Assembly (NCBI GenBank): GCA_021962125.1
Contig: JAGDYQ010000002.1
Location: forward strand, 21,050,893 to 21,114,892
DNA from: Bulinus truncatus
Taxonomy: Eukaryota
DNA length: 64,000 nucleotides
Direction of reading: 5' to 3'
In this document: positions 1-64,000 of the stretch, piece by piece
Layout of the letters: each line of letters starts with the position of its first letter
How positions within the stretch are numbered: position 1 is the stretch's first letter
Notes under the pieces: generated by a model
Seen by the model: the letters and a program-made list of their open reading frames with translations, nothing else
Databases searched by the model: none
What the model was told of the DNA's origin: nothing
Made by a program: the position numbers and the translations under genes

Positions 1-2535
1 GTACTTGCTTCTTCAGTTGATGTTTCTGTCGTCTCCACATATGGTGCACTTGCTTCTTCAGTTGATGTTTCTGTCGTCTCCACATATGGTGCACTTGCTT
101 CTTTAGTTGATGTGTCCGTTCTCTCAATATATGGTGTACTTGCTTCTTCAGTTGATGTTTCGTTCGTCTCAACATATTGTGCACTTGCTTCTTCAGTTGA
201 TGTTTCTGTTTTCTCAATAGATGGTGTACTTGCTTCTTCAGTTGATGTTTCTGTCGTCTCCACATATGGTACACTTGCTTCTTCAGTTGATGTTTCTGTT
301 CTCTCAATAGATGGTGTACTTGCTTCTTCAGTTGATGTTTCTGTCGTCTCAATAGATGATGTACTTGCTTCTTCAGTTGATGTTTCTGTCGTCTCCACAT
401 ATGGTGCACTTGCTTCTTCAGTTGATGTTTCTGTTCTCTCAATAGATGGTGTACTTGCTTCTTCAGTTAATGTTTCTGTCGTCTCCACATATGGTGCACT
501 TGCTTCTTCAGTTGATGTTTCTGTTCTCTCAATAGATGGTGTACTTGCTTCTTCAATAGTTTTTTCTGTCGTCTCAATAGATGATGTACTTGCTTCTTCA
601 GTTGATGTTTCTGTTCTCTCAATAGATGGTGTACGTGTTTCTTCAGCTGATGTTTCTGTCGTCTCAATAGATGGTGTACTTGCTTCTTCAGTTAATGTTT
701 CTGTTCTCTCAATAGATGGTGTACTTGCTTCTTCAGTTGATGTTTCTGTTCTCTCAATAGATGGTGTACTTGCTTCTTCAGTTGATGTTTCTGTCGTCTC
801 AATAGATGGTGTACTTGCTTGTTTATTAGTTGTTGCTGTCGTCTCAATAGATGGTGCACTTGCTTCTTCAGTTGATGTTTCTGTTCTCCCAATAGATGGT
901 GTACTTGCTTCTTCAGTTGATGTTTCTGTCGTCTCAATAGATGATGTACTTGCTTCTTCAGTTGATGTTTCTGTCGTCTTCACATATGGTGCACTTGCTT
1001 CTTCAGTTGATGTTTCTGTTCTCTCAATAGATGGTGTACTTGCTTCTTCAGTTGATGTTTCGGTCGTCTCAATAGATGATGTTCTTGCTTCTTCAGTTGA
1101 TGTTTCGTTCGTCTCAACATATGGTGCACTTGCTTCTTCAGTTGATGTTTCTGTCGTCTCAATAGATGTTGTACTTGCTTCTTCAGTTGATGTTTCTGTC
1201 GTCTCAATAGATGTTGTACTTGCTTCTTCATTTGATGCTTCTGTTCTCTCAATAGATGTTGTACTTGCTTCTTCAGTTGATGTTTCTGTCGTCTCAATAG
1301 ATGTTGTACTTGCTTCTTCATTTGGTGCTTCTGTTCTCTCAATAGATGGTGTACTTGCTTCTTCGGTTGATGTTTCTGTCCTCTCAATAGATGGTGTACT
1401 TGCTTCTTCAGTTGATGTTTCCGTTCTTTCAATAGACGGTGTAATTGCTTCTTCAGTTGATGTTTCTGTTCTCTCAATATATGGTGTACTTGCTTCTTCA
1501 GTTAATGCTTCGGTCGTATCAATAGATGGTGTACTTGCTTCTTTAGTTGATGTTTCTGTTCTTTCAATAGATGGTGTATTTGCTTCTTCAGTTGATGTTT
1601 CTGTTCTCTCAATATATGGTGTACTTACTTCTTCAGTTAATGTTTCTGTCGTCTCAATAGATGGTGTACTTGTTCCTCCAGTTGATGTTTTTTTAGTTAT
1701 AGTAACGGATGTGCTTTTTTCTGCTGTTGATGTTTCTGTCGTCTCAATAGATGGTGTACTTGTTATTGTTGATGTTGCTTTTGTTGACACATGTATGTGA
1801 AGACGATTAGTTATCGTAGAGACAGACGGAGATGTAAAATATTCTGCTGAGACAGGTAACACTGCCCTCGATGCAATATTTATTGTTACAGAAGTTGTGG
1901 AAGACAGTGTGGAGACTGTTGGTGTAGATGTAGTCTGCACTGTTTCAGACAGTGTGGACACTGTTGGTGTAGATGTAGTCTGCACTGTTTCAGACAGTGT
2001 GGACACTGTTGGTGTAGATGTAGTCTGCACTGTTTCAGACTGAGTGGAGACTGTTGGTGTAGATGTAGTCTGCACTGTTTCAGACTGAGTGGAGACTGTT
2101 GGTGTAGATGTAGTCTGCACTGTTTCAGACTGAGTGGAGACTGTTATGTAGATGTAGTCTGCACTGTTTCAGACTGAGTGGAGACTGTTGGTGTAGATGT
2201 AGTCTGCACTGTTTCAGACAGTGTGGAGACTGTTGGTGTAGATGTAGTCTGCACTGTTTCAGACTGAGTGGAGACTGTTGGTGTAGATGTAGTCTGCACT
2301 GTTTCAGACTGAGTGGAGACTGTTGGTGTAGATGTAGTCTGCACTGTTTCAGACTGAGTGGAGACTGTTGGTGTAGATGTAGTCTGCACTGTTTCAGACT
2401 GAGTGGAGACTGTTGGTGTATATGCTGTTGTCAATGTTATGATAGATGTTAGGCCAGTGGTCATATAATAGTCGTCTGATGACATTTCTGTTTGAATGTT
2501 ACTTCCCGTCATAGACCCAGTGCTCCACGGTATAT
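1..2535 (-). CDS. Terminal PTS (mucin) exon that continues beyond the window start. It begins DIPWSTGSMTGSNIQTEMSSDDYYMTTGLTSIITLTTAYTP. Then come about 12 copies of the 14-aa repeat TPTVSTQSETVQTTS (42-bp units, about 1900-2410). Then come about 40 copies of the 15-aa repeat TSTEEAS(T/A)P(S/Y)(I/V)E(K/T)TE (45-bp units, 1-1800). The frame is broken by a stop and a 1-bp deletion at about 2144-2148.
   Basis: Acceptor aaaaacag|AT is in phase with the E exon. The minus frame is Ser/Thr/Pro/Glu-rich with no stops over the stretches checked. The frame with codon low-ends at coordinates divisible by 3 (mod-0 frame) below 2141 encodes the same peptide repeat as the frame offset by two (mod-2 frame) above it. 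Confidence 0.55.
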
Positions 2536-3363
2536 CTGTTTTTAAAAAAAAGATCATTCTGTACAGAGATATTTTTTTAGAAAGGATATATCATGAAATA
2601 ATAAAAATTACGATTTAAAAATTATTATTTAATAGTCAAAACCATTAACACTTAATTTACCCACAGGGTAAATTTTAAGAGGGTGCAAGGTACACTGATA
2701 GGGTCTTAGAGTAGCCACTGAGGGGTACTCAGCAGTACACTTGTCCTCATGGAGATGGCGAGAGTATTATGCACAGCCTTGTGCAAGTATCTTTGGTGGG
2801 ACTTTTTGATGGAGTGTGTCAGATGGGAATAAAGAACCTGAAGAGTTGGCCACTTCACAAAGACGCTCACAAAGCACGGCTCTTTGTACGCTTTCAAATG
2901 ATGTCTATGTATAGTGATTTATTTTTGCTTTATTGTCTTTGAAACAACGTTTTTGTTACAGGTGGGCACCTTTATTATTTTTTTTTATAAATGTCAGGAT
3001 CGCCAAAAGATAGAGGGGGTGTGCAAGTTTTACACATGCTAGAGGCCTGTGCACTTTGCGTTCCGACGGGTTGATTCATATGTTATATAGTGAATAGGCA
3101 GTGATTATGTATTTGGGATTAGAGGCGCTCCATTTGGTGGGCATGGTCAGAGGCCCAAGATTAGCGGGGGGGGGGGGGGGGGAGGGTTACCCTTGTATGC
3201 ATATTTTTAGATTTAAGTGTTAGTTTTTCTCATCTAATATGTAACTTAAATATCCAAAAAAAATCAATAATAATAATACTAAAACAAATTGCAGGATTTT
3301 AAAATCAACCTAGGTGTCAACAACAAACAAATGTCCAAACTTTCTCAAGAGGCGGCGTCTTAC

Positions 3364-3452
3364 CACACATGTCCGAGTGGACAACGTTTCCATTTCTGGA
3401 ACACCTCGGGCAGGATCTCCCATTGCACAGCAACTGACCGTTGTCACACGAG
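3364..3452 (-). CDS. Mucin-like gene, module 3 E-like Cys-rich exon (CSCDNGQLLCNGRSCPRCSRNGNVVHSDMC).
   Basis: It is a paralogous pattern to the module 2 E exon (NCQDGRLTCNEKGC..). Acceptor ttccacaag and donor G|gtaaga. Confidence 0.6.
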
Positions 3453-3614
3453 CTTGTGGAATATAAATGTACACGGCATTGACCGTAATAAAAAACAAAA
3501 GGACTAAAATAAACACAGACACGAATACAATAAAAACATAGGCTAGAGTAGGGTTGGCGCATTTTGTGAGGGCCGCATTGGTTTTTAAATTTGACTTAAG
3601 GGCCGGACGATGAT

Positions 3615-3830
3615 GAGATGGGATGGGACAGTGACGTCGCGAGCTTTACTCGCGCCCGGGGCACAATACCTTTTAATACCTTTTTTAGCGCCCCCCCCAT
3701 TCAAAAGCCATATAATATTCTATGTAAAATATATCATACGGCGCCCCTTTGTGAGTAGCGCCCGGAGTTTGATGCCCCCCTTGCCCACCCCTCACCACGC
3801 CTCTGGGGTGGGTCGTTAATATGAAGTAAT
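3615..3830. mobile_element. Short palindromic interspersed repeat family B, copy 1 (gcgagctttactcgcgcccggggcacaatacc ... ggcgcccctttgtgagtagcgcccgg).
   Basis: Homologous to 28655-28835 and 53865-54030. The inverted arms are built around a ccccgggcgc core and flank an AT-rich loop (catataatattatatg). Confidence 0.65.
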
Positions 3831-4019
3831 ATAAATGAAGCTCTTTGGTGTCGGCGTGAGTGAACAGCACAGACAGGATGGAACAGCGGAACAGCTGTAG
3901 TTGGCCCAAGTGTGGGTCCGAAAAAAGCACTTGGATGGACATAAATAATACTAACAATGAATTTACACACAAGCGTGAAAGAAATCAAGAATAGCAGTTA
4001 AATTACCCAATGAAATTCA

Positions 4020-4195
4020 ATACACAAAAATGCATGAATTAATGCACCAACATGAACTAAAGGGCAAGCATGAGCTAAAGTGAAAGCATTAATTAATGCG
4101 CAAACATGAACTAATGCACAAACATAAGCTAATGCGTAAGCATGTACTAATGCATAAACATGAACTAATGAGCAAGGGTGGGATGATAACAACAA
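4020..4195. repeat. Degenerate tandem repeat based on a (c)atgaactaatgc(a/g)caa(a/g)c unit.
   Basis: Visible periodicity. Confidence 0.7.
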
Positions 4196-4340
4196 CATTA
4201 TAAAAATAAGCTAATAATAAAAAGAATATTTAATTAGAAACAAACATGGAATAATGCAAAGTAACATGCATTAATCATATAAACATAGAACAATAAACAA
4301 CGAAGGGAAACAATTAACAATACCATAACCATCAACATAC

Positions 4341-4434
4341 CAATGTGAGCAGTCCACTGGGGGCATTGACCCAGTCTGAGTTAGTCTCGTGACGTCATAG
4401 CAAGCGCAGTCACTCTGGGGTATACAGTTGGATC
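4341..4434 (-). CDS. Mucin-like gene, module 3 TIL exon b (GSNCIPQSDCACYDVTRLTQTGSMPPVDCSH).
   Basis: It supplies the CI....C.C...tail..DC..(W/C) portion seen at the end of the single-exon TILs of modules 1 and 2. Acceptor cttcttag and donor TG|gtatgt. Phase 1 in and phase 2 out exactly bridge its neighbours. Confidence 0.6.
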
Positions 4435-5799
4435 CTAAGAAGTGATAAATAATTTAACCTTTCACAATATGAAAGATTATCTCCTAGACATCTGTCATAT
4501 TACATTTAACAGAAAATATCTACGTATAATGATAGATGGAAATTTCTGAATGTTTGTCTGTTGAAACATCAAATAAAATAAAACAACCCAACTAAATCAC
4601 TATTTTTGTTTCTTGACTAGACAATATTGCTAAAAAATAGACCACTTTCGGGGACAAGGTGTAATAAGTGCGCCTGGTCATTCTCAGAAACAATCATTTA
4701 TCCAATGGCGTAATGAATTTTTTTTCGAACATTTTTAAGAATTTCTTCTTTATGAAGAATTTTTCGATTTAATTATTGAGAAAAACTATTACTTATTACA
4801 TCTAAAACTATTTATTTAAAAAAAAATAATTAAAGAGCAATAAGAGCTGGAGATTATTTCTACACAACAGGTAGGTGTCGTGAATTGGCACCCATTTCTG
4901 TACCTCAACTAGACGACTAATAATATAGGGCAGTGGGGGTCGAACCTATGCCCCAGTTGGCACGCAGAACCCCATCAGTCGGCACGCGACTAACATATCA
5001 TTTCCTTTAATTTTAGCACCTTATTATAAATAAGTGGCTTTTACGGTTGAATTTCGGGGCAAGTGGTCCCAAAAAGTTTAGCCACCTCTGATAGAAGGTA
5101 TACGCATTAAAAAAAAAGTTTCATGTGTCACTTTAAGTGACACATAGGACTTCCCGCGCAACTCAGCTAGCGTTTAATATGACATCAAATATTGTATATA
5201 AGTTGTAAAGAAATGTGAATTATTCAAATTATTATGGGTACACAGCTAGCGTTTAATATGACATCAAATATTGTATATAAGTTGTAAAGAAATGTAAATT
5301 ATTCAAATAAACCTAACTTAATGAATTATATTTATATACAAGAATACATGAGTTTATAATTTATGAATATTATATGTCACAGATTGACTGTGTGTGCGTG
5401 TGTGTGTGCGTGTGTGTGTGTGTGTGCAGGGGAGAGCACCAGCGTGTAACTGGAGACTGAGTGGTGCGTCGCGTGTCTGTGTGTGTAGTTAACGTTCAGT
5501 TGTTGGAACGAAAAGTCGTGTGATACACCTGGTATGCGAGATCGTGCGAATATAGTGTCATTGGTACATCGTATTCAAGTGGTCGATTAAAGATTTTAGT
5601 ATTTCATCTCAAAATTGGAGTCGGTGTTTTGTGTGTCACCTAAGATGTTGTGTTGTTATTTCTAATTACCCTAGATATAAGGTGCAAATGATAATGACTA
5701 GATGATAAAATGAGTCACATGGATATGGACAGTATATGACTTCATGACCTATAACTGCATAACACCCAGTTACATGTTATGGGTCTCACCGTTCCAGAC

Positions 5800-5938
5800 G
5801 AGGTCACTGGGGCAGAAGCACCCCTCCACGTCCAGAGTCCTGCGGCAGCTGGTCACGTTACGGGCCAAGTCAGCGCATGTCCGGTGGCAGGGTGACCCTT
5901 TAGCCTGGTACACCATACCCCCCTCACACTGGACAGCT
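5800..5938 (-). CDS. Mucin-like gene, module 3 TIL exon a (PVQCEGGMVYQAKGSPCHRTCADLARNVTSCRRTLDVEGCFCPSDLVWNG).
   Basis: The N-terminal two-thirds of the TIL Cys pattern is present. Acceptor ccccacag and donor G|gtgaga. An in-frame stop follows if read through. Confidence 0.65.
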
Positions 5939-5974
5939 GTGGGGGGGGGGGGAACAAATTTTCATTACGTAGTA

Positions 5975-6250
5975 AAGAGATGTAAGAAGTTAAAAAGGAA
6001 TCAGTAAAGAGATGTAAGAAGATAAAAAGGAATCAGTAAAGAGATGTAAGAAGTTAAAAAGGAATCAGTAAAGAGACGTAAGAAGTTAAAAAGGAATCAG
6101 AAAAGAGATGTAAGAAGTTAAAAAGAAATCAGTAAAGAGATGTAAGAAGTTAAAAAGGAATCAGTAAAGAGATGTAAGAAGTTAAAAAGGAATCAGTAAA
6201 GAGATGTAAGAAGTTAAAAAGGAATCCGTAAAGAGATGTAAGAAGTTAAA
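5975..6250. repeat. Minisatellite of about 9 copies of a 31-bp unit (cagtaaagagatgtaagaagttaaaaaggaat), intronic.
   Basis: Direct tandem copies are visible. Confidence 0.9.
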
Positions 6251-6886
6251 AAAAAAGGATTTACTACCAGTGCTTTTTTTTTGTGACGGTACGCACCGGT
6301 ACGGCGTACCGGCACCTTTTTCAATGTGTGGGGGGGGGGGATTATTACTTTTTTTTGTATATTAACGTTTATTATTAATTTATTATATTATTAATTTGTT
6401 AAAATTGAATTATTTTAAAATTGTGCGCAATAAGAACTAAACTAGACGCTGGGTTTTAGTTAAAATTTAGGCAATCAATCCATCACTGAGTACTGTGAGT
6501 ACAAGCACCTATTTTTTTTTTTTTGTACAAAAAAAAAAGCACTGTTTACTAGTAATGTTTTTCACCTATTAAAAATTGTTTTTTTTTTTTAAAATTTAGT
6601 GTGTGTCTAACGAAAGTTTTAATGTGTTGAAACGAAGATTTATAAATATGTGTACAGCATTAGAGAAATGAAGAAATGTTGAAGCAGTGAAATAAAGTGT
6701 AGCACCGTTAAATCTTGATAAACTGAATGTGTATTTTTTTTTTTATAAACAAACGAATGAATAAACAAACAAACAATCAACTCTTCGATTACTTACATGC
6801 GTGGCCACACAAACACCCCTGGTATATATTTAATTTATCGATTAAGATGGGGGGGAAGGAAGGGGAGGGGTGTGGGACAATATAGT

Positions 6887-7005
6887 CCAACTTACGGCAA
6901 AGTTGCTGACGTCTCCATTTTGTGGGAAAACCCACAGCAGCGCAGGAGGAAGCGAAGAAAGCAATGGAGTCACACAGGCACTCGCAGTCACCACCCCTAT
7001 CACAG
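6887..7005 (-). CDS. Mucin-like gene, module 3 C8 exon b (SCDRGGDCECLCDSIAFFASSCAAVGFPTKWRRQQLC).
   Basis: The C8 signature C..GGDCEC.C......A..C...G....WR....C is present. Acceptor ttattccag and donor C|gtaagt. Confidence 0.65.
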
Positions 7006-7024
7006 CTGGAATAACGTAATGTTT

Positions 7025-7290
7025 GATTGTGTAGGTATAAGTTGATGATTGTGTAGATAGATGCATGTTGATGATTGTGTAGATATAAGTTGATGATTCT
7101 GCAGAAATAATTTGATGATTGTGTAGATATAAGTTGATGATTGTGTAGATATAAGTTGACTATTCTGCAGATATAATTTGATGATTGTGTAGATATAAGT
7201 TGAAGATTCTGCAGAAATAATTTGATCATTGTGTAGATATAAGTTGATGATTGTATAGATATAAGTTGAGGATTGTGTAGATATAAGTTG
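7025..7290. repeat. Minisatellite of roughly 30-bp units (ttgatgattgtgtagatataag), intronic.
   Basis: Direct tandem copies. Confidence 0.85.
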
Positions 7291-7374
7291 ATGGTTGAAT
7301 AACGAGCAGTTCTTACGATTCTTGGGGGGGGGGGGGTTCTTCATGTTAAGAAAAGGAAGGGGAGTAGTCACTCA

Positions 7375-7515
7375 CCTGCAAGCATTCTCCTTACAGTCAC
7401 TGAAGAACCGATTGATGTTCGCCTGGGGCATAGCACGCCGGCACGACTGGAATGTTTCGGAGGTCGTGATGACACCACACCTGGAGTTGGCCCACGTGGC
7501 TCTCTCAGAATGTTT
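7375..7515 (-). CDS. Mucin-like gene, module 3 C8 exon a (KHSERATWANSRCGVITTSETFQSCRRAMPQANINRFFSDCKENAC).
   Basis: The C8 N-terminal half is present. An in-frame TAG lies immediately upstream of the acceptor tctag. Donor AG|gtgagt. Confidence 0.6.
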
Positions 7516-7980
7516 CTAGACTCGTTGAAAAAAAATATAAATTGTGAGAAGTTCCCGATGTTAAGGGAATTAAGGTAAACAAAAGGTGTCACATAGACTA
7601 ATTATATGACATTTCATGTAATTAGTTGACATTTAAAGTAATAAAATCACATTGGAATCAATGTGATGCCTTTTAAAACCTAAATGAAATAAGGTTAACA
7701 TTTAAACCAATACAATAACATTTAAACCAATACAATAAGATATACACTTTTGTGAAGCCATTTAAGCTAATAGGATAACCTTTAAACCCACCAGTAGATA
7801 TTAATGCTAAGATGACATTTAAACTAATGAATTGATGTTTACACTTGTGTGATGTAGATGAAACTGCTTTGTATATTTGATATTTTTCTAATAAAATTGT
7901 CTCGCAAAAAATCAAATCAAACGTTTACATCAAACTTAAAAAAAAAAAAAACTTTGGTGAGTTTTAATATTCCACATACT

Positions 7981-8158
7981 TGACATGGAGGAGTCGATAA
8001 GTCGAAGTCGGAGTCGGAGCAAGTGGCTCCATCCTCGATCCATGACGTCACAAAGCTCCGGATGTTGCTGTCCAGTGAGTGGTCGGGCCTGACCAGGTCG
8101 TTGATGGAGTTGTTGTCGTAGTTCCCGCACAGACCTTCCAGCTTCTTGAACCATCGGT
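7981..8158 (-). CDS. Mucin-like gene, module 3 vWD exon c (DRWFKKLEGLCGNYDNNSINDLVRPDHSLDSNIRSFVTSWIEDGATCSDSDFDLSTPPCQ).
   Basis: The motif GLCGNYDNN..ND is followed by F..SW......C. Acceptor caagtgtcag and donor CAA|gtatgt. Confidence 0.7.
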
Positions 8159-8733
8159 CTGACACTTGAATTCTGGTGAAGAGACCTTCAGAAACACAAC
8201 AGCAAAGAATGAGTTAAGCCCACAGTTCTCAACCGGTGATGCGAGTACCCCCGAAGGGTATGGGAATCGTTATGCACGAGGTACGCAGCGACATATATAG
8301 TTTGCATTAAAAATAAACCCAGAGCTTGAAGGTTGCTAGTTTGGTGCATGACCCGCGGACATACTTTCGGACCCTTTGGGCAGGGCCGCTTTATCATATA
8401 GGCACAGTAGGCACTGTGCTTAGGGCCTACGGACTTTTCAAGGGCCTACGAAAGCCAGAATGGCAAATAAGTGCCGGTGCATTCTTGAAAAATATTAAAA
8501 AATGTAATCGGGGAGGGCAGATCCGATTTTTTCATGTTTGTATTTTTAACTGGAATACTGTTGTATTAATTCTTTAATTTCGATTTAACGCAGAACCCAT
8601 ATCTCTTTTATTTTATTAGATTATTTACATATATAATTCTTTTTTTTTCTTTTGGTTTTTATATAGATTGTGCATATTGTAAGTCTAATTTCGATCAGAA
8701 ACCAATGATGATGACAAACTCAGAATCTCCTAC

Positions 8734-8961
8734 CTCCTGTCCAGTACACAGAAATATCTTCAAAAGAGACCACCGTGTACAGAGTGGACGAGAAGACTCG
8801 AAAATTTCCTAGTTCTGGACTCTGGTCAGCGAAGTACGTCCTGTTGCCCGCCACAACCCCCAGTTCCTTGTTCAACTGTATGTTCTGGTCCTTGTACTGG
8901 ATGTCGATCTGGTGGGAGCAGGATGACCCCGTTGACCCACAGGCCCAGTTCTTGACACTGA
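8734..8961 (-). CDS. Mucin-like gene, module 3 vWD exon b (VSVKNWACGSTGSSCSHQIDIQYKDQNIQLNKELGVVAGNRTYFADQSPELGNFRVFSSTLYTVVSFEDISVYWTG).
   Basis: The vWD core has the paired Cys and a VNG-like segment. Acceptor gacgcag and donor G|gtagga. Confidence 0.6.
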
Positions 8962-9804
8962 CCTGCGTCCAACATTAATCAGTGTCATAAAACTTAAATA
9001 TTTGCGTGCATTTATAACTGTCGTAGATATATTTGTGTTTTTGTTGAACTTTTCACGTGTTGTGTGTGATCGTGAAGAGTGAGTGGGTGACAGGTCAGAA
9101 GTAAAAAGATAAGGTGATTGGCTGAGGTGGTCAGATGACAAGGGGTGGACCATGATGTCGAAAGTGGAAGGATGATGACGGTGGAGTTGCTGGAGAGATA
9201 TGATACTTAGTGGTGGATTACGCTGTGTTGATGGATTCTTTTTATTATTATTAGTAGTAGTACTGTTATAGGTATAACAAATGTTGACCATGTATCTCTC
9301 GTTGACTAAATGTGTGAGTGAATGGTGGCAAGCACTGGACATGACAGTTTAAAGTTATGACGAAATAACTATATCTTTTTTGTTGACTTTTGTCTTTAAA
9401 GGTAAACACAATCAATTAGTATTGTCAGCGTACATGGTATACTATTATGGTATATTCCAGAGTTATTAGTATGGATAAACTAGGCGAAACCAGGGGTGAT
9501 CATTTCAATATGTGGGCCACATTAGGTTCTTAAGTTTGAAAGTAAGAGTTAGGTAAATTGGTTGAGTGTTTGTATATACATTAATATAAACTGAACGTTA
9601 AAGTAATAGATGTAAGCAAGAGAAAAAGAGAATTGCATGGCACGGATCAACATCAAACAGCGTGTCGGGCCGTATATCCCGTGGGTCCTAGTTCGCCCAT
9701 GTCTGGGCTAGGGTAAGAGGACCCCCTGGCAGTGCTAATTTGTGCCATATCTAATAACATAAAGTCGTGTACTCGCGATTAGCTAAATTTTGCTTATATT
9801 CTTT

Positions 9805-10650
9805 TTTTTTTAGAGCATTTTCGAAAAAAAATGCTCTATTGTCCCCGTTTTGTCTGTCTGTCCGTCTGTCCGTCATCACCCTAGATCTCAACAACCATAA
9901 GTCCTAGACCCATGATGTATATATCATTTTGTAGGTCTTGGCCTGCCAGGAAATGACTTTTTTCCATTTCGCGATCGACCTCTCAGGGCCGTAAAAGGGG
10001 CCTTAGTACCGTTTTTTACTATATAAGCTATATTAATAAAGAGCGCCTATATCTCAACAACCATAAGTCCTAGACCCATGATGTATATATCATTTTGTAG
10101 GTCTTGGCCTGCCAAGTGTACATCAAAAGTTTATTTCGCGATAGGACCTCTGAGGGCCGGGCTTCAGGGCTCCTAAGGGGCTTATATATTATATATACAC
10201 CTTGTACGTTCAATAACCCGTTCATTTGGTGCGAAATACTGCAGCACGTAGTTTCACCAAGATTTATTAAGAAACTCATCAAATGAAATAGTAAGCTTGT
10301 GTTCTGAGTTTAATTGAAAGTATCAGAGCTATGCAACAATTGACGGAGATTTCGGACGATTAAATGACTACAATTTCGAATGTTTTCAATTATGAGTCCT
10401 ATTTCAGTAACCACAAACCACTTGTAGTTAGATTTAAGAGAAAATAATTTTTCTTTTCAAATATAAAGAAACGTCTTTATAATATTTTTTTTTCAGATAT
10501 ATGCATTACACAATTGAATTTATAAACATTTCCAAAATTTACAAATATTTACTTAAAGCTAACAAACGTACTGATACATAACATGAAAATGCGCTAACAC
10601 ATCCTGTGTCCAGAATGGAACAGGCTTAATTGCTTGTTTTTACTCATTTC
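9805..10650 (+). mobile_element. Interspersed repeat of about 845 bp, family A, copy 1, in the intron between the module 3 vWD exons a and b. It begins with the palindrome agagcattttcgaaaaaaaatgctct followed by (gtct)n, and contains an internal 65-bp direct duplication.
   Basis: It aligns end to end at about 90 percent identity with 38135-38975 and partly with 63095-63450. Confidence 0.75.
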
Positions 10651-10904
10651 TGTATATTGAATAACTCTAAAATATTCATAAGATCATCAGGTCTTCACAG
10701 GCAGACACCAGAGCCGTCAATTAGAGGCATTTCCTAGCCTCCCCCCCCCCCATCACCAGACAACATCTGTACCAGGGACATCAGTAACCTTATGACGGCT
10801 CCATTGTAACCATTTCTCAGAAATGAAAAAAGTAAAATCACAGTCTGAATGGAAGTCACAGTCACAAAGTCCCACAGGTGGACGTACTAACTGTCCCACT
10901 CACC

Positions 10905-11025
10905 TTGACGTAGGCATCGTATCCGCTTGACTTCATCAGTGTGTACGGGCAGTGACCAAAGAAGCTTAGGCTGCTACCATCAAAGGTCACAACTCGCATC
11001 AATGTCCCCAATATGTAGCACGAGG
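10905..11025 (-). CDS. Mucin-like gene, module 3 vWD exon a (ASCYILGTLMRVVTFDGSSLSFFGHCPYTLMKSSGYDAYVK).
   Basis: The vWD start signature C.....TFDG..F.F.G.C.Y.L is present. Acceptor ttcccatag and donor AAG|gtgagt. Confidence 0.7.
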
Positions 11026-11689
11026 CTATGGGAATAGAGCGAGACACGAGTTTTGTCCATTTTTAAAGTAAGACCAAGCCACAAAATATGTCAGTGTCTG
11101 TCAGGTAAATGTGTCAATGTTAGGTCAAGTGACGGACACATTAGTCAATGTAACATCAAGTGATGTGCGCATCACACTGTTAAATCAGATGATGGACACA
11201 TTTGTCAGTATTAAATCAGGTCATGGACACATTTGTCAATGTTGTCAACTGAAACATGCCAAGTGAGACTTAAACTACGTCAATGTTTTGTCATGTCAGT
11301 CAATATTTTTCTTTTCTACTCTATTTCAAATGAGCGAGACACAGATAAAGACAAAAAGACTCTTCTTGCACATGTTCAAATATCCCACCTAGACAGTCTG
11401 GCGTTCTCTCGATCTTCTGCCACTGGCTGTTGTTACATCGGCTGTAGACAAACGCGGAAATTGTGGTGAAAATACATTTTCAATGAATTAAAAGAGTGTA
11501 AATCTTGTGTTGCCATGGCGAAATCGTTTTATTCTAATATACTATATTAACTGTTTTTTAATCATTTTGATTTTAAACATAACTTGGCCATGCAATTTAT
11601 TTTTCATCAACACACTTAATTTGGCATCTGTTATATTCAGCGACATACATTTCTTTCCATTCAGTTTATATAACACTTGTTGAGCCTGT

Positions 11690-11880
11690 TATATTTCATG
11701 TACTTACTTAATGTTACACCTGACTGTTATATTTCATGTACTTACTTAATGTTACACCTGATTGTTATATTTCATGTACTTACTTAATGTTACACCTGAC
11801 TGTTATATTTCATGTATGTACTTAATGTTACACCTGACTGTTATATTTCATGTACTTACTTAATGTTACACCTGACTGTT
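11690..11880. repeat. Tandem repeat of roughly 43-bp units (ctgttatatttcatgtacttacttaatgttacacctga), about 4.5 copies.
   Basis: Direct tandem copies. Confidence 0.85.
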
Positions 11881-12229
11881 ATGTAAGATCCATGGTCGTG
11901 CCAAACGTCGTTATAAAAACATGGACACATGCCAGTTGGAACACAGAGACCCTCCTGGAAACAATTAGTTTGAAATATATCTTTTTAAAATTCAGGCGAT
12001 GAAATAAACAACGAAACAATAGCAGATATCAGTTAAACATCAATATTTCGCTGACGCTTAAATGTTTTTTTTTTGCTTTGTGAAATAAGCAATAACAACA
12101 AAAGTGTATCTATTGTGAAAAACAGACTCACACACAAACGTGCGCTCACAGTCATACATACACACGTACAGGCACATACATATGCAGAAAAATACAAAGA
12201 TGCAAATACACAGATGCAAAACATGCAGC

Positions 12230-12605
12230 CATAAACACCTAGCCAGAAACGCACAGACAGAAACAACCAGACACAAACACCCACACACAAATGCCCAGAC
12301 ACAAACACCCACACACAAATGCCCAGACACAAACACCCGGACACAAACGCCCAGACACAAACACCCGGACACAAACGCCCATACACAAACAACCAGACAC
12401 AAACACCCAGACATAAACAACCAGACACAAACACCCGGACACAAATCCCCGGACACAAACACGCAGACACAAACCCCCAGACACAAACACCCGAACACAA
12501 ACCCCCAGACACAAACCCCCAGACACAAACAACCAGACACAAACACCCGAACACAAACACCCAGACACAAACAACCAGACACAAACACCCAGACACAGAC
12601 ATCTG
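12230..12605. repeat. Minisatellite of about 18 copies of a 21-bp unit (acacaaacacccagacacaaa).
   Basis: Direct tandem copies. This explains the overlapping ORFs at 12033-12696 on both strands. Confidence 0.9.
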
Positions 12606-12987
12606 CACACCAAAGACACACATATTCAATAATTCTTTTCTACAAAAAATGAACACTTTACATTTGTTGAAAAAAAATAACCAAGAATTTCGCTAAGAGA
12701 AACCAAGCGATCAATCATAGCCAAGAAAGACGTCTCGTCACCCATTCCACAAATCTATCGACTTATCCAGTAAATTTTTGGCTATAAACTTACACCTTCG
12801 GAGTCATGCTAATGCAAGATCTGGAAGTAGGGACTTTTTAAGACAGAGACACATAACAAATCACCCTCTCCCATCGGGTCCCCAAACCACACTCTCCACT
12901 TATGTCCGTTGACATTTCCCATATGTAAAGGTCATTAGTACATAATTTGATAAAAAAAAAACAACTAATATGTTGTCGGGTACTTAC

Positions 12988-13201
12988 AGTAGTCTCAACG
13001 AAACCTGATCTGCAGACACACTTTCTGTCCGTGGGCGGGTCATTGAGGCATGTCACGCTGCTGCCCGTTTTGTCTGGGCACCTGTACCGGGCGCAGGCCC
13101 CGGGGCCGGGTCGACTGTATGTATAGACTGTCTGATTGGCTGGGCAGACGATCTCCTCACAGCCCTTCTCATTACAAGTCAAGCGTCCATCTTGACAGTT
13201 G
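12988..13201 (-). CDS. Mucin-like gene, module 2 E-like Cys-rich exon (CNCQDGRLTCNEKGCEEIVCPANQTVYTYSRPGPGACARYRCPDKTGSSVTCLNDPPTDRKCVCRSGFVETT).
   Basis: Acceptor ttttgtccag and donor G|gtaagt. The C.DG.L.C....C pattern follows the TIL domain, as in vWF D-assemblies. Confidence 0.65.
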
Positions 13202-13708
13202 CTGGACAAAAGTGCATTCGTTAAAACACCATCAGACATTCGCTTGTGTTCATAGAATTAGTAGTACATTACATGAGAATCTCAAGAGTGCAGTCATACA
13301 ACATAGACACAAGTAGGATGATACAGGGTGTATTCAGTCAATCGTGACATACACGAGAACAATTATACAAGATAGACATGAGTAAAGGCATACAGTATAG
13401 ACATGACTACAAGCAGAAAAGATAGACATATTTACAAGCATACATCATAAACATGAGTACAATTAAACAAGATGAAACAAATATACAAATTTAAGATTAC
13501 CATGACTAGCATCATACAATACAGTCATACAACTGAATGGATGCTTTCCAAAATAAATCGATAAGTTCCAACCCTCTCAAGAATCAATTAGTGTAGGCTA
13601 CCCAGTTTGTATCTACACCCAAACAAACCCCAGTTTGTATCTACACCCAAACAGAGCCCCAGCTTGTATCCACACCAAAACAGAGCCCCAGTTTGTATCC
13701 ACACCCAC

Positions 13709-13958
13709 CAATGAAAACAGGAATCATTCACGAATGGGCCAGGACTGATGTATCTCCCTGACTTGGCGTCGAGACAAGGGCACTGGTCGCGGTGTATGCA
13801 GCGCCCGTCTTGATTAAGAAGTCTGCCGCCCCGGCAAGAGCACCCTGGGATCGTCTTGTCTGTGAACATCCGGGCGCCTAGCTGCAGATCGAGACAATGT
13901 GTCTGCCATACGCGTACACGGTCATTCTGTTCCAGATCACCGGAGCATGTCATCATAT
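13709..13958 (-). CDS. Mucin-like gene, module 2 TIL exon (MMTCSGDLEQNDRVRVWQTHCLDLQLGARMFTDKTIPGCSCRGGRLLNQDGRCIHRDQCPCLDAKSGRYISPGPFVNDSCFH).
   Basis: The TIL Cys pattern is present with the same CPC..SG.Y.SP...V.DSC..W tail as module 1. Acceptor tctattacag and donor TG|gtgggt. Confidence 0.7.
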
Positions 13959-14039
13959 CTGTAATAGAATCGGGCATAGTATAGACCATTTAACATGGAA
14001 AATACATGGAGTGCTAGGTCTTGTGTCTTGACACGGTCT

Positions 14040-14265
14040 ACCTACGTAATCATGGGTCTATACATGCCACTACATGGTGTTTACCAGCCAGGCCCGAGCG
14101 TGCGGGGGAAGGGGGCAGGAGGCCGGGCCCATCCTGCGATTTGTCTGCCCCCCCCCCTGCTTTTTTGTTCTACTTAGTAAAATTTATTACCTGCCCCCCC
14201 TCCCGCTATTGTCTGGCCCCTGCTGTAGAATTTTCACGCTACGGGCTCTGAAACAGCGGTTCTCA
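14040..14265. mobile_element. Interspersed repeat family C, copy 1 (..gcccgagcgtgcggggg..tgcttttttgttctacttagtaaaatttattacctgccccccctcccgctattgtctggcccctgctgtagaattttcacgctacggg).
   Basis: Homologous to 40690-40815 and 53175-53365. G/C homopolymers are embedded. Confidence 0.65.
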
Positions 14266-14830
14266 AGCTGATGCGGAGATATGTCCTTGGGTACCCCTTG
14301 CACGTACTTTCGCGAACAAATGTCCTTTTTATTCAAAGTGGAATGTGTTTTACTTTTATGATGCGATACATGATCACGTGGCTGGTTTATGAATAACGCA
14401 GCAAACTGGCTATCAAACTCATGCTATTTTAAAAAGAACGTTATGTCATTGTGTAATTCTGCGCAATCTTTCCAGTACCCTTGGGTTAAGCTTACCACCG
14501 GTTCAGAACCTCGGGTGTATACATTGGCTGGTTATGTGTCTTAAATATGTCAGAAGAACCGGTCCTGTAGCGGATGGATGGAGTGTTTATAGACGAACAA
14601 ACGAAATGCAATGTACAAGTCATTGATTTGAACAAAAGAAGAAGACCAAAACGCGAGCTTTAATTTGTCCATGTCTGGTCTAGCTGCTTACTGATCAGCC
14701 TTGACTCTCTCAAAAGAAAAAAAAATACAACTCGGGGTTGAAAAGCATCGGTCTAAATTTTAATATGAATAACCAAGGGTCAATGCTTTTTATGATGTCT
14801 TAACACATCCACAATGTAAACAAAACTCAC

Positions 14831-15037
14831 CTTTAACCTCTGGAAGCTTCACGAAACCGTTTATCTGACTGTACAAGTAGCTCAGCGGCACCTGTGACAC
14901 GTGAGAAATTTTCAGGATTGTGGACTGGATGACCTTGAGGTCTCTGCTGGCGAAGGCTATCTTGTCCAGGTTAGTGACGGACACTCTAGTCGGTTGTATG
15001 TCGTCTATGTAGTAATTCAGATCCGGTACTTGAATCT
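14831..15037 (-). CDS. Mucin-like gene, module 2 Cys-free linker exon (IQVPDLNYYIDDIQPTRVSVTNLDKIAFASRDLKVIQSTILKISHVSQVPLSYLYSQINGFVKLPEVK). It sits where modules 1 and 3 carry C8 exons.
   Basis: Acceptor cgcacag and donor G|gtgagt. The entry and exit phases match the neighbouring exons. The open frame is partly inflated by the adjacent minisatellite. Confidence 0.45.
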
Positions 15038-15089
15038 GTGCGTCGCAAATGAAAAAAATAGGTATCAGTAGCATTAAGTCAATAAAGTT

Positions 15090-15300
15090 TGTGTGAGCAG
15101 GTACCTTCTTGAGTGTTGCATTGCTGAGTATTGCATTCTTGAGTGTTGCATTGCTGAGTATTGCATTCTTTAGTGTTGCACTGCTGAGTAATGTATTCTT
15201 GAGTGTTGCATTGATGAGTATCGCATTCTTGTTGCACTGCTGAGTATTGCATTCTTTAGTGTTGCGCTGCTGAGTAATGTATTCTTGAGTGTTGCACTGC
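15090..15300. repeat. Minisatellite of 30-bp units (gagtgttgcattgctgagtattgcattctt).
   Basis: Direct tandem copies. Confidence 0.85.
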
Positions 15301-15480
15301 TGAATGAATCTTGTGGCAATGATAAAATATAAATGTATTTTAACTGCTCCATTTTTGAGATGAATTGTTAATTTCAATTTAGTTAAAAAAAAACAGCAAC
15401 ACCAGAAAGAAAGCGGTTCTCAATCCAATGGAAAGTTCGGCCGGCCGAACCGTTTAAGTGTATCAAGTTATATAAATCAC

Positions 15481-15648
15481 CTTGGTTTGTACTGCACCGC
15501 CGTAATCCACACGGCCGTAGCCAGAATGACCACAGGAGTTCACCGTGTAGGCCTGTATGAAGCTCTCGTCAGACGGGGCTTCAATGCCTGAAGGGAGGCA
15601 CCGGTCATCGTCAATCTGTTTGTTCATGTTGCCACACAGACCCCGTAG
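15481..15648 (-). CDS. Mucin-like gene, module 2 vWD exon c (LRGLCGNMNKQIDDDRCLPSGIEAPSDESFIQAYTVNSCGHSGYGRVDYGGAVQTK).
   Basis: The diagnostic vWD motif GLCGN(M/F)N...DD is present. Acceptor gagtccag and donor AAG|gtgatt. Confidence 0.7.
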
Positions 15649-16319
15649 CTGGACTCAAGGATAATCGAGATACAACGATATGTTAATGAGATAACAGAAA
15701 ATGATAAAGGCAATGTCATCATCAAGTACATGGCAGGTCAAAGGAAAAACAAAATGGACAAGACATTCTGGGGCTATAGTTGGGATGAAAGAAGGACGCC
15801 CTTAAAACCGTCACATTAAATAAACATGTCCGAGGAAAAAGACAGTCTAGAGAAATGAAAAAATAAATAAAAGAAAAAGAATAAACAAAGCAAAGTAAGC
15901 CTATTTGAAGATGCGACAGAAGCTGTTATAGTTTGAAGTGACTATCTAATTCATGAAACCTGGTGTTTTATCGAGTAGGGTTATTTGTGTGTATGTGTGT
16001 GAGTGAGAAGAGGAGAAAGTCTATTTTGTGTATGTGAGAGGGAGAAAGAAGACGGGGGGGGGACGATTTGGTGAATGCTTGCGTGCCGTCTCCAACTAAA
16101 CTTTGATAGGTGCCCTCTTGAACCAATTAATCTCCTTTAGGGGGCTCTAGATGTCGCCACTCTCGCCCATGAACCCTCCCCCTTTTTTTCACTATGCTAC
16201 CCTGTGAGTCTGTAATCGTGTTTATCTGTACGTTCAAACCTGTATATTTATCTCATGTGAGCTTTGAATTTTAAAAAAATAGGTTACCAGTTGTACCAGT
16301 AGTGAATTGCTCTAAAAGC

Positions 16320-16600
16320 TAAGATGAACGAAAACCACCAACAATACAACAACAATAAACAAAAATACAACAACAATAAACAACAATAAACAACAATACA
16401 ACAACAAACAACAACAATACAACAACAATAAAAAACAAACAACAACAAAACAACAAAACAACAACAATACAAGAACAAACAACAACAACACAACAACAAC
16501 GCAACAACAAACAACAACAATAAAACAACAAACAACAACAATACAACAAAAATACAACAACAAACAACAACAACAAAATACAACAACAATACAACATTTC
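16320..16600. repeat. CAA-rich low-complexity minisatellite ((caa)n with interspersed t/a), intronic.
   Basis: Seen directly. It explains the C/L/V-rich ORFs at 16284-16638. Confidence 0.9.
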
Positions 16601-16709
16601 ATTAGAACAAAAAAGGTCAACTTACTGGTCCAGGCCAAGGCAACAAATTACAACTTAAACGTAAGAAAATCCCAGATGTGGCTGGTCTATATCAGTAATC
16701 AACTTAAAA

Positions 16710-17030
16710 CCAACTCACCGTGCCAGGCTCGTAGAACGAGTCCCATGTCGCCACCACCAAGTAATTCACATTGAAGAGTAAAATCCGGAAGTTGAAAGCA
16801 TCTATTGCGACACTGGACGTGGTCGGCTGCCGGACGTAAAGGACGCTGTCAGAGTAAGGCATCTGCACGCTCTGATTCTTTTTAAGGTCTAGGACCTCTG
16901 GTTGTCGATCAGTCTTGAACTTGACAATCAAATGGACCTTATCGGCCCTGATTTCAACGCCCCCGGGTAAGATGTTGGCGGGGTTATCCGGGGATTGCTT
17001 TGAAATCATATTGATTACCAAACCGTTTGT
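16710..17030 (-). CDS. Mucin-like gene, module 2 vWD exon b (QTNGLVINMISKQSPDNPANILPGGVEIRADKVHLIVKFKTDRQPEVLDLKKNQSVQMPYSDSVLYVRQPTTSSVAIDAFNFRILLFNVNYLVVATWDSFYEPGT).
   Basis: A 107-codon open exon with acceptor tgtttccag and donor ACG|gtgagt, phase 0 at both ends. It is a Cys-poor vWD core. Confidence 0.6.
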
Positions 17031-17205
17031 CTGGAAACATGAAAGTCAATTCGTTAAGCTTGAAAAAAAAATATAAGTAATTATTTGTGTTTGGTCACAA
17101 ATAAAAAAAAAGATAATAAAAACGTAGAATCTAATGACTACATACTGTCCAGGCTACATACTGTCCACTTTAATCCAAACAACAAACAACAAAAGCCACA
17201 CTCAC

Positions 17206-17365
17206 GGGATGGGTGACCAGAGTAAAGGAACACTCTACTTCATCTGACGTCAGCAGAAATTCCTGTTTGTCAAACGTGGTCAGCGCCCCTGGGCCGTACA
17301 CGGAGCAAGAGGCGTAACAGTTGTAGGACACCGAGCAGTTCCACACTCCCCTGATCCCACATGTG
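17206..17365 (-). CDS. Mucin-like gene, module 2 vWD exon a (CTCGIRGVWNCSVSYNCYASCSVYGPGALTTFDKQEFLLTSDEVECSFTLVTHP).
   Basis: The vWD N-terminal signature C..YG....TFD...F.......C.F.L is present. Acceptor ccctatcag and donor CCC|gtgagt. Confidence 0.65.
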
Positions 17366-17458
17366 CTGATAGGGCAAATATTAAACATAGGGGTATACTT
17401 ATAAGAAACATGGGAAGCCCTGATGAGTGGTGAGGAAGGATGTCAGAATTTTTGTAAT

Positions 17459-17565
17459 AAATTCAGCTGATTAATAAATTCAGCTGATTAACAAATTCAG
17501 CCGATTAATAAATTCAGCTGATTAATAAATTCAGCTGATTAATACATTCAGCTCGATATCCTACA
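17459..17565. repeat. Tandem repeat of 17-bp units (ttaataaattcagctga), about 6 copies.
   Basis: Direct tandem copies. Confidence 0.85.
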
Positions 17566-17926
17566 AGGAAATGTGATTTTTTTAAATTGTCAAAAATCTA
17601 TTTATAGATGTTCATTTTTTACCGACTTTACCCGTTGCCACAATTTTATATAGTATGCGGGGATTTGCGGGCGAAGTCGCGTCGTAAACATAGCGTTAAA
17701 ATTGAGTGGTGATTGGGGTGGGGGGGGGGGTGTGCTGGACACGTTTCGTCAAAATATAAATATTTTTTTTAAAATCAAATTTTGTTGATTTCTCTCCTAA
17801 AAAAAAAAGAGATGCATATATTTTTTGTAAAAGTTTCCAAATCCATCTTCTCAATAATCTAAACGGCATACAATTTAAGAATAATAAAATAAAAAAAATC
17901 CAAGTTAGAGAGAAACCTTTACTGAC

Positions 17927-18175
17927 CAATTTTGACAGGTATCGTGAACGTAGACAGACTCGTTTGGGCTGTACGACAGGCCGTTCAGGGAGCAGGGACA
18001 CTGGCTGGGGTCGATGCAGGTCCTGTTGTAGTTCACCAGACCGCCTGGGCAGTGACAGCCCGCCACGCAGGAGCGGCACTCCGACTGGATGTTGCCGGTC
18101 AGCGTGGGGCGACCGCAGGCCGGGCGGCAGGAGGGCCCGCAGTCTCGATACACAAAGTTGGAAGGGCAGGTCCTG
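17927..18175 (-). CDS. Mucin-like gene, module 1 TIL (trypsin-inhibitor-like) domain exon (RTCPSNFVYRDCGPSCRPACGRP..CRSCVAGCHCPGGLVNYNRTCIDPSQCPCSLNGLSYSPNESVYVHDTCQNW).
   Basis: The canonical 10-Cys TIL spacing is present (CP.N..Y..C...C...C.....C..C..GC.CP.G.V....CI....CPC). Acceptor tttttttaag and donor TG|gtcagt. Confidence 0.75.
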
Positions 18176-18499
18176 CCTTAAAAAAAAATACATCGCATTG
18201 TTGATAAAATAAAATATTGATTGTAAAAGAAAATATTAATGTTGGAATATTATATTGATGTTGGGATGAAATATTGATGTTGGGATAAAATATTGATTGC
18301 TTAAAATATTGATGTTTGGATAACATATTGTTAATAAAGTGGATAGAAATATTGAGGATGAAATTAAATTGAGATGGAAACTTCAAAGTATCGTTCAATG
18401 TACGGCACAACTTCAGTATTGTCAGTAGGTGTTTTTTTAACTTGTGATAAATTAAGTGGTGATCAGTGTGTGAGTTCTTTTTCTAATGTATTTCTGTCA

Positions 18500-18645
18500 A
18501 GACGGTGATTGTGTCAATATAGGTGATTGTGTCTAGACGGTGATTGTGTCAAGACGGTGATTGTGTCAATATAGGTGATTGTGTCAAGACGGTGATTGTG
18601 TCAAGACGGTGATTGTGTCAAGGCGGTGATTGTGCCATGTCTCAT
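18500..18645. repeat. Tandem repeat of gtgattgtgtcaagacg units (17 or 27 bp).
   Basis: Direct tandem copies. Confidence 0.85.
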
Positions 18646-18675
18646 TATTATATATTTTATTTTTGTTTCATTCAC

Positions 18676-18831
18676 CGCATCCGGATTCCTCTCTCCATTT
18701 GATTTGAATTTTCTCATTCAGGCATGCGCCAGAGTATCCGCTGATGACATGACATCTCATGTCATTCTCGGCGCTGACAGAGGCTGAGCAGTAGATCTGC
18801 TGGCAGTACTTGACATAAGGCCTGACATCCA
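18676..18831 (-). CDS. Mucin-like gene, module 1 C8-domain exon b (VDVRPYVKYCQQIYCSASVSAENDMRCHVISGYSGACLNEKIQIKWREESGC).
   Basis: The C8 pattern V.P..Y..C...C.....C....YS.AC......W is present. Acceptor cacctcag and donor G|gtgaat. Confidence 0.6.
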
Positions 18832-19059
18832 CCTGAGGTGAATTATTATCCAATAAAGCCATTACTGATAAAAGTAAAAAGTTAAAACCAAACTCTATAA
18901 CTGTTAATTCTTTACTGTTTAACACTTCGCGTTAACTCCCGTTTATCCCCCCTCCCTTTTCTAACACCCCCTCCCCCTCTTCACAATAATGGAACATGCA
19001 GCATTTTCCGTCTTCAGGTGAACAACAAAAGAAATAAATTAAGAACGAATGGGCCAAGA

Positions 19060-19315
19060 CTGGGTCAGGACTATGTCAGAACTGGGTCAGAACTAGGTCA
19101 GAACAGGTCAGGATTAGGTCAGGACTGAGTCAGGACTAGGTCAGAACTAGGTCAGGACTGGGTCATGACTGGGTGAGGACTAGGTTAGGACTAGGTCAGG
19201 ACTGAGTCAGGACTAGGTCAGGACAGGTCAGGACTGGGTCAGGACTAGGTCAGAACTAGGTCAGGACTGAGTCAGGACTAGGTCAGGACAGGTCAGGACT
19301 GGGTCAGGACAAATT
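19060..19315. repeat. Minisatellite of about 25 copies of a 9-10 bp unit (ggtcaggact).
   Basis: Direct tandem copies. Confidence 0.9.
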
Positions 19316-19439
19316 TGTTGTCAGTATGCAATACGAGCCATATCTGTGATGAAGTTGTTTGATTTTGTTAATCTAAGAAAATAATTTGCAGGGGGCCCAT
19401 ATTAGTTTACTTGTAAACTAGGGCCAGTTGACTGAATGA

Positions 19440-19900
19440 TACATTCGCCACTTATACTTCTTCTTCTTCTTCTTCTTCTATCCCTTAACCCGTGGATGGG
19501 TCGTTGGGGCACCGTTGTTGACTGAAACTAGTAGTTTTTCAGTCATGGTGTATCTAGGGCAGGAAATGCTTGGCGGCGCCCAACCCTCTCCAAGCTTGAC
19601 CACAGCCGGTTTCCTCCTTATCGGTGGCCCGCCTTGATCACGGACACGTAGCCGTTGGGTTCACATTTGATCTCGTCCGCCCTGGCCGGTGACTTCAATT
19701 CGGAAGTTCATACGCCCAGTGGTGTCGTGTCAGCACCACCTCCTCACGCGGTTTAGCCGGTCAGCTGAGACCGTTGCCCAGAGTGTGGCGCGGGGAGCCA
19801 CACATGAGAGATTCAAGAGATGAGCGAGGACCAGTGAGCTTGACCACCCGAGGGTGCAGCTGTCAGAGCATCAAAGGTACTACCTCTGCCCAGAGCCCTC
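19440..19900. other. GC-rich, non-repetitive island of about 460 bp, unlike the flanking AT-rich sequence. It is possibly a truncated retroelement or captured fragment.
   Basis: Base composition shifts sharply between two minisatellites. It starts after (ctt)n, and only a 62-aa + ORF falls inside it. Confidence 0.3.
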
Positions 19901-19984
19901 TATACACCACTTATACTACAGCGAGACAATATGTTTATCTTAAAATGCCTATTGTCAATTAAAATAAAATAAGCAGAGGCCCAT

Positions 19985-20170
19985 TTGTTACACTTATCCC
20001 AGGCAGATGTCTTGCTATAATTACACAGACATTTGTACACTTATCCCAGGCAGATGTCTAGCTTTAATTATGCAGACATTTGTAACTTATCCCAGGCAGA
20101 TGTCTTGCTATAATTATGCAGACATTTGTCACTTATCCCAGGTAGATGTCTTGCTATAATTACACAGACA
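19985..20170. repeat. Tandem repeat of roughly 42-bp units (acttatcccaggcagatgtcttgctataattacacagacatttgt), 4 copies.
   Basis: Direct tandem copies. Confidence 0.85.
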
Positions 20171-20305
20171 TTTGTCTGTGAGTCTAATTGAACATGTACA
20201 AACACGTTGATTAATGTTAAAACAGATAACTGTTACTGATTTTTTTTTACAGTAGACAGACAAATGTCTTGATCTATTTACCGTTGATATACATATGATA
20301 TCTGT

Positions 20306-20410
20306 ACTATTTACCTTAGAGTGACAGGGACTAAATAGACCTGAAGATAGAATGGAGCAAGCTGAGTCCGCATCAGATGGCGTATCGCAAGGCTGATTGA
20401 CCTGATTACA
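20306..20410 (-). CDS. Mucin-like gene, module 1 C8-domain exon a (CNQVNQPCDTPSDADSACSILSSGLFSPCHSK).
   Basis: The C8 N-terminal pattern C..SAC..L...F..CH. is present. Donor AAG|gtaaat. Phase is 0 at both ends. Confidence 0.6.
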
Positions 20411-21089
20411 CTTCATTTAAAATAATATAAAGCAAAAGTTGTAACATCTTTAAATATTTACAATGTAAGCCACAGTTAAGTCCGTCACTGTTGACATTTT
20501 GGTCAGACAATGTAAGGAATGAAAAGTAGTTTATTCTTACTAACTCAAATTTTGTATATTACAAAAGAAATAAACAACAGAAAGTTCAAAAGCTTCGCAT
20601 GAAATTGATGTTGCATTGCTTTCATCAAATTATAAATAAAGTTATTTTTCACTTTGACATAACTTATGAAATTTATAATTTCGTGTAGATATTCATCGAA
20701 TTTTATAAAACTTTGAAATTTTATTATTTTTTTTTTTTGGGTCAAAAATAAAACGTCTTACTATTACAGTGCACTTAATCAGTATTACATAAAGTAATTA
20801 CACAAATCGTAGGTACACAAGTCGTAGTTACACAAGTCGTAGGTACTTTAACACATATTATACGTTTAATTTCTGCACCAAGTCCATATGAAACACATAA
20901 CGACTAGGTTAACACAGAATTCAGTTATGTCCACCTCACAGTACAGGGTTCATTACACAAATGACCTATACACATGTTCACTCCACACCCTATCACATGC
21001 CAACCACTGATTCTCTCCGCTGACCGTTCGTACTGCGATCAGTGAAGCGTATGCTGCATAAACACACAAACACACATAGTGACACTTAC

Positions 21090-21148
21090 TGTTGGTGATG
21101 CTATGGTAGCATTCACGAAGTATTTCTGCAGCACAGAGCTGTAGTTAT
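21090..21148 (-). CDS. Mucin-like gene, module 1 short exon (DNYSSVLQKYFVNATIASPT).
   Basis: Acceptor ttatcag and donor ACA|gtaagt. It is in phase on both sides. Confidence 0.45.
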
Positions 21149-21206
21149 CTGATAATGAACACAATAACAAACATGTTATAAATTATTTACCCTATACCAA
21201 CAAAAC

Positions 21207-21237
<31 letters not shown>

Positions 21238-21689
21238 GTAAAAGATGTTATTGTATGAACTGGTTTATAATCAGAAACTCAATTCATGTCAATGGTTCAT
21301 ATAATTTATTGACGACAGAATAAAATATAAACAGAATAAATCCAATATAATTCACAATGACTAATTACTTATTGACAATAAACTGAACTGATTAACTAAA
21401 ACTTCTGAACTGTACTTGAATACTACTATCTCTCTGGACTCAACTGAACTGACTGACTTAACTGACTTAACTGACTCAACTGCCTCTTCTCAACTAAACA
21501 TCGTCTTTATATAATTTACTTGCATCCAACTCGAACATTCCACATCGCTGTGTCTCTCACTCATTTAGACAATACAATTTACAATAAACATCATATTTAT
21601 TTTCTCTAACTATCTAGAATCTTGACCCCCGTGACCTCATGTTGACCTGGTTGGCCAAGCTCCAAACACACACACACACACACCTGCAC

Positions 21690-21701
21690 AACTATACCAT
21701 G

Positions 21702-21762
<61 letters not shown>

Positions 21763-21984
21763 GTTTTGTTGGTAAAAAAAAATTGTTTTGACGATAAAAA
21801 AAACATCCTCTTGTAGGAAATCTGACAATGTAAATAAATCTGCTGATATTTTTTAAAACTCAAATGTGATGTATATATATATTAAAAATTTAGCACCAAT
21901 CTTTCGCTACTAGGCAGGGTTCCAAATGGTTGCAGTACAAATTAAATAAGAAAATAATAATTACATTTTAATATTACATTACAC

Positions 21985-22065
<81 letters not shown>

Positions 22066-22070
22066 ATTTT
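21690..22070. repeat. Two (TA)n microsatellites (21690-21770 and 21990-22045) followed by (GA)n at 22045-22070. Both are flanked by (CA)n/(GT)n stretches.
   Basis: Seen directly. Confidence 0.9.
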
Positions 22071-22129
22071 ATGTCTGAAATAAGTAAACCTGAAGGTAGA
22101 AATTCAAGTTCACTAAGACCTACAACGCC

Positions 22130-22390
22130 ACCGGCAGATGAAGTGTAGAATTCATCCGATTCTGCAACTGTGGCATATTAAGAGAATGTGTGGTTAGCAC
22201 AACGCCCAGCCGCCTTTACTTTCCCAACTTAAGTCAGGTACCCATTTAAAGCTGGGTGGACTTGTGGGACTTAAGTAACTTTCACCAGGACAAAATTTCC
22301 ATTGGTTCTCATCAAGAATCGAACCATTGACTCACGTGTCGGCAGTCGAGCGTTCTACACCGCTAAGCTACTCGACCAACGTTTTGAGCC
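22130..22390 (-). mobile_element. tRNA-derived SINE, copy 1, minus orientation. A tRNA-like head with a GGTTCGATTC box-B-like motif lies at the 22.3 kb end.
   Basis: It shares about 130 bp at about 85 percent identity with the copy at 44950-45220 (..caacgcccagccgcctttgcttccccaacttaa..ctgggcggacttgtggga..). The head folds into a tRNA-like cloverleaf on the minus strand. Confidence 0.7.
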
Positions 22391-22500
22391 GGCGCCTCAA
22401 ATAATTATATACTGCCCTTATTCTCGCCCAGACCTTTAGTTATGAACAGCGTAGTACTTAACAACAGACAATGGCCATAATTTTAGATACATCACTGACC

Positions 22501-22665
22501 TGTATCTAGCATTCCACAGACTCCGCCTATAAACTTCTCAGTCCTCAATGGAAAGTTGTTGCCGACCGAGATAAGAATTTCAGTGCCGCTGTCCCGTCGG
22601 ATGGACAGGTCCAGGCTAGGGAAGGCCAGGAAAACACTGTCGCCGATACTGTCGAAGCTGATTTC
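22501..22665 (-). CDS. Mucin-like gene, module 1 vWD exon c (EISFDSIGDSVFLAFPSLDLSIRRDSGTEILISVGNNFPLRTEKFIGGVCGMLDT) containing a GLCG-like motif.
   Basis: Acceptor aatccag and donor G|gtcagt. The C-terminal half of the vWD domain carries the ..Y.G.VCG..D signature. Confidence 0.65.
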
Positions 22666-22796
22666 TGGATTAAGAGAATAAATCAATCAGTCAATTAATC
22701 TATTGTCTTCCCTGATACATAATTATTTACTTAATGCATTAGAACGTACCTACCTGTCACCTACCTACTTCCCTGCTTGCCAGACAGACAGTCTTC

Positions 22797-22975
<179 letters not shown>

Positions 22976-23132
22976 GTCTGTCTGTCTGTCTTTTTGTCCG
23001 TGTACCCTTCTGTCTATCTGTCTGTCTATCTATCAGTCTATCTGTCTTTCTGTCTATCTACCTGTCTCTCTATGTGTCTTTCTACCTGTCTGTCTGGGCA
23101 TCCCTCCTCTTACACCCACCCACATCACTGAC

Positions 23133-23265
23133 CTCCAATCCTCTCCACCTGGTCCAGCGAGTCCAGGAACCTCACTGTCTGTAAGGGGTTGGTTTGGTTC
23201 AATCGTCTCATGACTATGACGTCATCGTGCAGCTCATACAGTGCGTCCCTGCTGATTCGTATTCC
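23133..23265 (-). CDS. Mucin-like gene, module 1 vWD exon b (GIRISRDALYELHDDVIVMRRLNQTNPLQTVRFLDSLDQVERIG).
   Basis: Acceptor ttccctcag and donor G|gtcagt. It links in phase. Confidence 0.55.
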
Positions 23266-23269
23266 CTGA

Positions 23270-23480
23270 GGGAAATGTTGTGTGCAGGATGAGGCAGTAC
23301 TGGGAACATGTTGTGTGCAGGATGAGGCAGTACTGGGGACATGTTGTGTGCAGGATGAGGCAGTACTGGGGACATGTTGTGTGCAGGATGAGGCAGTACT
23401 GGGAACATGTTGTGTGTAGGATGAGGCAGTACTGGGGACATGTTGTGTGTAGGATGAGGCAGTACTGGGGACATAATTAA
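23270..23480. repeat. Minisatellite of about 7 copies of a 30-bp unit (gttgtgtgcaggatgaggcagtactggggacat), intronic.
   Basis: Direct tandem copies. Confidence 0.9.
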
Positions 23481-23941
23481 GGGCCCTCCTGATGGGGACA
23501 TGCCGAGTCCGCAAGAGATAGGACCCTCCCCCCCCCACGAAGCATTGGGCCCAGAATAGCGAATAAAATATTGAATCCATATATAGAGGTTAAAATAAAA
23601 CCCAGCTTAACTTATAGCCCCCCCCCCTTTCCCAATGGGTTCCACATATGTGAATACATTGTTATCACACCATTCGTGGGTGCAGTTTATCCTGACAGAT
23701 TTCAATTCTACGTACGTTACGATAATGGAAATAAGGTAGTACTGGGGACATTTAAGACATACTTTAATTATGTTTGCGTAGCCTACCTACAATTTAGTCT
23801 TAGATTAGAACTAGCAAAAAAAAATTACCTATGGAAGTATTCATCAAAGACTTTGGACTTACTCAAATGATACAAGGCGTTTGCCTCAAGATTTGCCCCT
23901 GTTTGGAAATGGGAGGTGAGTGTGGTGGTGGTGGTGGTTAC

Positions 23942-24133
23942 CTTATAGCAGTTTGATGAATCATTGTTGCACGTTGTCCAGGTATCCACTCTGAGTTTAC
24001 CGAACTCCATGAGAGTTGTCTGACAGGAAGTACATGGTTCGTAAGACACTCCAAGAAACGTGCGTACAGCGCAGTTGGCGCCTATTCTACAGGTCCGGAT
24101 GGGAGCAGCCGGGGATGGCTTACTGGGACGTGA
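23942..24133 (-). CDS. Mucin-like gene, module 1 vWD exon a (..SKPSPAAPIRTCRIGANCAVRTFLGVSYEPCTSCQTTLMEFGKLRVDTWTTCNNDSSNCYK).
   Basis: Acceptor tttcacag and donor AAG|gtaacc. The phase matches both flanking exons. Confidence 0.55.
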
Positions 24134-24136
24134 AAA

Positions 24137-24255
24137 ACCGACAGCTGTGAAAGTAGAACAACAACATCTGTGAAAGTAGAACAACAACATCTGTGAAAGT
24201 AGAACAACAACAGCTGTGAAAGTAGAACAACAACAGCTGTGAAAAGTAGAACAAC
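24137..24255. repeat. Tandem repeat of 22-bp units (ctgtgaaagtagaacaacaaca), 5 copies, immediately upstream of the module 1 vWD exon a acceptor.
   Basis: Direct tandem copies. Confidence 0.85.
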
Positions 24256-24699
24256 AACAATGACAACAATAAACAAACGATATAGTAGAAATTTTCATAT
24301 TAAGTAAGTGTCAACATGGGTTTCAGTGGAAATCAACAAAATGAGGGGAATGGCTTTAATAAGTATAAAAAAAAACTGTTAATACACATTGCAATAATAA
24401 TGTAATCTTTTTAATCTCTCTTAAATCCCTGAAAGGATGAAATTTTATTTCTCTTAGATCATATCGACCACTAATGAGGCCGGCCTTAAGTGACCTTTTT
24501 GTATTCCCGCAATACAGAGAATGCAAAGGTCATGCAGTTAACACAGGTAACAAAAGTATGTGACTAGCACATGCTTCCTTAACAAATGCCAGGTGGATGG
24601 TCTTGGAAAATTCAAGAATATTCGCCCCCTTTCTCTTTTCTATGTTTTCAGTTCGACTCTTTGAGTCCCACCGAAACAGAAGCATTTTGACATAGACTC

Positions 24700-24880
24700 A
24701 CGAAAAGACCGACTCAGACTGACAGACAGACAGACAGACAGACAGATAGGTAGACAGATAGAAAGACGGATAGTCTGATAGATAGACAGACAGATAGACA
24801 GACATGTAGACGGACAGAAAAACAGATAGACAGATAGATAGATAGACATATAGACAGACAGACTCACTGAGTACCACCAA
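24700..24880. repeat. (CAGA/TAGA)n-type low-complexity repeat.
   Basis: Seen directly. Confidence 0.85.
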
Positions 24881-24977
24881 AACAGACAAGACATGTTGAC
24901 ATAGACTCACGAAAAGAAAGTGTGGTCTGGAAAAGCAACAATACATTGTTTTATTTATAGATAACAAACCAGTTTAC

Positions 24978-25111
24978 CATAGAAGCAGTCAACACATGCG
25001 CCGCCATCTTCTGTCACTCCCCACGAGCGCGAGGCGTCACGGCAGCACTCAGACACATTGACCAATGAACTGTTGAACAGCGGTTCTTTCGCGCAGTTCT
25101 TCTGGGCAAAA
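24978..25111 (-). CDS. Putative Cys-rich exon (..EPLFNSSLVNVSECCRDASRSWGVTEDGGACVDCFY). The acceptor is uncertain.
   Basis: Donor TATG|gtaaac lies in phase with the exon at 23942-24133. There is a second CC..G..C motif. Confidence 0.4.
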
Positions 25112-25577
25112 CAAACTTGAAAACTTTCGTTTTTGGGAGCTTGATATCGAGTGCCATTGTTGGATCGTAGATTCAGAGAGGAAATGATAGGTGAAAAAAT
25201 GCAAAAAAAAAAGGTAAATTGTTAACGACAGTCCGCCCTCCAGATAAATGGGTCATTCGTGTCACGTGCATGACAGATGGCGCTGTTTACGCTTAAATGC
25301 AATGAAATATAAGGGTAAAGACAAAGATGTCTTTCAAGTAAATAAGAATTATTAGCGAGTAATTTTTCTGTCCATTTCTTTCGACTTATACTAAGACCTT
25401 TACTATTACATATGGAAGAACCCTTTATCTCGTAGGCGAACTGTTGCTAACCGAAAAAATGCCCATTTTTAAATAAAAAGACTTTTTAATGCAATCATAA
25501 TATCATTTTTTGATAACCATTTACCCCCCCCCTCCCCAATATAATCAGGTAGTTACAGATATATAAAAGTCACTTAC

Positions 25578-25636
25578 CAATATCACAGTTTTTACCACTG
25601 TAACCTGAACAACATTCTTCTATTGGTATTGTTCTG
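25578..25636 (-). CDS. Putative exon encoding TIPIEECCSGYSGKNCDI (an EMI-domain-like CCxGYxGxxC motif).
   Basis: Acceptor ttatccag and donor G|gtaagtg. The Cys motif is typical of the EMI domain C-terminus. Confidence 0.4.
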
Positions 25637-26497
25637 GATAAATGGAAGCAAATTGTTATCAAATCTATATAAATATAAATATACATACCTAGCTTCCAAG
25701 CTACTAGCAAGTTCATACAGGTATTTGTCTTCCGACCTCACCTTCAAACCTACATTTCTATCTACAATCATAACTTTCTACTTACTAAAATACCTAGAAA
25801 CCTATCTTTAGCCAATCTCCAAACCCAGCTACCTAATTACATACTAACATACCTATCTTCCTACCCATATCTACCAAAACTTCTAACCACATAATTATCT
25901 ATCTACAAACCGAAACAACAAACCATCTACCTAATACATTTATATCTAATTACTAGCCCCTGGACCGTTTTAAGGTCATTGTAGGCCCTAGACACTTTCA
26001 AAGTCGTTGGTCCTCCCCATCTTCATTTTAAATATTTTTTCAAGAATGCACCCACACTTCTTTGCGATTTGAAATCTAAATAAACTTTGAGGACGTCATA
26101 TGTGACTTTGCTAAGACAAAGAGCCGAAAAGTTAACATACTGTAATTTACAGATCTACAGCACTGCAGCTTGACGTGCTCATCTCACACGGTTATATATA
26201 GTTACTTTAATACAAACATTAATAAATTTTATTGGCATTCTGAACTTGTTTTCACTTTATGTTCTGACTTTCGTAGGCCCTTGAAAAGTCCGTAGCCCCT
26301 AGGCACAGTGCCCAATTGATAAAGCGGCCCTGACTAGCCTACCTACTATCTATCTCCTAACCCGACCGAGATACATATTTACTAACGTATCTATTATATA
26401 TCTGCTAACCCTACATATATATACATATATATACAAACTCAACAACCTACTCCTACATACAGTTTAAATAAAGTCAGCCATTATTGACCACACCCAC

Positions 26498-26633
26498 TTG
26501 TATATGACACAGTCCTGCATAGTTCCGTTCAGCACTGTCGCCATGATGTTCCCCACGTCTTTGTTCCATTTGTTCCTGACGTTCGTCAGGTTCACGTCCA
26601 GCTGCCAGTTTTGCAGGAACACTTCCTGCAACG
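26498..26633 (-). CDS. Putative upstream exon of the mucin-like gene (ALQEVFLQNWQLDVNLTNVRNKWNKDVGNIMATVLNGTMQDCVIY). The true 5' end of the gene was not identified.
   Basis: Acceptor tatgcag and donor AA|gtgggt. The phase-2 end joins in frame to the exon at 25578-25636. The frame is open. Confidence 0.35.
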
Positions 26634-27307
26634 CCTGCATACATGGCAGAACTCTCGTTACCTTCTGACTGGTCTGAGTTTTACAGGGTCTGCGATAGAC
26701 TTACACATTACGATTGGTTTCATGTTTGGTATTTGGGATTTCCCTATAAATACACATACAATATACAGCAAACGCCTACTATTAAACGAAGCCATTGTGA
26801 ACTGAAAAGAAGAACTCTGCAATGACGAGATAACTATTCGTTACGGCACGCACCATGTTTCGAACCCAGTACTTGTAGGTAATTCAGTCTCAAAATGATT
26901 AATACATGGATAACCATGTTTTATAGACAGTGCACCGTGGGGTTTCTTTAACTAGTTATAAAATTATATCATTCTTTATATAAAATTAATTGGGTACACC
27001 ATGGTAAGAGAAATTTTTAGAACTTTAGTTAAACTTTGTTTATCTGTGTATCAGGCTAATAGAATTTTTAATACAACACCACGCGCTAATTTTGAAGAAA
27101 CATAGTCTTAGGGCTACGGAACCTATACCAGTACAGTATGGTGACACAACAGAACCTGTACATGTACAGTTAAAGTAACAAAACTGGTCATGCTGGAAAA
27201 AAATTATAAGACTTTGATAAAAAAATTCTTTTTAACCATGAAAATCCCAAATAAGTGAGGGGAAATCGGACGATTGTTTTTGAAACAAATTAGTTTTGTG
27301 CTAAATA

Positions 27308-27349
<42 letters not shown>

Positions 27350-27559
27350 TTATATATACTTATTTATTTATTGATTTTTTGTTTAGTAGTATCAGTATTT
27401 TCGTAATTATATGGTGAGAAAATTATCGAATACCTTATGACGTATGTCAAAATGATGTCAAATGATGTATTATTACAAAGTTATGCACATATAATTTGAT
27501 ATTAACATTTTCTTGAATGATAAAAGTAGACTACGATATTGTAACCGCTCTAACTTTAG

Positions 27560-27601
<42 letters not shown>

Positions 27602-27724
27602 ATCACCCATAGATCAGATGCTAGTAATATATTACCGTTGTTTTACTTTACATCCAGTTACGTCTCATTTATACATTACATAGTTGTTTTATTTTACACT
27701 ACTACAAGTTTTCTCATAAGCACC

Positions 27725-28110
27725 AAGTACCAAGTACCAAGCACCAAGTACCAAGCACCAACTACCAAGCTTCAAGGACCAAGCACCAAGTACCAAGCTT
27801 CAAGGACCAAGCTTCAAGGACCAAGCACCAAGTACCAGGCTTCAAGGACCAAGCACCAAGTAACAAGCACCAAGGACCAAGCACCAAGTACCAAGCTTCA
27901 AGGACCAAGCACCAAGTACCAAGCTTCAAGGACCAAGCACCAAGTACCAAGCTTCAAGGACCAAGCACCAAGTACCAAGCTTCAAGGACCAAGCACCAAG
28001 TACCAAGCTTCAAGGACCAAGCACCAAGTACCAAGCTTCAAGGACCAAGCACCAAGTACCAAGCTTCAAGGACCAAGCACCAAGTACCAAACTTCAAGGA
28101 CCAAGCACCA
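27725..28110. repeat. Minisatellite of about 13 copies of a roughly 30-bp unit (caagcaccaagtaccaagcttcaaggac).
   Basis: Direct tandem copies. It explains the ORFs at 27638-28117. Confidence 0.9.
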
Positions 28111-28654
28111 AACATAATGCTCAACATAAACAAATTCTAAAATAATGTTTTCTATCATTATTATTTCAATATATATATTTGTCTCTTACCTGGCCGTTGT
28201 CCAGTGAACAATTAAACAGACAATTACAATCCAACAGACAAAAGTCTGACATGTCTGTCTACGTCCCTTCACCTCCAACATATCCAAATGTCTTTCTTTT
28301 GTCTTAACATAAAAACGTTCTATTTTATTTTTTTAAATTTTCGTCTAACTAACGAAGTAAAGTTGATCAATAATTAAAATAAAAGGTGAGCAGAGTACTA
28401 ATTGGTGTGTAGTTTTTTGTTGTGCTCACACACACACACACACCGACCATCCTACAAACACATACTTTCTTTTAAACACCTGTTAAATTTAAACACAATC
28501 TTTGTATCGACCTGATATTGTGTGATGTGTTACCTTGCCACCCACCTACCCATCTAATTGAAACATTCCCCCCATGGTTGAAGTTGATCAATGTATTTCC
28601 CGTGCTAATTCGAGTCTATTTACAACAATCAGTGTTTTGCTTAGGATGTGACAT

Positions 28655-28835
28655 CAAGTAGTCTGCGGCGTAGTGAGGGGGGGGGAAGGGGGGCATTATG
28701 CCCCGGGCGCTACTCGCAAAGGAGCGCCAAACGGTATATTTTACATATAATATTATATGGTTTTAGAATGGGGTTGGGGGGGGGAGCGGTAAAAAGGTAT
28801 TGTGCCCCGGGCGCGAGTTAAGCTCGCTACGCCAC
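28655..28835. mobile_element. Palindromic repeat family B, copy 2.
   Basis: Homologous to 3615-3830 and 53865-54030 and flanked by G10 tracts. Confidence 0.65.
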
Positions 28836-30399
28836 CGCAAGTAGTTACATAACTCAATAATGCAAAATTTAACTTACTAATTGAGACAATGACACTGCTT
28901 ACCTTGTTATTATCATAATAGAACGTATGAATCTTTAAAAGTGTAAAGTAAGTGAACGGACTTATTGTTTTAATATAAACAAACTTCTTTCTGAGAACTA
29001 TTGGGAGTCGAGTGATCATGCATGATACAAGCACAATTCAACAAAAGTAGGTGTTAAAATCTTCATTTTATTATTTGGTTGTTTGACAGAGTTTATCATT
29101 GCTTTCTGTATTCATTTGGTGATAAAAGTAATCGAATACGCCGTGTTATTTGTCAAATGATACAGGCCTATATCTTAACTTGCTTTTCAAATTTTGTTTT
29201 GACTAAAATATGGTGTATACGCGGACAATTCTGAATTCAGCCTTTGCTTATCTAAAGAACATCCATTTTCCCTATTGTCTCGTAATATTTGATTTAGTAC
29301 AGTGATTCTCAAAGTGTGGATGGGTGGGTAGCGAAATTATTTTAAATGGGTCGCCAAGATTTTTAACCGGAGAATAAAAACAATGAACTTTTCTCTCTTT
29401 AATCCTCTTTTCTTTCTTCCTAGTGGGTCACACAAAAACATATAATATTTTGGTTTTTTGGCTGTTTGAGAGGTTCTAGATATTTATATAAATATTTTCC
29501 CATTAGATAATTAACTGTTGAATATTTATCGAACTAAATTCGAAGTTTAATGTATTTTTAAAAAAAATTATTTGATGAATCACTTTTACAATTCAGACAT
29601 CATAGCCAAGATTACAGGAGATAAGGACGCACTATGACATTAGGTAACTTGGATCGACCCTGCAGCCCACGCCGAGGTGATAAGGTTAGAGGTTACAAGT
29701 ATCACCGAGTCACTCAGTATAACAAAACTGCGCGCCTGCACATCACAGACTTCAGTCTGTAGAGTCGCCCGGCCTGTGATCTCTACAAACTGGGGGCGTA
29801 GTGATCACGTGATCCAAACCAGCCATGCCATTGCTTATGGAGGCAGCTCGTTGCTTTACCCCCTACCCCCCTTCCTCTCTCAACAGTGGCTTTGTAAAGG
29901 ACATCCTATGCGTTCCCCCATGTAAGCATAATATTTTATATCACGATTTTATACATTAACCAATCACCAAGTCATTCCCCTCCCCCCCCCCCCCCCCGGG
30001 GACAACCTCCTCCAACTGGTGCCTCCATTATGTATCAAACATCCAAATATCCATGTCTAAAAGAAAAGGTCCAGACATACGGCTAGTATTGCTCTTCCTC
30101 CTTTTTTTGCGGGGGCCCTGGCTACTTTGACAGTTTAGGTACATAATTACTGCAACCTTCACCCCGATGACCACGGCTTGAGAACCTTTTGGTGACAATG
30201 CTCACACCTTCCAAGTCTCGCTTGAACTATTGGCTGGGCGTGGAGAAAGGGCAGTAACTCTGTGAGATGATATTTCTACAGCTGTAAATGGGTACATGCC
30301 CCTTGACACTTATTGTAAAGCCTACAGAAATAAACAACCTCAAAATACATACACTCAGTGACGTAGCTAGGCTGTGGCTGTTTGCCCAGGGAGGAACTT

Positions 30400-31150
30400 A
30401 CTTTTCTACGTAGTTGCATCTGTTGCATATTTGAGAATACAGACAAAAATGCAGATAGACAAAAAAATACATACAGAGAAAAATACTCACAGACAATACA
30501 CATAGACAAACAATACATACATACAAAAAAAACATATAGATAAATATACATACAAACAAAAATACATATAGATAAATATGCATTCAGACAAATATACATA
30601 TAGACAAAAATACATATAGACAAAAATACATGCAGACAAAAATACAAATAGACAAAAATACAAATAGACAAAAATACATATAGACAAAAATACTAATAGA
30701 CAAAAATACATATAGACAAATATACATAGAGACAAAAATACATATAGACAAATATACATATAGACAAAAATACATATAGTCAAATATACATACAAACAAA
30801 AATACATATAGATAAATATGCATTCAGACAAAAATACATATAGACAAATATACATATAGACAAAAATACATATAGACAAATATACATACAAACAAAAATA
30901 CATATAGATAAATATGCATTCAGACAAAAATACATATAGACAAAAATACATATAGACAAAATACATATAGACAAATATACATACAAAGAAATATACATAC
31001 AGACAAAATAGATATAGACAAATATACATATAGACAAATATACATACAAAGAAATATACATACAGACAAAAATACATATAGACAAATATACATATAGACA
31101 AAATATGTATAGACAAAAATACATACAGACAAAAATACATATAGACTAAA
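30400..31150. repeat. Minisatellite spanning about 750 bp with roughly 22-bp units (acaaaaatacatatagacaaat).
   Basis: Direct tandem copies. It explains the minus-strand ORFs at 30276-31168. Confidence 0.9.
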
Positions 31151-31649
31151 ATACACATAGGCGAACACTTGATAGAAAAAAAAGAATTAAAAGAAAAAAG
31201 AACACTAACAAAATGTAATAATCAATTTGTTTTTACTTGTACATATAGGGTAAACTAATAGTCCTAAATGACATCAACATTTGGTCGCTGAAGATGACAT
31301 GCCATTCAAATGACACGACTTGATGAGGAATGACACTCAGAGAACTACTTGCCAGTCAACTGAATTCTCTTGAAGTCAAATTTACATTCATGTAATGCAC
31401 ACACTTAGAAACACCACATCACACGTTAGCACACACACACACACACACACAAGCTAACAAACTAAAGCCGTTTTACACAATCAACTGTTTGATAGCAGAT
31501 GAATGTATGATTCTCCAATAAATATCAACAGGGTCTACTTTTTAATAAGTAACAGAGGATATAATTATAGACAGATACAAGTCAAAAGCAGAGACATATA
31601 CTAGTACTAGGTTTGATGAATAGTTAGAGAGATAGAGAGATAGATAGTT

Positions 31650-31711
<62 letters not shown>

Positions 31712-32269
31712 GGGGGGGGAGGGAGAGCAGAAGGAAGAACTAATAGAAAGAATGAAACATTCTGTTACATCAGTGGCTCTCAAATTGAGGTCCTCTGTGA
31801 ATGTGAATGGACCCCTAAGTTAAAATTTCAACCCATTTCAAATTCCCTGTTTTTCATAGACGCTGTCACTCAATAATAAATCTAAATAATGAAAAAAATA
31901 AATAAAGGGCCGATGATTGAAATGGACCGATTAAATGGATAAGTATCACAGAGAAACACATAATTGACCGTTTTTATTTTATAAATTGATGCAGATTACG
32001 TACGATAGACGGACAGACATATACAACGTATGGTAGACAGACAGACATGTAAAATAGATAGGTGATTAGATAGATCTACGATAGACTGACAGACATGTAC
32101 AATGTATGATAGACAGACAGACATGTAGAATAGATAGGTGATTAGATAGATCGCAATGAACAAAAAAAAAAACAAACAAGGCAGATAATCGACAAGAATT
32201 ATTTTCATAAGCGTGATCACATGATTAGCAAACAATATCTTTGTGTCATGCGCAGTTAAACAAACATAC

Positions 32270-32500
32270 ACGAAGACATACACAGAAAAAAAATATACGT
32301 TTGGACATGCGCAGTAAAAACAAATATATTTTAACACATATGCAGTAAAACAAATATACTTCAAGACATGCGCAGAAAAAAAAACAAACATACTTCAAGA
32401 CATGCGCAGTATAATTAATATATTTTAAAACCTGCGCAGTAAATTTATTGATATGCGCAGTAAAAATAAATATACTCTAAGACATGCGCAGGAAAACAAA
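32270..32500. repeat. Tandem repeat of roughly 30-bp units (gacatgcgcagtaaaacaaatatacttcaa).
   Basis: Direct tandem copies. Confidence 0.8.
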
Positions 32501-33174
32501 AAATGCGCGAGACAGAATGGCCAATCGTTGTGAGAACAAGGGGAAAGAACAACATTTGAGCTACTCAGTTATAGTTAGTCTAAAATACAAATGTAGCGTT
32601 AATTTTACTAGTGTATTTAACAATTGGTCTACATTCAAAGTCTTGGTTTTAAAAAAAAAATATTATCGCTAATGTACATATAGTTTTGCATTGGTAAGCA
32701 TTCAACACTGTCAATTTCATTAAAATGCATAAACAGTGTTTTATTTATGCTAATCAGTTTCGCCATAAGTTTTGAACGAAAACACCCAAACCTTATTAAG
32801 AAATCCGCCCCAAAAAAATGGGGAAATTACACCAGATTAATGGAAAATTTATTTATTTTGTGTCATTATTTATATTCCCGTAATATGTAACGTTAAAGCC
32901 ATCAATAAATCCGCCAACCCGCCAATAAAATTAAAACTCCAGCCAATGCATGAATAGCATTGCCTAAACTGGCCACAAAAACCCGCCACTCTGGCAATAA
33001 ATAGTCAGCCCCTACATGCAATAACTTTGACTAATTCTCTGAGACGTTTTCAAAAGTTGCTTTTAACAAAAGCAACTTTTCAATTATTCACGTGCGACTG
33101 TCCAATTTTACGCGAACAAGGAGAGACACACATAACTATACATAAACACTTTTAGCATATAATTTACAAAACGC

Positions 33175-34480
33175 AGTGGCTTCGAATACGACCGGGCGTG
33201 TTACGTATTTTTTTTTCCGAGACACGACCAGCAAACTTTGATGACGTCAGTAAACAGAATGAACTCTTATGATTTAAAGTTATTTTATTTTCGCGGGAAC
33301 GAGCAATTTTTTCTACTTATACATTAAAATTGTAACTTAGCTTGTGTGTCCTTCTGGCACAATGGTTAAGCCGTTTGATCGTGACTCGCTTTTAATGCTT
33401 AATATATCCAGGTTCGATTCCTCTCAGCACATAACTTTTTTTTATTGTGTTTTTTTTTCAGAATGTATCCTTTTAGTTGTTTTAATGAAAAGTAACTAAT
33501 TAGATCTCTTTAACATTTTTTTAAATTGAAATAATGTTTCCTTTAGGATGTTGTAAGAAAAAGAAACAACAACTAATTAGGTTTTTTTAACTATTTCATA
33601 ACTTAAAAAAAATATTTTGAAAATATGTATCAAAGCTGAACACAGAGGCGTAACAAGGAGGGAGGGTCCAAAATCCAGCTCCAGCTTGAGGGGAGCCCCC
33701 AAAATTATTTTTTACATTAAATATTAAGTACATAATCTCAAGTCATGGTATCGAATGTCAAAATGTAAGGCCCCCAAATCCTAGGTTCGGCAATGGCTTT
33801 ACAATAGTCTATCTTCCTGCAAAGGCTTTGCAGGGTACAGCTAGTCCTAAATATTACCTAACTTTTCCTTACCATCATTTTTGCGGCACACTTTAAAAAA
33901 TTCAGAGTAGCCTACATATTTCAAATTTACTAAATAATAATAAGATTGGGAAACGAAAATAGAGGGGATGGGGAAGCATTTATATCCGAGAATTGAACCA
34001 AATACTGACGAAGACGAATTAACGAGTGTTAGCTTTCTGGGGGGGGGGGGGGGAGGGGTACAATAGATACTAATTTAGCGCATAATTTTTTATTTTATTC
34101 GTCCGACTTTATTAGGCTTGGGCAGACCCGAAAAAAAAGTAATAAAGAATAACTGCCGTGCATGTGCACATCTTTACTCTTAGTCTTAGACATATATCCT
34201 GACAACTAAAATATATAATTCAAAGCTGTATTTATTTAAAAAAAATTTTAATAAAAATATCTCCGATTATTAATAGCAAATGACTTTATTAGGCTTGGAC
34301 AGACCCGAAAAAAATTAATGCCAAATATTAAAATATCTCCGATTATTAACAGCAAATGACGTCATCAAAGTCTGCAGTAAATAAGAGTTCTCATTTATTC
34401 TGTTTACTGACGTCATCAAAGTTTGCTGGTCGTGTCTCGAAAAAAAAAATACGTAGCACGCCCGGTCGTATTCGAAGCCA
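33175..34480. mobile_element. Non-autonomous TIR element of about 1.3 kb with roughly 105-bp terminal inverted repeats at about 95 percent identity (acgcagtggcttcgaatacgaccgggcgtg...ttgatgacgtcagtaaacagaat).
   Basis: The TIRs at 33175-33280 and 34375-34480 are reverse complements. The interior holds a tRNA-like fragment (ggttcgattcctc at 33410) and duplicated gactttattaggcttgg.cagacccgaaaaaa segments but no ORF. Confidence 0.65.
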
Positions 34481-35454
34481 CTGCGTTTACAAAAAAATAA
34501 AAAAAAATAAAAAAGTTATATCAGGTCTAACTTAAAAATATGTTCAACTTATAAATCGTGCCCTTGTTTATACTGTAAAATTCTGTCAATAAAAATTTTT
34601 TTTTTTTTTGTTTTAAATTTATAACTCATAATAACAAAATACTCGTATTTTTTTTTTCAAAATTATCCAGAATCTTCGGAATCTTCTCCAACAGATACTC
34701 TTTTTTTTTGAATTATTAAAAAAACATACAAATATAAAGAAAAATTGATCAACTGTGAAATTAAATATTTTGAGCTGTTACTTAGCCAATGGGATTGATT
34801 GACACATTGCACAGACGAATGGCTGATAGCTCATCAACAATTTATATATTTCATCAAAATTAAGTCATGCGATTGAAACAAATACATAATGATATAACTG
34901 TGTCAACGACATTCTCTGAAGTATCACACATATTAAAATATATCGGAGATACAACATTTTTTTACCCAAAAGTACAATCAGAGAAGAATTGGGAATGAAA
35001 TATCGAATCAAAAGTCATATAGCTCAGTAAAAAATTAAATAAACTAATCCTTCAATTTATTAGAAATAAAGTAACAGCTTCTGTCGTCCTATTGATTGTT
35101 ATACTTTCCGATTAATTAAATTCGTCAATTTGGCCAAAGGCGTATTAAACTGCCACCAAAGGCCAAATAGTTTTTAAATTTCTAGCCCAAGAGTATCCTA
35201 AGTAATCATTTCAACGTCCGTTTTAAGGAAACCGAAAAGAAAGTTAAAATTTTATTTCAAGATATTTCATTAATTTTTTTAATTGACTCGTAACCCACCT
35301 AAGCAACTTCCCTCACATAAAGAAAGATAACTGGTTCATATAAAGAAAATATATGGTCTTTTCAGTCAGAGGCTGTATGGATCACACAGCTGGGTGAAGG
35401 CAATAATAACAGCTTAAATAAACAAGCATAGCCGTCCTTACACTTTGAGTGCCC

Positions 35455-36040
35455 CAGGCAAAAGGAAAACATTTTCTTCCCTACCTCAAGTAACATTTGA
35501 GGGCCCCAGGCAAATGAACAATTTGGAGCCATAGATAAAGGAATGTTTGGGGGCAATAGGAAGAGGAACATTTGGGGGTCCTAGGCAAATGAATAATTTG
35601 GGGCCAAAGATAAAGGAATGTTTGGGGGCAATAGGAAAAGGAACATTTGGGGGTCCTAGGCAAATGAACAATTTGGGGCTCTAGGAAGAGGAACATTTGG
35701 GGGTCCTAGGCAAAAAATTTGGGGCCATAGATAAAGGAATGTTTGGGGGCACTAGGAAGAGGAACATTTGGGGGGTCTTAGGCAAATGAACAATTTGGGG
35801 CCATAAATAAAGGAATGTTTGGGGGCAATAGGAAGAGGAACATTTTGGGAGTCCTAGGCAAATGAACAATTTGGGACCATAAATAAAGGAATGTTTGGGG
35901 GCACTAGGAAGAGGAACATTTGGGGGGTCTTAGGCAAATGAACAATTTGGGACCATAAATAAAGGAATGTTTGGGGGCAATAGGAAGAGGAACATTTGGG
36001 GGTCTTAGGCAAATGAAAATTTGAGGACCCCTAGGCAAAA
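35455..36040. repeat. Minisatellite of roughly 60-bp units (ggaacatttgggggtcctaggcaaatgaacaatttggggccatagataaaggaatgtttgggggcaataggaaga), about 9 copies.
   Basis: Direct tandem copies. It explains the ORFs at 35362-35869. Confidence 0.9.
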
Positions 36041-36548
36041 ACGCTATCTACGTCGCCGCTTGCAAATCGTGATTCCCTATTGATGTTCGATAACTAGAGC
36101 CCTTTTGACCATTCTCTCTATCAGTAGTCATATACACACATTTCATATAACTGCAAACAGATCCCAAGTTAGGCCCCTAAGACTCGGTGGTCCTAGGCAG
36201 AAGCCTAGTAGGCCTATCTTTAGTAACGGCCCTGTAATAAAATCAGAGCTCCCATTATCCGAATCCGGATGGAAACAGTATCACACGGGTAGATTGATTG
36301 TCCAAATAGTCAGTACTCCATTGTAATAGTGATCCTGGTATCAGGCAATTCAGATAATCGGAGCTCAATCGTATATGTGAAGCTTGTAATAATGGATAGA
36401 TTTACAGATAGATAAACAAAAGTAGTCATTTATATGTAACATTCATATAGGCATCGTAACAGCAATCTGAATCCGTGTTCATCTACCAGCTGTTTAGAAA
36501 GGGGCGGTAACACTATCTAATATTAACCATATTTACAGATCTACATGC

Positions 36549-36621
<73 letters not shown>

Positions 36622-36960
36622 GAGAAGTTGGGTCAAACTACAGTTAACAATATATATTATTATTATTATTTGCTTGTTAAAACTTTAATTAATAGCAATC
36701 AATTAATCTAAATGAACACAGTCAACACTGCTGGACTTCTACTCTACAGCTTAAAGTTAGACTTGTGTGCTTAAGTATTAGTGTGTTTATGATTGTGTGT
36801 GTAGTTCTCGGTTATGGTTTCGCCTTGTGGTGGAAAAACCGATTTTGCGGAAAAGCTGGAGTGAGTCTGGACTTGACCTTTGAAACTAGGGCAATGTACT
36901 GCCTTGACCTCTGGACCTAGGACGTTTAAAGCCTTGACCTTTTCAGCCCCAGGGTCATTT

Positions 36961-37062
36961 TTACTGCTCGTAATAGTCGTACTCCTCCTCTGACTGCGGG
37001 CTGTTCTCACTTTGGTTGTAGGTGACGTATTTCACAGGACACTGCTCACTCATGATTAAACT
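36961..37062 (-). CDS. VMAT: VMAT-like terminal coding exon (SLIMSEQCPVKYVTYNQSENSPQSEEEYDYYEQ* with the TAA stop at 36961-36963). The 3' UTR continues below.
   Basis: Acceptor ctgcag in phase 0 after EEKM. The tail is acidic with a dileucine-like motif, analogous to VMAT2 AILMDHN..EDEESESD. With this exon the total CDS is 1605 nt, exactly divisible by 3. Confidence 0.65.
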   Translation of the reverse strand, partial: SLIMSEQCPVKYVTYNQSENSPQSEEEYDYYEQ

Positions 37063-38134
37063 CTGCAGAAGGAGATGGTCAGGCAATGAGGCAATCAAGT
37101 TTACAATTTATATTAGGCCTATAGATTAAAATAAAATAGCTTTCACCACAATCAGACGAACACAGATCTAACAACCTTAGATTAAACCACCACGGATCAA
37201 ACCCCGACAGATCAAACCCCCACAGATCAAATCCACATAGATCAAAATACAATATATCCGATCTGGACGTTGTGCTATCCATACGACGCATTAAATGCTG
37301 TATCTATAGAAATAGAGACATTTGACACCTTATCTGTCCCGATGTCCTCTCAGGCTTAAGGGAATTTACTTCTTCTAAAAAAGCAAAAAATAAAATCGGA
37401 ATTTAGCGTAACCATTTGCGTTAGGAAGGAAGAGCTGCATTTATTCCAATACAGTTATCTATATACATAATCGGCTAGCACAGACGGTGGTTCGACAGAC
37501 CTTCACACCGTGCGGTGTAAAGTATGTTCATGGCAATAAAAGCCACATGTCTGCACGTTACAAATACACGGCACCGTACGAGTTGAAAGCTTACATCGCT
37601 AAAAAAAAAAGTCTGAGTTCTACGTCACACCTTTGCGGAGTTAAAAAAAAACAACGCGCGTCATCGACCGTCTCTATTAAAATAGTCAGGGGAATTCCAA
37701 AATTATTGAAACTAAAAAGAGACAATGTATGTTAAATGAGGGTATGTTTGGTGCGCATTTTGTTCATCAAATAAATCTTTCTTGAATAAAAATGAAATGC
37801 TGAGAGAATTCTAAACACAACAAGGATTTCTTATTAATGAATTAAGATTTTTAAATGATATGGAGTAGTGTGCGCAAAATATGCTTAATAGTCGGGGGTT
37901 GTTTTTGTTAAGCTTCTGTACCCATAATGAGGATTATTTTCTTTGGGATGAATTATATAAAAAGCCATTTTTTGTATATAGACTGATTGTTAACGCGTTC
38001 AAATATATATTACCGAGTTGGTTGGAATAGGGGTGGGAATAAACCAAATGGTTGCGGAAAGGGGGAGGGGGAATCAAGCAGACGATTCAAGATGCAACAC
38101 CGCTATTTTTTAACCTCACGTATCTCTTTTTTAG

Positions 38135-38975
38135 AGCATTTTCGAAAAAAAAATGCTCTATTGTCCCCGTTTTGTCTGTCTGTCTGTCTGTCTGTCCGTC
38201 ATCACCCTAGATCTCAACAACCATAAGTCCTAGACCCATGATGTATATATCATTTTGTAGGTCTTGGCCTGCCATGTGTGCAGCAAAAGTTCATTTCGCG
38301 ATCTGACCTCTGAGGGCCGTAAAAGGGGGCTTATAAAGTACCGTTTTTTACTATATAAGCTATATTAACAAAGGAGCGCCATATATCTCAGCAACCATAA
38401 GTCCTAGACCCATGATGTATATATCATTTTGTAGGTCTTGGCCTGCCATGTGTACATCAAAAGTTCATTTGACGATAGGACCTCTGAGGGCCGGGCTTCA
38501 GGGCTCCGAAGGGGCTTATATATTATATATATGGCCCCATTCTACACCTTGTACGTTCAATAACCCATTCATTTGGTACGAAATACTGCAGCAAGATTTA
38601 TTAAGAAACTCATCAAATGAAATAGTAAGCTTGTGGTCTGAGTTTAATTGAAAGTATCAGAGCTATGCAACAATTGACGGAGTTTTCGGACGATTAAATG
38701 ACTACAATTTCGAATGTTTTCAATTATGAGTCCTATTTCAGTAACCACAAACCACTTGTAGTTAGATTTAAGAGAAAATATTTTTTTTTCAAATATGAAG
38801 AAACGTCTTTATAATATTTGTTTACAGATATATGCATTACACAATTGAATTTATAAACATTTCCAAAATTTACAAATATTTACTGAAAGCTAACAAACGT
38901 ACTGATACATAACATGAAAATGCGCTAACACGTCCTGTGTCCAGAATGGAACAGGCTTAATTGCTTGTTTTTAAA
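38135..38975 (+). mobile_element. Interspersed repeat family A, copy 2, located between the VMAT 3' end and exon 14.
   Basis: Homologous to 9805-10650 with the same internal duplication (atctcaacaaccataagtcctagacccatgatgtatatatcattttgtaggtcttggcctgcca present twice). Confidence 0.75.
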
Positions 38976-39485
38976 TACATCATGTTATAAAAAAAAGAAC
39001 TGTTGGAATGGGGGTGTAGGGTTGGTAAAAGAGTGTTTAACCGGGGGGGGGAGGTAGGGAGAAGTGTCACGTGGTATTGTTAACAGGGTGAACATGCAAT
39101 TGAAATGCCACTTTTTGTAATTTTGTACATTGAGACCCACTGCGATTCGGGCATGTCTTGAGTGGAAGGGGGGTGGCGGGCGGGGGAGGGAGGGAGGGAA
39201 GGATGGTCCTTTAAAATATTATGATTCAATTAAGATTAGTCAATGATATGGTGTTGTGAGCACATCACCATTTTCAACTCCAACTGCGTGCCTAATAGCC
39301 GGTCCGGGTATCGGGCCTGTTCAGCTAGTTATATTATAAGGACTCATAACAGTTACTGTCATTTAGTACGTATTGGTGATATACGGAGAAGGTTTAATGT
39401 TGACATCTGTTTGTGGCTGCAGGGCCAATGCAAGGATGAGCGTAAGTTGAGCTGCACACAAAATGTAGTAAGTGAAAATACTCAC

Positions 39486-39573
39486 CATTTTCTCCTCTTT
39501 CGCCGGCGGATTTCTCAAGAAATACAGCAAAGGGGCGTAAATCAAGTTAACTATGGCGATAATCCACAGCATC
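39486..39573 (-). CDS. VMAT: VMAT-like exon 14 (..[29 protein letters not shown]).
   Basis: Acceptor ccttcacag and donor ATG|gtgagt. It matches VMAT [29 protein letters not shown]. Confidence 0.8.
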
Positions 39574-39664
39574 CTGTGAAGGAACGATAACTCTGTTATG
39601 AAACTATTTGTGAAAATGACCAACTGAGCAATCCTCAAACTAACATAGAAACGTCTTTGACTAC

Positions 39665-39995
<331 letters not shown>

Positions 39996-40262
39996 TCTAT
40001 CTAATCTACCTATAATATCTATCTAATCTATCTATTTTATCTATCTATCAAATCTATCAAATCTATCTATCTAATCTACCAATCTAATCTATCTATCTAA
40101 TCTATCTATCTTATCTATATATCTAATCTATCTATCTAATCCATCTATCTTATCTATATATCTAATCTATCTATCTAATCTATCTATCTTATCTATATAT
40201 CTAATCTATCTAATCTGTCTATATAATATAATCTATCTCTATCTCTCTACTGTAAAACTTGC

Positions 40263-40308
40263 CAGTGAAATCCAATAGTAGAGACAATAGTTCCACTCAG
40301 CGAAGGGC
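40263..40308 (-). CDS. VMAT: VMAT-like exon 13 (PSLSGTIVSTIGFHW). It is followed by a non-canonical GC-AG intron.
   Basis: Acceptor tttcacag. It matches VMAT PSAGGAIAKAIGFPW. The only donor that keeps the frame is TG|GCAAGT, the classic GC-donor consensus. Confidence 0.65.
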
Positions 40309-40689
40309 CTGTGAAAGACAACAGTACAAGTCTATATGTGGCAGCTAAATCACAACCAACCAGCATCAAAAGATAAACGGACAATTTTTGAGTGTTCAAT
40401 TCCCCAGAAGAGATTTACTATTACTGCCAGTAAAGCAGGAGTAAGCAGTTAGGTTTAAAATATTTCGCGTGTTGTCCGTATTTCATTTTTTATTCGCAGT
40501 TATTTATATTGAACACAAGAATCTATCCTTAATTCCCAACCCTCACACAATCCCCAATTATACCTCCCACCCCCCTCACCCCCTCCAAGTTGAGGCTATG
40601 TATATAATTGACATAAACATGTAACACTAATGCCACATTAACAACACTAAGTTTTAAAATATATATAAATCAACATGAACAGCAACATA

Positions 40690-40815
40690 TATGTGTGGGG
40701 GAAGGGGTGGGGAGCGTTTTGTCTGGCCCCCCACTCTGCTTGTTTGCTCTACTTAGTAACATTTATTTCCTGCCCCCTCCCTGCTATTGGCCTGGCCCCT
40801 GCTGGTGGGGAGGGA
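40690..40815. mobile_element. Interspersed repeat family C, copy 2 (partial), in the VMAT intron between exons 12 and 13.
   Basis: Shares tgctctacttagtaacatttatttcctgcccc..ctgctattggcctggcccctgctg with the other two copies. Confidence 0.6.
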
Positions 40816-40878
40816 GAAGAAGGAGGAAACCATCACACGGAGTTTAAAAATAAAAACCATGGCTGAGGCCGGACTTAC

Positions 40879-40998
40879 CAACTGCGAAGCCCAAACAGAA
40901 AGCGACGTCAGCGATGGCGTAGACGCTACCGTAGACAGACACGTGACGTAGATCTACCAGGTAGCCCATGTGGGGCATCATGGCAGAGTCCACCATAC
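40879..40998 (-). CDS. VMAT: VMAT-like exon 12 ([39 protein letters not shown]).
   Basis: Acceptor cttcaccag and donor gtaagt. It is near-identical to [44 protein letters not shown]. Confidence 0.85.
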
Positions 40999-41816
40999 CT
41001 GGTGAAGAGTTAAGAATGATATCGTAGCATCGTGGTTATGTAAGATACGATGTATCCTTTGAATCTGAACGCCAAAGTCTGCTGAATCCGCTATTTTTCT
41101 ATAACCCTGCAGCCCCCCTCCCCCCCCCCCCCCCCAAGTTTTCCAAACAACGGTCTGTGACGCATTTACACATCAATCCGTCTCGAAGATCCACATTCCC
41201 GTCTTCATCGTTTAAAAAAAGCCGACGGATTCAAACCCCATGATCAAATTTATACCTATGCCAATTGCTGCTAGCATCATGAAAACATCTGAGTAAAAAA
41301 AATTAAATATAAAATAACCCGCATACAATTTTACAATGGAAATAAAAAATAAATTATGTTGGGCCTAAAACAAAACTGTAGATTAAAGGTAAACATTAAA
41401 AAGCGGTTAAAACTTTAAAAAAGTAATTTATGGCGGGAATGAAGGCCAAAAGGCACTTATACAGCTTTATGTACGAACTAGATCAAAGGCCCGGTACCCG
41501 GACCGGCCAGTATTATTTTTTAGCCAAGCAAGAGTTAACTCCCCTTGAGTGAGACCAAAATTTTGGAATTCCCCAGTCTATTTTTAGCCGCGGAAGTTAT
41601 ACACACGCTCGCCCGTACGTACGCCAGGCTAGACGATTATGTATTAGATTTCAGATCAAGTCCAGCATTAAGATACTAATTATGTCTATGAATTTTATTA
41701 AGATATAAGAGGCGAACACACACACACACACACATAAAAAAACATATGTACACGCACATACCTATATAAATCAGGAAAGTACTAACTTACTGTGTTACTA
41801 CTTACCAATAGCGAAA

Positions 41817-41880
41817 CCCATTCCAAAGTTTGGGGCTATCAGATGACCAATATTCTTTGAAAATGGGAGCTGTGAAAACA
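41817..41880 (-). CDS. VMAT: VMAT-like exon 11 (LPFSKNIGHLIAPNFGMGFAIG).
   Basis: Acceptor ttttcacag and donor gtaagt. It matches VMAT [22 protein letters not shown]. Confidence 0.8.
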
Positions 41881-41918
41881 TATAAAGCATATAAAGTATA
41901 TGCATATACATTATGAGC

Positions 41919-42115
41919 TTATAAAAGATAAACATATAAAATGTAACCATATAAAATAAATGTAGCCATATAAAGTGTAACCATATAAAGTGTAACCATA
42001 TAAAATGTAACCATATAAAGTGTAACCACATAAAGTGTAACCATATAAAATGTAACCATATAAAGTGTAACCATATAAAGTGTAACCATATAAAATGTAA
42101 CCATAAGGAGATGAA
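41919..42115. repeat. Tandem repeat of 13-bp units (gtaaccatataaa with a/g variants), about 15 copies, in the VMAT intron between exons 10 and 11.
   Basis: Direct tandem copies. Confidence 0.9.
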
Positions 42116-42448
42116 TCTTCGTTAAGGTTGATGTCGGCTGAGGTATCAATTAATTTAATGGATTCCCATCATGCATAGTATATAGTTGACAAATCATTGT
42201 TGTTACATAAAATACTTATATTAAATTATGTGCAATAGTTTCCATTATCTTTACGACCGTGAAGCTGCTTGTCATCATTCTCTTATAATTAGATAGCGGC
42301 AGGTTAATTGAGGTGGATATTAGAAACGAATGAAAAAAAAAACATTCACACTAACTGACCATTCGGACTTATAAATGATACCGCAAGCTAAATAAGGGTG
42401 TGTGTGTGTGTGTGATACCTGAGGAAGGAAAAGTGACACTTTACTTAC

Positions 42449-42500
42449 CGCAAAACAACAAATTGATATGATGAACATTCCTATCATGGCGCTTAACCAC
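42449..42500 (-). CDS. VMAT: VMAT-like exon 10 (WLSAMIGMFIISICCFA).
   Basis: Acceptor ccccag and donor gtaagt. It matches VMAT [21 protein letters not shown]. Confidence 0.75.
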
Positions 42501-43649
42501 CTGGGGAAACAAAAAATGGACAATGGTCAACAGGTCCAGTCTGTTGTCTGTTTTCCGACAGTCTGTGTGTCTGATCATTGTCTGTCTAAATTTATAATTG
42601 TATAAACTTTAAAACAACGCGATGAAAATTGTAGAGTGAAAATAAATTATTACAATTTACAAAAACCAAATTGTTAACAAAGATATCAATGAAATATTAA
42701 TTATAATACAGTGGGTATTCGGTTAACGAACTTTATCCTTCCACAATTATGTTCGCTATCCGAATCGTTCGTTAACCGATCATCGATTTACCATATATGT
42801 TAATGGAAATTCCATCAATTCGTTCTACAGATCCTACAAATTTAATTTTTTTTTTTTAAATGTCATGTACAAGTATAATTTTTTAAGTAAGTTTATTTAT
42901 TACAAATTTAATACATACGCACAACAAATTGAGGACTGGTGTCGGGTGTTCCGAGAGCCAAGAGGTTTTCGTAAAAATTACAAACAGCTCCTGACTTATG
43001 CAAGTTCAACATTCGTAAATTCGGACTAACGTAAAAAAAACAAAAATCTCTCGCGGAACTTGGATGTCAACAGGATGTGGGGGTGTTAGTTTACACATCG
43101 ACAGATGGCCAGGCGCGCCGAGAGGGTGGGGGTCAGGGGGTCATTGCCAGAGGGCCCGCATCTGTAAGGGGGCACGACCGCCCCGACGATGTCCATTTTT
43201 TCACGACTCATTGTTTATTAAGAGGCCCGCAATGATGTCCTGCCCTGAGACACTTGTCGCCTCTCGGCGCCTCTGCACATGGCGACCGCTCAACACTAGC
43301 GGCTCCAGGCCACAACAACGGGTTTTTATTTGAGGTTTTCCGCCTTTTCGTTTGAAGTTAAACGTTGAAAGAAATGACTCAAGCGTTCCTAGAAATAAAC
43401 TCGGCTTCCGTGCGACTTGAACTAATGGATCCTAACACTTCCCGCTTTTTGAACGTTCAGAGAAAAGTAGAAGACAGACTGTCTGTAGTTTTTGTTCGTT
43501 ATCCGAATATTGTTCGTTGTCCGAACACAAAAAGCTTTCATGAAAGTGTTCGTTGTCCGATTCGTTCGCTGTCCGAAAAGTTCGTTAACCGAATACCCAC
43601 TGTATAGAAATAATATTGAATTTTGCAAGAATTTTAACACAATATAGTC

Positions 43650-43739
<90 letters not shown>

Positions 43740-43740
43740 C
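43650..43740. repeat. (CTAT)n microsatellite of about 22 units, in the VMAT intron between exons 9 and 10.
   Basis: Seen directly. Confidence 0.95.
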
Positions 43741-43779
43741 TAAATACACATATAAACGATATAATGTTTGTAATTGTAC

Positions 43780-43858
43780 CTGCCCATCTTGTGTGCCAGT
43801 GGGCCAAACAAATTTGTGCCTAAAGCGTATGAGATACTTGCAGGCAAGAAAGCGATCC
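43780..43858 (-). CDS. VMAT: VMAT-like exon 9 ([27 protein letters not shown]).
   Basis: Acceptor tttccag and donor gtacaa. It matches [31 protein letters not shown]. Confidence 0.8.
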
Positions 43859-44949
43859 CTGGAAATGAAACACAAATAAAATATTACAATCTTTCAAGAA
43901 TTTTAATTAATTAAGATGACAAGATGACCAATATTAACTTTTAACCCTAACTATTAGTGTTACATTTATTGTTTGTCCAACTGTAGAATAGCTAACATTT
44001 TATCAGACGTCTATATGTAACAGTAATAAAGGGAAATAAATATAGAAAAATTGAAAATCGTGGATAACTTTCCCTTCATTCAAAACCACATAATGGATTA
44101 CTTTAGAGAAGAAGGTGTAACTTTGGCCGTAAGTGGATTGTATGACCGGTCAGTAAGGCTCAAGGAATCCAATCTCAGCAGACCCTTTTTTGCAATCCTG
44201 CAGCTGTCACAGATAGGGGTGCCCCGCCCCCCCCCCCCTCAAAGTGCATTCACTGTCACTACAACCATCGGGAGTGTAACAAATGAAGAGATTTGGAGCA
44301 TAGCGGTCTCTTTATATATCGTTTTCCCATTCGTGTTCCATTTAGCTCCTGAGGGAAGCACTGGATCTCAACAGAGTCGAGCAGGGCACGTTGAGAGACA
44401 GTCTTCTTGAGTTGGGGAGGTATGGGGGGATGGGGGGAATGGGGTCTATGACGTTCTTGCCTTTCACGTTCAGTAATTCTTCTTCAAGTTTGTTTCGTCA
44501 TCGCTGCGCATATTGCTGATGCTGTCCACAGATCCCATACCCTCTGTCAAAACTACCAGCAACCTGCGTTATTTTAGCTTTTGTTTGGAAGGGGCAAGAA
44601 AGGAAGGCCTAATGTTATAGCGGAGGAGACTGGCCGTTAGATTAAACACGTAATTGCACCATTTACTAATTTTTAGAGCTTGAAAGGTAATTCTCAACTG
44701 CAGCGTTTTACTAACTAGAATGATAACAATATCAAGTGATGCATTTATCGCACTTATATAAATACCAAGTATATTTTTTAAATTGATTGATGTTCTAAAA
44801 CGTACTTTTTTTATTCAATGTTCTATACTTAGTCCTGTCGGAGATGGGCGCCACCAAGTCTATGAGCCCACAGAAAGGACGTAAGCAACCATATTTCCCC
44901 CCCCCCCCCCAATGACCGTATCGGTTAAGTAAAAAAGTAAAGTTCCCTT

Positions 44950-45220
44950 AACCTTACCGGGCTATATGGGCAGATGATGTGTAGAATTTATCTGTTTCTA
45001 TAACCACTGCATATGAAGTGATTTTGTTGTTAACACAACGCCCAGCCGCCTTTGCTTCCCCAACTTAAATCTGGTACACATTAAAAGCTGGGCGGACTTG
45101 TGGGAAGACTTTGCACCAAATAACAGCTGGACAAATTCCATGGGTCTCACCGAGAATCGAACCCATGACTCTCAGGTCGACGGTCGAGTATCTATACCAC
45201 TCGACCATCCGTCCCACTAA
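44950..45220 (-). mobile_element. tRNA-derived SINE, copy 2, in the VMAT intron between exons 8 and 9. It has the tRNA-like head gggacggatggtcgagtggtatagatactcgaccgtcgacctgagagtcatgggttcgattctcggtgagaccc.
   Basis: A and B box-like motifs (TGGTATAGATAC and GGTTCGATTCTC) are present. It is homologous to the copy at 22130-22390. Confidence 0.7.
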
Positions 45221-46118
45221 TATCGGTTAAGGGTTAAACAAAAAGGTTATTGACAATCGCACACACACACACACACACAGACTTATGCATAGCCCCTTAT
45301 CTCAAATATCTTAGGGCCTTAGCAAGTCTAAATCTGGCCCTGATAACACAGAGATGTTTGTGATGCATCGATCAAACAAGAAAATCAAACTGCCATATCA
45401 TTATACACCTGTTCTCGTCTACTCATCTCTGTCTCAAGTTTGTCAACAATGGCATAGAAAGCAGTTATACGAAATTTGTCTCTGATATTCAGAGATATCT
45501 CAGTGGCATCACCATCAATGACCACTTTCTTTCGTTTCCGATTACGGATCAAAGTTGACTTATAATCTACACCTGGTTCTATTTCTTTCGCAGCTTTTTG
45601 AAATATTTTAAATGTAAAGTAGTTCTAAGCCGTTATACAAATGTACAGTCATTCAATGTCACGTCGATAAATTAGCACTATTCACAGTTGTTTTCACTAG
45701 ATGACTAAAATGGAAGTGCGTTTGTCGCTACGCATCAGTGCATTACGTAGCACAAACGTATCCTAAAAAAGTAATAAAAAAGAGCGCAAAAATACTCCAA
45801 GAAAAATAGCGAAAAGACTGCGTGGGAGGTATTTTTACCACCAGGTTGTGGGACCAAGGTTAAATGATGTGCGATTCAATATTACATTTGCGATTTGAAA
45901 ATGTCACGTAGATTACGCGCGGCTACCGGGACAACATACGTATTTTTATTGAGGACATGTGGTGCCCCCCCCCCTCCTCCCCCCCCCAACGCTTGGTGCC
46001 ATAGGCACGTGCCTTGTTTGCCTAATGGTTAATCCAGGCCTGCACACACACACATACAAACATACAGGTGTCACTCAAAAGCTGCAAGTAAACTAACACG
46101 TCCATTACGCCCCCTCAC

Positions 46119-46214
46119 CTTGCTGCCACTCGGAAGAATGCATGGTCTTATACATCCAGATGGGTAGAGATGGTTCCATCATTGCGATGCCCATGTTTCC
46201 AAATGTGATGGAGC
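46119..46214 (-). CDS. VMAT: VMAT-like exon 8 ([32 protein letters not shown]).
   Basis: Acceptor ctag and donor gtgagg. It matches VMAT [32 protein letters not shown]. Confidence 0.8.
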
Positions 46215-46373
46215 CTAGAGGGTTATGGTAGAAAATAAAATAAAACAAAAAAAAAACATAACAATAACATATAAAAGTGACGTAAAGCTGGGGTAACCAA
46301 TCGAGGGTGTACTAGTGTGACCAATAGAGGTTGTACTAATGTAACCCCAGTTACTACAAATGTATCACTTTAC

Positions 46374-46475
46374 CTGCACACAAAAGAATATATGGGTCCC
46401 GCAGCAATTCTTTGAAGGCGGTACCTTCTTGTGACTCTGGTTTGACTGACGGCTGAAGAGCCAATAGCTGCAGGC
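46374..46475 (-). CDS. VMAT: VMAT-like exon 7 ([34 protein letters not shown]).
   Basis: Acceptor ctgtctag and donor gtaaag. It matches VMAT [35 protein letters not shown]. Confidence 0.8.
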
Positions 46476-48775
46476 CTAGACAGGAATGTAAACAGATATT
46501 ACATCTTCATGTTTCATGCAAAAATCATTACCAGAGGCGGATATAAGGGCGTGCGCACCAGGAATGTGGCGACTTTTGGAGGGCCCACATAGAGCCCAGT
46601 TTAATACACCCTTTTTTTTAGATGCCTATCTCTCTTTTAAAGAAACCACTATTTTCATTCTACGGCCGGAGCATCAACAGACCTAAATCCGCCTTTGACA
46701 AGTAAATTGTAATTCATTCAAATTTCACCAAACGGTTTAAACTGCGCTTCATTCAAATCACAGCAGCAGATAAAATTACGAAGAGTATGCTGGTTAATCC
46801 ACGGTCAATGCATGTTTTTATAACCTTGTAATAAAATCTACTGATTCACGTACCATGATAATTAGCTTTAGGCTACTACATTAGATCCCTACCCCTAATA
46901 CACAAACATACACACAAACGCAGCAGTAAAGAGACTAATTAATTCATAATACTTTGTTTTTTTTCAGTCCATAATTCAATTTAAAAGTTTGTATTATCTA
47001 AAAATACTTCGGCCTTGCTGGGCTTAAAAAGTTGGTTTCTTTTTTCATTTCTAACAATGCCGTCGGATGTTGGCGGGAAAATGTAGTACACTATACTCGA
47101 ATTGAACTAAGTACTTCTAATTTATTTTTTTTTTAAATAAATAAACTATTGTAATTAACATTTCTCATTTAGTTTGTTGATTTATTGAAGATTATCATTT
47201 TAGCGTCGGTCATAATTTTAAGTCTTAGCAACATTATTTACGCATGCGCAGCAATGGAGTAAGCAAAATAATTATACAATGAGCCCAACATTGTCTCAAA
47301 GCGGCTTTTACTTTGGGTCCACCGATAATTTCATTATATTCTTTCATTAAATATTTAGTTCGACTGTCTATTTTGCAGCTCTGTATGTATTTTTTATTCT
47401 ATATAGTTAATGGAATACGTCTCTCTTCAAATTTATGCGTGAATATCTCAGTAAAAGCCCACCAGAAAATGGCGACACATTCATATGAAAGACCTTAGTT
47501 CTCTCGTTATCAAACGCGTTTAAAATAGAAAACATTGCATGCAATTCGTACCCAGTGATGTTAAAAATAAACTGTTCTGTTTGTCAGGAGGATATTCTCA
47601 AAAAAAAAAAATAAACTTTGTGTCACAACTGGCTTCTAATTTTACAACAGCATTCATTGCATGACAGACGTTCGTTATCCGTGCATCGCTTTCAGCTAAA
47701 TTTAAGTGGCGCGCTACGAAATTTTTTTTTTCTTTTTGTTCTCCACTGTTCAAGCTATCGGGATTCAAAGCTGGCAGATTTATCGACTTATTTATAGGTG
47801 ATCGCCCCCTCCATTCAGTGTTCAATCGATCTGTGTTGACACATTTATTGCATGCAAAGGACTAAACACTTACTAGTAAAAATAAAAATACCGTACACAA
47901 CCAACAACTTAACCTCTTGAACTAGGAACAATAACTCAAGTGCCTCTCGAACAAAGAACAATAGCCCTGCACTGTTGCATATGGCGTGAGAATGCATACA
48001 ATTCCAAATAAATCATTAAATAGTTTGCTCATAAATGTATTTCTATACAACAAAATGACAACTCAAAATATTGCCAAATGAACAAACAAAAATATAGGGT
48101 GTTAAAAATAAGTTTTTTTTAGGCTCGAGGCTTACGGCTTAAGGCTTTGTCAGCCTCAAAGGTAAATTCGGCCTTGGGTTGAATAAAGTTTACAAACAGG
48201 TAATGCAAGGTATGCAATTTAAAAATACATTAAAAAAAAAAAAGCGCGACCTATGCACCGGCTGGAGTTAAGTTTCTTTACTTAAGGGTACTTTTTTGCA
48301 GTGGCGTCACCGGGATCGGGGGGGGGGGGGCGGGGCGCCCGCAGATCATTTCAAAAATTGGGTGCGGCCAAAATAATTATTCCCCCTGTCGTGGAAGTCT
48401 TTAAATCCACGGGAATCCCCCCCCCCCCCACCGCGCCAGTGGCACCTTGTTCATCATAAAAGAAAATTTGACATTTGAATTATTATTTTATTGAGGCGTA
48501 TAAAAACAATGAATACAACTGATTAACAAAAAATGCCTTATGAAATATGTTCAACAGAACTATATTGGTTGAACATAAAGAAGCTGCTCTAGTTTCCCCT
48601 TAAGTTTATAATTTTAAAAAAAATCGATTATTATCTGGGCTGAATATCTCGTATCGATACTCCTCTCGTGTTTTTTTTTTTTACTGTTCTATACAAAAAA
48701 AATCTGTAATCGATGCGTCTTTATATTTAAAGCATCCAGTAATCGATTTATTTACAAATAAAAAAAAATGCTCAC

Positions 48776-48865
48776 ATCCATCCAAAAATGCTAATCCAGC
48801 AAGAATGAGAAATGGCGCCTCTTTGCCTGCAAACTCATACAGAACACCGCCAAACGGGGGACCAA
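48776..48865 (-). CDS. VMAT: VMAT-like exon 6 ([30 protein letters not shown]).
   Basis: Acceptor ccacag and donor gtgagc. It matches VMAT [30 protein letters not shown]. Confidence 0.8.
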
Positions 48866-49189
48866 CTGTGGACAGAACAAAACAGTGAGAGAGAGAAACA
48901 AAAAATTCAAAATGGGAAAACCATGTTACAGCATTTGAGACTGAGGCCAGATGACATTATCGCATAAACATTTGGGGTGTAGATGACTTTTGCCTGCTCG
49001 CGCTTTCGTGCGCGCGCGTGTGTGTGAGAACGGAATGGGCTAGTATCGGACTGTGTATTGAAGGTAGTGAGTCGTTGGTGAGCGAGTACATTTTAGTCAT
49101 GTAGTGAAGGTGTGGCTGAAGAACTTGTTACGGTTAGTGATACTATAACGCAACGAATTTGAATTGATTTTGTTTTGTGTCACTCTGCA

Positions 49190-49505
49190 TGTCACGATTA
49201 GTGTCATACGTGAGGGATGTCAGTCTGTGAATGTCACGATTGGTGTCATATGTGAGGAATGTCAGTCTGTGAATGACACGATTGGTGTCATATGTGAGGG
49301 ATGTCAGTCTGTGAATGTCACGATTGGTGTCATATGTGAGGAATGTCAGTCTGTGAATGACACGATTGGTGTCATATGTGAGGGATGTCAGTCTGTGAAT
49401 GTCACGATTGGTGTCATATGTGAGGGATGTCAGTCTGTGAATGACACGATTAGTGTCATATGTGAGGGATGCCAGTCTGTGAATGACACGATTAGTGTCA
49501 TATGT
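49190..49505. repeat. Tandem repeat of roughly 62-bp units (gtcacgattggtgtcatatgtgagggatgtcagtctgtgaat), 5 copies, intronic.
   Basis: Direct tandem copies. It explains the ORF at 49164-49637. Confidence 0.9.
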
Positions 49506-49869
49506 GAGGGATGCAAAAAGGGACTTTGGGGGAGGGTAAATGACTTATTGAAAACCGGAAGTAATTTCTGCGGACTGAGATCCCCTCCTTTCTTTTTCGC
49601 TACTATTGTAAGTAATCAATCTAATAAACAGGTATAGAAGTAATCGATGCCAAAGTAAATCGATACTCCTCAAACGTATGGTTCCCCATTCTGTATTGAA
49701 TGTTATAGTTTAGATTGTACGATTATGTTTATCTTATCATGTTTTTAATTTAAATGGGGGTGAAATTAAATATAAAGTGGAAAAAAAGTTAGATTTATTT
49801 CATTTTATTAAGGGTCTTAAACAGAGTAATAAATTCAGGCTAAAATACCTGTCGAAGTCGCGAAAACCA

Positions 49870-50505
49870 TCATATATGACAATAGTTCCTATATGACAAT
49901 AGTTCCTATTTGAAATTAGTTTCTATTTGACAACAGTTCCTATTTGATTATAGTTCCTATTTGACAATAGTTCCTATATGACAATAGTTCCTATTTGAAA
50001 ATAGTTTCTATTTGACAATAGTTCCTATTTGACTATAGTTCCTATTTGACAATAGTTCCTATTTGACAATAGTTCCTATTTGAAAATAGTTTATATTTGA
50101 CAATAGTTCCTATTTGAAAATAGTTTATATTTGACAATAGTTCCTATTTGACTATAGTTCCTATTTGACAATAGTTCCTATTTGACAATAGTTCCTATTT
50201 GAAAATAGTTTATATTTGACAATAGTTCCTATTTGAAAATAGTTTATATTTGACAATAGTTCCTATTTTATTATAGTTCCTATTTGACAATAGTTCCTAT
50301 ATGACAATAGTTCCTATTTGAAAATAGTTTATATTTGACAATAGTTCCTATTTGCAAATAGTTTATATTTGACAATAGTTCCTATTTGAAAATAGTTTAT
50401 ATTTGACAATAGTTCCTATTTGATTATAGTTCCTATTTGACAATAGTTCCTATTTGACAGAAGCTGTTAATTGACAATAGTTTCTATTTGACAATAGTTT
50501 CTGCT
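49870..50505. repeat. Minisatellite of about 37 copies of a roughly 17-bp unit (caatagttcctatttga, alternating with aaatagtttatatttga).
   Basis: Direct tandem copies with no unique spacers. Confidence 0.9.
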
Positions 50506-51308
50506 GAAAGGAGACTCTTTGGCTTGCAATATTAAATGGGATGGGTGGGTTGGTGTTTGTGGGTAGACAGAGTGGCCCCGATGATATAGTTTGTCAGGGG
50601 GGGGCCTGAACTTACCTGAGTGCGGTCCTGGTGCAGTTGTGTGTGTGTGTGTGTTTGTATTTAAACTATAGGGTCAGTATTGAAGGGCAGACAAGTACAC
50701 ATTTTCACGTGTGGAACATAAACACTCTGGGCAGGCTTGGTTTTTATTTTTGTAATCATTTTGGTTTTTTTTATGTGTCTCTCAATGACCTTGACATTGC
50801 AACGTAGACAGCTACCCATTAAGGGGGCGGGGGGGGGGGGTGGAGAACGCCTTTCCGTTCGACTGAAAGGAAAAAAAAAGAGATTTATTTTGGAACTTGA
50901 GTTAGAGACATTGGCTAATGGGGTCAAAGGTCAACGCAATGGCCGATAATACATTTTGATAAAAGAAATTATGGAGTTCTGTTTCACAAGTTACATTACA
51001 TCCCTTGTATGAATTAAAGTCTTTTGAATTCTTTGATTCGGTAGAATGCATTGGTTGTGACCCTAATATGCATACTGTAGTTTAAGGGTTCAAATCTCCA
51101 CGAGCCGAATCCCCCCATACCCATGTCTCCCGTGGTGCTTCCTATAGTAACTGCATACTCGACTATAGTAGAGATAAAATCAAACATTCCGATAATGGAA
51201 GGGAGGGTCAAATGTTTTAATGTAGAAAAAACCTATACAGTTGTGTTTCAGGATAGAACAAAATATATTTAAATATAATTATAATGCAAAATATAAAACT
51301 GCTTTCAT

Positions 51309-51354
<46 letters not shown>

Positions 51355-51356
<2 letters not shown>

Positions 51357-51533
51357 TCGATTCCGCTTAATTGGGACACATCGGGACCGAGGCTTTTTGT
51401 CCCAATTAAGCGGCTGTCCCAATTAAAAATACAAATTTACTATTGGCTTCTTGGTTTGGTTTCTTTGAGATTTGTCCCAAAAAAGCGGCAGTCCCAACTA
51501 AGCGGTGTCCCAATTAAGCGGAATCCACTGTAT
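51355..51533. mobile_element. Tc1/mariner-type MITE of about 180 bp with 26-bp terminal inverted repeats (cagtcgattccgcttaattgggacac ... gtgtcccaattaagcggaatccactg). It is inserted in a (TA)n tract that would give a TA target-site duplication, and it lies in the VMAT intron between exons 5 and 6.
   Basis: TIRs are seen directly. An internal second copy of gtcccaattaagcgg is present. There is no coding capacity. Confidence 0.7.
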
Positions 51534-51640
51534 ATATATAAATATAATATATACAGATATATATCGCTATATAAAACGTGCACATTAAAAGTTAGAGTAT
51601 TTGTATTATTTTGTCAGTAGAATGTTCCACTTCAACTTAC

Positions 51641-51733
51641 CTAGAACCCCCAACGCCAAGCCTCCAAGAGCTATGCCCATGGCGTTGCCCCTCTCCTTAT
51701 CGTCCGGATAATACGTGGCTATCATGCCCATCC
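51641..51733 (-). CDS. VMAT: VMAT-like exon 5 ([30 protein letters not shown]).
   Basis: Acceptor tttccag and donor gtaagt. It matches [34 protein letters not shown]. Confidence 0.8.
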
Positions 51734-51759
51734 CTGGAAATACATAAAAAGGAAATCAC

Positions 51760-52235
51760 AGTCGAGTCAGCAAATAGGTAACGGTCGAGTTCACCAATAA
51801 ATAACAGTCGAGTCAGCAAATAAGTAACGGTCAAGTTAACCAATAAATAACAGTCGAGTCAGCAAATAAGTAACGGTCGAGTTAACCAATAGATAACAGT
51901 CGAGTCAGCAAATAGGCAACGGTCAAGTTAACCAATAAATAACAGTCGAGTCAGCAAATAAGTAACGGTCGAGTTAACCAATAGATAACAGTCGAGTCAG
52001 CAAATAGGCAACGGTCGAGTTAACCAATAAATAACAGTCGAGTCGACAAATAGGTAACGGTCGAGTTCACCAATAAATAACAGTCGAGTCGACAAATAGG
52101 TAACGGTCGAGTTAACCAATAAATAACAGTCGAGTCAGCAAATAAGTAACGGTCAAGTTAACCAATATATAACAGTCGAGTCAGCAAATAGGCAACGGTC
52201 GAGTTAACCAATAAATAACAGTCGAGTAATAAAGA
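51760..52235. repeat. Minisatellite of roughly 60-bp units (aataggtaacggtcgagttaaccaataaataacagtcgagtcagcaa), about 8 copies, in the VMAT intron between exons 4 and 5.
   Basis: Direct tandem copies. Confidence 0.9.
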
Positions 52236-52730
52236 AAGAATTAAAAAAAAAAATCAGCGCCACAAGCTGAGCATCCGTTTTAACGTTTTTTTCCGAGTAT
52301 TGGTTTTCAAATTTCTGCACAATAACTTTATGTAAACAGTTTTTTTGTTTTCTTCTAAATTTACTGATCACGATTTCTGTTGCACTGTTGAATTATATTC
52401 GTTGCATAATTTCCAACACAGGGCCAATAACTGGAATTAAATATTACTTGGCTACCATCTTGGATTGACTCATCCATGCGGATAGGTCAAAAAGTTACAC
52501 ACCCCTTCTTTTTTTTTTCGCAACACCAGACACCTGACCAGTGCTCGATTTAAGAAAAAAAAAACAGTGCCGGGGAGGAAAAAAAAGTCTGCAGAGCCGG
52601 GGATAAATGTCTATGGTTTCATCCCCGGCAGGGATATATTAGCGAAAGCAAAGCTGGGGATGACAGTTGTCAGTGCCATGGATATCCGCGGCGGTAAATC
52701 GAGCCCTGCACATGACCAGCAACCACCTAC

Positions 52731-52814
52731 CTGCAACACTGGAACAGGATGACCCGATACCTTGTACAGTCCGGGCAACGAACAAGACAACGTAGGTTTC
52801 ACCAAAGGCAAATA
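52731..52814 (-). CDS. VMAT: VMAT-like exon 4 ([29 protein letters not shown]).
   Basis: Acceptor ttttacag and donor gtaggt. It matches VMAT [29 protein letters not shown]. Confidence 0.8.
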
Positions 52815-52919
52815 CTGTAAAACAATTATAAAAGGAATAAAAACAAAATAGAATGTAAACATGAAATAAACCTTTACAAAAACCTGTATAGGAATAATAA
52901 TAAAGGAGTTATTTAAATG

Positions 52920-52971
<52 letters not shown>

Positions 52972-53174
52972 TATATATTTCTTGAATAAATGAGTACTAA
53001 AGAATGGGATGTTTATCTCTGTTATCTTATTAAACACTAATGGGACGGTTTTTACAGTGCCATTTCTTTCATTCCCACCAGTCATTAGTGCAATGGCCTT
53101 GAAGGCGCCACGGGACCAATACATCTCCCAAATATACAGTGTGTAAGGTACACCGTCAAAGTTTAGTAGTTAAA

Positions 53175-53365
53175 TGATTTGCTGGCAACAGGCCCGAAGC
53201 GTGCGTGGGGGGGGGGCTGGGGGGCGGGCCCCTACTGCGTTTTGTCTGGGTCCCCTCTGCTTGTTTGCTCTACTTAGTAACATTTATTTCCTGGCCCCCC
53301 TCCTGCTATTGGCTTGGCACCTGCTGTATAATTTTCACGCTACGGGGCTACACGGGAGACATACA
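53175..53365. mobile_element. Interspersed repeat family C, copy 3, in the VMAT intron between exons 3 and 4.
   Basis: Near-identical to copy 1 across gcccgaagcgtgcgtgggggg...ctgctgtataattttcacgctacgggg. Confidence 0.65.
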
Positions 53366-53689
53366 CGGCTGATTGGATACGCCCCGTGAGTTGGACACGT
53401 AACTCACGGCATGCACATCCCGCTCACGTCCAAAACGTTTATCTAGCCATACACACACAACAATGGATTGATTATTAACAACGAAATAAAAAATTTGTTG
53501 TAACACAAAGTTAACCGAAAATGTACAATTAAAAATATAAATAATTTAACTTGAACAAACGAAAACTACAAAAACAACGTGACAACGTGTACTTTGTATT
53601 GTACATCTCTATTATTCTTTTTTTTTAATTTTTTTATTAAAACTTTCAACTGTTGAAGATTTGATGTTGATTTACTTACTGATAGTCGA

Positions 53690-53748
53690 TACCATCATTA
53701 TGAAGAATCCAGTAAACATGGGTATCGTGTATCCGACTCTGAAAAACG
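53690..53748 (-). CDS. VMAT: VMAT-like exon 3 (RVGYTIPMFTGFFIMMVSTI).
   Basis: Acceptor ttttcag and donor gtaagt. It matches the VMAT segment IGYPIPIFAGFCIMFVSTI. Phase is consistent. Confidence 0.8.
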
Positions 53749-53864
53749 TAAACAAAACCGCCATGACAGTTTTTGATTTAAATATTTATTAATAAGAATT
53801 ATGCACCCACGCACGCACTCACACACACACACACACACAAACAAACACATATACACTCTCTCAC

Positions 53865-54030
53865 ACAGTGCCGTAGCGAGCTTTACTCGCGCCCGGGGCA
53901 CAATACCTTTTTAGCGCCGCCTCCCCTCATGCGAAAATCATATAATATTATATGTTAAATATACCATTTGGCGCCCCTTTGTGAGTAGCGCCCGGGGCAT
54001 GATGCACCCCCTTGCTCACCCCTTGCTACG
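53865..54030. mobile_element. Palindromic repeat family B, copy 3, in the VMAT intron between exons 2 and 3.
   Basis: Homologous to 3615-3830 and 28655-28835. Confidence 0.65.
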
Positions 54031-54865
54031 TCTCTGCTCTCATACACACATGCGCACACACACTCGCAGACATACATACACACACACACACACACTCGCA
54101 AACATCTCTATATTTATAAAATTGAAAGATATAAAGATCTGTACTTCAATTTAGGAGTATCATACTCATGTCCTACATACCTACGAATAGTACACAAATA
54201 TACACGCATGAAATATAAACCGAAACAATCTTCAAATTATCCGAACTTAAGTTATCCGGCCTAACTCTGTCAATGTCTTCTAACAAACATGATACATCAG
54301 ACTCTACGAGGACAACATTTTTGCGGTGCTCGGTTTTTTCCTAAACTTTATGTACCAGACAGAACGACTGACGCATTTAAGCTTATGGCCTGACAAACAG
54401 TTCATTGAATCAACAGCGTTTTTTTTTTCAAGCATCTTGTTTGAAAAGTTTTTAATATAATTTTTAACTTATCATATTTAAGACAATTTTTTTATTTCTC
54501 TGTTAATTTAATTGATAACTCTAAGACTCGTGTTTACATTCTCTGTTGCTATTAATTATTTTTGTCTCCTTTTGTTTATCCTAGAATTAGCGTGATGTTT
54601 GAATTGACCAATTACGGCAGTGGTCCCCCCCCCAAACATTAGATAAATGATAGCGGTATTCTAATTTTTTTTATATAGGATAAATTACACTTACTATAAA
54701 TAGCCATATCATTGTAATCTATTGGAAACAATTAATGATAGAACATAATTGATCATTGAGAAGAAGTTCGATAGCATCAAATTGCGCGGTGAGATTTATT
54801 ATTTTTTTCATCATTCTATAAAAGTGCACCACAGATGAGGTGAGTAATGTCCCTTGGTAACTCAC

Positions 54866-55280
54866 CTGTTTGTTATGGGCCCTATGAACGGGTTGGCTAT
54901 CAGCTGCATGATGGCCTTGGACGCGAACATAAACCCCACCTCGATGTTCTCTGCATCCAGGTCCGCCCTCCTCGGGGATCTCTCGGTCACCGTGACGTAC
55001 ACCGCGGACAGGTTATGCCACACCGTCTCGTTGTGGCAGACCTCCCGCACCTCCCTCCGCCCGTAGGCCTGGGAGTAGTACCTCGGGGAGTCCTTGATCC
55101 TGGACAGCACGTACCCGGCGGGGCCCTGGAGAGTGGAGACGTTGAGCCCTGAAGAGACGGACACGTTGCGGCAGCGGAGCTCCAGGCCCGGCGTCTCGGT
55201 GATCCCCAGCTCCATCTTGGTCCGGTTCATGGCGACGTAAGGGTTCTCAAGTTTGCGAAGGAAGTTGGGGACGATGGGAA
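54866..55280 (-). CDS. VMAT: VMAT-like exon 2. It encodes the large glycosylated lumenal loop and TM2 (..[28 protein letters not shown]).
   Basis: Acceptor is cccttag|TT and donor is AG|gtgagt. The motif FASKAxxQLxxNPFIGxxTNR is diagnostic for SLC18. N-glycosylation sites (NRT, NVS, NET) sit in the loop. A long minus ORF covers the exon. Confidence 0.85.
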
Positions 55281-56009
55281 CTAAGGGAGAGAAGAGACGC
55301 AACATGGTTCAACACTTGGGATTCGTTTATGGAGAAATACATTTTTTTCAAGCACAAAAAAAAAATGACATCGGTAAAACTCAGTGAGAAAAAATAGATA
55401 TTCTTAAATTGATGAATGGCCAAACTACTATTTAAACGATAACTTCAGAATTCAGACTTTCAGAATGTCGATTATTTTTAGCCGATGAATACATTTTATT
55501 ACATTTTGAAATAAATGACCTGAAACAGATTCAGATAAGCAGTCCTTAGGAAAACAATACGCTGTAAATCTAAAAACAACGCAACACCGCAGACACCACA
55601 CTTGCACCCAGAGGCCAAGTAGCAAGTTTTGATAACAGAACTTATTATTTTGTGTATAAATCTAAAAAAAAACAAACAAACAAAACATTGCGATCAGTGG
55701 CAGGCCTTGATCTATCAGGCGCCATGTAACGTAAGTTGAAACCTGCCAATAAGGCTTTAGTTGCGTCTCAAAAAGAAGCTATGTCTGAAATTCTTTTAAA
55801 AAACAACGACAAATAAAATGGCTATCAAAGTCTCCGTCTGGCGTTGAAACAGATGGCGCTATTCCCTTACTTTCTCTAACAAAAATTCAGAGAGATGTTT
55901 ACTTTCAAGAAATTGAATGTAAGGAAAAAAAATGACTTATACAAACTCGTGCAAAGTGTTTCATTTGATGGGAACTATTCTGGTCTTCATCAATTAGTTA
56001 GACATCAGT

Positions 56010-57360
56010 AATTGTGACTCCTACATACCTACACAACACTGAGTCAGACCCCATTGTGACTCTTACATACATACATAACACTGAGTCAGACGTCATTGTG
56101 ACTCCTACATGCCTACATAACACTGAGTCAGACCTCATTGTGACTCCTACATACCTACATAGCACTGTCAGACCTCACTGTGACTCCTACATAACACTGA
56201 GTCAAGCCCATTGTGACTCCTACATAACACTGAGTCAGACGTCACTGTGACTCCTACATACCTTCATAACACTGTCAGACTTCATTATGACTTCTACATA
56301 ACACTGAGTCAGACATCACTGTGACTCCTACATACTATATAACACTGAGTCAGACTTCATTGTGACTCCTACATAACACTGAGTCGGACCTTATTGTGAC
56401 TTCTACATAACTACATAAGACTGTCAGACTTCATTGTGACTCCTACATACCTACATAGCACTGTATGACCTCACTGTGACTCCTACATAACACTGAGTCA
56501 GACCCCATTGTGACTCCTACATAACACTGAGTCAGACATCACTGTGACTGCTACATACTACACAACACTGAGTCAGACGTCATTGTGACTCCTACATACC
56601 TACATAACACTGAGTCAGACCTCATTGTGACTCCTACAAACCTACATAGCACTGTCAGACCTCACTGTGACTCCTACATAACACTGAGTCAGACCCCATT
56701 GTGACTCCTACATAACACTGAGTCAGACATCACTGTGACTCCTATATACTACACAACACTGAGTCAGACTTCATTGTGACTCCTACATACCTACATAGCA
56801 CTGTAAAACCTCACTGTGACTCCTACATAACACTGAGTCAGATTTCATTGTGACTCTTACATACCTACATAACACTGAGTCAGACTTCATTGTGACTTCT
56901 ACATAACACTGAGTCAGACATCACTGTGACTCCTACATACTACATAACACTGAGTCAGACCTCATTGTGACTCATACATAACTACATAAGACTGTCAGAC
57001 ATCATTGTGACTCCTACATAACACTGAGTCCGACGTCACTGTGACTCCTACATACCTAAATAGCACTGTCAGACCTCACTGTGACTCCTACATAACACTG
57101 AGTCAGACCCCATTGTGACTCCTGCATACCTACTTAACACCGAGTCAGAACTCATTGTGACTTTTACATACCTACATAACTCTGAGTCAAACCTCATTGT
57201 GACTCCTTCATACCTACATAACACTGTCAGACCTCACTGTGACTCCTACATACCTACATAACACTGTCAGACTTCATTGTGTCTCCTACATAACACTGAG
57301 TCCGACCTCGCTGTGACTCCTACATAACACTGAGTCAGACCTCCATGTGACTCCTACATA
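56010..57360. repeat. Large 1.35 kb minisatellite of about 40 copies of a roughly 33-bp unit (ctacataacactgagtcagacctcattgtgactc), filling most of VMAT intron 1 and ending 2 bp from the exon 1 donor.
   Basis: Direct tandem copies. Confidence 0.9.
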
Positions 57361-57361
57361 C

Positions 57362-57476
57362 CTACGACTGTCAGCAACATGTTGTCCAGGAATAGGGCCA
57401 CAAATACGATGACCAGAACCAACTTCCGCGATCGCCGGAACTTCTGCAGAAGGTCATAGGGTCTGCATGACGACAT
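57362..57476 (-). CDS. VMAT: VMAT-like (SLC18 vesicular monoamine transporter) exon 1. The ATG is at 57476 and the exon encodes MSSCRPYDLLQKFRRSRKLVLVIVFVALFLDNMLLTVV.
   Basis: The N-terminus and TM1 match the vertebrate VMAT motif RRSRKL..FIVFLALLLDNMLLTVV. The donor is gtatgt immediately after the partial codon G. Phase is consistent with exon 2. Confidence 0.8.
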
Positions 57477-57919
57477 GGTTTTGTGACGTCACTAACTACT
57501 GCGTTCGGGCAAATGGAATTGGAAGGTAAAAGGTTGAAGGACAACAACTGCTGTTGTTGTTTTCACCAAAAATTTCAAATTCTGCCAATAAAAAAAAAAG
57601 TAAAAAAGAAACACGATGTTAGAATTTTCTTAGAAAACTGTGCTATAACATTCTACGTTTTATATTTTTTCATGCAATTGTATTCATATACCCCCCCCCC
57701 CCTTACATATACATATAATAACGGATATAGCTATTTATTCTTTTCTTGATGGAATGAAGTAAATTAAAATGTTTGCTACACTACTTTTTTAGAGATGGAA
57801 CCTTATGTACTAGGTACTTTTCATGAGGTGAGCTTTTGATAGTTGGTACATAGTTTAGAATGTTCTTTTGTTTACTGGGTCGACCAATTATAAAATGGTT
57901 CTTTGGCATATGATCATCA

Positions 57920-58205
57920 ATGATTTTGTCAGATGGTCATCCATGTTTTTGTCAGATGGTCATCAATGATTTTGTCAGATGGTCATCAATATATTTGACA
58001 GAGGTCATCAATGATTTTGTCAGATGGTCATCATTGTATTTGTCAGATGATCATCAATGTTTTGTCAGATGGTCATCAATGATTTTGTCAGATGGTCATC
58101 AATGATTTTGTGAGATGGTCATCAATGATTTTGTGAGATGGTCATCAATGATTTTGTCAGATGGTCATCAATGATTTTGTCAGATGGTCATCAATGATTT
58201 TGTCA
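57920..58205. repeat. Tandem repeat of 22-bp units (gtcatcaatgattttgtcagatg), about 13 copies, roughly 450 bp upstream of the VMAT ATG.
   Basis: Direct tandem copies. Confidence 0.9.
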
Positions 58206-59689
58206 GATGGTCATTTCTAAAGAAGGTATATTTGTTAGTAGTTTTTTCCTCAAGATATTTAGGTACGATATTCATTTCACCCCCCCTCCCCTTTTATTAT
58301 TAGTATTACAGTGAGTTAGCTGCGAAAGTACTTAATAAAACCAAAAATCACACTTTTGTTAATTTTAAAATACATGGGAATAGACTACAAGTCAATGAAC
58401 AACAGACATATATAGACTACAGGTCCATTGACGTTATACCCATATATTACAGGTCCATTGAAAATAGATATGTAGACTACAGGTTAATTGACAACGGGAA
58501 ATTTCCACTTACATTGGGCCTACAATTATATTTCTGTGGGAAATCAAATTTTTTCAATGCTTCAGTGCACAACAATGACTGACAATAAGGACCAAACTAA
58601 CAAACAAACAAACAAACTAAATACAAAATGGAATACATAAAATATGATTATTATTTCCGAACATGTATGATTATTATTAAACTAATCCAAATAGACTTAA
58701 AAATGTCACTTCTTTTGATATCCCTCTGCCTGGCCGTCCAATAACTAATACGTTCCGACCGTGACGTCATCGGTAAACACCTCTTAAATACCCCCCCCCC
58801 CACTCCCCTTTCCCATCCCCCCTTTTCTTCCCTTTTACAGGACCGCCGACATTCTTTCACGTTTTATTTACATCCCAGAATAGAATCGATACCCAACGGT
58901 TTTGTTTTATTGACTCGAGGCGAATCAGAGGCGGACCAATGAAACAATCTTTCACTGCAATCATCTCTGAGAAATAGAGATTACAGTGCGAGGATTTTGT
59001 TCCCGCCTTTTTTTTTAACATTTCGCCTTTCACCCCTTATAGATAGGCAAACTAGGCGACTGCCAAGGGTGCCAATTCACAAGACTCCCCCCCCCCCCAC
59101 TATCAGCAACAAGTTCTATATAATCTGCTGCCTTTACATATATCCTCCCCATCTCAATATCTCAAGGTATATGCCTAGGGCCCGTCAGAGCCTATGAATG
59201 GCCCTTTCCTCTCACACACACGGACAGTTCTTTCTGTTTGACTCATGTTTTCGATATTTTGACATTGTCTATATAATAAAATGTCTGTAAGAATGGAGTT
59301 CTGGGCAATGGCAGTTTCAGAAACAAGCAGAGTTGCTGGTGTTTCGTTTGTATGTGTGTGAAATTATGAGTCTGTGTGTGCGTGCGTGCGTGTGTTGTGT
59401 CTTTATGTGTGTGTATAAGTTATGACTCGGACGTTTTAATTTAAAGCTCAGTTCCCTGGGATAAGTGGGATCAAAGATCAGAGTTGATTTTTTTTTTTAT
59501 ATTCCTGACAAAGAGATTGTCTGAACATGACTTTCTCTGACATTGAAGAGTTCTTCTGGAAAGAGCTGTGCGACATCTCTTCAACCCTGTCAAAAACACA
59601 GAAGTGGGGGTCAGAATATTTTTCTCCCACACTTGGGTAGAAGCACTTAGTAAAATGTCAACATTCTCTTGTACATGAGCGTGTGAGTG

Positions 59690-59860
59690 CCAAAAGCATA
59701 CCGTAGGTGAGTAAAATACAAACCATAGATGAGTAAAATAAAAAATGAGCTGACACATCATAGGTGAGTAAAATACATACCATAGGTGAGTAAAATACAA
59801 ACCATAGGTGAGTAAAATACGTACCATAGGTGAGTAAAATACAAAATGAGCTGAAACGTT
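59690..59860. repeat. Tandem repeat of 23-bp units (ccataggtgagtaaaatacaaa), 7 copies.
   Basis: Direct tandem copies. Confidence 0.85.
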
Positions 59861-59924
59861 TGGCCAACCCACGACTGTCTTAACCAATAAGCAGTAGGTA
59901 TAAATGGTACTCAGGTTGTGGGGT

Positions 59925-60055
59925 CGCATAGGGCGCGGTACTAGGAAGGGGTGCTGTACCAGGAAGGGGTGCTGTACCAGGAAGGGGCGCTGTACCAGGA
60001 AGTGGCGCTGTACCAGGATGGGGCGCTGTACCAGGAAGGGGCGCTGTACTAGGAA
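59925..60055. repeat. Tandem repeat of 18-bp units (caggaaggggcgctgtac), 7 copies.
   Basis: Direct tandem copies. Confidence 0.85.
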
Positions 60056-60289
60056 GAATTACTGCAAGAGTGCTGTTAAATGTTTAAGCACTTTTATAAT
60101 ATGGCCATAATTTAAATAAATCAAAATATACGTTACACTATATTTAATTTTATGAAATTAAAAAATGATCCTTAATAATGTGTTTGGAGGCCTAAGGGAA
60201 AATTATATTACAAAACTAGTTGCAAGTACCCGGCTTTGCCCGGGTTTAAAATAAGGTTTTCTGTTTACCTTCTGTTTTCTCCCTACCCC

Positions 60290-60860
60290 CTCTTTCGCTT
60301 CATCTCTCTCTCTCTCCCTCCCTCCCCCTCTCTCCCTTTCCCTCCCTCCCTCTCCCTCCCTCTCCCTCCCTCTCTCCCATCTCCCTCTCTCCCCTCTCCC
60401 CCTCCTTCTCTCCCACCATCCATCCTCCCTCCCTCCTCCTTCCCTCTCTCTCCCTCCCTGCCCCCTCTTTCTCTTTATCTCTTCCTCCCATTTCTTCCAT
60501 CGTCCCCCTCTCTCCTTCCCTCCCCTCTCTCCCTCCCTAACCCCTCTCTCCCTCCTTTCTCCCTCCCTCCCCTTTCCATCTCTCTCTCCCTCCCCCTCTC
60601 TCCCCCTTCCTCCCTCCCTCATTTCCTCTCTCTCCATCCCTGCCCCCCTCACTCTTTATCTCTCTCTCCCTCTCTCCCATCTCCCTCTCCCCCTGCTCCC
60701 TCTCCCATCTCCCTCCTTTTCTCCCCCCTGTCCATCCCCCTCCCTCCTCTCTCTCCCTCCCTCCCTCCCTCCTACCATCCTTTCCTCTCTCTCCTCCTGC
60801 CCCCTCTCTCTCTTTCTCTTTCTTTATCTCTCTCCCTCCCCCCTCTCTCTCTCTATATAT
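60290..60860. repeat. Low-complexity polypyrimidine (CT-rich) tract of about 570 bp that is strand-asymmetric (ctccctccctctc..), ending in (ct)n(ta)n.
   Basis: Seen directly. It explains the P/S/L-rich + ORF at 60236-60934 and the R/E/G-rich minus ORFs. Confidence 0.9.
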
Positions 60861-60875
60861 ATATATTTATCTATA

Positions 60876-61150
60876 CCTATAAGAGACATTTGCTGTCTGT
60901 CTGTCTGTTCCCTTATAACTCAAGATCCAGATAACCAAATAATGTGAATGTGAGATTACTTTAATATAGTAAAATACTAAAATAAAAAAAAATTAATTAC
61001 AATTAAACTACCCATCAAGATGAAACGAAACCTGTCCTATAACCTTCCCCATGTAATTATGTGTATGTGTAACAAATTTCACATTATTTGGTTATCTGGA
61101 TCTTGAGTTATAAGGGAACAGACAGACAGACAGACAGACAACAAATGCCT
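60876..61150. mobile_element. Hairpin or foldback element with roughly 75-bp inverted arms (tataagagacatttgctgtctgtctgtctgttcccttataactcaagatccagataaccaaataatgtg and its reverse complement) around a 125-bp AT-rich loop.
   Basis: Arms at 60876-60945 and 61071-61150 are near-perfect reverse complements and each contains a (ctgt)n stretch. Confidence 0.65.
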
Positions 61151-63094
61151 CTTATAAGTATAGAGATACTCTGTCAAGGCCACTAATTGGAAATCTTAGG
61201 CCCAGTGTAATATGTAAACACAACTCTCCTCTTTATTCTAACAGTTAAGTTATGCAAGTAATGTTTGTTAACGGAAAAACTAAAGTATAAATAGAGGCAC
61301 CCCCCCTTGGGAGAGGGGGGCCCTAGGTACTAACATCTATTACATTTAAAAAGGGGGATAACTACCATTTTCGTTAACTCTTTTTTTTTAAATTGCTTCC
61401 CCTTTCTTGACCCATAACCCCTCTGACGATTAGTTTCCAGAAGGGGTAACTCTTTGTCCGATTGATTAAACAATAATTTTTTTTTCTGTTGTTGTTGTAT
61501 TGACTATCGATTTCACCATTTTTCTTCCGCACTTTTAACCTTTCAAAGTTGAAAGTCGAGACATAAAAACTTGACCTCGGAACAAATCTAAATTTTTCCA
61601 TTTCTCTTATCGAAACCAAAATTCATTGTTGGGCGGTTTACACATTTTATAAAAAGAAAAAAAAAAACTCGCGCCATTTCGACACGACCGTGTTCAGGAG
61701 AAAACTAGTTCCGGCCCGACTTCTTATTCAGTAATTTTGCTGGAGGATGAATACAGTCAATCAAGACCCTTTCCGTTAGAGGAGAAGTCGTCTGCATCAA
61801 TGGCTGTCAACTCCACGTCTGCCACAGGGAAAGATCTTATTTTAGGTATTTTTATTTTTATTTCAAACTGTTTATTCTGTTGGTAAAGACCTCCCGTTTC
61901 ACATTCATGCAGAGTTTGAATTCTCTTTCTCCCATAACAAAATCAGTTTCAGTAATGCGTAGGTGTTAAATAAGCAGTGCCGAACCTAGGGATTTGGGGG
62001 CCAGGGGGGGGCTTGGCCTCTTTGAGGGCCCCTGCATTTTGACATTCGACACCATGACATGTGATAATGTACTTAATATTTAAAGTAAAAAAATGTTTTT
62101 GGGGGCCCCCTCAAGCTGGGGCCCGGGAGGACTTTAGAATTCGCACCCCTCCTCACACCATAGGTATGCCTCTGTAAATAAGACACAGTTGTTGTCTTCT
62201 GTTCTATTATCTATCTGTCAGTACCGATGAATAAGCCTATCAGTAAACATATCTACATATCACATCAATGTGAGTCAATATATCATCTATCTCTCAGTCT
62301 ATCTGTTCAAAGACATTCTAAAATTTATAATCGATCCATTCATTATCTATTTTTCCCAAAATTGATTATCGATGATCTGTCCATTTATCAATCGACCGTT
62401 TTCCAATAACATTACATATATCCATCTCAGCCGAAAGTCTATCAATCAATCATTCTATTTATATAACCATCTACCGATCGATCTGCGCATACATCTAACT
62501 TTATTAGGGCTGTACCGGAATCCGATTCCGGTTCCTGTTAAGACGAATTCCGGCAGTTTTAACAAATCCGGTTCCGATTCCGGTTAAAATGTGCCGGATT
62601 TAAGCCGGATTTCTTTGTTGTTTGAAATTTGTAAGACATTTTTTTAACGCAACATAATTTTGAAATATTTAGCGCTATACAATTAAATTAAAACAATAAC
62701 TTCCTTTGATTTTAAAACTACAATAACGTCGATCGCTTTTAGTTCTTATGTAAGTACAAATATATTAAAAAAGCTCTTTCGATGTCAAGTTGTAGCTCTT
62801 TCGATGTCAAATTGCGGCCTGATCGAAATCCGTAATATTGAAACAACAAATTTAGTGGCTGTTTAAAAATTGAGAAAATTGTAAATTATAACTTTAGGCT
62901 CTTCCGTCTCAAAAGGTTGCCGGCCCTGATCTAGTAATACGACACCTTATCTTCCGCTACTTTTGATTCCGTGTTTTCTATAAACTATATTTAGCTATCA
63001 AAGTTTAACTTTTTTTAAAGAGCAGACAACGATCTATTTTTGGGTGTTTACAGTTTTAAAAAAGTTCAATAATTTATTTTTCTGCAGATTTTTG

Positions 63095-63104
63095 TCCTCG
63101 TTTT

Positions 63105-63135
<31 letters not shown>

Positions 63136-63450
63136 ATCACCCTAGATCTCAACAACCATAAGTCCTAGACCCATGATGTATATATCATTTTGTAGGTCTT
63201 GGCCTGCCAAGAAATGCCTTTGGTCCTTTTCGCGATCTGACCTCTGAGGGCCGAAAAAGGAGGCGTTTTAAGTACCGTTTTTTACTATATAAGCTATATT
63301 AATAAAGGAGCGCCCTATATCTCAGCAACCATAAGTCCTAGACTCATGATGTATATATCATTTTGTAGGTCTTGGCCTGCCAAGTGTACATCAAAAGTCC
63401 ATTTCGCGATCTGACCTCTGAGGGCCAAAAAAGGGGGCGTTTTAAGTACC
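63095..63450 (+). mobile_element. Interspersed repeat family A, copy 3, partial (the 5' half only).
   Basis: Homologous to the 5' 350 bp of the copies at 9805-10650 and 38135-38975, including (gtct)n and the duplicated 65-bp segment. Confidence 0.7.
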
Positions 63451-64000
63451 GTTTTCGCTTACATTTTAAATATAAAGAATAAAAGCTAATCAAAGGGGCG
63501 TAATCATTATTTATTTTTGTAACAGTTATTCAACATGATTACTTCCCTCTCTATTTATCGTAACCTAAGCCACTGCTTACATGAAAATGCTCTAAAATGT
63601 CCTTTGTCCGAAACGGAAAAGACTTAAATTGCTTGTTTAATTTAGTGGATTTTGTCACGATTTGGATAAAATTCTTCGCATATTTAGATAAATAACTTGA
63701 AGATACATTTGTAATTGAACATTGAAGTCATATTGATTTAGATTTGAAATGCATTTTAATTTGCGTTTTTATGGGAAATAGTCAGATAATGGTTTAAATG
63801 AAAGTATGAATGAAATAACACGGTTCGGTGACGTCACTATGGAAAACTAAAGAAGAATAAGCTATCGGATGGTGCCACAGTATATTTTTTTTGGAATTCA
63901 TTTATTAATAAACATGTTTACTATACTTTCTAAGATATGATATCCATTTTTTTGTTTGATTGTAATAGAAATCAAGTTAAATTAGGTACAGCTTTATTAA

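What the first reader, a model, noticed from the sequence alone, without database searches (positions are those of the whole stretch)
1..26633. Giant modular mucin-like gene with three tandem vWD-C8-TIL-E exon cassettes
Three paralogous cassettes span 17927-24133, 12988-17365 and 3364-11025. Each encodes a vWD domain (with GLCGN or GVCG motifs), C8 exons in modules 1 and 3, a 10-Cys TIL and a C.DG.L.C Cys-rich unit, always in that order. Intron phases are fully consistent across 27 junctions. The gene then ends in a PTS repeat exon. This is the architecture of gel-forming mucins and of FCGBP, otogelin or hemocytin-like proteins. The cassettes look like products of internal tandem duplication with later divergence. 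Module 2 lost its cysteines and C8 exons, and the module 3 TIL is split by an extra intron.
Basis: partly seen in the sequence, partly recalled or inferred. Interest (0 to 1): 0.7.

Follow-up and report, generated by a model that had tools for sequence, protein, structure and literature searches.

The report
Snail SCO-spondin-like mucus mucin gene
This is one large, real, minus-strand gene of the snail Bulinus truncatus that encodes a secreted mucin-like protein of the von Willebrand factor/mucin/SCO-spondin superfamily. It is the counterpart of the 'pedal mucus protein 3' of other gastropods, so it is an ordinary member of a known family that the public annotation has cut short.

Summary
The sequence observation holds. 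On the minus strand I rebuilt a 28-exon gene (window 28281 to 1) with 27 GT-AG introns and an open frame of 1513 codons.

Pfam calls on the spliced protein:
- Module 3: VWD, C8 and TIL, all full length.
- Module 2: VWD and a partial TIL, no C8.
- Module 1: C8 and TIL. Its VWD is too diverged for Pfam but is supported by profile-profile comparison (99.2%) and by a fold match to mucin/VWF D1D2.

- A cassette-less TIL'-E' unit (D') lies between modules 2 and 3. The layout is therefore the ancient D1-D2-D'D3 N-terminus, not a gene-specific tandem duplication.
- The gene does not end in the window. The TAA at 2144-2146 comes from a 1-nt deletion in one repeat unit, and the PTS frame stays open to position 1.
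- The gene starts upstream of 26633.

The organism is Bulinus truncatus. The public model Btru_028333 covers only D1-D2. The Biomphalaria pfeifferi ortholog, 'pedal mucus protein 3', aligns end to end at 47.7% identity. The closest named family is the mollusc SCO-spondin-like mucus proteins. Verdict: new member of a known kind, low to moderate interest.

The parts
28190..28281 (-). Putative exon 1: ATG plus signal peptide MLEVKGRRQTCQTFVCWIVIVCLIVHWTTA. Donor CAG|GTAAGA, phase 2.
   Evidence: Scan for an ATG, a hydrophobic stretch and a phase-compatible donor. Joined to 26689 it gives ...TTA-R-PCKTQ, a 30+1-residue leader like that of B. pfeifferi (...SLA-R-RCKTP). Inferred; there is no transcript evidence.
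26498..26689 (-). N-terminal Cys-rich exon a (PCKTQTSQ...DCVIYK).
   Evidence: tblastn of the Biomphalaria ortholog, residues 31-95, 40% identity, E 3e-11. GT-AG.
25578..25633 (-). N-terminal exon b (TIPIEECCSGYSGKNCDI).
   Evidence: The CCxGWxGxxC motif is conserved in orthologs.
24978..25139 (-). N-terminal exon c (CFAQKNC...ECCRDASRSWG...CVDC).
   Evidence: tblastn of the ortholog, residues 113-165, 47% identity. No Pfam family.
23942..24144 (-). VWD1 exon a.
   Evidence: The junctions are identical to those of the public model Btru_028333.
23133..23265 (-). VWD1 exon b.
22500..22664 (-). VWD1 exon c (GGVCGMLDT).
21090..21148 (-). VWD1 exon d (DNYSSVLQKYFVNATIASPT).
   Evidence: Best phase-compatible internal exon. 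Also present in Btru_028333.
20315..20401 (-). C8-1 exon a.
   Evidence: Pfam C8 56.3 bits on the spliced D1.
18676..18832 (-). C8-1 exon b.
17927..18176 (-). TIL1 (plus the start of E1), one 250-nt exon.
   Evidence: Pfam TIL 31.3 bits, 1-55/55.
17206..17365 (-). Rest of E1 plus the start of VWD2.
16719..17030 (-). VWD2 exon b.
   Evidence: Pfam VWD 47.7 bits, 1-155/156, on the spliced D2.
15481..15648 (-). VWD2 exon c (RGLCGNMN).
14831..15035 (-). Cys-free exon in the position of C8-2 (0 Cys).
   Evidence: No Pfam C8. hhalign against C8 profiles gives 0.2%. Its last ~45 residues are predicted as three helices, pLDDT 72-81. Conserved and Cys-free in Biomphalaria and Lymnaea, while bivalve orthologs keep a 7-8-Cys C8 there. 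The ortholog supports the acceptor at 15035 rather than the longer exon of Btru_028333.
13709..13958 (-). TIL2 (7 Cys), one 250-nt exon.
   Evidence: Pfam TIL 17.2 bits, partial. Smith-Waterman against TIL1, z = 8.3.
12988..13201 (-). E2 plus the first half of TIL' (start of D').
   Evidence: Btru_028333 misses this exon because it reads through the TIL2 donor.
11860..11954 (-). Second half of TIL' plus the start of E'.
   Evidence: Pfam TIL 15.2 bits full length in Bulinus (below cut-off); TIL is called in 4 of 6 orthologous segments. Collinear with MUC2 780-1202.
11389..11441 (-). Rest of E'.
10904..11025 (-). VWD3 exon a.
   Evidence: Pfam VWD 93.8 bits, 1-155/156.
8734..8962 (-). VWD3 exon b.
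7980..8185 (-). VWD3 exon c (EGLCGNYD).
7376..7515 (-). C8-3 exon a.
   Evidence: Pfam C8 47.6 bits, 2-68/68.
6896..7005 (-). C8-3 exon b (CSCDRGGDCECLC).
5790..5936 (-). TIL3 exon a.
   Evidence: Pfam TIL 30.8 bits, 1-55/55, across the junction.
4341..4434 (-). TIL3 exon b.
3364..3452 (-). E3 exon (CSCDNGQLLCNGRSCPRCSRNGNVVHSDMC).
   Evidence: Aligns with the ortholog's E3 and the first residues of its LDLa.
1..2535 (-). PTS exon. An S/T-rich lead-in is followed by 11.6 copies of a 45-nt unit (TSTPTVSTQSETVQT), a linker, and 39.5 copies of a second 45-nt unit (STEEASTPSIETTET). A 1-nt deletion creates TAA at 2144-2146. The PTS frame then stays open to position 1 and runs off the window.
   Evidence: The acceptor ACAG|AT is phase-compatible with the E3 donor. 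The orthologs carry a T/E-rich PTS at the same place.

Best explanation
Window 28281 to 1 (minus strand) carries the 5' two-thirds or so of one Bulinus truncatus gene. It encodes a secreted SCO-spondin-like mucin, the ortholog of the gastropod 'pedal mucus protein 3'.

The protein reads, in order: signal peptide; a roughly 135-residue Cys-rich N-terminal region; D1 (diverged VWD1, C8, TIL, E); D2 (VWD2, a Cys-free helical segment instead of C8, a Cys-depleted TIL, E); D' (TIL'-E'); D3 (canonical VWD, C8, TIL, E); then at least 840 residues of acidic Thr/Ser/Glu-rich tandem repeats (PTS).

Likely mechanism, inferred from the family: the protein enters the secretory pathway. The D1-D2-D'D3 array folds into disulfide-stabilised assemblies that drive N-terminal disulfide-linked oligomerisation, as in VWF and MUC2/MUC5. 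The PTS array becomes densely O-glycosylated and forms an extended, negatively charged, water-binding rod. C-terminal domains outside the window (VWC- and TSP1-like in the Biomphalaria ortholog) provide further cross-linking. The product is a structural polymer of the snail's pedal or epithelial mucus.

Shown here: the gene structure, the domain content, the orthology and the fold. Inferred: secretion, oligomerisation, glycosylation, and tissue and mucus function (by analogy with limpet P-vulgata_3).
For: Gene structure and identity:
- 28 exons and 27 GT-AG introns with an open frame of 1513 codons.
- 757 residues are identical to NCBI 'hypothetical protein Btru_028333 [Bulinus truncatus]'.

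Orthology:
- One blastp HSP, model 2-1480 against B. pfeifferi 'pedal mucus protein 3' (KAK0054212.1) 33-1516, 47.7% identity. Lymnaea gives 42% over 16-1343.
- tblastn of the ortholog hits most of the modelled exons, in order.

Domains and fold:
- Pfam domain calls.
- VWD1 by hhalign, 99.2%. Pfam calls VWD in 4 of 6 orthologous VWD1 segments.
- AF2 model of D1-D2, then Foldseek: MUC5AC, VWF D1-A1, MUC5B, VWF D1D2 and MUC2 at E 1e-34 to 1e-28 over about 830 columns.
- PDB phmmer: MUC2 1.7e-92 with D'D3 collinear, VWF 6e-89, MUC5AC/5B, FCGBP.

PTS:
- Composition T 30%, E 18%, S 18%.
- 0 stops in 714 codons, against 11 in the other frame whose consensus is also stop-free.

Literature:
- Kang 2020 (PMC7333891): limpet P-vulgata_3 has vWFD x3, C8 x2, TIL x2 and LDLa x5, is SCO-spondin-like, was found in all three pedal mucus types, and ISH localises it to the pedal sole.
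- Lang 2016 (PMC4948705): three VWD-C8-TIL units plus PTS are the hallmark of gel-forming mucins, and invertebrate mucin-like proteins are closest to SCO-spondins.
Against: - There is no transcript or protein evidence for Bulinus, and exon 1 is inferred only.
- The assembled sequence has an in-frame TAA inside the PTS array (2144-2146). As assembled, the protein would stop after 1513 residues.
- Variation among PTS repeat copies shows no codon-position bias (50/56/43) and a low synonymous fraction (0.10 against 0.25 expected). Coding status of the distal array therefore rests on the absence of stops and on the orthologs.
- None of the three VWDs has the CGLC (CxxC) motif that VWF D1/D2 use for multimerisation, D2 has lost C8, and TIL2 has lost cysteines. 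The N-terminal assembly chemistry may therefore differ from that of VWF.
- The LDLa repeats typical of the family are absent from the window.
Confidence: 0.85

Rival explanations
1. The locus is a truncated or decaying allele (pseudogene in progress). The 1-nt deletion at about 2147 is real, so the protein ends after about 130 residues of PTS and the distal 2.1 kb of repeats is no longer translated.
For: An in-frame TAA at 2144-2146 is created by the change ACACCAACAG to ACATAACAG in one unit. LDLa is lost relative to Biomphalaria and Lymnaea. C8-2 and some TIL2 cysteines are lost. Repeat variation shows no purifying-selection signature.
Against: All 27 introns keep GT-AG and 1513 codons are open. 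The downstream PTS frame has 0 stops in 714 codons, while a control frame has 11. The C8-2 loss is shared with Biomphalaria and Lymnaea, and the limpet protein also has only two C8, so it is old and tolerated. The Btru.v1 assembly is 10x Nanopore (Flye, medaka, one Pilon step), in which single-base indels inside tandem repeats are expected (PMC8861042).
Confidence: 0.1
2. There are two or more separate genes, as in the public annotation: Btru_028333 (D1-D2, ending just after TIL2) and an unannotated D'D3-PTS gene.
For: NCBI protein Btru_028333 (P0009) ends by read-through after TIL2 (...CFHWWVWIQTG...SLH*). No annotated Bulinus protein covering D3 was found.
Against: The TIL2 donor (TG|GTGGGT, phase 2) and the next acceptor (CAG|C) complete a Cys codon exactly as at the TIL1/E1 and TIL3/E3 junctions. 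Orthologs in Biomphalaria, Lymnaea, scallop and Mya are single collinear proteins across this point. The read-through tail has no homolog. D'D3 has no start or signal peptide of its own.
Confidence: 0.03
3. The PTS-like array at 1-2535 is a non-coding minisatellite in an intron, and E3 splices to an exon beyond the window edge.
For: There is no codon-position bias among repeat copies. The array contains a frame break. The antisense frame is also nearly open, with 4 stops.
Against: A phase-compatible acceptor (TTTTAAAAACAG|AT) is followed directly by S/T-rich non-repeat sequence in frame. Two unrelated 45-nt repeat families and the linker between them all read as T/S-rich peptide in the same frame with no stop. 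The period is a multiple of 3. The Biomphalaria ortholog has about 900 residues of T/E-rich repeats at the same position, and Lymnaea and Mya have PTS regions after D3/LDLa.
Confidence: 0.04
4. One reading: the three cassettes arose by internal tandem duplication within this gene lineage and then diverged.
For: The cassettes share domain order and several intron positions and phases: VWD|C8 phase 0, C8|TIL phase 1, and TIL|E phase 2 inside a Cys codon (manual analysis). D1 against D3 gives Smith-Waterman z = 21.
Against: The cassettes are only 23-29% identical to each other. Each matches the same-position cassette of scallop and Mya orthologs better than the other positions, and D2 and D3 do so in a fish mucin-2-like protein; D1 against the fish protein is ambiguous. 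The whole array, including the cassette-less D', is collinear with MUC2, MUC5AC/B and VWF. Lang 2016 traces the triple unit back to ctenophores.
Confidence: 0.02

Closest known systems
Gastropod 'pedal mucus protein 3' (limpet P-vulgata_3, Kang et al. 2020; Biomphalaria pfeifferi KAK0054212.1; Lymnaea stagnalis CAL1533122.1)
   Same: Collinear end to end: 47.7% identity with B. pfeifferi over 1504 columns and 42% with Lymnaea. The same Cys-rich N-terminus, D1-D2-D'D3, only two C8 domains (D2 lacks C8), and a PTS after D3.
   Different: Bulinus has no recognisable LDLa between E3 and the PTS, against limpet 5, Lymnaea 4 and Biomphalaria 1. It lacks the N-terminal EGF seen in Lymnaea and the bivalves. 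VWD1 is diverged beyond Pfam detection, as in Biomphalaria. The PTS repeat units are unrelated in sequence.
Vertebrate SCO-spondin (SSPO)
   Same: Three N-terminal VWD-C8-TIL units. Mollusc relatives are named SCO-spondin-like by NCBI and UniRef. Kang 2020 reports 30.7% identity and 84% coverage between P-vulgata_3 and chicken SCO-spondin. Lang 2016 places invertebrate mucin-like proteins nearest to SCO-spondins.
   Different: There is no LDLa array in the window. A long PTS domain is present, which SCO-spondin lacks as far as I recall. The TSP1/SCOR repeats cannot be assessed because they would lie outside the window; the ortholog shows only a weak TSP1 hit. EMI was not detected. I made no direct comparison with a vertebrate SSPO sequence.
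Vertebrate gel-forming mucins (MUC2, MUC5AC, MUC5B, MUC6, MUC19)
   Same: D1-D2-D'D3 followed by PTS. The sequence is collinear with a fish mucin-2-like protein and with MUC2/5AC/5B PDB chains. The predicted D1-D2 fold matches MUC5AC, MUC5B and MUC2.
   Different: Identity is only about 24-27%. There is an extra Cys-rich N-terminal region, no C8 in D2, and no CysD seen. The PTS is Glu-rich and Pro-poor (P 5%). The C-terminal CK cannot be seen. Lang 2016 could not assign invertebrate proteins to any vertebrate mucin family.
von Willebrand factor
   Same: A D1-D2-D'-D3 N-terminus (PDB phmmer 6e-89; Foldseek to VWF D1-A1 and D1D2 at 1e-34).
   Different: No VWA domains follow D3, there are no CGLC motifs in VWD1 or VWD2, and a PTS sits where VWF has its A domains.
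FCGBP, hemolectin/hemocytin and otogelin
   Same: They share VWD-C8-TIL units. FCGBP gives the best summed PDB score (2.5e-117) because its many repeats each match D3.
   Different: Only three units are present, not 13, and no family is detected at the N-terminus. No F5/8-type-C, AbfB or GDPH motif was found in the window-encoded protein.

Membership tests
Gel-forming mucin (sensu Lang et al. 2016) | Three N-terminal VWD-C8-TIL units | tested here: inconclusive
   VWD x3, two by Pfam and VWD1 only by hhalign 99.2% and by fold. C8 x2 (D2 has none; hhalign 0.2%). TIL x3 plus TIL'..
Gel-forming mucin (sensu Lang et al. 2016) | PTS domain after the third unit | tested here: met
   At least 840 residues with T 30%, S 18%, E 18% and P 5%. 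Two 45-nt repeat arrays. The acceptor is phase-compatible..
Gel-forming mucin (sensu Lang et al. 2016) | C-terminal VWC and cystine-knot domains | not testable with these tools
   The ORF runs off window position 1. The partial Biomphalaria ortholog shows VWC-like and TSP1-like sequence after its PTS.
SCO-spondin / mollusc SCO-spondin-like (pedal mucus protein 3) | Collinear orthology with named family members | tested here: met
   47.7% with B. pfeifferi pedal mucus protein 3, 42% with Lymnaea, 27% with scallop SCO-spondin-like, each as a single collinear HSP.
SCO-spondin / mollusc SCO-spondin-like (pedal mucus protein 3) | LDL-receptor class A repeats after D3 | tested here: not met
   No Pfam LDLa on the model. 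tblastn with Lymnaea and Biomphalaria LDLa and a DCxDxSDE regex find nothing in the window. Only CSRNGNVVHSDMC aligns with the first third of the ortholog's LDLa.
SCO-spondin / mollusc SCO-spondin-like (pedal mucus protein 3) | N-terminal EMI domain; TSP1/SCOR repeats; CTCK | tested here: inconclusive
   EMI is not called by Pfam in Bulinus or in four orthologous N-termini. Any TSP1 or CTCK would lie outside the window.
von Willebrand factor | VWA domains after D'D3; CGLC motifs in D1 and D2 | tested here: not met
   A PTS follows D3 and there is no VWA. The motifs are GVCG, GLCG and GLCG, with no CGLC.
FCGBP | FCGBP_N domain, about 13 VWD-C8-TIL units, GDPH cleavage motifs | tested here: not met
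   Three units, no Pfam family at the N-terminus, no GDPH.
Hemolectin/hemocytin (3+2 VWD) | F5/8 type C domains after the third unit, then two more VWD units | tested here: not met
   No F5_F8_type_C is called. A PTS follows D3 directly. The region beyond the window is unseen.
Otogelin | AbfB domain | tested here: not met
   Not called by Pfam on the model.

The most novel reading that the evidence does not exclude
Planorbid snails have turned an SCO-spondin-type protein fully into a mucin. The LDLa array seen in other molluscs (limpet 5, Lymnaea 4, Biomphalaria 1) is gone in Bulinus, leaving D'D3 fused directly to a long acidic Thr/Glu-rich O-glycan carrier, while D2 keeps a Cys-free helical module in place of C8. 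As a large, secreted, heavily O-glycosylated pedal-mucus polymer, it could be the so far unidentified protein core of the 'miracidia-attracting glycoproteins' by which Schistosoma haematobium larvae find Bulinus. That link comes from my own recollection of the host-finding literature and was not tested here.
Probability: 0.08. Interest if true: 0.6.

Novelty: new member of a known kind. Interest (0 to 1): 0.27.

Why it matters
The practical value is a corrected gene model. The public Bulinus truncatus annotation (Btru_028333, 'hypothetical protein') has three faults:
- It holds only D1-D2.
- It starts in the wrong frame.
- It includes an intronic 30-nt repeat as coding sequence, which gives a spurious pentapeptide-repeat hit, and it ends by intron read-through.

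The real gene is at least 28 kb long. It encodes a protein of more than 2,200 residues that is orthologous to a mucus protein shown by proteomics and in situ hybridisation in limpet foot.

For snail biology and schistosome transmission, this gives a named candidate for a major structural mucus glycoprotein. For the evolution of the VWF/mucin superfamily, it adds a documented case of three changes: C8 loss in D2 (shared by the gastropods examined, while bivalves keep C8), VWD1 divergence, and LDLa loss in one lineage. None of this changes what is known about the family.

Tried and rejected
1. Pfam on unspliced stop-to-stop ORF composites. It found TIL1 and the module-3 domains but nothing in module 1, so splicing was needed.
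3. EMI domain at the N-terminus. I proposed this from the CCxGYxGxxC motif and from memory of SCO-spondin. Pfam and PDB phmmer give nothing. Three orthologs show an EGF that the planorbids lack. Rejected as unsupported.
4. A second 1-nt frameshift at the 5' end. The signal-like ORF MASFNSRRLLYIVCVFIG (26796-26710) is one frame off from VYRRPCKT. I dropped this idea after finding a better exon 1 at 28281-28190 with a strong phase-2 donor. The MASFN ORF is probably a decoy inside intron 1.
5. The Cys-free exon as a degenerate C8. hhalign gives 0.2%. Only position and predicted helicity link it to C8.
6. Codon-position and synonymous tests on the PTS repeats. They give no signal for or against coding.
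7. The look-up of encoding contigs for P0009 returned nothing, so I could not read past the window edge.
I used P0009 instead.
9. VWD1 alone against the PDB gave no VWD hit.
10. A search for an LDLa exon anywhere in the window found none.

Full report
**What is in the sequence.** The window is eukaryotic (about 38% GC, many micro- and minisatellites). The Cys-rich coding pieces of the finding lie on the minus strand. Reading each candidate ORF with its flanks showed canonical splice sites. I assembled 27 exons from 26689 down to position 1 and later added a probable first exon at 28281-28190. All 27 introns are GT-AG, 175-1941 nt long, and the joined frame is open for 1513 codons. The module-1 VWD exon begins at 24144 rather than 24133.

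**Domain calls.** Pfam on unspliced ORFs found only TIL1 and the module-3 domains. On the spliced protein the results were:

| Region | VWD | C8 | TIL |
|---|---|---|---|
| D3 | 93.8 bits (1-155/156) | 47.6 (2-68/68) | 30.8 (1-55/55) |
| D2 | 47.7 (1-155/156) | none | 17.2 (only 31-55, below cut-off) |
| D1 | not called | 56.3 | 31.3 |

The end-to-end profile coverage across exon junctions in D3 and D2 validates those junctions.

VWD1 is also invisible to phmmer against the PDB. Four lines of evidence nevertheless support it:
- It aligns over 162 columns with VWD3, with Smith-Waterman z = 5.6 and 0 of 200 shuffles reaching the score.
- Pfam calls VWD in 4 of 6 orthologous VWD1 segments: Lymnaea and three bivalves, but not Bulinus or Biomphalaria.
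- hhalign of the VWD1-ortholog alignment against the VWD3-ortholog alignment gives 99.2% probability, E 6e-20, over 167 columns.
- An AlphaFold2 model of the D1-D2 protein (mean pLDDT 66.6) is beta-rich over VWD1 with pLDDT 66-87. Its best Foldseek matches in the PDB are MUC5AC, VWF D1-A1, MUC5B, VWF D1D2 and MUC2 D1D2D3, at E 1e-34 to 1e-28 over about 830 columns.

Exon 13201-12988 carries E2 plus the first half of a further TIL. Exons 11954-11860 and 11441-11389 carry the rest of that TIL and an E module, with no VWD or C8. This TIL'-E' unit is collinear with the D' of MUC2 (query 914-1333 against chain 780-1202), MUC5AC/B and VWF in PDB phmmer alignments. Pfam gives TIL 15.2 bits over the full profile in Bulinus, which is below the cut-off, but calls TIL in 4 of 6 orthologous segments. 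The layout is therefore D1-D2-D'-D3, the N-terminus shared by VWF, gel-forming mucins and SCO-spondin.

**Module 2.** D2 has 18 Cys, against 31 in D1 and 33 in D3. Between VWD2 and TIL2 there is a single 205-nt exon (15035-14831) encoding a segment with no cysteine.
- It shows no similarity to C8 profiles (hhalign 0.2%).
- Its distal part is predicted as three helices with pLDDT 72-81.
- The same Cys-free segment is conserved in Biomphalaria and Lymnaea, while scallop, Mya and Potamilus orthologs keep a 7-8-Cys C8 there.
- Pfam finds two C8 in Lymnaea and Biomphalaria and three in the bivalves. Limpet P-vulgata_3 is reported with vWFD x3 and C8 x2.

The loss is old and shared by the gastropods examined, not peculiar to this gene copy. 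The extra intron in TIL3 is also confirmed. TIL1 and TIL2 are single exons of exactly 250 nt, while TIL3 is 147 + 94 nt.

**Origin of the cassettes.** The cassettes are 23-29% identical to one another. Each one scores best against the same-position cassette in scallop (D1 121, D2 78, D3 143 bits, all on the diagonal) and in Mya. D2 and D3 also score best on the diagonal against a fish mucin-2-like protein, where D1 is ambiguous. Model residues 265-1326 align in one HSP with residues 149-1212 of that fish protein (E 1e-63). Lang et al. 2016 trace the triple VWD-C8-TIL unit with PTS back to ctenophores. The triplication is thus an ancient inherited feature. Shared intron positions support an exon-cassette origin, but a very old one. 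Those positions are VWD|C8 phase 0, C8|TIL phase 1, and TIL|E phase 2 inside a Cys codon TG|C.

**The PTS exon and the 'end' of the gene.** The E3 donor (TGTG|GTAAGA, phase 1) fits the acceptor TTTTAAAAACAG|AT at 2535. The exon then reads as follows:
- S/T-rich unique sequence.
- 11.6 copies of a 45-nt unit (TSTPTVSTQSETVQT, 97% alike).
- A unique S/T-rich linker.
- 39.5 copies of a second 45-nt unit (STEEASTPSIETTET, 86% alike).

In the unit starting at 2170 the consensus ACACCAACAG reads ACATAACAG. That is a 1-nt deletion plus a substitution, and it creates TAA at 2144-2146. Downstream, the frame that encodes the same peptides has no stop in 714 codons to position 1. The other frame whose consensus is also stop-free has 11 stops, and the antisense frame has 4. 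Composition is T 30%, E 18%, S 18%, P 5%. Variation among repeat copies shows no codon-position bias, so that test is uninformative.

The orthologs settle the matter. B. pfeifferi has about 900 residues of T/E-rich repeats after D3, followed by VWC- and TSP1-like sequence. Lymnaea and Mya also have PTS regions there. The gene therefore runs off the window. The TAA is most simply an assembly indel, because Btru.v1 was built from 10x Nanopore reads with Flye, medaka and one Pilon step (PMC8861042). A real truncating allele remains possible, at about 0.1.

**Identity.** A search with the spliced protein returned NCBI 'hypothetical protein Btru_028333 [Bulinus truncatus]' (P0009, 933 aa). It shares runs of 606 and 151 identical residues with my model, so the window is from that genome. 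The public model differs from mine in four ways:
- It starts in another frame of exon 2.
- It skips exon 3.
- It extends the Cys-free exon upstream into a 30-nt intronic repeat. This is the source of the Pfam pentapeptide hit.
- It ends by reading through the TIL2 donor.

D'D3 and the PTS are not in any Bulinus protein I could find.

An exhaustive HMMER search with P0009 and a name look-up gave these relatives:
- Lymnaea stagnalis CAL1533122.1.
- Physella 'mucin-6-like'.
- Argopecten 'SCO-spondin-like'.
- Potamilus 'SCO-spondin'.
- Biomphalaria pfeifferi KAK0054212.1, 'pedal mucus protein 3, partial' (2505 aa), found through a 90% cluster.

My model aligns with the B. pfeifferi protein in one HSP (2-1480 against 33-1516, 47.7% identity), with Lymnaea at 42%, and with scallop at 27%. 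tblastn of the Biomphalaria protein hits most of my exons, in order. The shortest ones (21148-21090, 11441-11389, 4434-4341, 3452-3364) fall below its detection. The ortholog supports my versions of exons 2-4 and the 15035 acceptor against the public model.

The name 'pedal mucus protein 3' goes back to Kang et al. 2020 (PMC7333891). Their P-vulgata_3 is SCO-spondin-like, was found in all three limpet pedal mucus types, and was localised by in situ hybridisation to the pedal sole.

**Differences from relatives.**
- No LDLa repeat exists anywhere in the window. Lymnaea has four and Biomphalaria one between E3 and the PTS. Only CSRNGNVVHSDMC aligns with the start of the Biomphalaria LDLa.
- The N-terminal EGF of Lymnaea, Mya and Potamilus is absent in both planorbids.
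- My initial idea of an EMI domain found no support.
- No VWD has a CGLC motif and there is no GDPH.

**How it most likely works.** Shown here: a single gene encodes a signal peptide (inferred exon), a Cys-rich N-terminus, D1-D2-D'D3 with a mucin/VWF-like fold, and a long acidic PTS array. Inferred from the family (VWF, MUC2 and MUC5 structures; Lang 2016; Kang 2020): the protein is secreted, the D assemblies mediate disulfide-linked N-terminal oligomerisation, the PTS is densely O-glycosylated into an extended polyanionic rod, and C-terminal domains outside the window add further cross-links. The product would be a structural polymer of pedal or epithelial mucus. The missing CGLC motifs, the missing C8-2 and the Cys-poor TIL2 mean that the assembly chemistry of D1-D2 may differ from that of VWF. 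That remains open.

**Verdict.** This is a new, under-annotated member of a known kind. Interest is low to moderate, mainly as a corrected gene model for a schistosome vector snail.

Noticed in passing
window 48684-55305, minus strand: Exons of a vesicular monoamine transporter (SLC18/VMAT-like) gene lie upstream of the mucin gene on the same strand. Three concatenated ORF pieces hit VMAT2, VMAT1 and VAChT structures (best E 3e-29). Pfam on the single exons gives only a weak MFS_1 hit.
   Followed up: partly
window 15036-15420, minus strand (intron before exon 15035-14831): A roughly 30-nt tandem repeat reads as ATLKNAILSN... in frame with the next exon. The public model Btru_028333 includes it as coding sequence, which produces a spurious Pfam pentapeptide-repeat (PF00805) hit. 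The Biomphalaria ortholog has no such insert.
   Followed up: yes
window 26710-26796, minus strand (intron 1): An ATG-initiated, signal-peptide-like ORF (MASFNSRRLLYIVCVFIGKSQ...) lies directly upstream of exon 2 but one frame off, with a TAA at 26703-26705 between them. It is probably a decoy. An alternative first exon or an assembly indel cannot be fully excluded.
   Followed up: partly
window 2144-2170, minus strand: One 45-nt PTS unit has ACATAACAG instead of ACACCAACAG. This 1-nt deletion creates the only in-frame stop of the whole gene. It is likely a Nanopore-assembly indel inside a tandem repeat.
   Followed up: partly
window 12036-12692; 16287-16647; 22703-23184; 23214-23580; 27638-28117; 30279-31221: Introns and flanks are full of micro- and minisatellites that give long spurious ORFs in several frames, for example (TCTA)n reading [10 protein letters not shown]-rich repeats reading CLCLGVCVW, and 30-nt repeats. 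None is part of the coding model.
   Followed up: no
window 13591-13708, minus strand: The ORF stays open for about 40 codons past the TIL2 donor (WWVWIQTGALFWCGYKLG...), across a short GGGTGTGGATACAAACTGGGG-type repeat. This explains why the public gene model reads through and terminates here.
   Followed up: yes
window 56001-57233 and 60203-60934: There are further tandem-repeat and low-complexity blocks: a repeat reading GLTVLCRYVGVTMRSDSVLC, and a GA/CT-rich tract giving Arg/Glu/Gly-rich (REGERGG-type) and PSLSL-like ORFs on opposite strands. They lie upstream of the VMAT-like gene. No function was examined.
   Followed up: no

Follow-up and report, generated by a model that had tools for sequence, protein, structure and literature searches.

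The in-frame stop codon and frameshift that interrupt a mucin-like gene of Bulinus truncatus in assembly GCA_021962125.1 are most probably a residual consensus error of the assembly, and not a feature of the snail gene. Within the 64-kb stretch of DNA that was analyzed (the window), the gene looks intact to either side of the lesion, the lesion sits where correct short reads align better elsewhere, and the assembly was produced from low-coverage Nanopore reads polished with Pilon. Together these observations favor an assembly error. The initial annotation had listed an erroneous assembly, a truncating allele and the loss of a mucin tail without choosing among them; the first is now favored, and long-term loss of the tail was not supported, since there is a single lesion and the array goes on downstream of it with units that match the upstream ones.

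The lesion was characterized by direct reading of the sequence. The forward strand reads GAGACTGTTATGTAGATGTAG at positions 2137-2157, where a regular unit is expected to read CTGTTGGTGTAG, and CTGTTGGTGTAGATGTAG is found in 10 other units of the same array (array A), starting at positions 1916, 1961, 2006, 2051, 2096, 2185, 2230, 2275, 2320 and 2365. On the forward strand GG is replaced by A (the A at 2146), that is, a substitution plus the loss of 1 bp; read on the coding (minus) strand, T stands in place of CC, and ACA CCA ACA GTC is changed to ACA TAA CAG TC. Two edits are needed to produce this sequence and a clean 1-bp deletion is insufficient. The loss of one base proposed in the initial annotation held for the length of the unit (44 instead of 45 bp) and not as the sole change. 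The repeat unit, given there as 42 bp, is 45 bp (15 amino acids) according to TRF, with the aberrant unit at 44 bp. The other elements of that description were confirmed: the array is coded on the minus strand, where the frames upstream and downstream of the lesion both translate the repeat peptide, and the TAA lies at the position proposed, in agreement with the ORF list (ORF 2144..2557).

The upstream frame (codon starts equal to 1 mod 3) contains no stop between the start of the exon and the TAA, and the downstream frame (codon starts equal to 2 mod 3, lowest base of each codon equal to 0 mod 3) encodes the same TPTVSTQSETVQTTS peptide. The "mod-0" frame described previously corresponds to the lowest base of the downstream codons, and the frame switch was thus correctly reported. 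The change in length is restricted to one unit, of 44 bp where the others have 45, and this is exactly where the frame switches; in the forward-strand phase used by TRF this unit spans 2123-2166. A search of the 64-kb window with up to 2 mismatches allowed gave a single occurrence of the variant 21-mer. The lesion is one variant in one assembly, and chance can be assessed only via its uniqueness in the array. The array A units next to the lesion on its two sides do not differ from one another, and the units downstream are base-for-base the same as those upstream. The coordinates of the lesion, the arrays and the exons are given in Table 1.

Table 1. Positions in the window of the lesion, the coding repeats and the exons of the mucin-like gene, in coding order.
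Feature	Position	Strand	Basis
Upstream exons: EGF-like N-terminus and three VWD-C8-TIL (D) assemblies	3364..26685	-	Pfam, tblastn
Preceding Cys-rich exon (…CDNGQLLCNGRSCPRCSRNGNVVHSDMC)	3362..3511	-	Phase-1 donor TGTGTG/GTAAGA, GT at 3363-3362; tblastn HSP 3511-3392
Start of PTS exon, first base 2535	2425..2537	-	3' splice acceptor ttttttttaaaaacag, AG at 2537-2536
Array A, tandem repeat of 45-bp coding units for TPTVSTQSETVQTTS, nearly identical in DNA	1902..2424	-	TRF: period 45, 11.6 copies, 97% matches
In-frame TAA stop codon	2144..2146	-	Minus strand reads ACA TAA CAG vs ACA CCA ACA G in 10 other units
Aberrant 44-bp unit, no. 7 of 12 in coding order	2109..2152	-	Only non-45-bp unit; otherwise the same as the commonest unit type
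Non-repetitive S/T-rich linker between arrays (…LSSTTSVTINIASRAVLPVSAEYFTSPSVSTITNRLHIHVSTKATS…), in post-lesion frame	1777..1901	-	Translation
Array B, second 45-bp coding repeat, STPSIE[T/R]TETSTEEA, ~39.5 copies	1..1776	-	TRF: 86% matches, 0% indels

The exon carrying the lesion encodes an S/T/P-rich tail, and the gene to which it belongs is unannotated and has three VWD-C8-TIL assemblies, in agreement with the earlier assignment to a PTS-type repeat exon of a mucin-like gene. The exon sequence opens with AT after an acceptor graded good, and continues with a non-repetitive lead-in, D IPWSTGSMTGSNIQTEMSSDDYYMTTGLTSIITLTTAY, before array A. The two 45-bp coding arrays constitute a central PTS domain of tandem repeats, which contains no Cys and in which S, T and P make up 59.5% of the residues upstream and 51.5% of those downstream of the lesion. 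Array B extends past the window start, with the post-lesion frame open throughout and 37 in-register units free of stops. The tail may be under weak sequence constraint, as array B showed no excess of synonymous over non-synonymous variation: 7 synonymous and 32 non-synonymous variant types were counted, where 34 and 95, respectively, are possible. From these 39 distinct variant types about 1.7 stops would be expected in array B and none was found, a weak test when taken alone (P(0) of about 0.18).

The N-terminal part of the gene was identified by domain and similarity searches. Pfam matched VWD in two assemblies (6e-24 and 7e-9), C8 in two (2e-12 and 4e-12) and TIL in three (about 2e-7 each), with a fourth, weak and partial TIL match. 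The VWD domain of D1 was missed by Pfam in the rough exon concatenation and aligns to D1 of the Lymnaea stagnalis protein CAL1533122.1 (HSPs 24103-23933 and 22665-22504). Three VWD-C8-TIL assemblies (D1, D2 and D3) are present. CAL1533122.1, an unnamed, partial protein of 2016 residues, was the closest (38% identity) of the 1443 relatives found by HMMER in an exhaustive search of 1.8 billion representative proteins. It consists of EGF-like modules, then three VWD domains accompanied by C8 and TIL, and four LDLa modules ahead of an S/T/P-rich repeat tail. In a tblastn search against the window its residues 28-1419 mapped in order from position 26685 down to 3392, the Cys-rich exon (HSP 3511-3392) corresponding to residues 1380-1419, and no internal stop or frame change was present in any HSP over the D1-D3 exons. 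The donor phase of the Cys-rich exon equals the acceptor phase of the PTS exon, giving the junction ...HSDMC-D-IPWSTG.... Apart from the lesion the gene thus looks intact and is colinear with CAL1533122.1.

The arrangement of three VWD-C8-TIL assemblies followed by long S/T/P-rich tandem repeats resembles that of the VWF-type D-assembly glycoproteins, gel-forming mucins among them (MUC2/5AC, SCO-spondin, FCGBP and hemocytin), and the source names of the other relatives (mucin-2-like, mucin-5AC-like, SCO-spondin-like, IgGFc-binding protein-like and hemocytin) are of this kind, although identity to named proteins was only 26-32%. The C-terminal VWC and CTCK (dimerization) domains that define gel-forming mucins would, if present in the Bulinus gene, lie beyond the window, since the gene continues in the 3' direction past the window start. 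SCO-spondin-like proteins carry LDL-receptor class A repeats after the D assemblies, and CAL1533122.1 has its four LDLa modules at about residues 1415-1600, between D3 and the S/T-rich tail. On the other hand, tblastn detected no counterpart of these four modules in the Bulinus window, where the exon ending at 3364 splices in-phase to the PTS exon.

No same-species copy was recovered in a protein search with D3 and the start of the PTS exon, whose best match was 36% identical, and a search with the post-lesion tail gave zero matches. Since other Btru_ proteins are present in the searched collection and this one is absent, the gene is not annotated. Exact-protein contig look-ups (P0007 and the 137-aa ORF ending at the TAA) returned no record, and neither mucins nor this locus is mentioned in the B. 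truncatus and B. ugandae genome papers.

The B. truncatus assembly was generated from about 10x of Oxford Nanopore R9.4.1 reads of two snails using Flye (--nano-raw) and medaka, polished by Pilon with a 500-bp-insert, 150-bp Illumina library, then Hi-C scaffolded and purged of haplotigs with purge_haplotigs (PMC8861042). It is therefore an assembly of low-depth, error-prone long reads polished with short reads. For B. truncatus, a December 2025 paper on Bulinus ugandae cites GCA_021962125.1 and no other assembly, and describes it as derived from multiple individuals and mixed read types (PMC12690972). With alignment-based polishers, including Pilon, each read is given one best position; where one copy of a repeat has an error and another lacks it, reads go to the error-free copy and the erroneous copy is left uncovered (PMC8812927, Fig 1A).

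The effect of such misplacement at the lesion was determined by simulation. The regular unit was restored in silico, and all 149 possible 150-bp reads covering the site were placed on the assembled sequence under BWA-MEM default scoring. Of the 149 reads, 67 matched another part of the assembled array perfectly. For 147 of the 149, the gapped placement at the true site scored lower than an ungapped one that lay 89-224 bp away and had 0-2 mismatches. The argument for shielding is complete only because placements with 1-2 mismatches were scored, perfect matches alone covering 67 of the 149 reads. Shifts of 89-224 bp would fit within the distribution of a 500-bp insert. These results indicate that correct short reads align better to other copies than to the erroneous one, and that a Nanopore consensus error at this site would be beyond short-read repair, since nearly all reads prefer neighboring units. 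All 150-bp reads bearing the variant, on the other hand, are unique in the window, so that a real variant would also survive polishing, and shielding alone does not discriminate between an error and an allele.

The position of the lesion was also considered. No other disruption was found in the window's coding sequence (about 6.7 kb), and this one falls inside a 523-bp near-identical stretch, the only coding stretch with such shielding. In array B reads can be placed, because its units are more diverged (86% identity), and no indel was found in its 1776 bp. With medaka at about 10x, an accuracy of roughly Q23-Q30 would leave an expected 0.5-3 unpolished errors in 523 bp; a real disabling mutation located in the same 523 bp has a far smaller prior than an unpolished error.

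According to the favored explanation, the Nanopore consensus would have miscalled one array A unit, reading TTGGTG as TTATG. Correct short reads from this unit would then have aligned to neighboring error-free units, and the erroneous unit would have been left uncovered and hence unrepaired by Pilon. We infer that the true unit at this position is regular. The proposed event resembles the polisher-resistant repeat errors described by Wick and Holt in 2022 in combining a noisy long-read assembly, short-read polishing and one bad repeat copy (PMC8812927). It differs in that their system consisted of bacterial genomes with mostly homopolymer-length errors, whereas here the presumed error is a two-edit replacement in a eukaryotic coding minisatellite. 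The lesion does not have the form of the classic Nanopore homopolymer-length error, being a two-edit replacement in a non-homopolymer context, and this counts against an error.

If the lesion is an error, the S/T/P-rich tail that follows the three VWD-C8-TIL assemblies of the real gene would be uninterrupted over at least about 845 residues, and the lesion would mark the spot where the B. truncatus reference breaks a long mucin-like gene. More generally, near-identical coding minisatellites in Nanopore-plus-Pilon assemblies would keep consensus errors that mimic nonsense or frameshift alleles, and searching such assemblies for "truncated" mucin genes would pick up these artifacts.

A genuine and very recent truncating allele, produced by a complex CC to T mutation in one VNTR unit, is unlikely but is the main alternative to an assembly error. 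The protein would end after six and a half repeats, with the loss of at least 713 tail residues plus anything encoded beyond the window, and the transcript might undergo nonsense-mediated decay should the gene have introns beyond the lesion. B. truncatus, a selfing polyploid with redundant gene copies, could tolerate such an allele, or the allele could become fixed: the species is regarded as tetraploid (PMC8861042), redundancy would be expected to relax selection, and the lack of synonymous excess in array B (7 vs 32 types) may reflect weak constraint on the tail. The variant is present and unique in the assembly, and short reads bearing it would have supported it during polishing. The mutation nevertheless requires two adjacent edits in one event, and a hit in this 523 bp, exactly where assembly errors persist, has a small prior. 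No further lesion was found to either side of this one, and neither the protein searches nor the exact-protein look-ups found a same-species sequence. Since the flanking units are identical and 713 codons remain open, any real mutation would have to be extremely recent.

Natural single-unit frameshifts do occur in coding VNTRs of mucins, the MUC1 alleles of ADTKD-MUC1 being an example (PMC5843638, PMC10338300). These alleles resemble the Bulinus lesion in that a single-base length change affects one near-identical coding unit of a mucin-type gene, and in both cases short reads are blind or ambiguous and long reads or k-mer genotyping are needed. They differ in that the MUC1 alleles were verified in patients and consist of a base inserted in a C-run that leads to a long toxic frameshift protein, whereas the Bulinus lesion is putative and gives an immediate TAA, in a snail gene that has only the PTS concept in common with MUC1. 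If real, the lesion would be an ordinary loss-of-function allele of a rapidly evolving secreted glycoprotein in a schistosome vector snail, of modest importance and only if the protein matters for mucus or parasite interaction. It is rather improbable that the lesion is both real and fixed in the laboratory strain of this selfing polyploid, as the first disabling hit and the start of pseudogenization or tail loss after genome duplication, at a stage when no second mutation has yet arisen.

An established pseudogene, or long-term decay of the mucin tail with the sequence downstream of 2144 untranslated and drifting, is very unlikely. A coding exon does carry a stop codon and a frameshift, no annotated protein corresponds to the gene, and the LDLa modules of the Lymnaea relative are missing. 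However, only one lesion was found, with neither several lesions nor decay of the frame, and the post-lesion frame runs for 713 codons up to the edge of the window without a stop, where the two other frames of the minus strand contain 11 and 75. The absence of indels over the whole of array B, the base-for-base agreement of the array A units on the two sides of the lesion and the open, colinear D1-D3 exons mapped to CAL1533122.1 also argue against long-term decay.

It is scarcely credible that a real lesion is bypassed by a cryptic intron ("exitron") that removes the TAA, restores the frame and allows the full tail to be made. There are 142 GT...AG pairs spaced 30-600 nt apart whose use as splice sites would eliminate the stop and bring the tail back into frame with no new stop, but the only donors are ACA/GTGCAG and ACA/GTCTCC, which fit GTRAGT poorly and have no preceding AG. 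The acceptors lack a real polypyrimidine tract, and the same sites are present in every unit, so nothing directs splicing to unit 7. An alternative genetic code with TAA as a sense codon was rejected by inspection, since the frame also shifts and reassignment would be no rescue.

The window contains a second gene on the minus strand, from about 57.5 to 39.4 kb, which encodes a vesicular monoamine transporter (VMAT). Its exons were identical at 413 of 413 aligned residues to the NCBI entry "hypothetical protein Btru_028335 [Bulinus truncatus]". The identity extends to the luminal loop, which is poorly conserved, and to the odd C-terminus of the Btru_028335 model, which reads into an intron of the VMAT gene in the window. 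The next best matches were from Biomphalaria glabrata (86%) and Physella acuta (79%).

An identical or near-identical protein to the product of the mucin-like D1-D3 plus PTS gene (three VWD-C8-TIL assemblies followed by a repeat tail rich in S, T and P) was not found in the protein collection, which does contain other Bulinus truncatus (Btru_) proteins. The published annotation appears to lack this gene. In Lymnaea stagnalis CAL1533122.1, the closest relative found, D3 is separated from the S/T-rich tail by four LDL-receptor class A modules. The Bulinus gene has an intron at the corresponding place (2535-3364), and tblastn found no counterpart of these modules in the Bulinus window. Either the domain has been lost or the Bulinus and Lymnaea genes are paralogues.

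Array B, the second 45-bp coding repeat of the PTS exon (1-1776, minus strand), comprises 37 in-register units in which a few recurrent subtypes, such as STPSIERTETSTEEA, STPSIETTETSTEEA and SAPYVETTETSTEEA, alternate, suggesting a higher-order repeat structure. Non-synonymous changes made up 32 of the 39 variant types among the units.

The NCBI model matching the VMAT exons (Btru_028335, 476 aa) ends in ...GFHWQVLQ, a read-through into the intron following exon 40250-40414. A putative last exon at approximately 39.5-39.6 kb, MLWIIAIVNLIYAPLLYFLRNPPAKEEKM, agreed with residues 471-499 of the Physella acuta VMAT in 27 of 29 positions, and is likely the true final exon of the gene. Together, the read-through and this match suggest that Btru_028335 is truncated at its C-terminus.

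Features of the window and their positions
Feature	Position	Strand
D1-D3 plus PTS gene, whole	1-26700	minus
Intron separating last Cys-rich exon from PTS exon	2535-3364	
Vesicular monoamine transporter (SLC18/VMAT) gene, ~13 exons	39400-57500	minus
Long tetranucleotide-type microsatellite, translation (LSIY)n	22700-23130	plus (translation)
Long tetranucleotide-type microsatellite, translation (LSIY)n	39657-40004	plus (translation)
Minisatellite, 18 bp	4033-4175	
Minisatellite, 32 bp x 8.8, 96% matches	5971-6252	
Minisatellite, 22 bp x 12.3	7024-7297	
Minisatellite	12030-12700	
Purine-rich tract	60200-60930	
Dispersed repeat, copy 1	~63100-63530	minus
Dispersed repeat, copy 2	~38090-38550	minus
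Dispersed repeat, copy 3	~9750-10310	minus

The conceptual translations of the three dispersed-repeat copies have strings in common, among them SEVRSRN.LLMYTWQAKTYKMIYTSWV and GDDGQTDRQTDRQN. This repeat probably represents a SINE or some other family of transposable elements.

What the first reader, a model, noticed from the sequence alone, without database searches (positions are those of the whole stretch)
36961..57476. Complete, deeply conserved VMAT-type (SLC18) transporter gene reconstructed across 15 exons
Every exon carries a VMAT-diagnostic segment. These include RRSRKL-TM1, the glycosylated lumenal loop, FASKAxxQLxxNPFIG, MGM..YxDDx[53 protein letters not shown] and an acidic tail. 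All 14 junctions keep phase and the CDS totals 1605 nt. Having 14 introns argues for a VMAT rather than a VAChT orthologue, because VAChT genes are typically intronless. This is a monoaminergic-neuron marker locus in an invertebrate genome.
Basis: partly seen in the sequence, partly recalled or inferred. Interest (0 to 1): 0.6.

Follow-up and report, generated by a model that had tools for sequence, protein, structure and literature searches.

The report
Snail vesicular monoamine transporter (VMAT) gene

Summary
Observation confirmed. On the minus strand, 57476 to 36961, 15 exons splice into a 1605-nt open reading frame of 534 aa plus TAA. All the quoted motifs are present. Thirteen introns are GT-AG. 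Intron 13 is GC-AG.

Interpretation supported.
- The protein scores 625 bits against solved human VMAT2, 577 against VMAT1, 346 against VAChT and 52 against SLC18B1.
- It is 81-88% identical to gastropod proteins named VMAT and nests within them in a tree.
- It keeps every charged and gating residue of the VMAT2 transport site.
- All 14 introns sit at the same position and phase as in a limpet and an annelid VMAT gene. Thirteen of the 14 match bovine VMAT2. A frog VAChT coding sequence has no introns.

The window is Bulinus truncatus. The locus is already in GenBank as 'hypothetical protein Btru_028335' (476 aa). That model reads through the GC donor to a stop and so lacks TM12 and the C-terminal tail. 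A second, near-identical locus (Btru_002369) is truncated in the same way.

The kind of gene is already known. The only new items are a corrected gene model and one non-canonical splice site. No RNA evidence was available. Low interest.

The parts
57362..57476 (-). Coding exon 1 (115 nt). Holds the ATG at 57476-57474 and encodes MSSCRPYDLLQKFRRSRKL plus TM1, including D31 and N32 (human D33, N34). Donor TAG|gtatgt.
   Evidence: An in-frame TGA lies five codons upstream. The following intron matches all other VMAT genes examined in position and phase.
54866..55280 (-). Coding exon 2 (415 nt). Encodes the large lumenal loop 1, with five N-X-S/T sequons (N57, N77, N85, N122, N128), and TM2 ([16 protein letters not shown], with F157 and K160).
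   Evidence: This is the fastest-evolving exon (pN 0.19 against Physella).
53680..53738 (-). Coding exon 3 (59 nt), TM3.
   Evidence: The exon is also 59 nt in Physella, Lottia, Capitella and Bos VMAT2.
52731..52814 (-). Coding exon 4 (84 nt), TM4, with R211, Q214, S218, S219 and S222 (human R189, Q192, S196, S197, S200).
51641..51733 (-). Coding exon 5 (93 nt). Encodes [15 protein letters not shown] (cytoplasmic loop) and TM5.
48776..48865 (-). Coding exon 6 (90 nt), TM5/TM6 region.
46374..46475 (-). Coding exon 7 (102 nt), the central cytoplasmic loop.
   Evidence: Bovine VMAT2 has an extra 69-nt intron inside this exon.
46119..46214 (-). Coding exon 8 (96 nt), TM7, with E333 and W339 (human E312, W318). 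H345 occupies the position of human C324.
43780..43858 (-). Coding exon 9 (79 nt), TM8, with F355 and Y362 (human F334, Y341).
42449..42500 (-). Coding exon 10 (52 nt), TM9.
   Evidence: The public Biomphalaria model replaces the homologous exon with a repeat-derived false exon.
41806..41869 (-). Coding exon 11 (64 nt), encoding LPFSKNIGHLIAPNFGMGFAIG (start of TM10).
40879..40998 (-). Coding exon 12 (120 nt), encoding [34 protein letters not shown] (TM10-TM11), with D420 and D447 (human D399, D426).
   Evidence: (E 2e-18).
40263..40308 (-). Coding exon 13 (46 nt). It ends at a non-canonical GC donor (CTG|gcaagt; GC at 40262-40261).
   Evidence: The junction sits at the same position and phase as a GT donor in Physella, Biomphalaria, Lottia and Capitella. 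The flanks of the GC site score above 52 of 55 real donors in VMAT orthologues.
40247..40262 (-). Start of intron 13. Reading through it gives QVLQ then TAG (40249-40247), which is where the public 476-aa model ends. A weak alternative in-frame GT donor (ACA|gtagag, exon end at 40251) would add QVLQ and give 538 aa.
   Evidence: The alternative donor scores below all 55 real donors.
39486..39573 (-). Coding exon 14 (88 nt). Encodes TM12 ([19 protein letters not shown]) and [10 protein letters not shown]. Absent from the public Bulinus model.
   Evidence: Against Physella pN is 0.066 and pS is saturated, which indicates protein-level constraint.
36961..37062 (-). Coding exon 15 (99 nt + TAA). 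Encodes SLIMSEQCPVKYVTYNQSENSPQSEEEYDYYEQ, which completes the ExxxLI motif and forms the acidic tail. Absent from the public Bulinus model.
   Evidence: (aligns to the human VMAT2 C-terminus AILMDHNCPIK...).

Best explanation
The region is the single-copy-type VMAT gene of the planorbid snail Bulinus truncatus. It is the invertebrate co-orthologue of vertebrate SLC18A1 and SLC18A2.

It is transcribed from the minus strand. Fifteen coding exons spread over 20.5 kb are spliced into a 534-aa, 12-helix major-facilitator protein.

By homology, the protein sits in the membrane of synaptic and dense-core vesicles. There it exchanges lumenal protons for cytoplasmic serotonin, dopamine, octopamine/tyramine or histamine by alternating access. 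Protonation and substrate binding would use the conserved acidic residues D31, E333, D420 and D447, together with K160 and R211. F157, W339 and F355 would form the lumenal gate. The C-terminal EEKMSLI motif and acidic tail would direct trafficking.

Shown here: gene structure, intact ORF, orthology, residue conservation, purifying selection and conserved intron positions.

Inferred, not shown: transport activity, substrate range, glycosylation, expression in monoaminergic neurons, and real use of the GC donor of intron 13.
For: - Gene model: 15 exons, 1605 nt, no internal stop. All acceptors are AG. There are 13 GT donors and one GC donor.
- Identity of the window: the protein is identical over aa 1-472 to B. 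truncatus KAH9524952.1.
- Orthology: full-length matches of 87% to Physella acuta and 81% to Aplysia californica 'synaptic vesicular amine transporter'. Solved structures score 625 bits for VMAT2, 577 for VMAT1, 346 for VAChT and 52 for SLC18B1. Pfam MFS_1 E = 3.5e-51. In the NJ tree the VMAT|VAChT split has 100% bootstrap support and the gene tree follows the species tree.
- Mechanistic residues listed for human VMAT2 in PMC10959523 are all conserved: D33, N34, F135, K138, Q142, R189, Q192, S196, S197, S200, E312, W318, F334, D399 and D426.
- Purifying selection against Physella: pN 0.083 against pS 0.78 for the whole CDS. Every exon, including 14 and 15, shows the same pattern.
- Gene structure: all 14 introns match Physella, Lottia and Capitella VMAT genes in position and phase. 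Thirteen of 14 match bovine VMAT2 and 9 of 14 match Apis.
Against: - No transcript evidence was available for any junction. Neither the exact 534-aa protein nor the 538-aa variant is in the protein collection. A search with the C-terminal 112 aa found no Bulinus-derived fragment.
- The one non-canonical GC donor makes the last two exons depend on an unverified splice.
- The cysteine pair that forms the lumenal disulfide in human VMAT2 (C117-C324), described as critical for transport in PMC10959523, has no counterpart (R139, H345). This is true of most invertebrate VMATs, however: only 6 of 120 hits have Cys at the loop-4 column.
- Function and expression are entirely by homology.
Confidence: 0.93

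Rival explanations
1. The locus makes mainly or only a truncated 476-aa protein, as in the public annotation. The GT-to-GC change would have disabled the intron-13 donor, so translation runs into the intron and stops at TAG. That product would be an 11-helix protein without TM12 or the trafficking tail, meaning the gene is a hypomorph or is decaying.
For: - The donor is GC, whereas Physella, Biomphalaria, Lottia and Capitella have GT.
- Both annotated B. truncatus copies end in HWQVLQ*.
- No transcript evidence could be found for the 13/14 junction.
Against: - The GC donor has near-perfect flanks (CTG|GCAAGT). It scores 7.6 bits, above 52 of 55 genuine donors, which is the usual signature of functional GC-AG introns (established knowledge).
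- Exons 14 and 15 are intact, have a strong acceptor, and are 96% (exon 14) and 88% (exon 15) identical in protein to Biomphalaria.
- Against Physella those exons show pN about 0.06 with saturated pS.
- The truncation is the expected artefact of a gene predictor that does not allow GC donors. The genome was annotated with funannotate (PMC8861042). That this caused the truncation is my inference.
Confidence: 0.04
2. The gene is as described, but intron 13 is spliced from the canonical GT donor 12 nt downstream (exon 13 ending at 40251). This would insert QVLQ into the TM11-TM12 loop and give 538 aa and a 1617-nt CDS, as the main product or as an alternative isoform.
For: That donor-acceptor pair is in frame and has no stop. 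It avoids invoking a non-canonical splice site.
Against: - The donor ACA|GTAGAG scores -2.7 bits, below all 55 genuine donors.
- No orthologue has an insertion here. Exon 13 is 46 nt in Physella, Biomphalaria, Lottia and Capitella.
Confidence: 0.07
3. The gene is a different SLC18 member: VAChT (SLC18A3), SLC18B1, or a divergent VMAT-like paralogue.
For: Many of the quoted motifs are shared by VMAT and VAChT (compare). Molluscan VAChT, SLC18B and insect portabella sequences were not in my tree.
Against: - VAChT scores 346 bits and SLC18B1 52 bits, against 625 for VMAT2.
- Identity is 40-43% to VAChTs against 57-88% to VMATs.
- The VMAT|VAChT split has 100% bootstrap support.
- The intron pattern is that of VMAT genes, while the frog VAChT CDS is intronless.
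- Nearly every species contributes one gene in this clade (multiple listings are isoforms of the same gene), and the gene tree follows the species tree.
Confidence: 0.01

Closest known systems
Human/vertebrate VMAT2 (SLC18A2; solved structures such as 8ucj, 8x3k, 8jsw) and VMAT1 (SLC18A1; 8tgg)
   Same: - About 58% identity, with an end-to-end alignment from TM1 to the C-terminal tail.
- All proton- and substrate-site residues and gate residues are conserved.
- It has the same C-terminal KEEKM-x-[IL][IL] motif followed by an acidic tail.
- Thirteen of 14 intron positions and phases are shared with bovine VMAT2, and ten internal exon lengths are identical.
   Different: - It is one pre-duplication gene, not a VMAT1/VMAT2 pair.
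- Lumenal loop 1 is longer and unalignable.
- There is no Cys at the positions of the C117-C324 disulfide (R139, H345).
- Y433 is F454, as in 110 of 120 hits.
- The snail has an intron 13 that cattle lack, and cattle have an extra 69-nt intron in exon 7.
Gastropod VMAT orthologues: Physella acuta XP-type 'synaptic vesicular amine transporter-like' (P0002), Aplysia californica (P0005), Biomphalaria glabrata 'vesicular monoamine transporter' (P0003)
   Same: - 81-88% identity.
- Identical exon count. Apart from exon 2, exon lengths are identical to Physella's.
- Same start codon position.
   Different: - Bulinus uses GC rather than GT at the intron-13 donor.
- The public Bulinus model is truncated at 476 aa.
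- The public Biomphalaria model carries a false 694-nt repeat exon in place of exon 10.
VAChT (SLC18A3)
   Same: It belongs to the same SLC18A subfamily, has the same 12-helix MFS fold, and shares many TM motifs (for example [17 protein letters not shown]).
   Different: - Only 40-43% identity and 346 bits against 625.
- The VAChT CDS is intronless in Xenopus and is on a single exon in Ixodes (PMC7524744). This gene has 14 introns.
SLC18B1 (polyamine/monoamine vesicular transporter)
   Same: MFS fold and SLC18 family membership.
   Different: It scores only 52 bits (E 4e-13), no better than bacterial drug pumps such as NorA.

Membership tests
VMAT (SLC18A1/A2-type vesicular monoamine transporter) | Major-facilitator (MFS) transporter domain covering both six-helix halves | tested here: met
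   Pfam MFS_1 E = 3.5e-51. The protein aligns to solved human VMAT2 over query residues 10-51 and 123-527, with one single-residue gap across TM2-TM12.
   Scores are 625 bits for VMAT2, 577 for VMAT1, 346 for VAChT and 52 for SLC18B1. Among the 120 best hits in the 5.8-billion-protein database, every specific functional name is a VMAT name; the rest are generic or unnamed.
VMAT (SLC18A1/A2-type vesicular monoamine transporter) | Phylogenetic placement inside the VMAT clade | tested here: met
   In an NJ tree of 27 sequences and 493 columns, the VMAT|VAChT split has 100% bootstrap support (200 replicates). The heterobranch gastropod group containing Bulinus also has 100%. The outgroup was vertebrate VAChT only. 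SLC18B and portabella were not included.
VMAT (SLC18A1/A2-type vesicular monoamine transporter) | Titratable and polar residues of the proton/substrate site (human D33, N34, K138, Q142, R189, Q192, S196, S197, S200, E312, D399, D426; list from PMC10959523) | tested here: met
   All are identical in the snail protein: D31, N32, K160, Q164, R211, Q214, S218, S219, S222, E333, D420 and D447. In the seven of these columns that were tabulated, 114-120 of 120 homologues keep the same residue.
VMAT (SLC18A1/A2-type vesicular monoamine transporter) | Hydrophobic lumenal gate (human F135, W318, F334) | tested here: met
   F157, W339 and F355.
VMAT (SLC18A1/A2-type vesicular monoamine transporter) | Large N-glycosylated lumenal loop between TM1 and TM2 | tested here: inconclusive
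   A loop of about 105 residues with five N-X-S/T sequons is present. Actual glycosylation cannot be tested from sequence.
VMAT (SLC18A1/A2-type vesicular monoamine transporter) | Disulfide between lumenal loops 1 and 4 (human C117-C324) | tested here: not met
   R139 and H345 occupy those positions. Only 6 of 120 VMAT homologues have Cys in the loop-4 column. This is therefore a feature of vertebrates and some arthropods, not one that defines the family. Snail loop 1 has C75, which is conserved in 102 of 120 homologues, and C120.
VMAT (SLC18A1/A2-type vesicular monoamine transporter) | C-terminal dileucine-like motif (KEEKMAIL in human) followed by an acidic cluster | tested here: met
   KEEKMSLIM...SEEEYDYYEQ aligns with human KEEKMAILM...GEDEESESD. 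A trafficking role is inferred.
VMAT (SLC18A1/A2-type vesicular monoamine transporter) | VMAT-type exon-intron structure | tested here: met
   All 14 introns match Physella, Lottia and Capitella in position and phase. Thirteen of 14 match Bos VMAT2 and 9 of 14 match Apis.
VMAT (SLC18A1/A2-type vesicular monoamine transporter) | Proton-coupled, reserpine/tetrabenazine-sensitive monoamine uptake; expression in monoaminergic neurons | not testable with these tools
   Needs transport assays and in situ hybridisation or single-cell RNA data.
VAChT (SLC18A3) | Highest similarity to VAChT; coding sequence on a single exon nested in the ChAT gene | tested here: not met
   Identity is 40-43% and the score 346 bits. 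This gene has 14 introns, whereas the Xenopus VAChT CDS is intronless. tblastn found only one set of SLC18 exons in the window. I did not specifically search for ChAT exons.

The most novel reading that the evidence does not exclude
The GT-to-GC change at the intron-13 donor is shared by both near-identical B. truncatus copies and lies 14 nt upstream of a 585-nt (ATCT)n microsatellite that fills the intron. It could make this splice inefficient. A substantial share of transcripts would then retain the intron and encode a VMAT without TM12 or its trafficking tail. That would be a natural, lineage-specific reduction or regulation of vesicular monoamine loading in a schistosome-transmitting snail.
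Probability: 0.05. Interest if true: 0.3.

Novelty: already known. Interest (0 to 1): 0.12.

Why it matters
There is little to learn about biology in general. VMAT is a textbook transporter, its orthologues are routinely annotated in molluscs, and this locus is already in GenBank.

The practical value is as a curation note.
- The public B. truncatus models Btru_028335 and Btru_002369 are truncated by a missed GC-AG intron and are unnamed.
- The public Biomphalaria glabrata VMAT model contains a false exon.
- Work on serotonin or dopamine signalling, neuron-type markers, or molluscicide and behaviour targets in schistosome vector snails should use the corrected 534-aa model.

The analysis also gives a clean example of intron positions kept unchanged from annelids and molluscs to mammals.

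Tried and rejected
I relied instead on the sequence alignment to solved structures.
- Look-ups of the genomic context of the two Bulinus proteins (P0001, P0241) found nothing on record. The second, homeologous locus could not be examined.
It returned only vertebrates. The claim that VAChT is intronless could therefore be tested only in Xenopus and from tick literature, not in a mollusc.
- A search with the C-terminal 112 aa, meant to find Bulinus transcript-derived ORFs crossing junction 13/14, found none. The exact 534-aa and 538-aa proteins are not in the collection.
- A perfect TGACGTCA (CRE) palindrome lies 8 nt upstream of the ATG and looked like a possible promoter element. It is not conserved upstream in Biomphalaria or Physella. 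The apparent copies there are the codons ATG-ACG-TC. The octamer occurs 10 times in the window. I rejected it as chance.
- The Aplysia locus has 5184 N bases, so two junction regions could not be resolved. I left it out of the intron map.
- Rfam and tRNA scans of the whole window found nothing.
- A Kyte-Doolittle scan picks up only the more hydrophobic helices and was not used as evidence.
- The first bootstrap attempt timed out and was redone with a faster script.

Full report

Yes.

I located exon cores with tblastn, using human VMAT2 as a guide. I later verified that it is identical to the sequence of PDB entry 8ucj printed, over residues 12-53 and 101-508.

I then fixed every boundary by reading the flanking splice signals. 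The result is 15 coding exons:

| Exon | Window coordinates |
|---|---|
| 1 | 57476-57362 |
| 2 | 55280-54866 |
| 3 | 53738-53680 |
| 4 | 52814-52731 |
| 5 | 51733-51641 |
| 6 | 48865-48776 |
| 7 | 46475-46374 |
| 8 | 46214-46119 |
| 9 | 43858-43780 |
| 10 | 42500-42449 |
| 11 | 41869-41806 |
| 12 | 40998-40879 |
| 13 | 40308-40263 |
| 14 | 39573-39486 |
| 15 | 37062-36961 |

Together they make 1605 nt, or 534 codons plus TAA, with no internal stop.

An independent exact spliced mapper that I wrote reproduced the same model. All 14 acceptors are AG behind a pyrimidine tract. Thirteen donors are GT. The donor of intron 13 is GC (CTG|gcaagt). An in-frame TGA lies five codons upstream of the ATG.

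**2. What organism and locus is this?**

The spliced protein is identical over residues 1-472 to 'hypothetical protein Btru_028335' (KAH9524952.1, 476 aa) of the freshwater snail Bulinus truncatus.

The public model then continues 'QVLQ' and stops. It reads straight through the GC donor into intron 13, to the TAG at 40249-40247. It therefore lacks exons 14 and 15, which encode TM12, the PPAKEEKM motif and the acidic tail.

A second B. truncatus protein is truncated in the same way. It is Btru_002369 (KAH9525786.1), it lies on another scaffold, and it differs at two loop residues, S81P and S108A. B. truncatus is reported to be tetraploid (PMC8861042), so this is probably the homeologous copy. 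That is an inference, because the locus could not be fetched.

The genome was annotated with funannotate. A predictor that disallows GC donors would produce exactly this truncation, which is also my inference.

**3. Is it VMAT?**

- Against all solved structures, the best matches are human VMAT2 (625 bits, E about 1e-186) and frog and sheep VMAT2. Then come VMAT1 (577 bits), VAChT (346 bits) and SLC18B1 (52 bits, no better than bacterial NorA).
- Pfam finds MFS_1 at 3.5e-51.
- In the large protein database, the full-length best hits are gastropod proteins named synaptic vesicular amine transporter or vesicular monoamine transporter. Physella acuta is 87% identical and Aplysia 81% over the full length. 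Biomphalaria is 88% identical, but the local alignment covers only 71% of the query. Other molluscs, annelids, nemerteans, arthropods and vertebrate SLC18A2 follow at 55-72%.
- Identity to vertebrate VAChTs is 40-43%.
- A neighbour-joining tree (27 sequences, 493 columns, 200 bootstraps) splits VMAT from VAChT with 100% support. It places the Bulinus protein inside the heterobranch gastropods with 100% support, and it broadly follows the species tree.

The gene passes it.

**4. Is the machinery intact?**

The VMAT2-tetrabenazine structure paper (PMC10959523, read) lists three sets of residues:
- the polar and charged network D33, N34, K138, Q142, R189, Q192, S196, S197, S200 and D426;
- the further acidic residues E312 and D399;
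- the hydrophobic gate F135, W318 and F334.

Every one is identical in the snail protein. In the ten of these columns that I tabulated, the same residue is kept in 114-120 of the 120 homologues.

Two differences from human VMAT2 stand out.
- Y433 is F454, which is the majority state (110 of 120).
- The two cysteines of the loop-1/loop-4 disulfide (C117, C324) correspond to R139 and H345. The loop-4 column is well aligned, and Cys occurs there in only 6 of 120 homologues. This disulfide is therefore not a general VMAT feature.

Lumenal loop 1 carries five N-X-S/T sequons. The C-terminus, KEEKMSLIM...SEEEYDYYEQ, aligns with the human KEEKMAILM motif and its acidic tail.

**5. Is the gene under selection, including the last two exons?**

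Against the Physella orthologue, synonymous sites are saturated (pS 0.78) while pN is 0.083. Every exon shows this pattern. Exon 14 has pN 0.066 and exon 15 has pN 0.048. The loop-encoding exon 2 is the most relaxed, with pN 0.19. This argues against a pseudogene, and it argues that exons 14-15 are coding.

**6. The GC donor**

The orthologous intron is at the same position and phase in four other species, each with a GT donor: Physella (CATTG|gtaaat), Biomphalaria, Lottia and Capitella.

I scored donor flanks (positions -3 to -1 and +3 to +6) with a matrix built from 55 genuine donors of VMAT orthologues.
- The Bulinus GC site scores 7.6 bits, above 52 of the 55. A near-perfect flank is the usual property of working GC-AG introns (established knowledge).
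- Other in-frame donor/acceptor pairs without a stop exist. The only one that keeps exon 13 whole and uses the same acceptor is a GT donor 12 nt downstream, which would add QVLQ. It scores -2.7 bits, below all 55, and no orthologue has such an insertion.

I therefore favour the 534-aa product. No transcript evidence could be found.

**7. Gene structure and the intron argument**

Exon lengths 59, 84, 93, 90, 102, 96, 79, 52, 64, 120, 46 and 88 are identical in Bulinus, Physella, the limpet Lottia and the annelid Capitella.

On a protein alignment, all 14 Bulinus introns coincide in column and phase with those three species.
- Thirteen of the 14 coincide with bovine VMAT2. The bovine gene lacks intron 13, so its exon is 134 nt (46 + 88), and it has an extra 69-nt intron within exon 7.
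- Nine of the 14 coincide with the honeybee.

The structure therefore dates at least to the bilaterian ancestor.

The Xenopus tropicalis VAChT coding sequence is a single 1575-nt exon. In the tick Ixodes, the whole VAChT ORF lies on one exon inside the first ChAT intron (PMC7524744). From my own knowledge, the C. elegans VAChT gene unc-17 does contain introns, so the rule is not universal. Shared intron positions are the stronger evidence.

**8. Surroundings**

- tblastn finds only one set of SLC18 exons in the window.
- There are no tRNA or Rfam RNA genes.
- The introns are rich in tandem repeats. A 1.25-kb minisatellite (56011-57365) runs right up to the exon-1 donor. An (ATCT)n microsatellite fills 585 of the 689 nt of intron 13. 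Other repeat arrays lie in introns 5, 10 and 11.
- Downstream on the same strand, from 1 to about 18200, lie exons of a gel-forming-mucin-like gene. It has TIL, VWD and weak C8 domains and long 45-nt tandem repeats. Minus-strand translations there are Thr/Ser-rich.
- A perfect CRE palindrome just upstream of the ATG is not conserved and is not rare in the window.

**9. Verdict**

This is the normal VMAT orthologue of a gastropod. It is already present in public databases, truncated and unnamed, and it is annotated under its proper name in sister species. Novelty is nil as to kind.

The useful by-products are:
- a corrected 534-aa model with one GC-AG intron;
- the recognition of a second, equally mis-annotated copy;
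- an error in the Biomphalaria model, where a 694-nt repeat-derived exon replaces the true 52-nt exon 10;
- a clear demonstration of intron-position conservation.

Transport function, glycosylation, neuronal expression and use of the GC donor remain inferences that RNA-seq and transport assays would settle.

Noticed in passing
window 1-18200, minus strand (for example 17908-18177, 7920-8213, 5773-5961, 7375-7515; repeats 1-1776 and 1902-2424): Exons of a neighbouring gel-forming-mucin-like gene. Pfam hits are TIL (E 1.3e-8 and 1.8e-6), the C-terminal part of VWD (E 2.4e-8) and a weak C8. There are also 45-nt tandem repeats, 39.5 and 11.6 copies. Minus-strand translations in these arrays are Thr/Ser-rich, in part with Glu.
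   Followed up: partly
window 40262-39574 (intron 13 of the VMAT gene): This is the only non-canonical (GC-AG) intron of the gene. 585 of its 689 nt are an (ATCT)n microsatellite (39665-40249) that starts 14 nt after the donor. The public 476-aa annotation ends at the read-through TAG (40249-40247). A weak in-frame GT donor 12 nt downstream would add QVLQ.
   Followed up: yes
not in the window: B. truncatus KAH9525786.1 (Btru_002369, P0241): A second B. truncatus VMAT locus lies on a different scaffold. It differs by only S81P and S108A and is truncated at the same read-through stop. It is probably the homeologue of a tetraploid genome. Its locus could not be retrieved.
   Followed up: partly
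L008 (Biomphalaria glabrata), about 14251-14310 versus the annotated 694-nt exon 10: The public B. glabrata 'vesicular monoamine transporter' model (748 aa) replaces the true 52-nt exon 10 (TM9) with a 694-nt exon made of an APPVIAPPAI repeat (Pfam Extensin_1). The genuine exon is present in the intron and is 85% identical in protein to the Bulinus exon.
   Followed up: yes
window 56011-57365 (intron 1): A 1.25-kb minisatellite with 34/74/191-nt periods abuts the exon-1 splice donor (57361-57360), so GTATGTAGG-like donor look-alikes recur through the start of the intron. Other intronic arrays lie at 51753-52227 (46-nt unit), 49873-50499 (17-nt), 49189-49513 (42-nt), 41888-42105 and 43651-43739.
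   Followed up: no
snail protein residues R139 and H345 (exon 2 and exon 8, around window 46140): The cysteines that form the loop-1/loop-4 disulfide in human VMAT2 (C117-C324), described as critical for transport, are absent. Only 6 of 120 VMAT homologues have Cys at the loop-4 column: vertebrates, Apis, Daphnia and one unnamed sequence. Loop-1 Cys C75 is instead conserved in 102 of 120.
   Followed up: partly
window 57484-57491: A perfect TGACGTCA (CRE-like palindrome) lies 8 nt upstream of the start codon. It is not conserved in the Biomphalaria or Physella upstream sequence, and the octamer occurs 10 times in the window, so it is probably chance.
   Followed up: yes
L003 15591-15659 (Bos taurus SLC18A2): Bovine VMAT2 has a 69-nt GT-AG intron, with an in-frame stop if retained, inside the equivalent of snail exon 7. 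It lacks snail intron 13. That is one intron gain and one loss relative to the lophotrochozoan pattern.
   Followed up: yes
window 60236-60934 and 57902-58214 (upstream of the gene): The region upstream of the gene holds CT-rich low-complexity DNA and a 23-nt minisatellite (13.7 copies). No convincing coding exon or 5'-UTR exon could be recognised without RNA data.
   Followed up: no

Follow-up and report, generated by a model that had tools for sequence, protein, structure and literature searches.

Introns of the GC-AG type form a textbook minority class, and the conversion of GT into GC donors in single lineages is common. These introns account for less than 1% of animal introns, and it is the major U2 spliceosome that excises them (PMC7072748); GT to GC conversions accumulate in evolution, exceeding the reverse change in mammals (PMC2490688). 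In human genes, where the same change is described as a +2T>C variant, around 15-18% of such variants still give wild-type transcripts and most abolish normal splicing (PMC8375439). Within the VMAT gene itself, Elysia chlorotica has an annotated GC-AG intron (AAG/GCAAGT, the slash marking the exon-intron junction, after CDS nt 1102) whose aligned donors in other species are GT. Since this intron occupies the eighth conserved position and not the thirteenth, which is the subject of the present work, it represents an independent GT to GC conversion, and its presence shows that such conversions recur in the VMAT gene.

Here we examined a stretch of 64,000 nt of the Bulinus truncatus genome (the window, to which all positions refer) containing a VMAT gene with a GC dinucleotide at the donor of intron 13. 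Our results indicate that this intron is very probably a genuine U2-type GC-AG intron, normally spliced from 40263 to 39573. That the GC site is spliced in vivo, and with what efficiency, are points that we infer from sequence.

The VMAT gene of the window

The coding part of a VMAT (SLC18A1/2-like) gene extends from position 36961 to 57476 on the minus strand and comprises 15 coding exons and 14 introns. The exon map was obtained by tblastn with a human VMAT2 query, which placed the exons colinearly on the minus strand between 57449 and 39486, and the boundaries were then set by hand. The resulting ORF, of 1605 nt and 534 aa, is open across all 15 coding exons, and 13 of the 14 introns are GT-AG, intron 13 being the sole GC-AG. 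When the 534-aa model was compared with solved structures, VMAT2 (E ~1e-186) and VMAT1 (2.5e-172) outscored the acetylcholine transporter VAChT (SLC18A3, ~1e-102) by far, and on this basis the gene can be assigned as a VMAT orthologue. The nearest homologues of the model are annotated as synaptic vesicular amine transporter, with PF07690/PF00083; the vesicular amine transporters of Physella, Biomphalaria, Bradybaena and Aplysia showed 82-88% identity to it, with the Physella acuta protein reaching 87% over the full length. A deposited hypothetical protein of B. truncatus, KAH9524952.1 (Btru_028335, 476 aa), is 100% identical to the model over its first 472 residues.

Three exons are directly concerned here, all on the minus strand. 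Coding exon 13 (40263 to 40308, 46 nt) encodes (G)PSLSGTIVSTIGFH and, with its last two bases, the beginning of a W codon. Coding exon 14 (39486 to 39573, 88 nt) encodes (W)MLWIIAIVNLIYAPLLYFLRNPPAKEEKM and spans TM12, and coding exon 15, the last one (36961 to 37062), encodes SLIMSEQCPVKYVTYNQSENSPQSEEEYDYYEQ and the stop codon; neither of these two is represented in the deposited proteins.

Several repeats were observed elsewhere in the window. Two tandem arrays with a 45-bp period, both with 0% indels, occupy positions 1-1776 (39.5 copies, 86% match) and 1902-2424 (11.6 copies, 97% match). The first of them coincides with a 562-aa open frame (112 to 1800, plus strand) for which no Pfam match was found, as was the case for four long ORFs in other parts of the window; because its period is divisible by three, the array may be a repetitive coding exon of some gene. 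Within intron 14, on the minus strand, two near-identical copies of a ~60-nt sequence that includes catggcaggccaagacctacaaaatgatatatacatcatgggtctaggacttatggttg lie at ~38215-38275 and ~38390-38450, about 175 nt apart, and probably belong to a repeat element, either dispersed or tandem.

Splice sites of the thirteenth intron and their orthologues

Read on the minus strand, the sequence across the end of exon 13 is tgtctttcacag, GCCCTTCGCTGAGTGGAACTATTGTCTCTACTATTGGATTTCACTG and gcaagttttacagtagag, in that order. The exon ends with GGA TTT CAC TG, and the 5' splice site is CTG/GCAAGT (40257 to 40265, minus strand), the GC being at 40262-40261. The intron (39574 to 40262, minus strand) is 689 nt long and lies in phase 2 within the Trp codon, and 689 nt further the minus strand reads ttatcgttccttcacag and then GATGCTGTGGATTATCGCC, with the acceptor AG at 39575-39574 and G39573 as the first base of exon 14. 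The join of 40263 to 39573 brings together TG and G to give W, followed by MLWIIAIV, which keeps the reading frame and leaves the 534-aa frame open. The initial annotation had proposed a GC-AG intron with these coordinates and this sequence after an exon numbered 13, and the 15-exon model agrees with it in each respect.

The 3' splice region (39574 to 39600, minus strand) consists of a candidate branch point, caTAAc, whose A at 39596 is ~23 nt upstream, a pyrimidine-rich tract ttatcgttccttc and the final acag, the acceptor reading ttccttcacag; both the branch-point-like element and the pyrimidine tract preceding the AG (within ttatcgttccttcacag) were identified by reading against the consensus only. 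Other AGs, in acagag some 19-21 nt upstream, were rejected as acceptors, their products, read by eye, containing a TGA or being frameshifted. The possibility of a U12-type intron was also rejected, as the donor is GCAAGTTT and not RTATCCTT, and as the TTCCTTCAC string near the 3' end is just 2 nt from the AG, where a TCCTTAAC branch site would be expected at ~10-20 nt, and is devoid of the TTAAC core. Most of the intron (85%) is made up of an (ATCT)n/(AGAT)n microsatellite detected by Tandem Repeats Finder at 39665 to 40249 (~141 copies, 83% matches), which begins only 12 nt past the GC donor.

Apart from +2, all the informative positions of the donor match the U1 consensus, with G at -1 and A, A, G and T at +3 to +6. 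Donor flanks were scored over positions -3 to -1 and +3 to +8 with a position weight matrix (PWM) built from 105 true GT donors, taken from the window gene and from seven gastropod VMAT orthologues by exact protein-to-genome mapping. The GC site obtained 7.84 bits, which places it at the 88th percentile of the 105 true donors. By contrast, the predicted U1 duplex had an energy of -4.4 kcal/mol, equal to that of the weakest real donor in the gene, as compared with -9.1 kcal/mol for a version bearing T at +2. Because the duplex fold is not register-constrained and the energies discriminate poorly between donors, we relied on the PWM. The C at +2 nevertheless weakens the donor, and the splicing efficiency at the GC site may be reduced. 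As for the motif itself, TGGCAAGT occurs twice in the window, with 1.9 occurrences expected by chance; what exceeds chance is its base-exact placement where an intron is conserved across eight orthologues from molluscs.

These orthologues were compared by retrieving their genomic loci and locating the exon 13/14 junction in each of them. In all eight molluscs an intron interrupts the Trp codon in phase 2 at exactly the same place in the CDS, and the donor is GT in every case: TG/GTAAGT in Biomphalaria (TTG/GTAAGT) and in Elysia, TG/GTAAAT in Physella, TG/GTAAGA in Bradybaena, TG/GTTTGT in Batillaria, TG/GTAGGG in Lottia, TG/GTGAGA in Littorina and TG/GTAAAC in Ostrea. Aplysia californica was left out of the donor comparison, its exon 13 falling in an assembly gap (4184 N). 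One T>C change, at +2, separates the TG/GCAAGT of Bulinus from the donor of Biomphalaria, also a planorbid. The GC-to-GT variation among related species that the initial annotation had proposed to look for was found, with position and phase unchanged. An unsequenced micro-exon, which it had named among the circumstances that could overturn the GC-AG reading, is rejected, because in the eight orthologous genes these two exons are joined with nothing between them.

At the protein level, 14 aligned homologues read GF[HQNP]W-[ML][LM], with neither a gap nor an insertion after the Trp, and the exon 13/14 junction aligns gap-free to solved human VMAT2. The segment with which the spliced product had initially been compared, GFPWLMTIIGII, corresponds to vertebrate VMAT2. 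In the cattle (Bos taurus) gene there is no intron at GFPW/LMTI (~position 33406 of the retrieved SLC18A2 locus), which suggests that intron 13 is a mollusc feature, or at least one unshared with vertebrates.

As side observations from the same comparison, the snails also agree in the positions and phases of the remaining gastropod introns, and in a 748-aa model of Biomphalaria glabrata the conserved exon 10 (RWLSAMIGM...CCFA) is replaced by ~230 residues of a PPVIAPP-type proline repeat that Pfam tags as Extensin_1. The repeat exon is probably a misannotation; a UniRef entry, unlike the 748-aa model, has the normal sequence.

Taken together, the conserved intron position, the gap-free protein alignments and the donor score support the GC-AG interpretation put forward initially, and so do the selection on the downstream exons and the C deduced at +2 of a second locus, which are described below. 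GT would be the ancestral state, by parsimony over the eight GT orthologues. An ancestral TG/GTAAGT donor, kept in Biomphalaria, would have changed along the Bulinus lineage by just one T>C transition, at +2, and, with the rest of the site fitting the U1 consensus, the major spliceosome should still recognise it. Joining 40263 to 39573 would then complete the Trp codon and lead into TM12 and the C-terminal tail, yielding the full-length 534-aa transporter. We consider normal splicing the most likely outcome because the donor has G at -1 together with AAGT at +3 to +6, which a working GC donor is expected to keep.

Less likely readings: intron retention, a downstream GT or base error

A quite unlikely alternative is that the T>C change disabled the donor, so that the intron is retained, or the transcript is polyadenylated or degraded, and a 476-aa product ending in GFHWQVLQ and without TM12 is made, either as a loss-of-function form or as a regulated isoform. 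This is the form found in the databases. KAH9524952.1 ends with TIGFHWQVLQ, which corresponds to reading through the donor (TGG CAA GTT TTA CAG TAG) up to the in-frame TAG at 40247 to 40249 (minus strand). The 90% cluster of this protein contains a second one from B. truncatus, KAH9525786.1 (Btru_002369), encoded on another scaffold, the longest (36.5 Mb), which differs from the former at 2 of the 476 residues and also ends with GFHWQVLQ. As a Gln after the Trp needs a C at +2, given that a T would read TGG TAA, a stop, the second locus, judged from its protein, has the GC donor too. The genome of B. truncatus is tetraploid (PMC8861042), and the two VMAT loci presumably are its duplicated copies.

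That both deposited models end at the read-through stop is a counterpoint to GC-AG splicing, since the annotation, a funannotate prediction, had included RNA-seq as well as protein evidence (PMC8861042). The drop in U1 duplex energy from -9.1 to -4.4 kcal/mol caused by the C is also in favour of a disabled donor, as is the fact that most human +2T>C variants abolish normal splicing, (PMC8375439), and the existence of two copies could relax the constraint on each of them. However, with the C in both copies, both VMAT genes would be null, and a 12-TM MFS transporter devoid of TM12 would presumably be unable to fold or function. Moreover, GCAAGT is typical of working GC donors and is also the form of the annotated Elysia chlorotica one. 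The two deposited 476-aa models appear to be truncated, lacking the 58 residues of exons 14-15, that is, TM12 and the C-terminal tail, and their shared end would be accounted for more simply by gene prediction in which the GC donor was passed over.

Selection on the exons downstream of the intron bears on the same question. Exons 14-15 are intact and have good splice signals, and their 62 codons differ from those of Biomphalaria by 29 synonymous and 4 non-synonymous changes, a pN/pS of 0.03 that equals the value for exons 11-13; compared with Physella, the figures were 0.057 for exons 14-15 and 0.047 for exons 11-13. Raw proportions are given because the synonymous sites of exons 14-15 are saturated for a Jukes-Cantor dS. 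These values point to strong purifying selection on exons 14-15, as a measure of long-term constraint with which a very recent loss would be compatible. An inactivated copy or pseudogene was rejected, as all 15 exons are open, the other splice sites are canonical and the pN/pS is 0.03 on both sides of the GC donor. When proteins were searched with the C-terminal 92 aa, no sequence from Bulinus that crosses the junction came up, a weak negative, as known full-length orthologues were missed too.

Use of a different donor is very improbable. The initial annotation had argued that no GT gives an in-frame join and that the GC is the only solution, which turned out to be wrong. With the acceptor fixed, an enumeration of all GTs and GCs across exon 13 and intron 13 left two in-frame, open joins, those of the GC at offset 0 and of a GT at +12 (ACA/GTAGAG; GT at 40249 to 40250, minus strand, junction 40251/40250), 12 nt downstream of the GC donor. 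The remaining GTs and GCs near exon 13 are out of frame, remove conserved residues or lie past the in-frame TAG; the GTs within exon 13 were ruled out for being out of frame, and the GT at +4 (CAA/GTTTTA) for losing the frame. Splicing of the +12 GT to the same acceptor would give a VMAT reading GFHW-QVLQ-MLWII, with four additional residues before TM12. This site keeps the canonical GT, and its unconstrained U1 duplex (-3.6 kcal/mol) comes close to that of the GC site, which is slightly better. Nevertheless, it lacks the G at -1 and the G at +5, its flank score of -4.08 bits is below those of all 105 true donors (minimum -2.3), and homologues across the range from molluscs to mammals are all free of an insertion there. 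The GT is simply the first unit of the intronic microsatellite. The conclusion in favour of the GC donor therefore survives the failure of the elimination argument, because the cryptic GT scores below all real donors and the homologues are without the insertion.

Finally, the least credible explanation is that the real donor is GTAAGT and that the C at 40261 arose in assembly or polishing or represents a rare allele: the assembly is Nanopore-based, the site is 12 nt from a 585-nt microsatellite that makes read mapping difficult and all eight orthologues have a T, but polishing with ~100x Illumina reads was applied and haplotigs were purged (PMC8861042), and, since both loci carry the C, as seen in the WQVLQ read-through up to the stop in the protein from the second scaffold, the same error would have to have arisen twice independently.

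The Bulinus intron among known GC-AG introns

Splicing at the GC donor, the reading that we prefer, makes the VMAT intron of Bulinus a fresh instance of a well-known and ordinary class, and as such it carries little biological weight. Its practical value lies in the correction of the annotation of both public models, whose apparent truncation is probably due to a pipeline that did not use the GC donor; users of KAH9524952.1 or KAH9525786.1 would be handling an incomplete transporter. The case also illustrates the systematic truncations produced by gene predictors limited to GT donors. B. truncatus is an intermediate host of Schistosoma haematobium, and monoamine signalling has been studied in snail-schistosome interactions. 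It could be imagined, though we consider it unlikely, that the GC donor acts in both copies as a regulated switch between the full 12-TM transporter, a retained-intron 476-aa protein ending in QVLQ or its NMD-targeted transcript, and the QVLQ isoform produced from the +12 GT, thereby tuning monoamine loading, for instance in the neuro-endocrine response to schistosome infection.

When compared with U2-type GC-AG introns in general, the Bulinus intron shows the same make-up, beginning with GC and ending with AG, with G at -1, AAGT at +3 to +6, a pyrimidine tract of the ordinary sort and a branch point that is plausible, at a site where the orthologues have GT-AG introns; there is no difference in kind, splicing in Bulinus being deduced. 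It also resembles the evolutionary GT to GC conversions described by Churbanov et al. 2008 (PMC2490688), in that a lineage-specific T>C change has affected +2 of an otherwise conserved intron. Those conversions concern primates and rodents, whereas the present one is from a planorbid snail and would be found in both copies of a tetraploid. With the human +2T>C variants that retain wild-type splicing it shares the change itself and the strong flanks expected to be necessary for function to be kept (PMC8375439); those variants are recent and were assayed in cells, whereas the Bulinus C appears to be fixed at two loci and is known from sequence. The closest parallel is the GC-AG intron of the Elysia chlorotica VMAT, which belongs to the same gene family and has the identical GCAAGT donor facing GT donors in other species. 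The two cases differ in the intron affected and in that the public gene model of Elysia chlorotica, unlike those of Bulinus, uses its GC donor.
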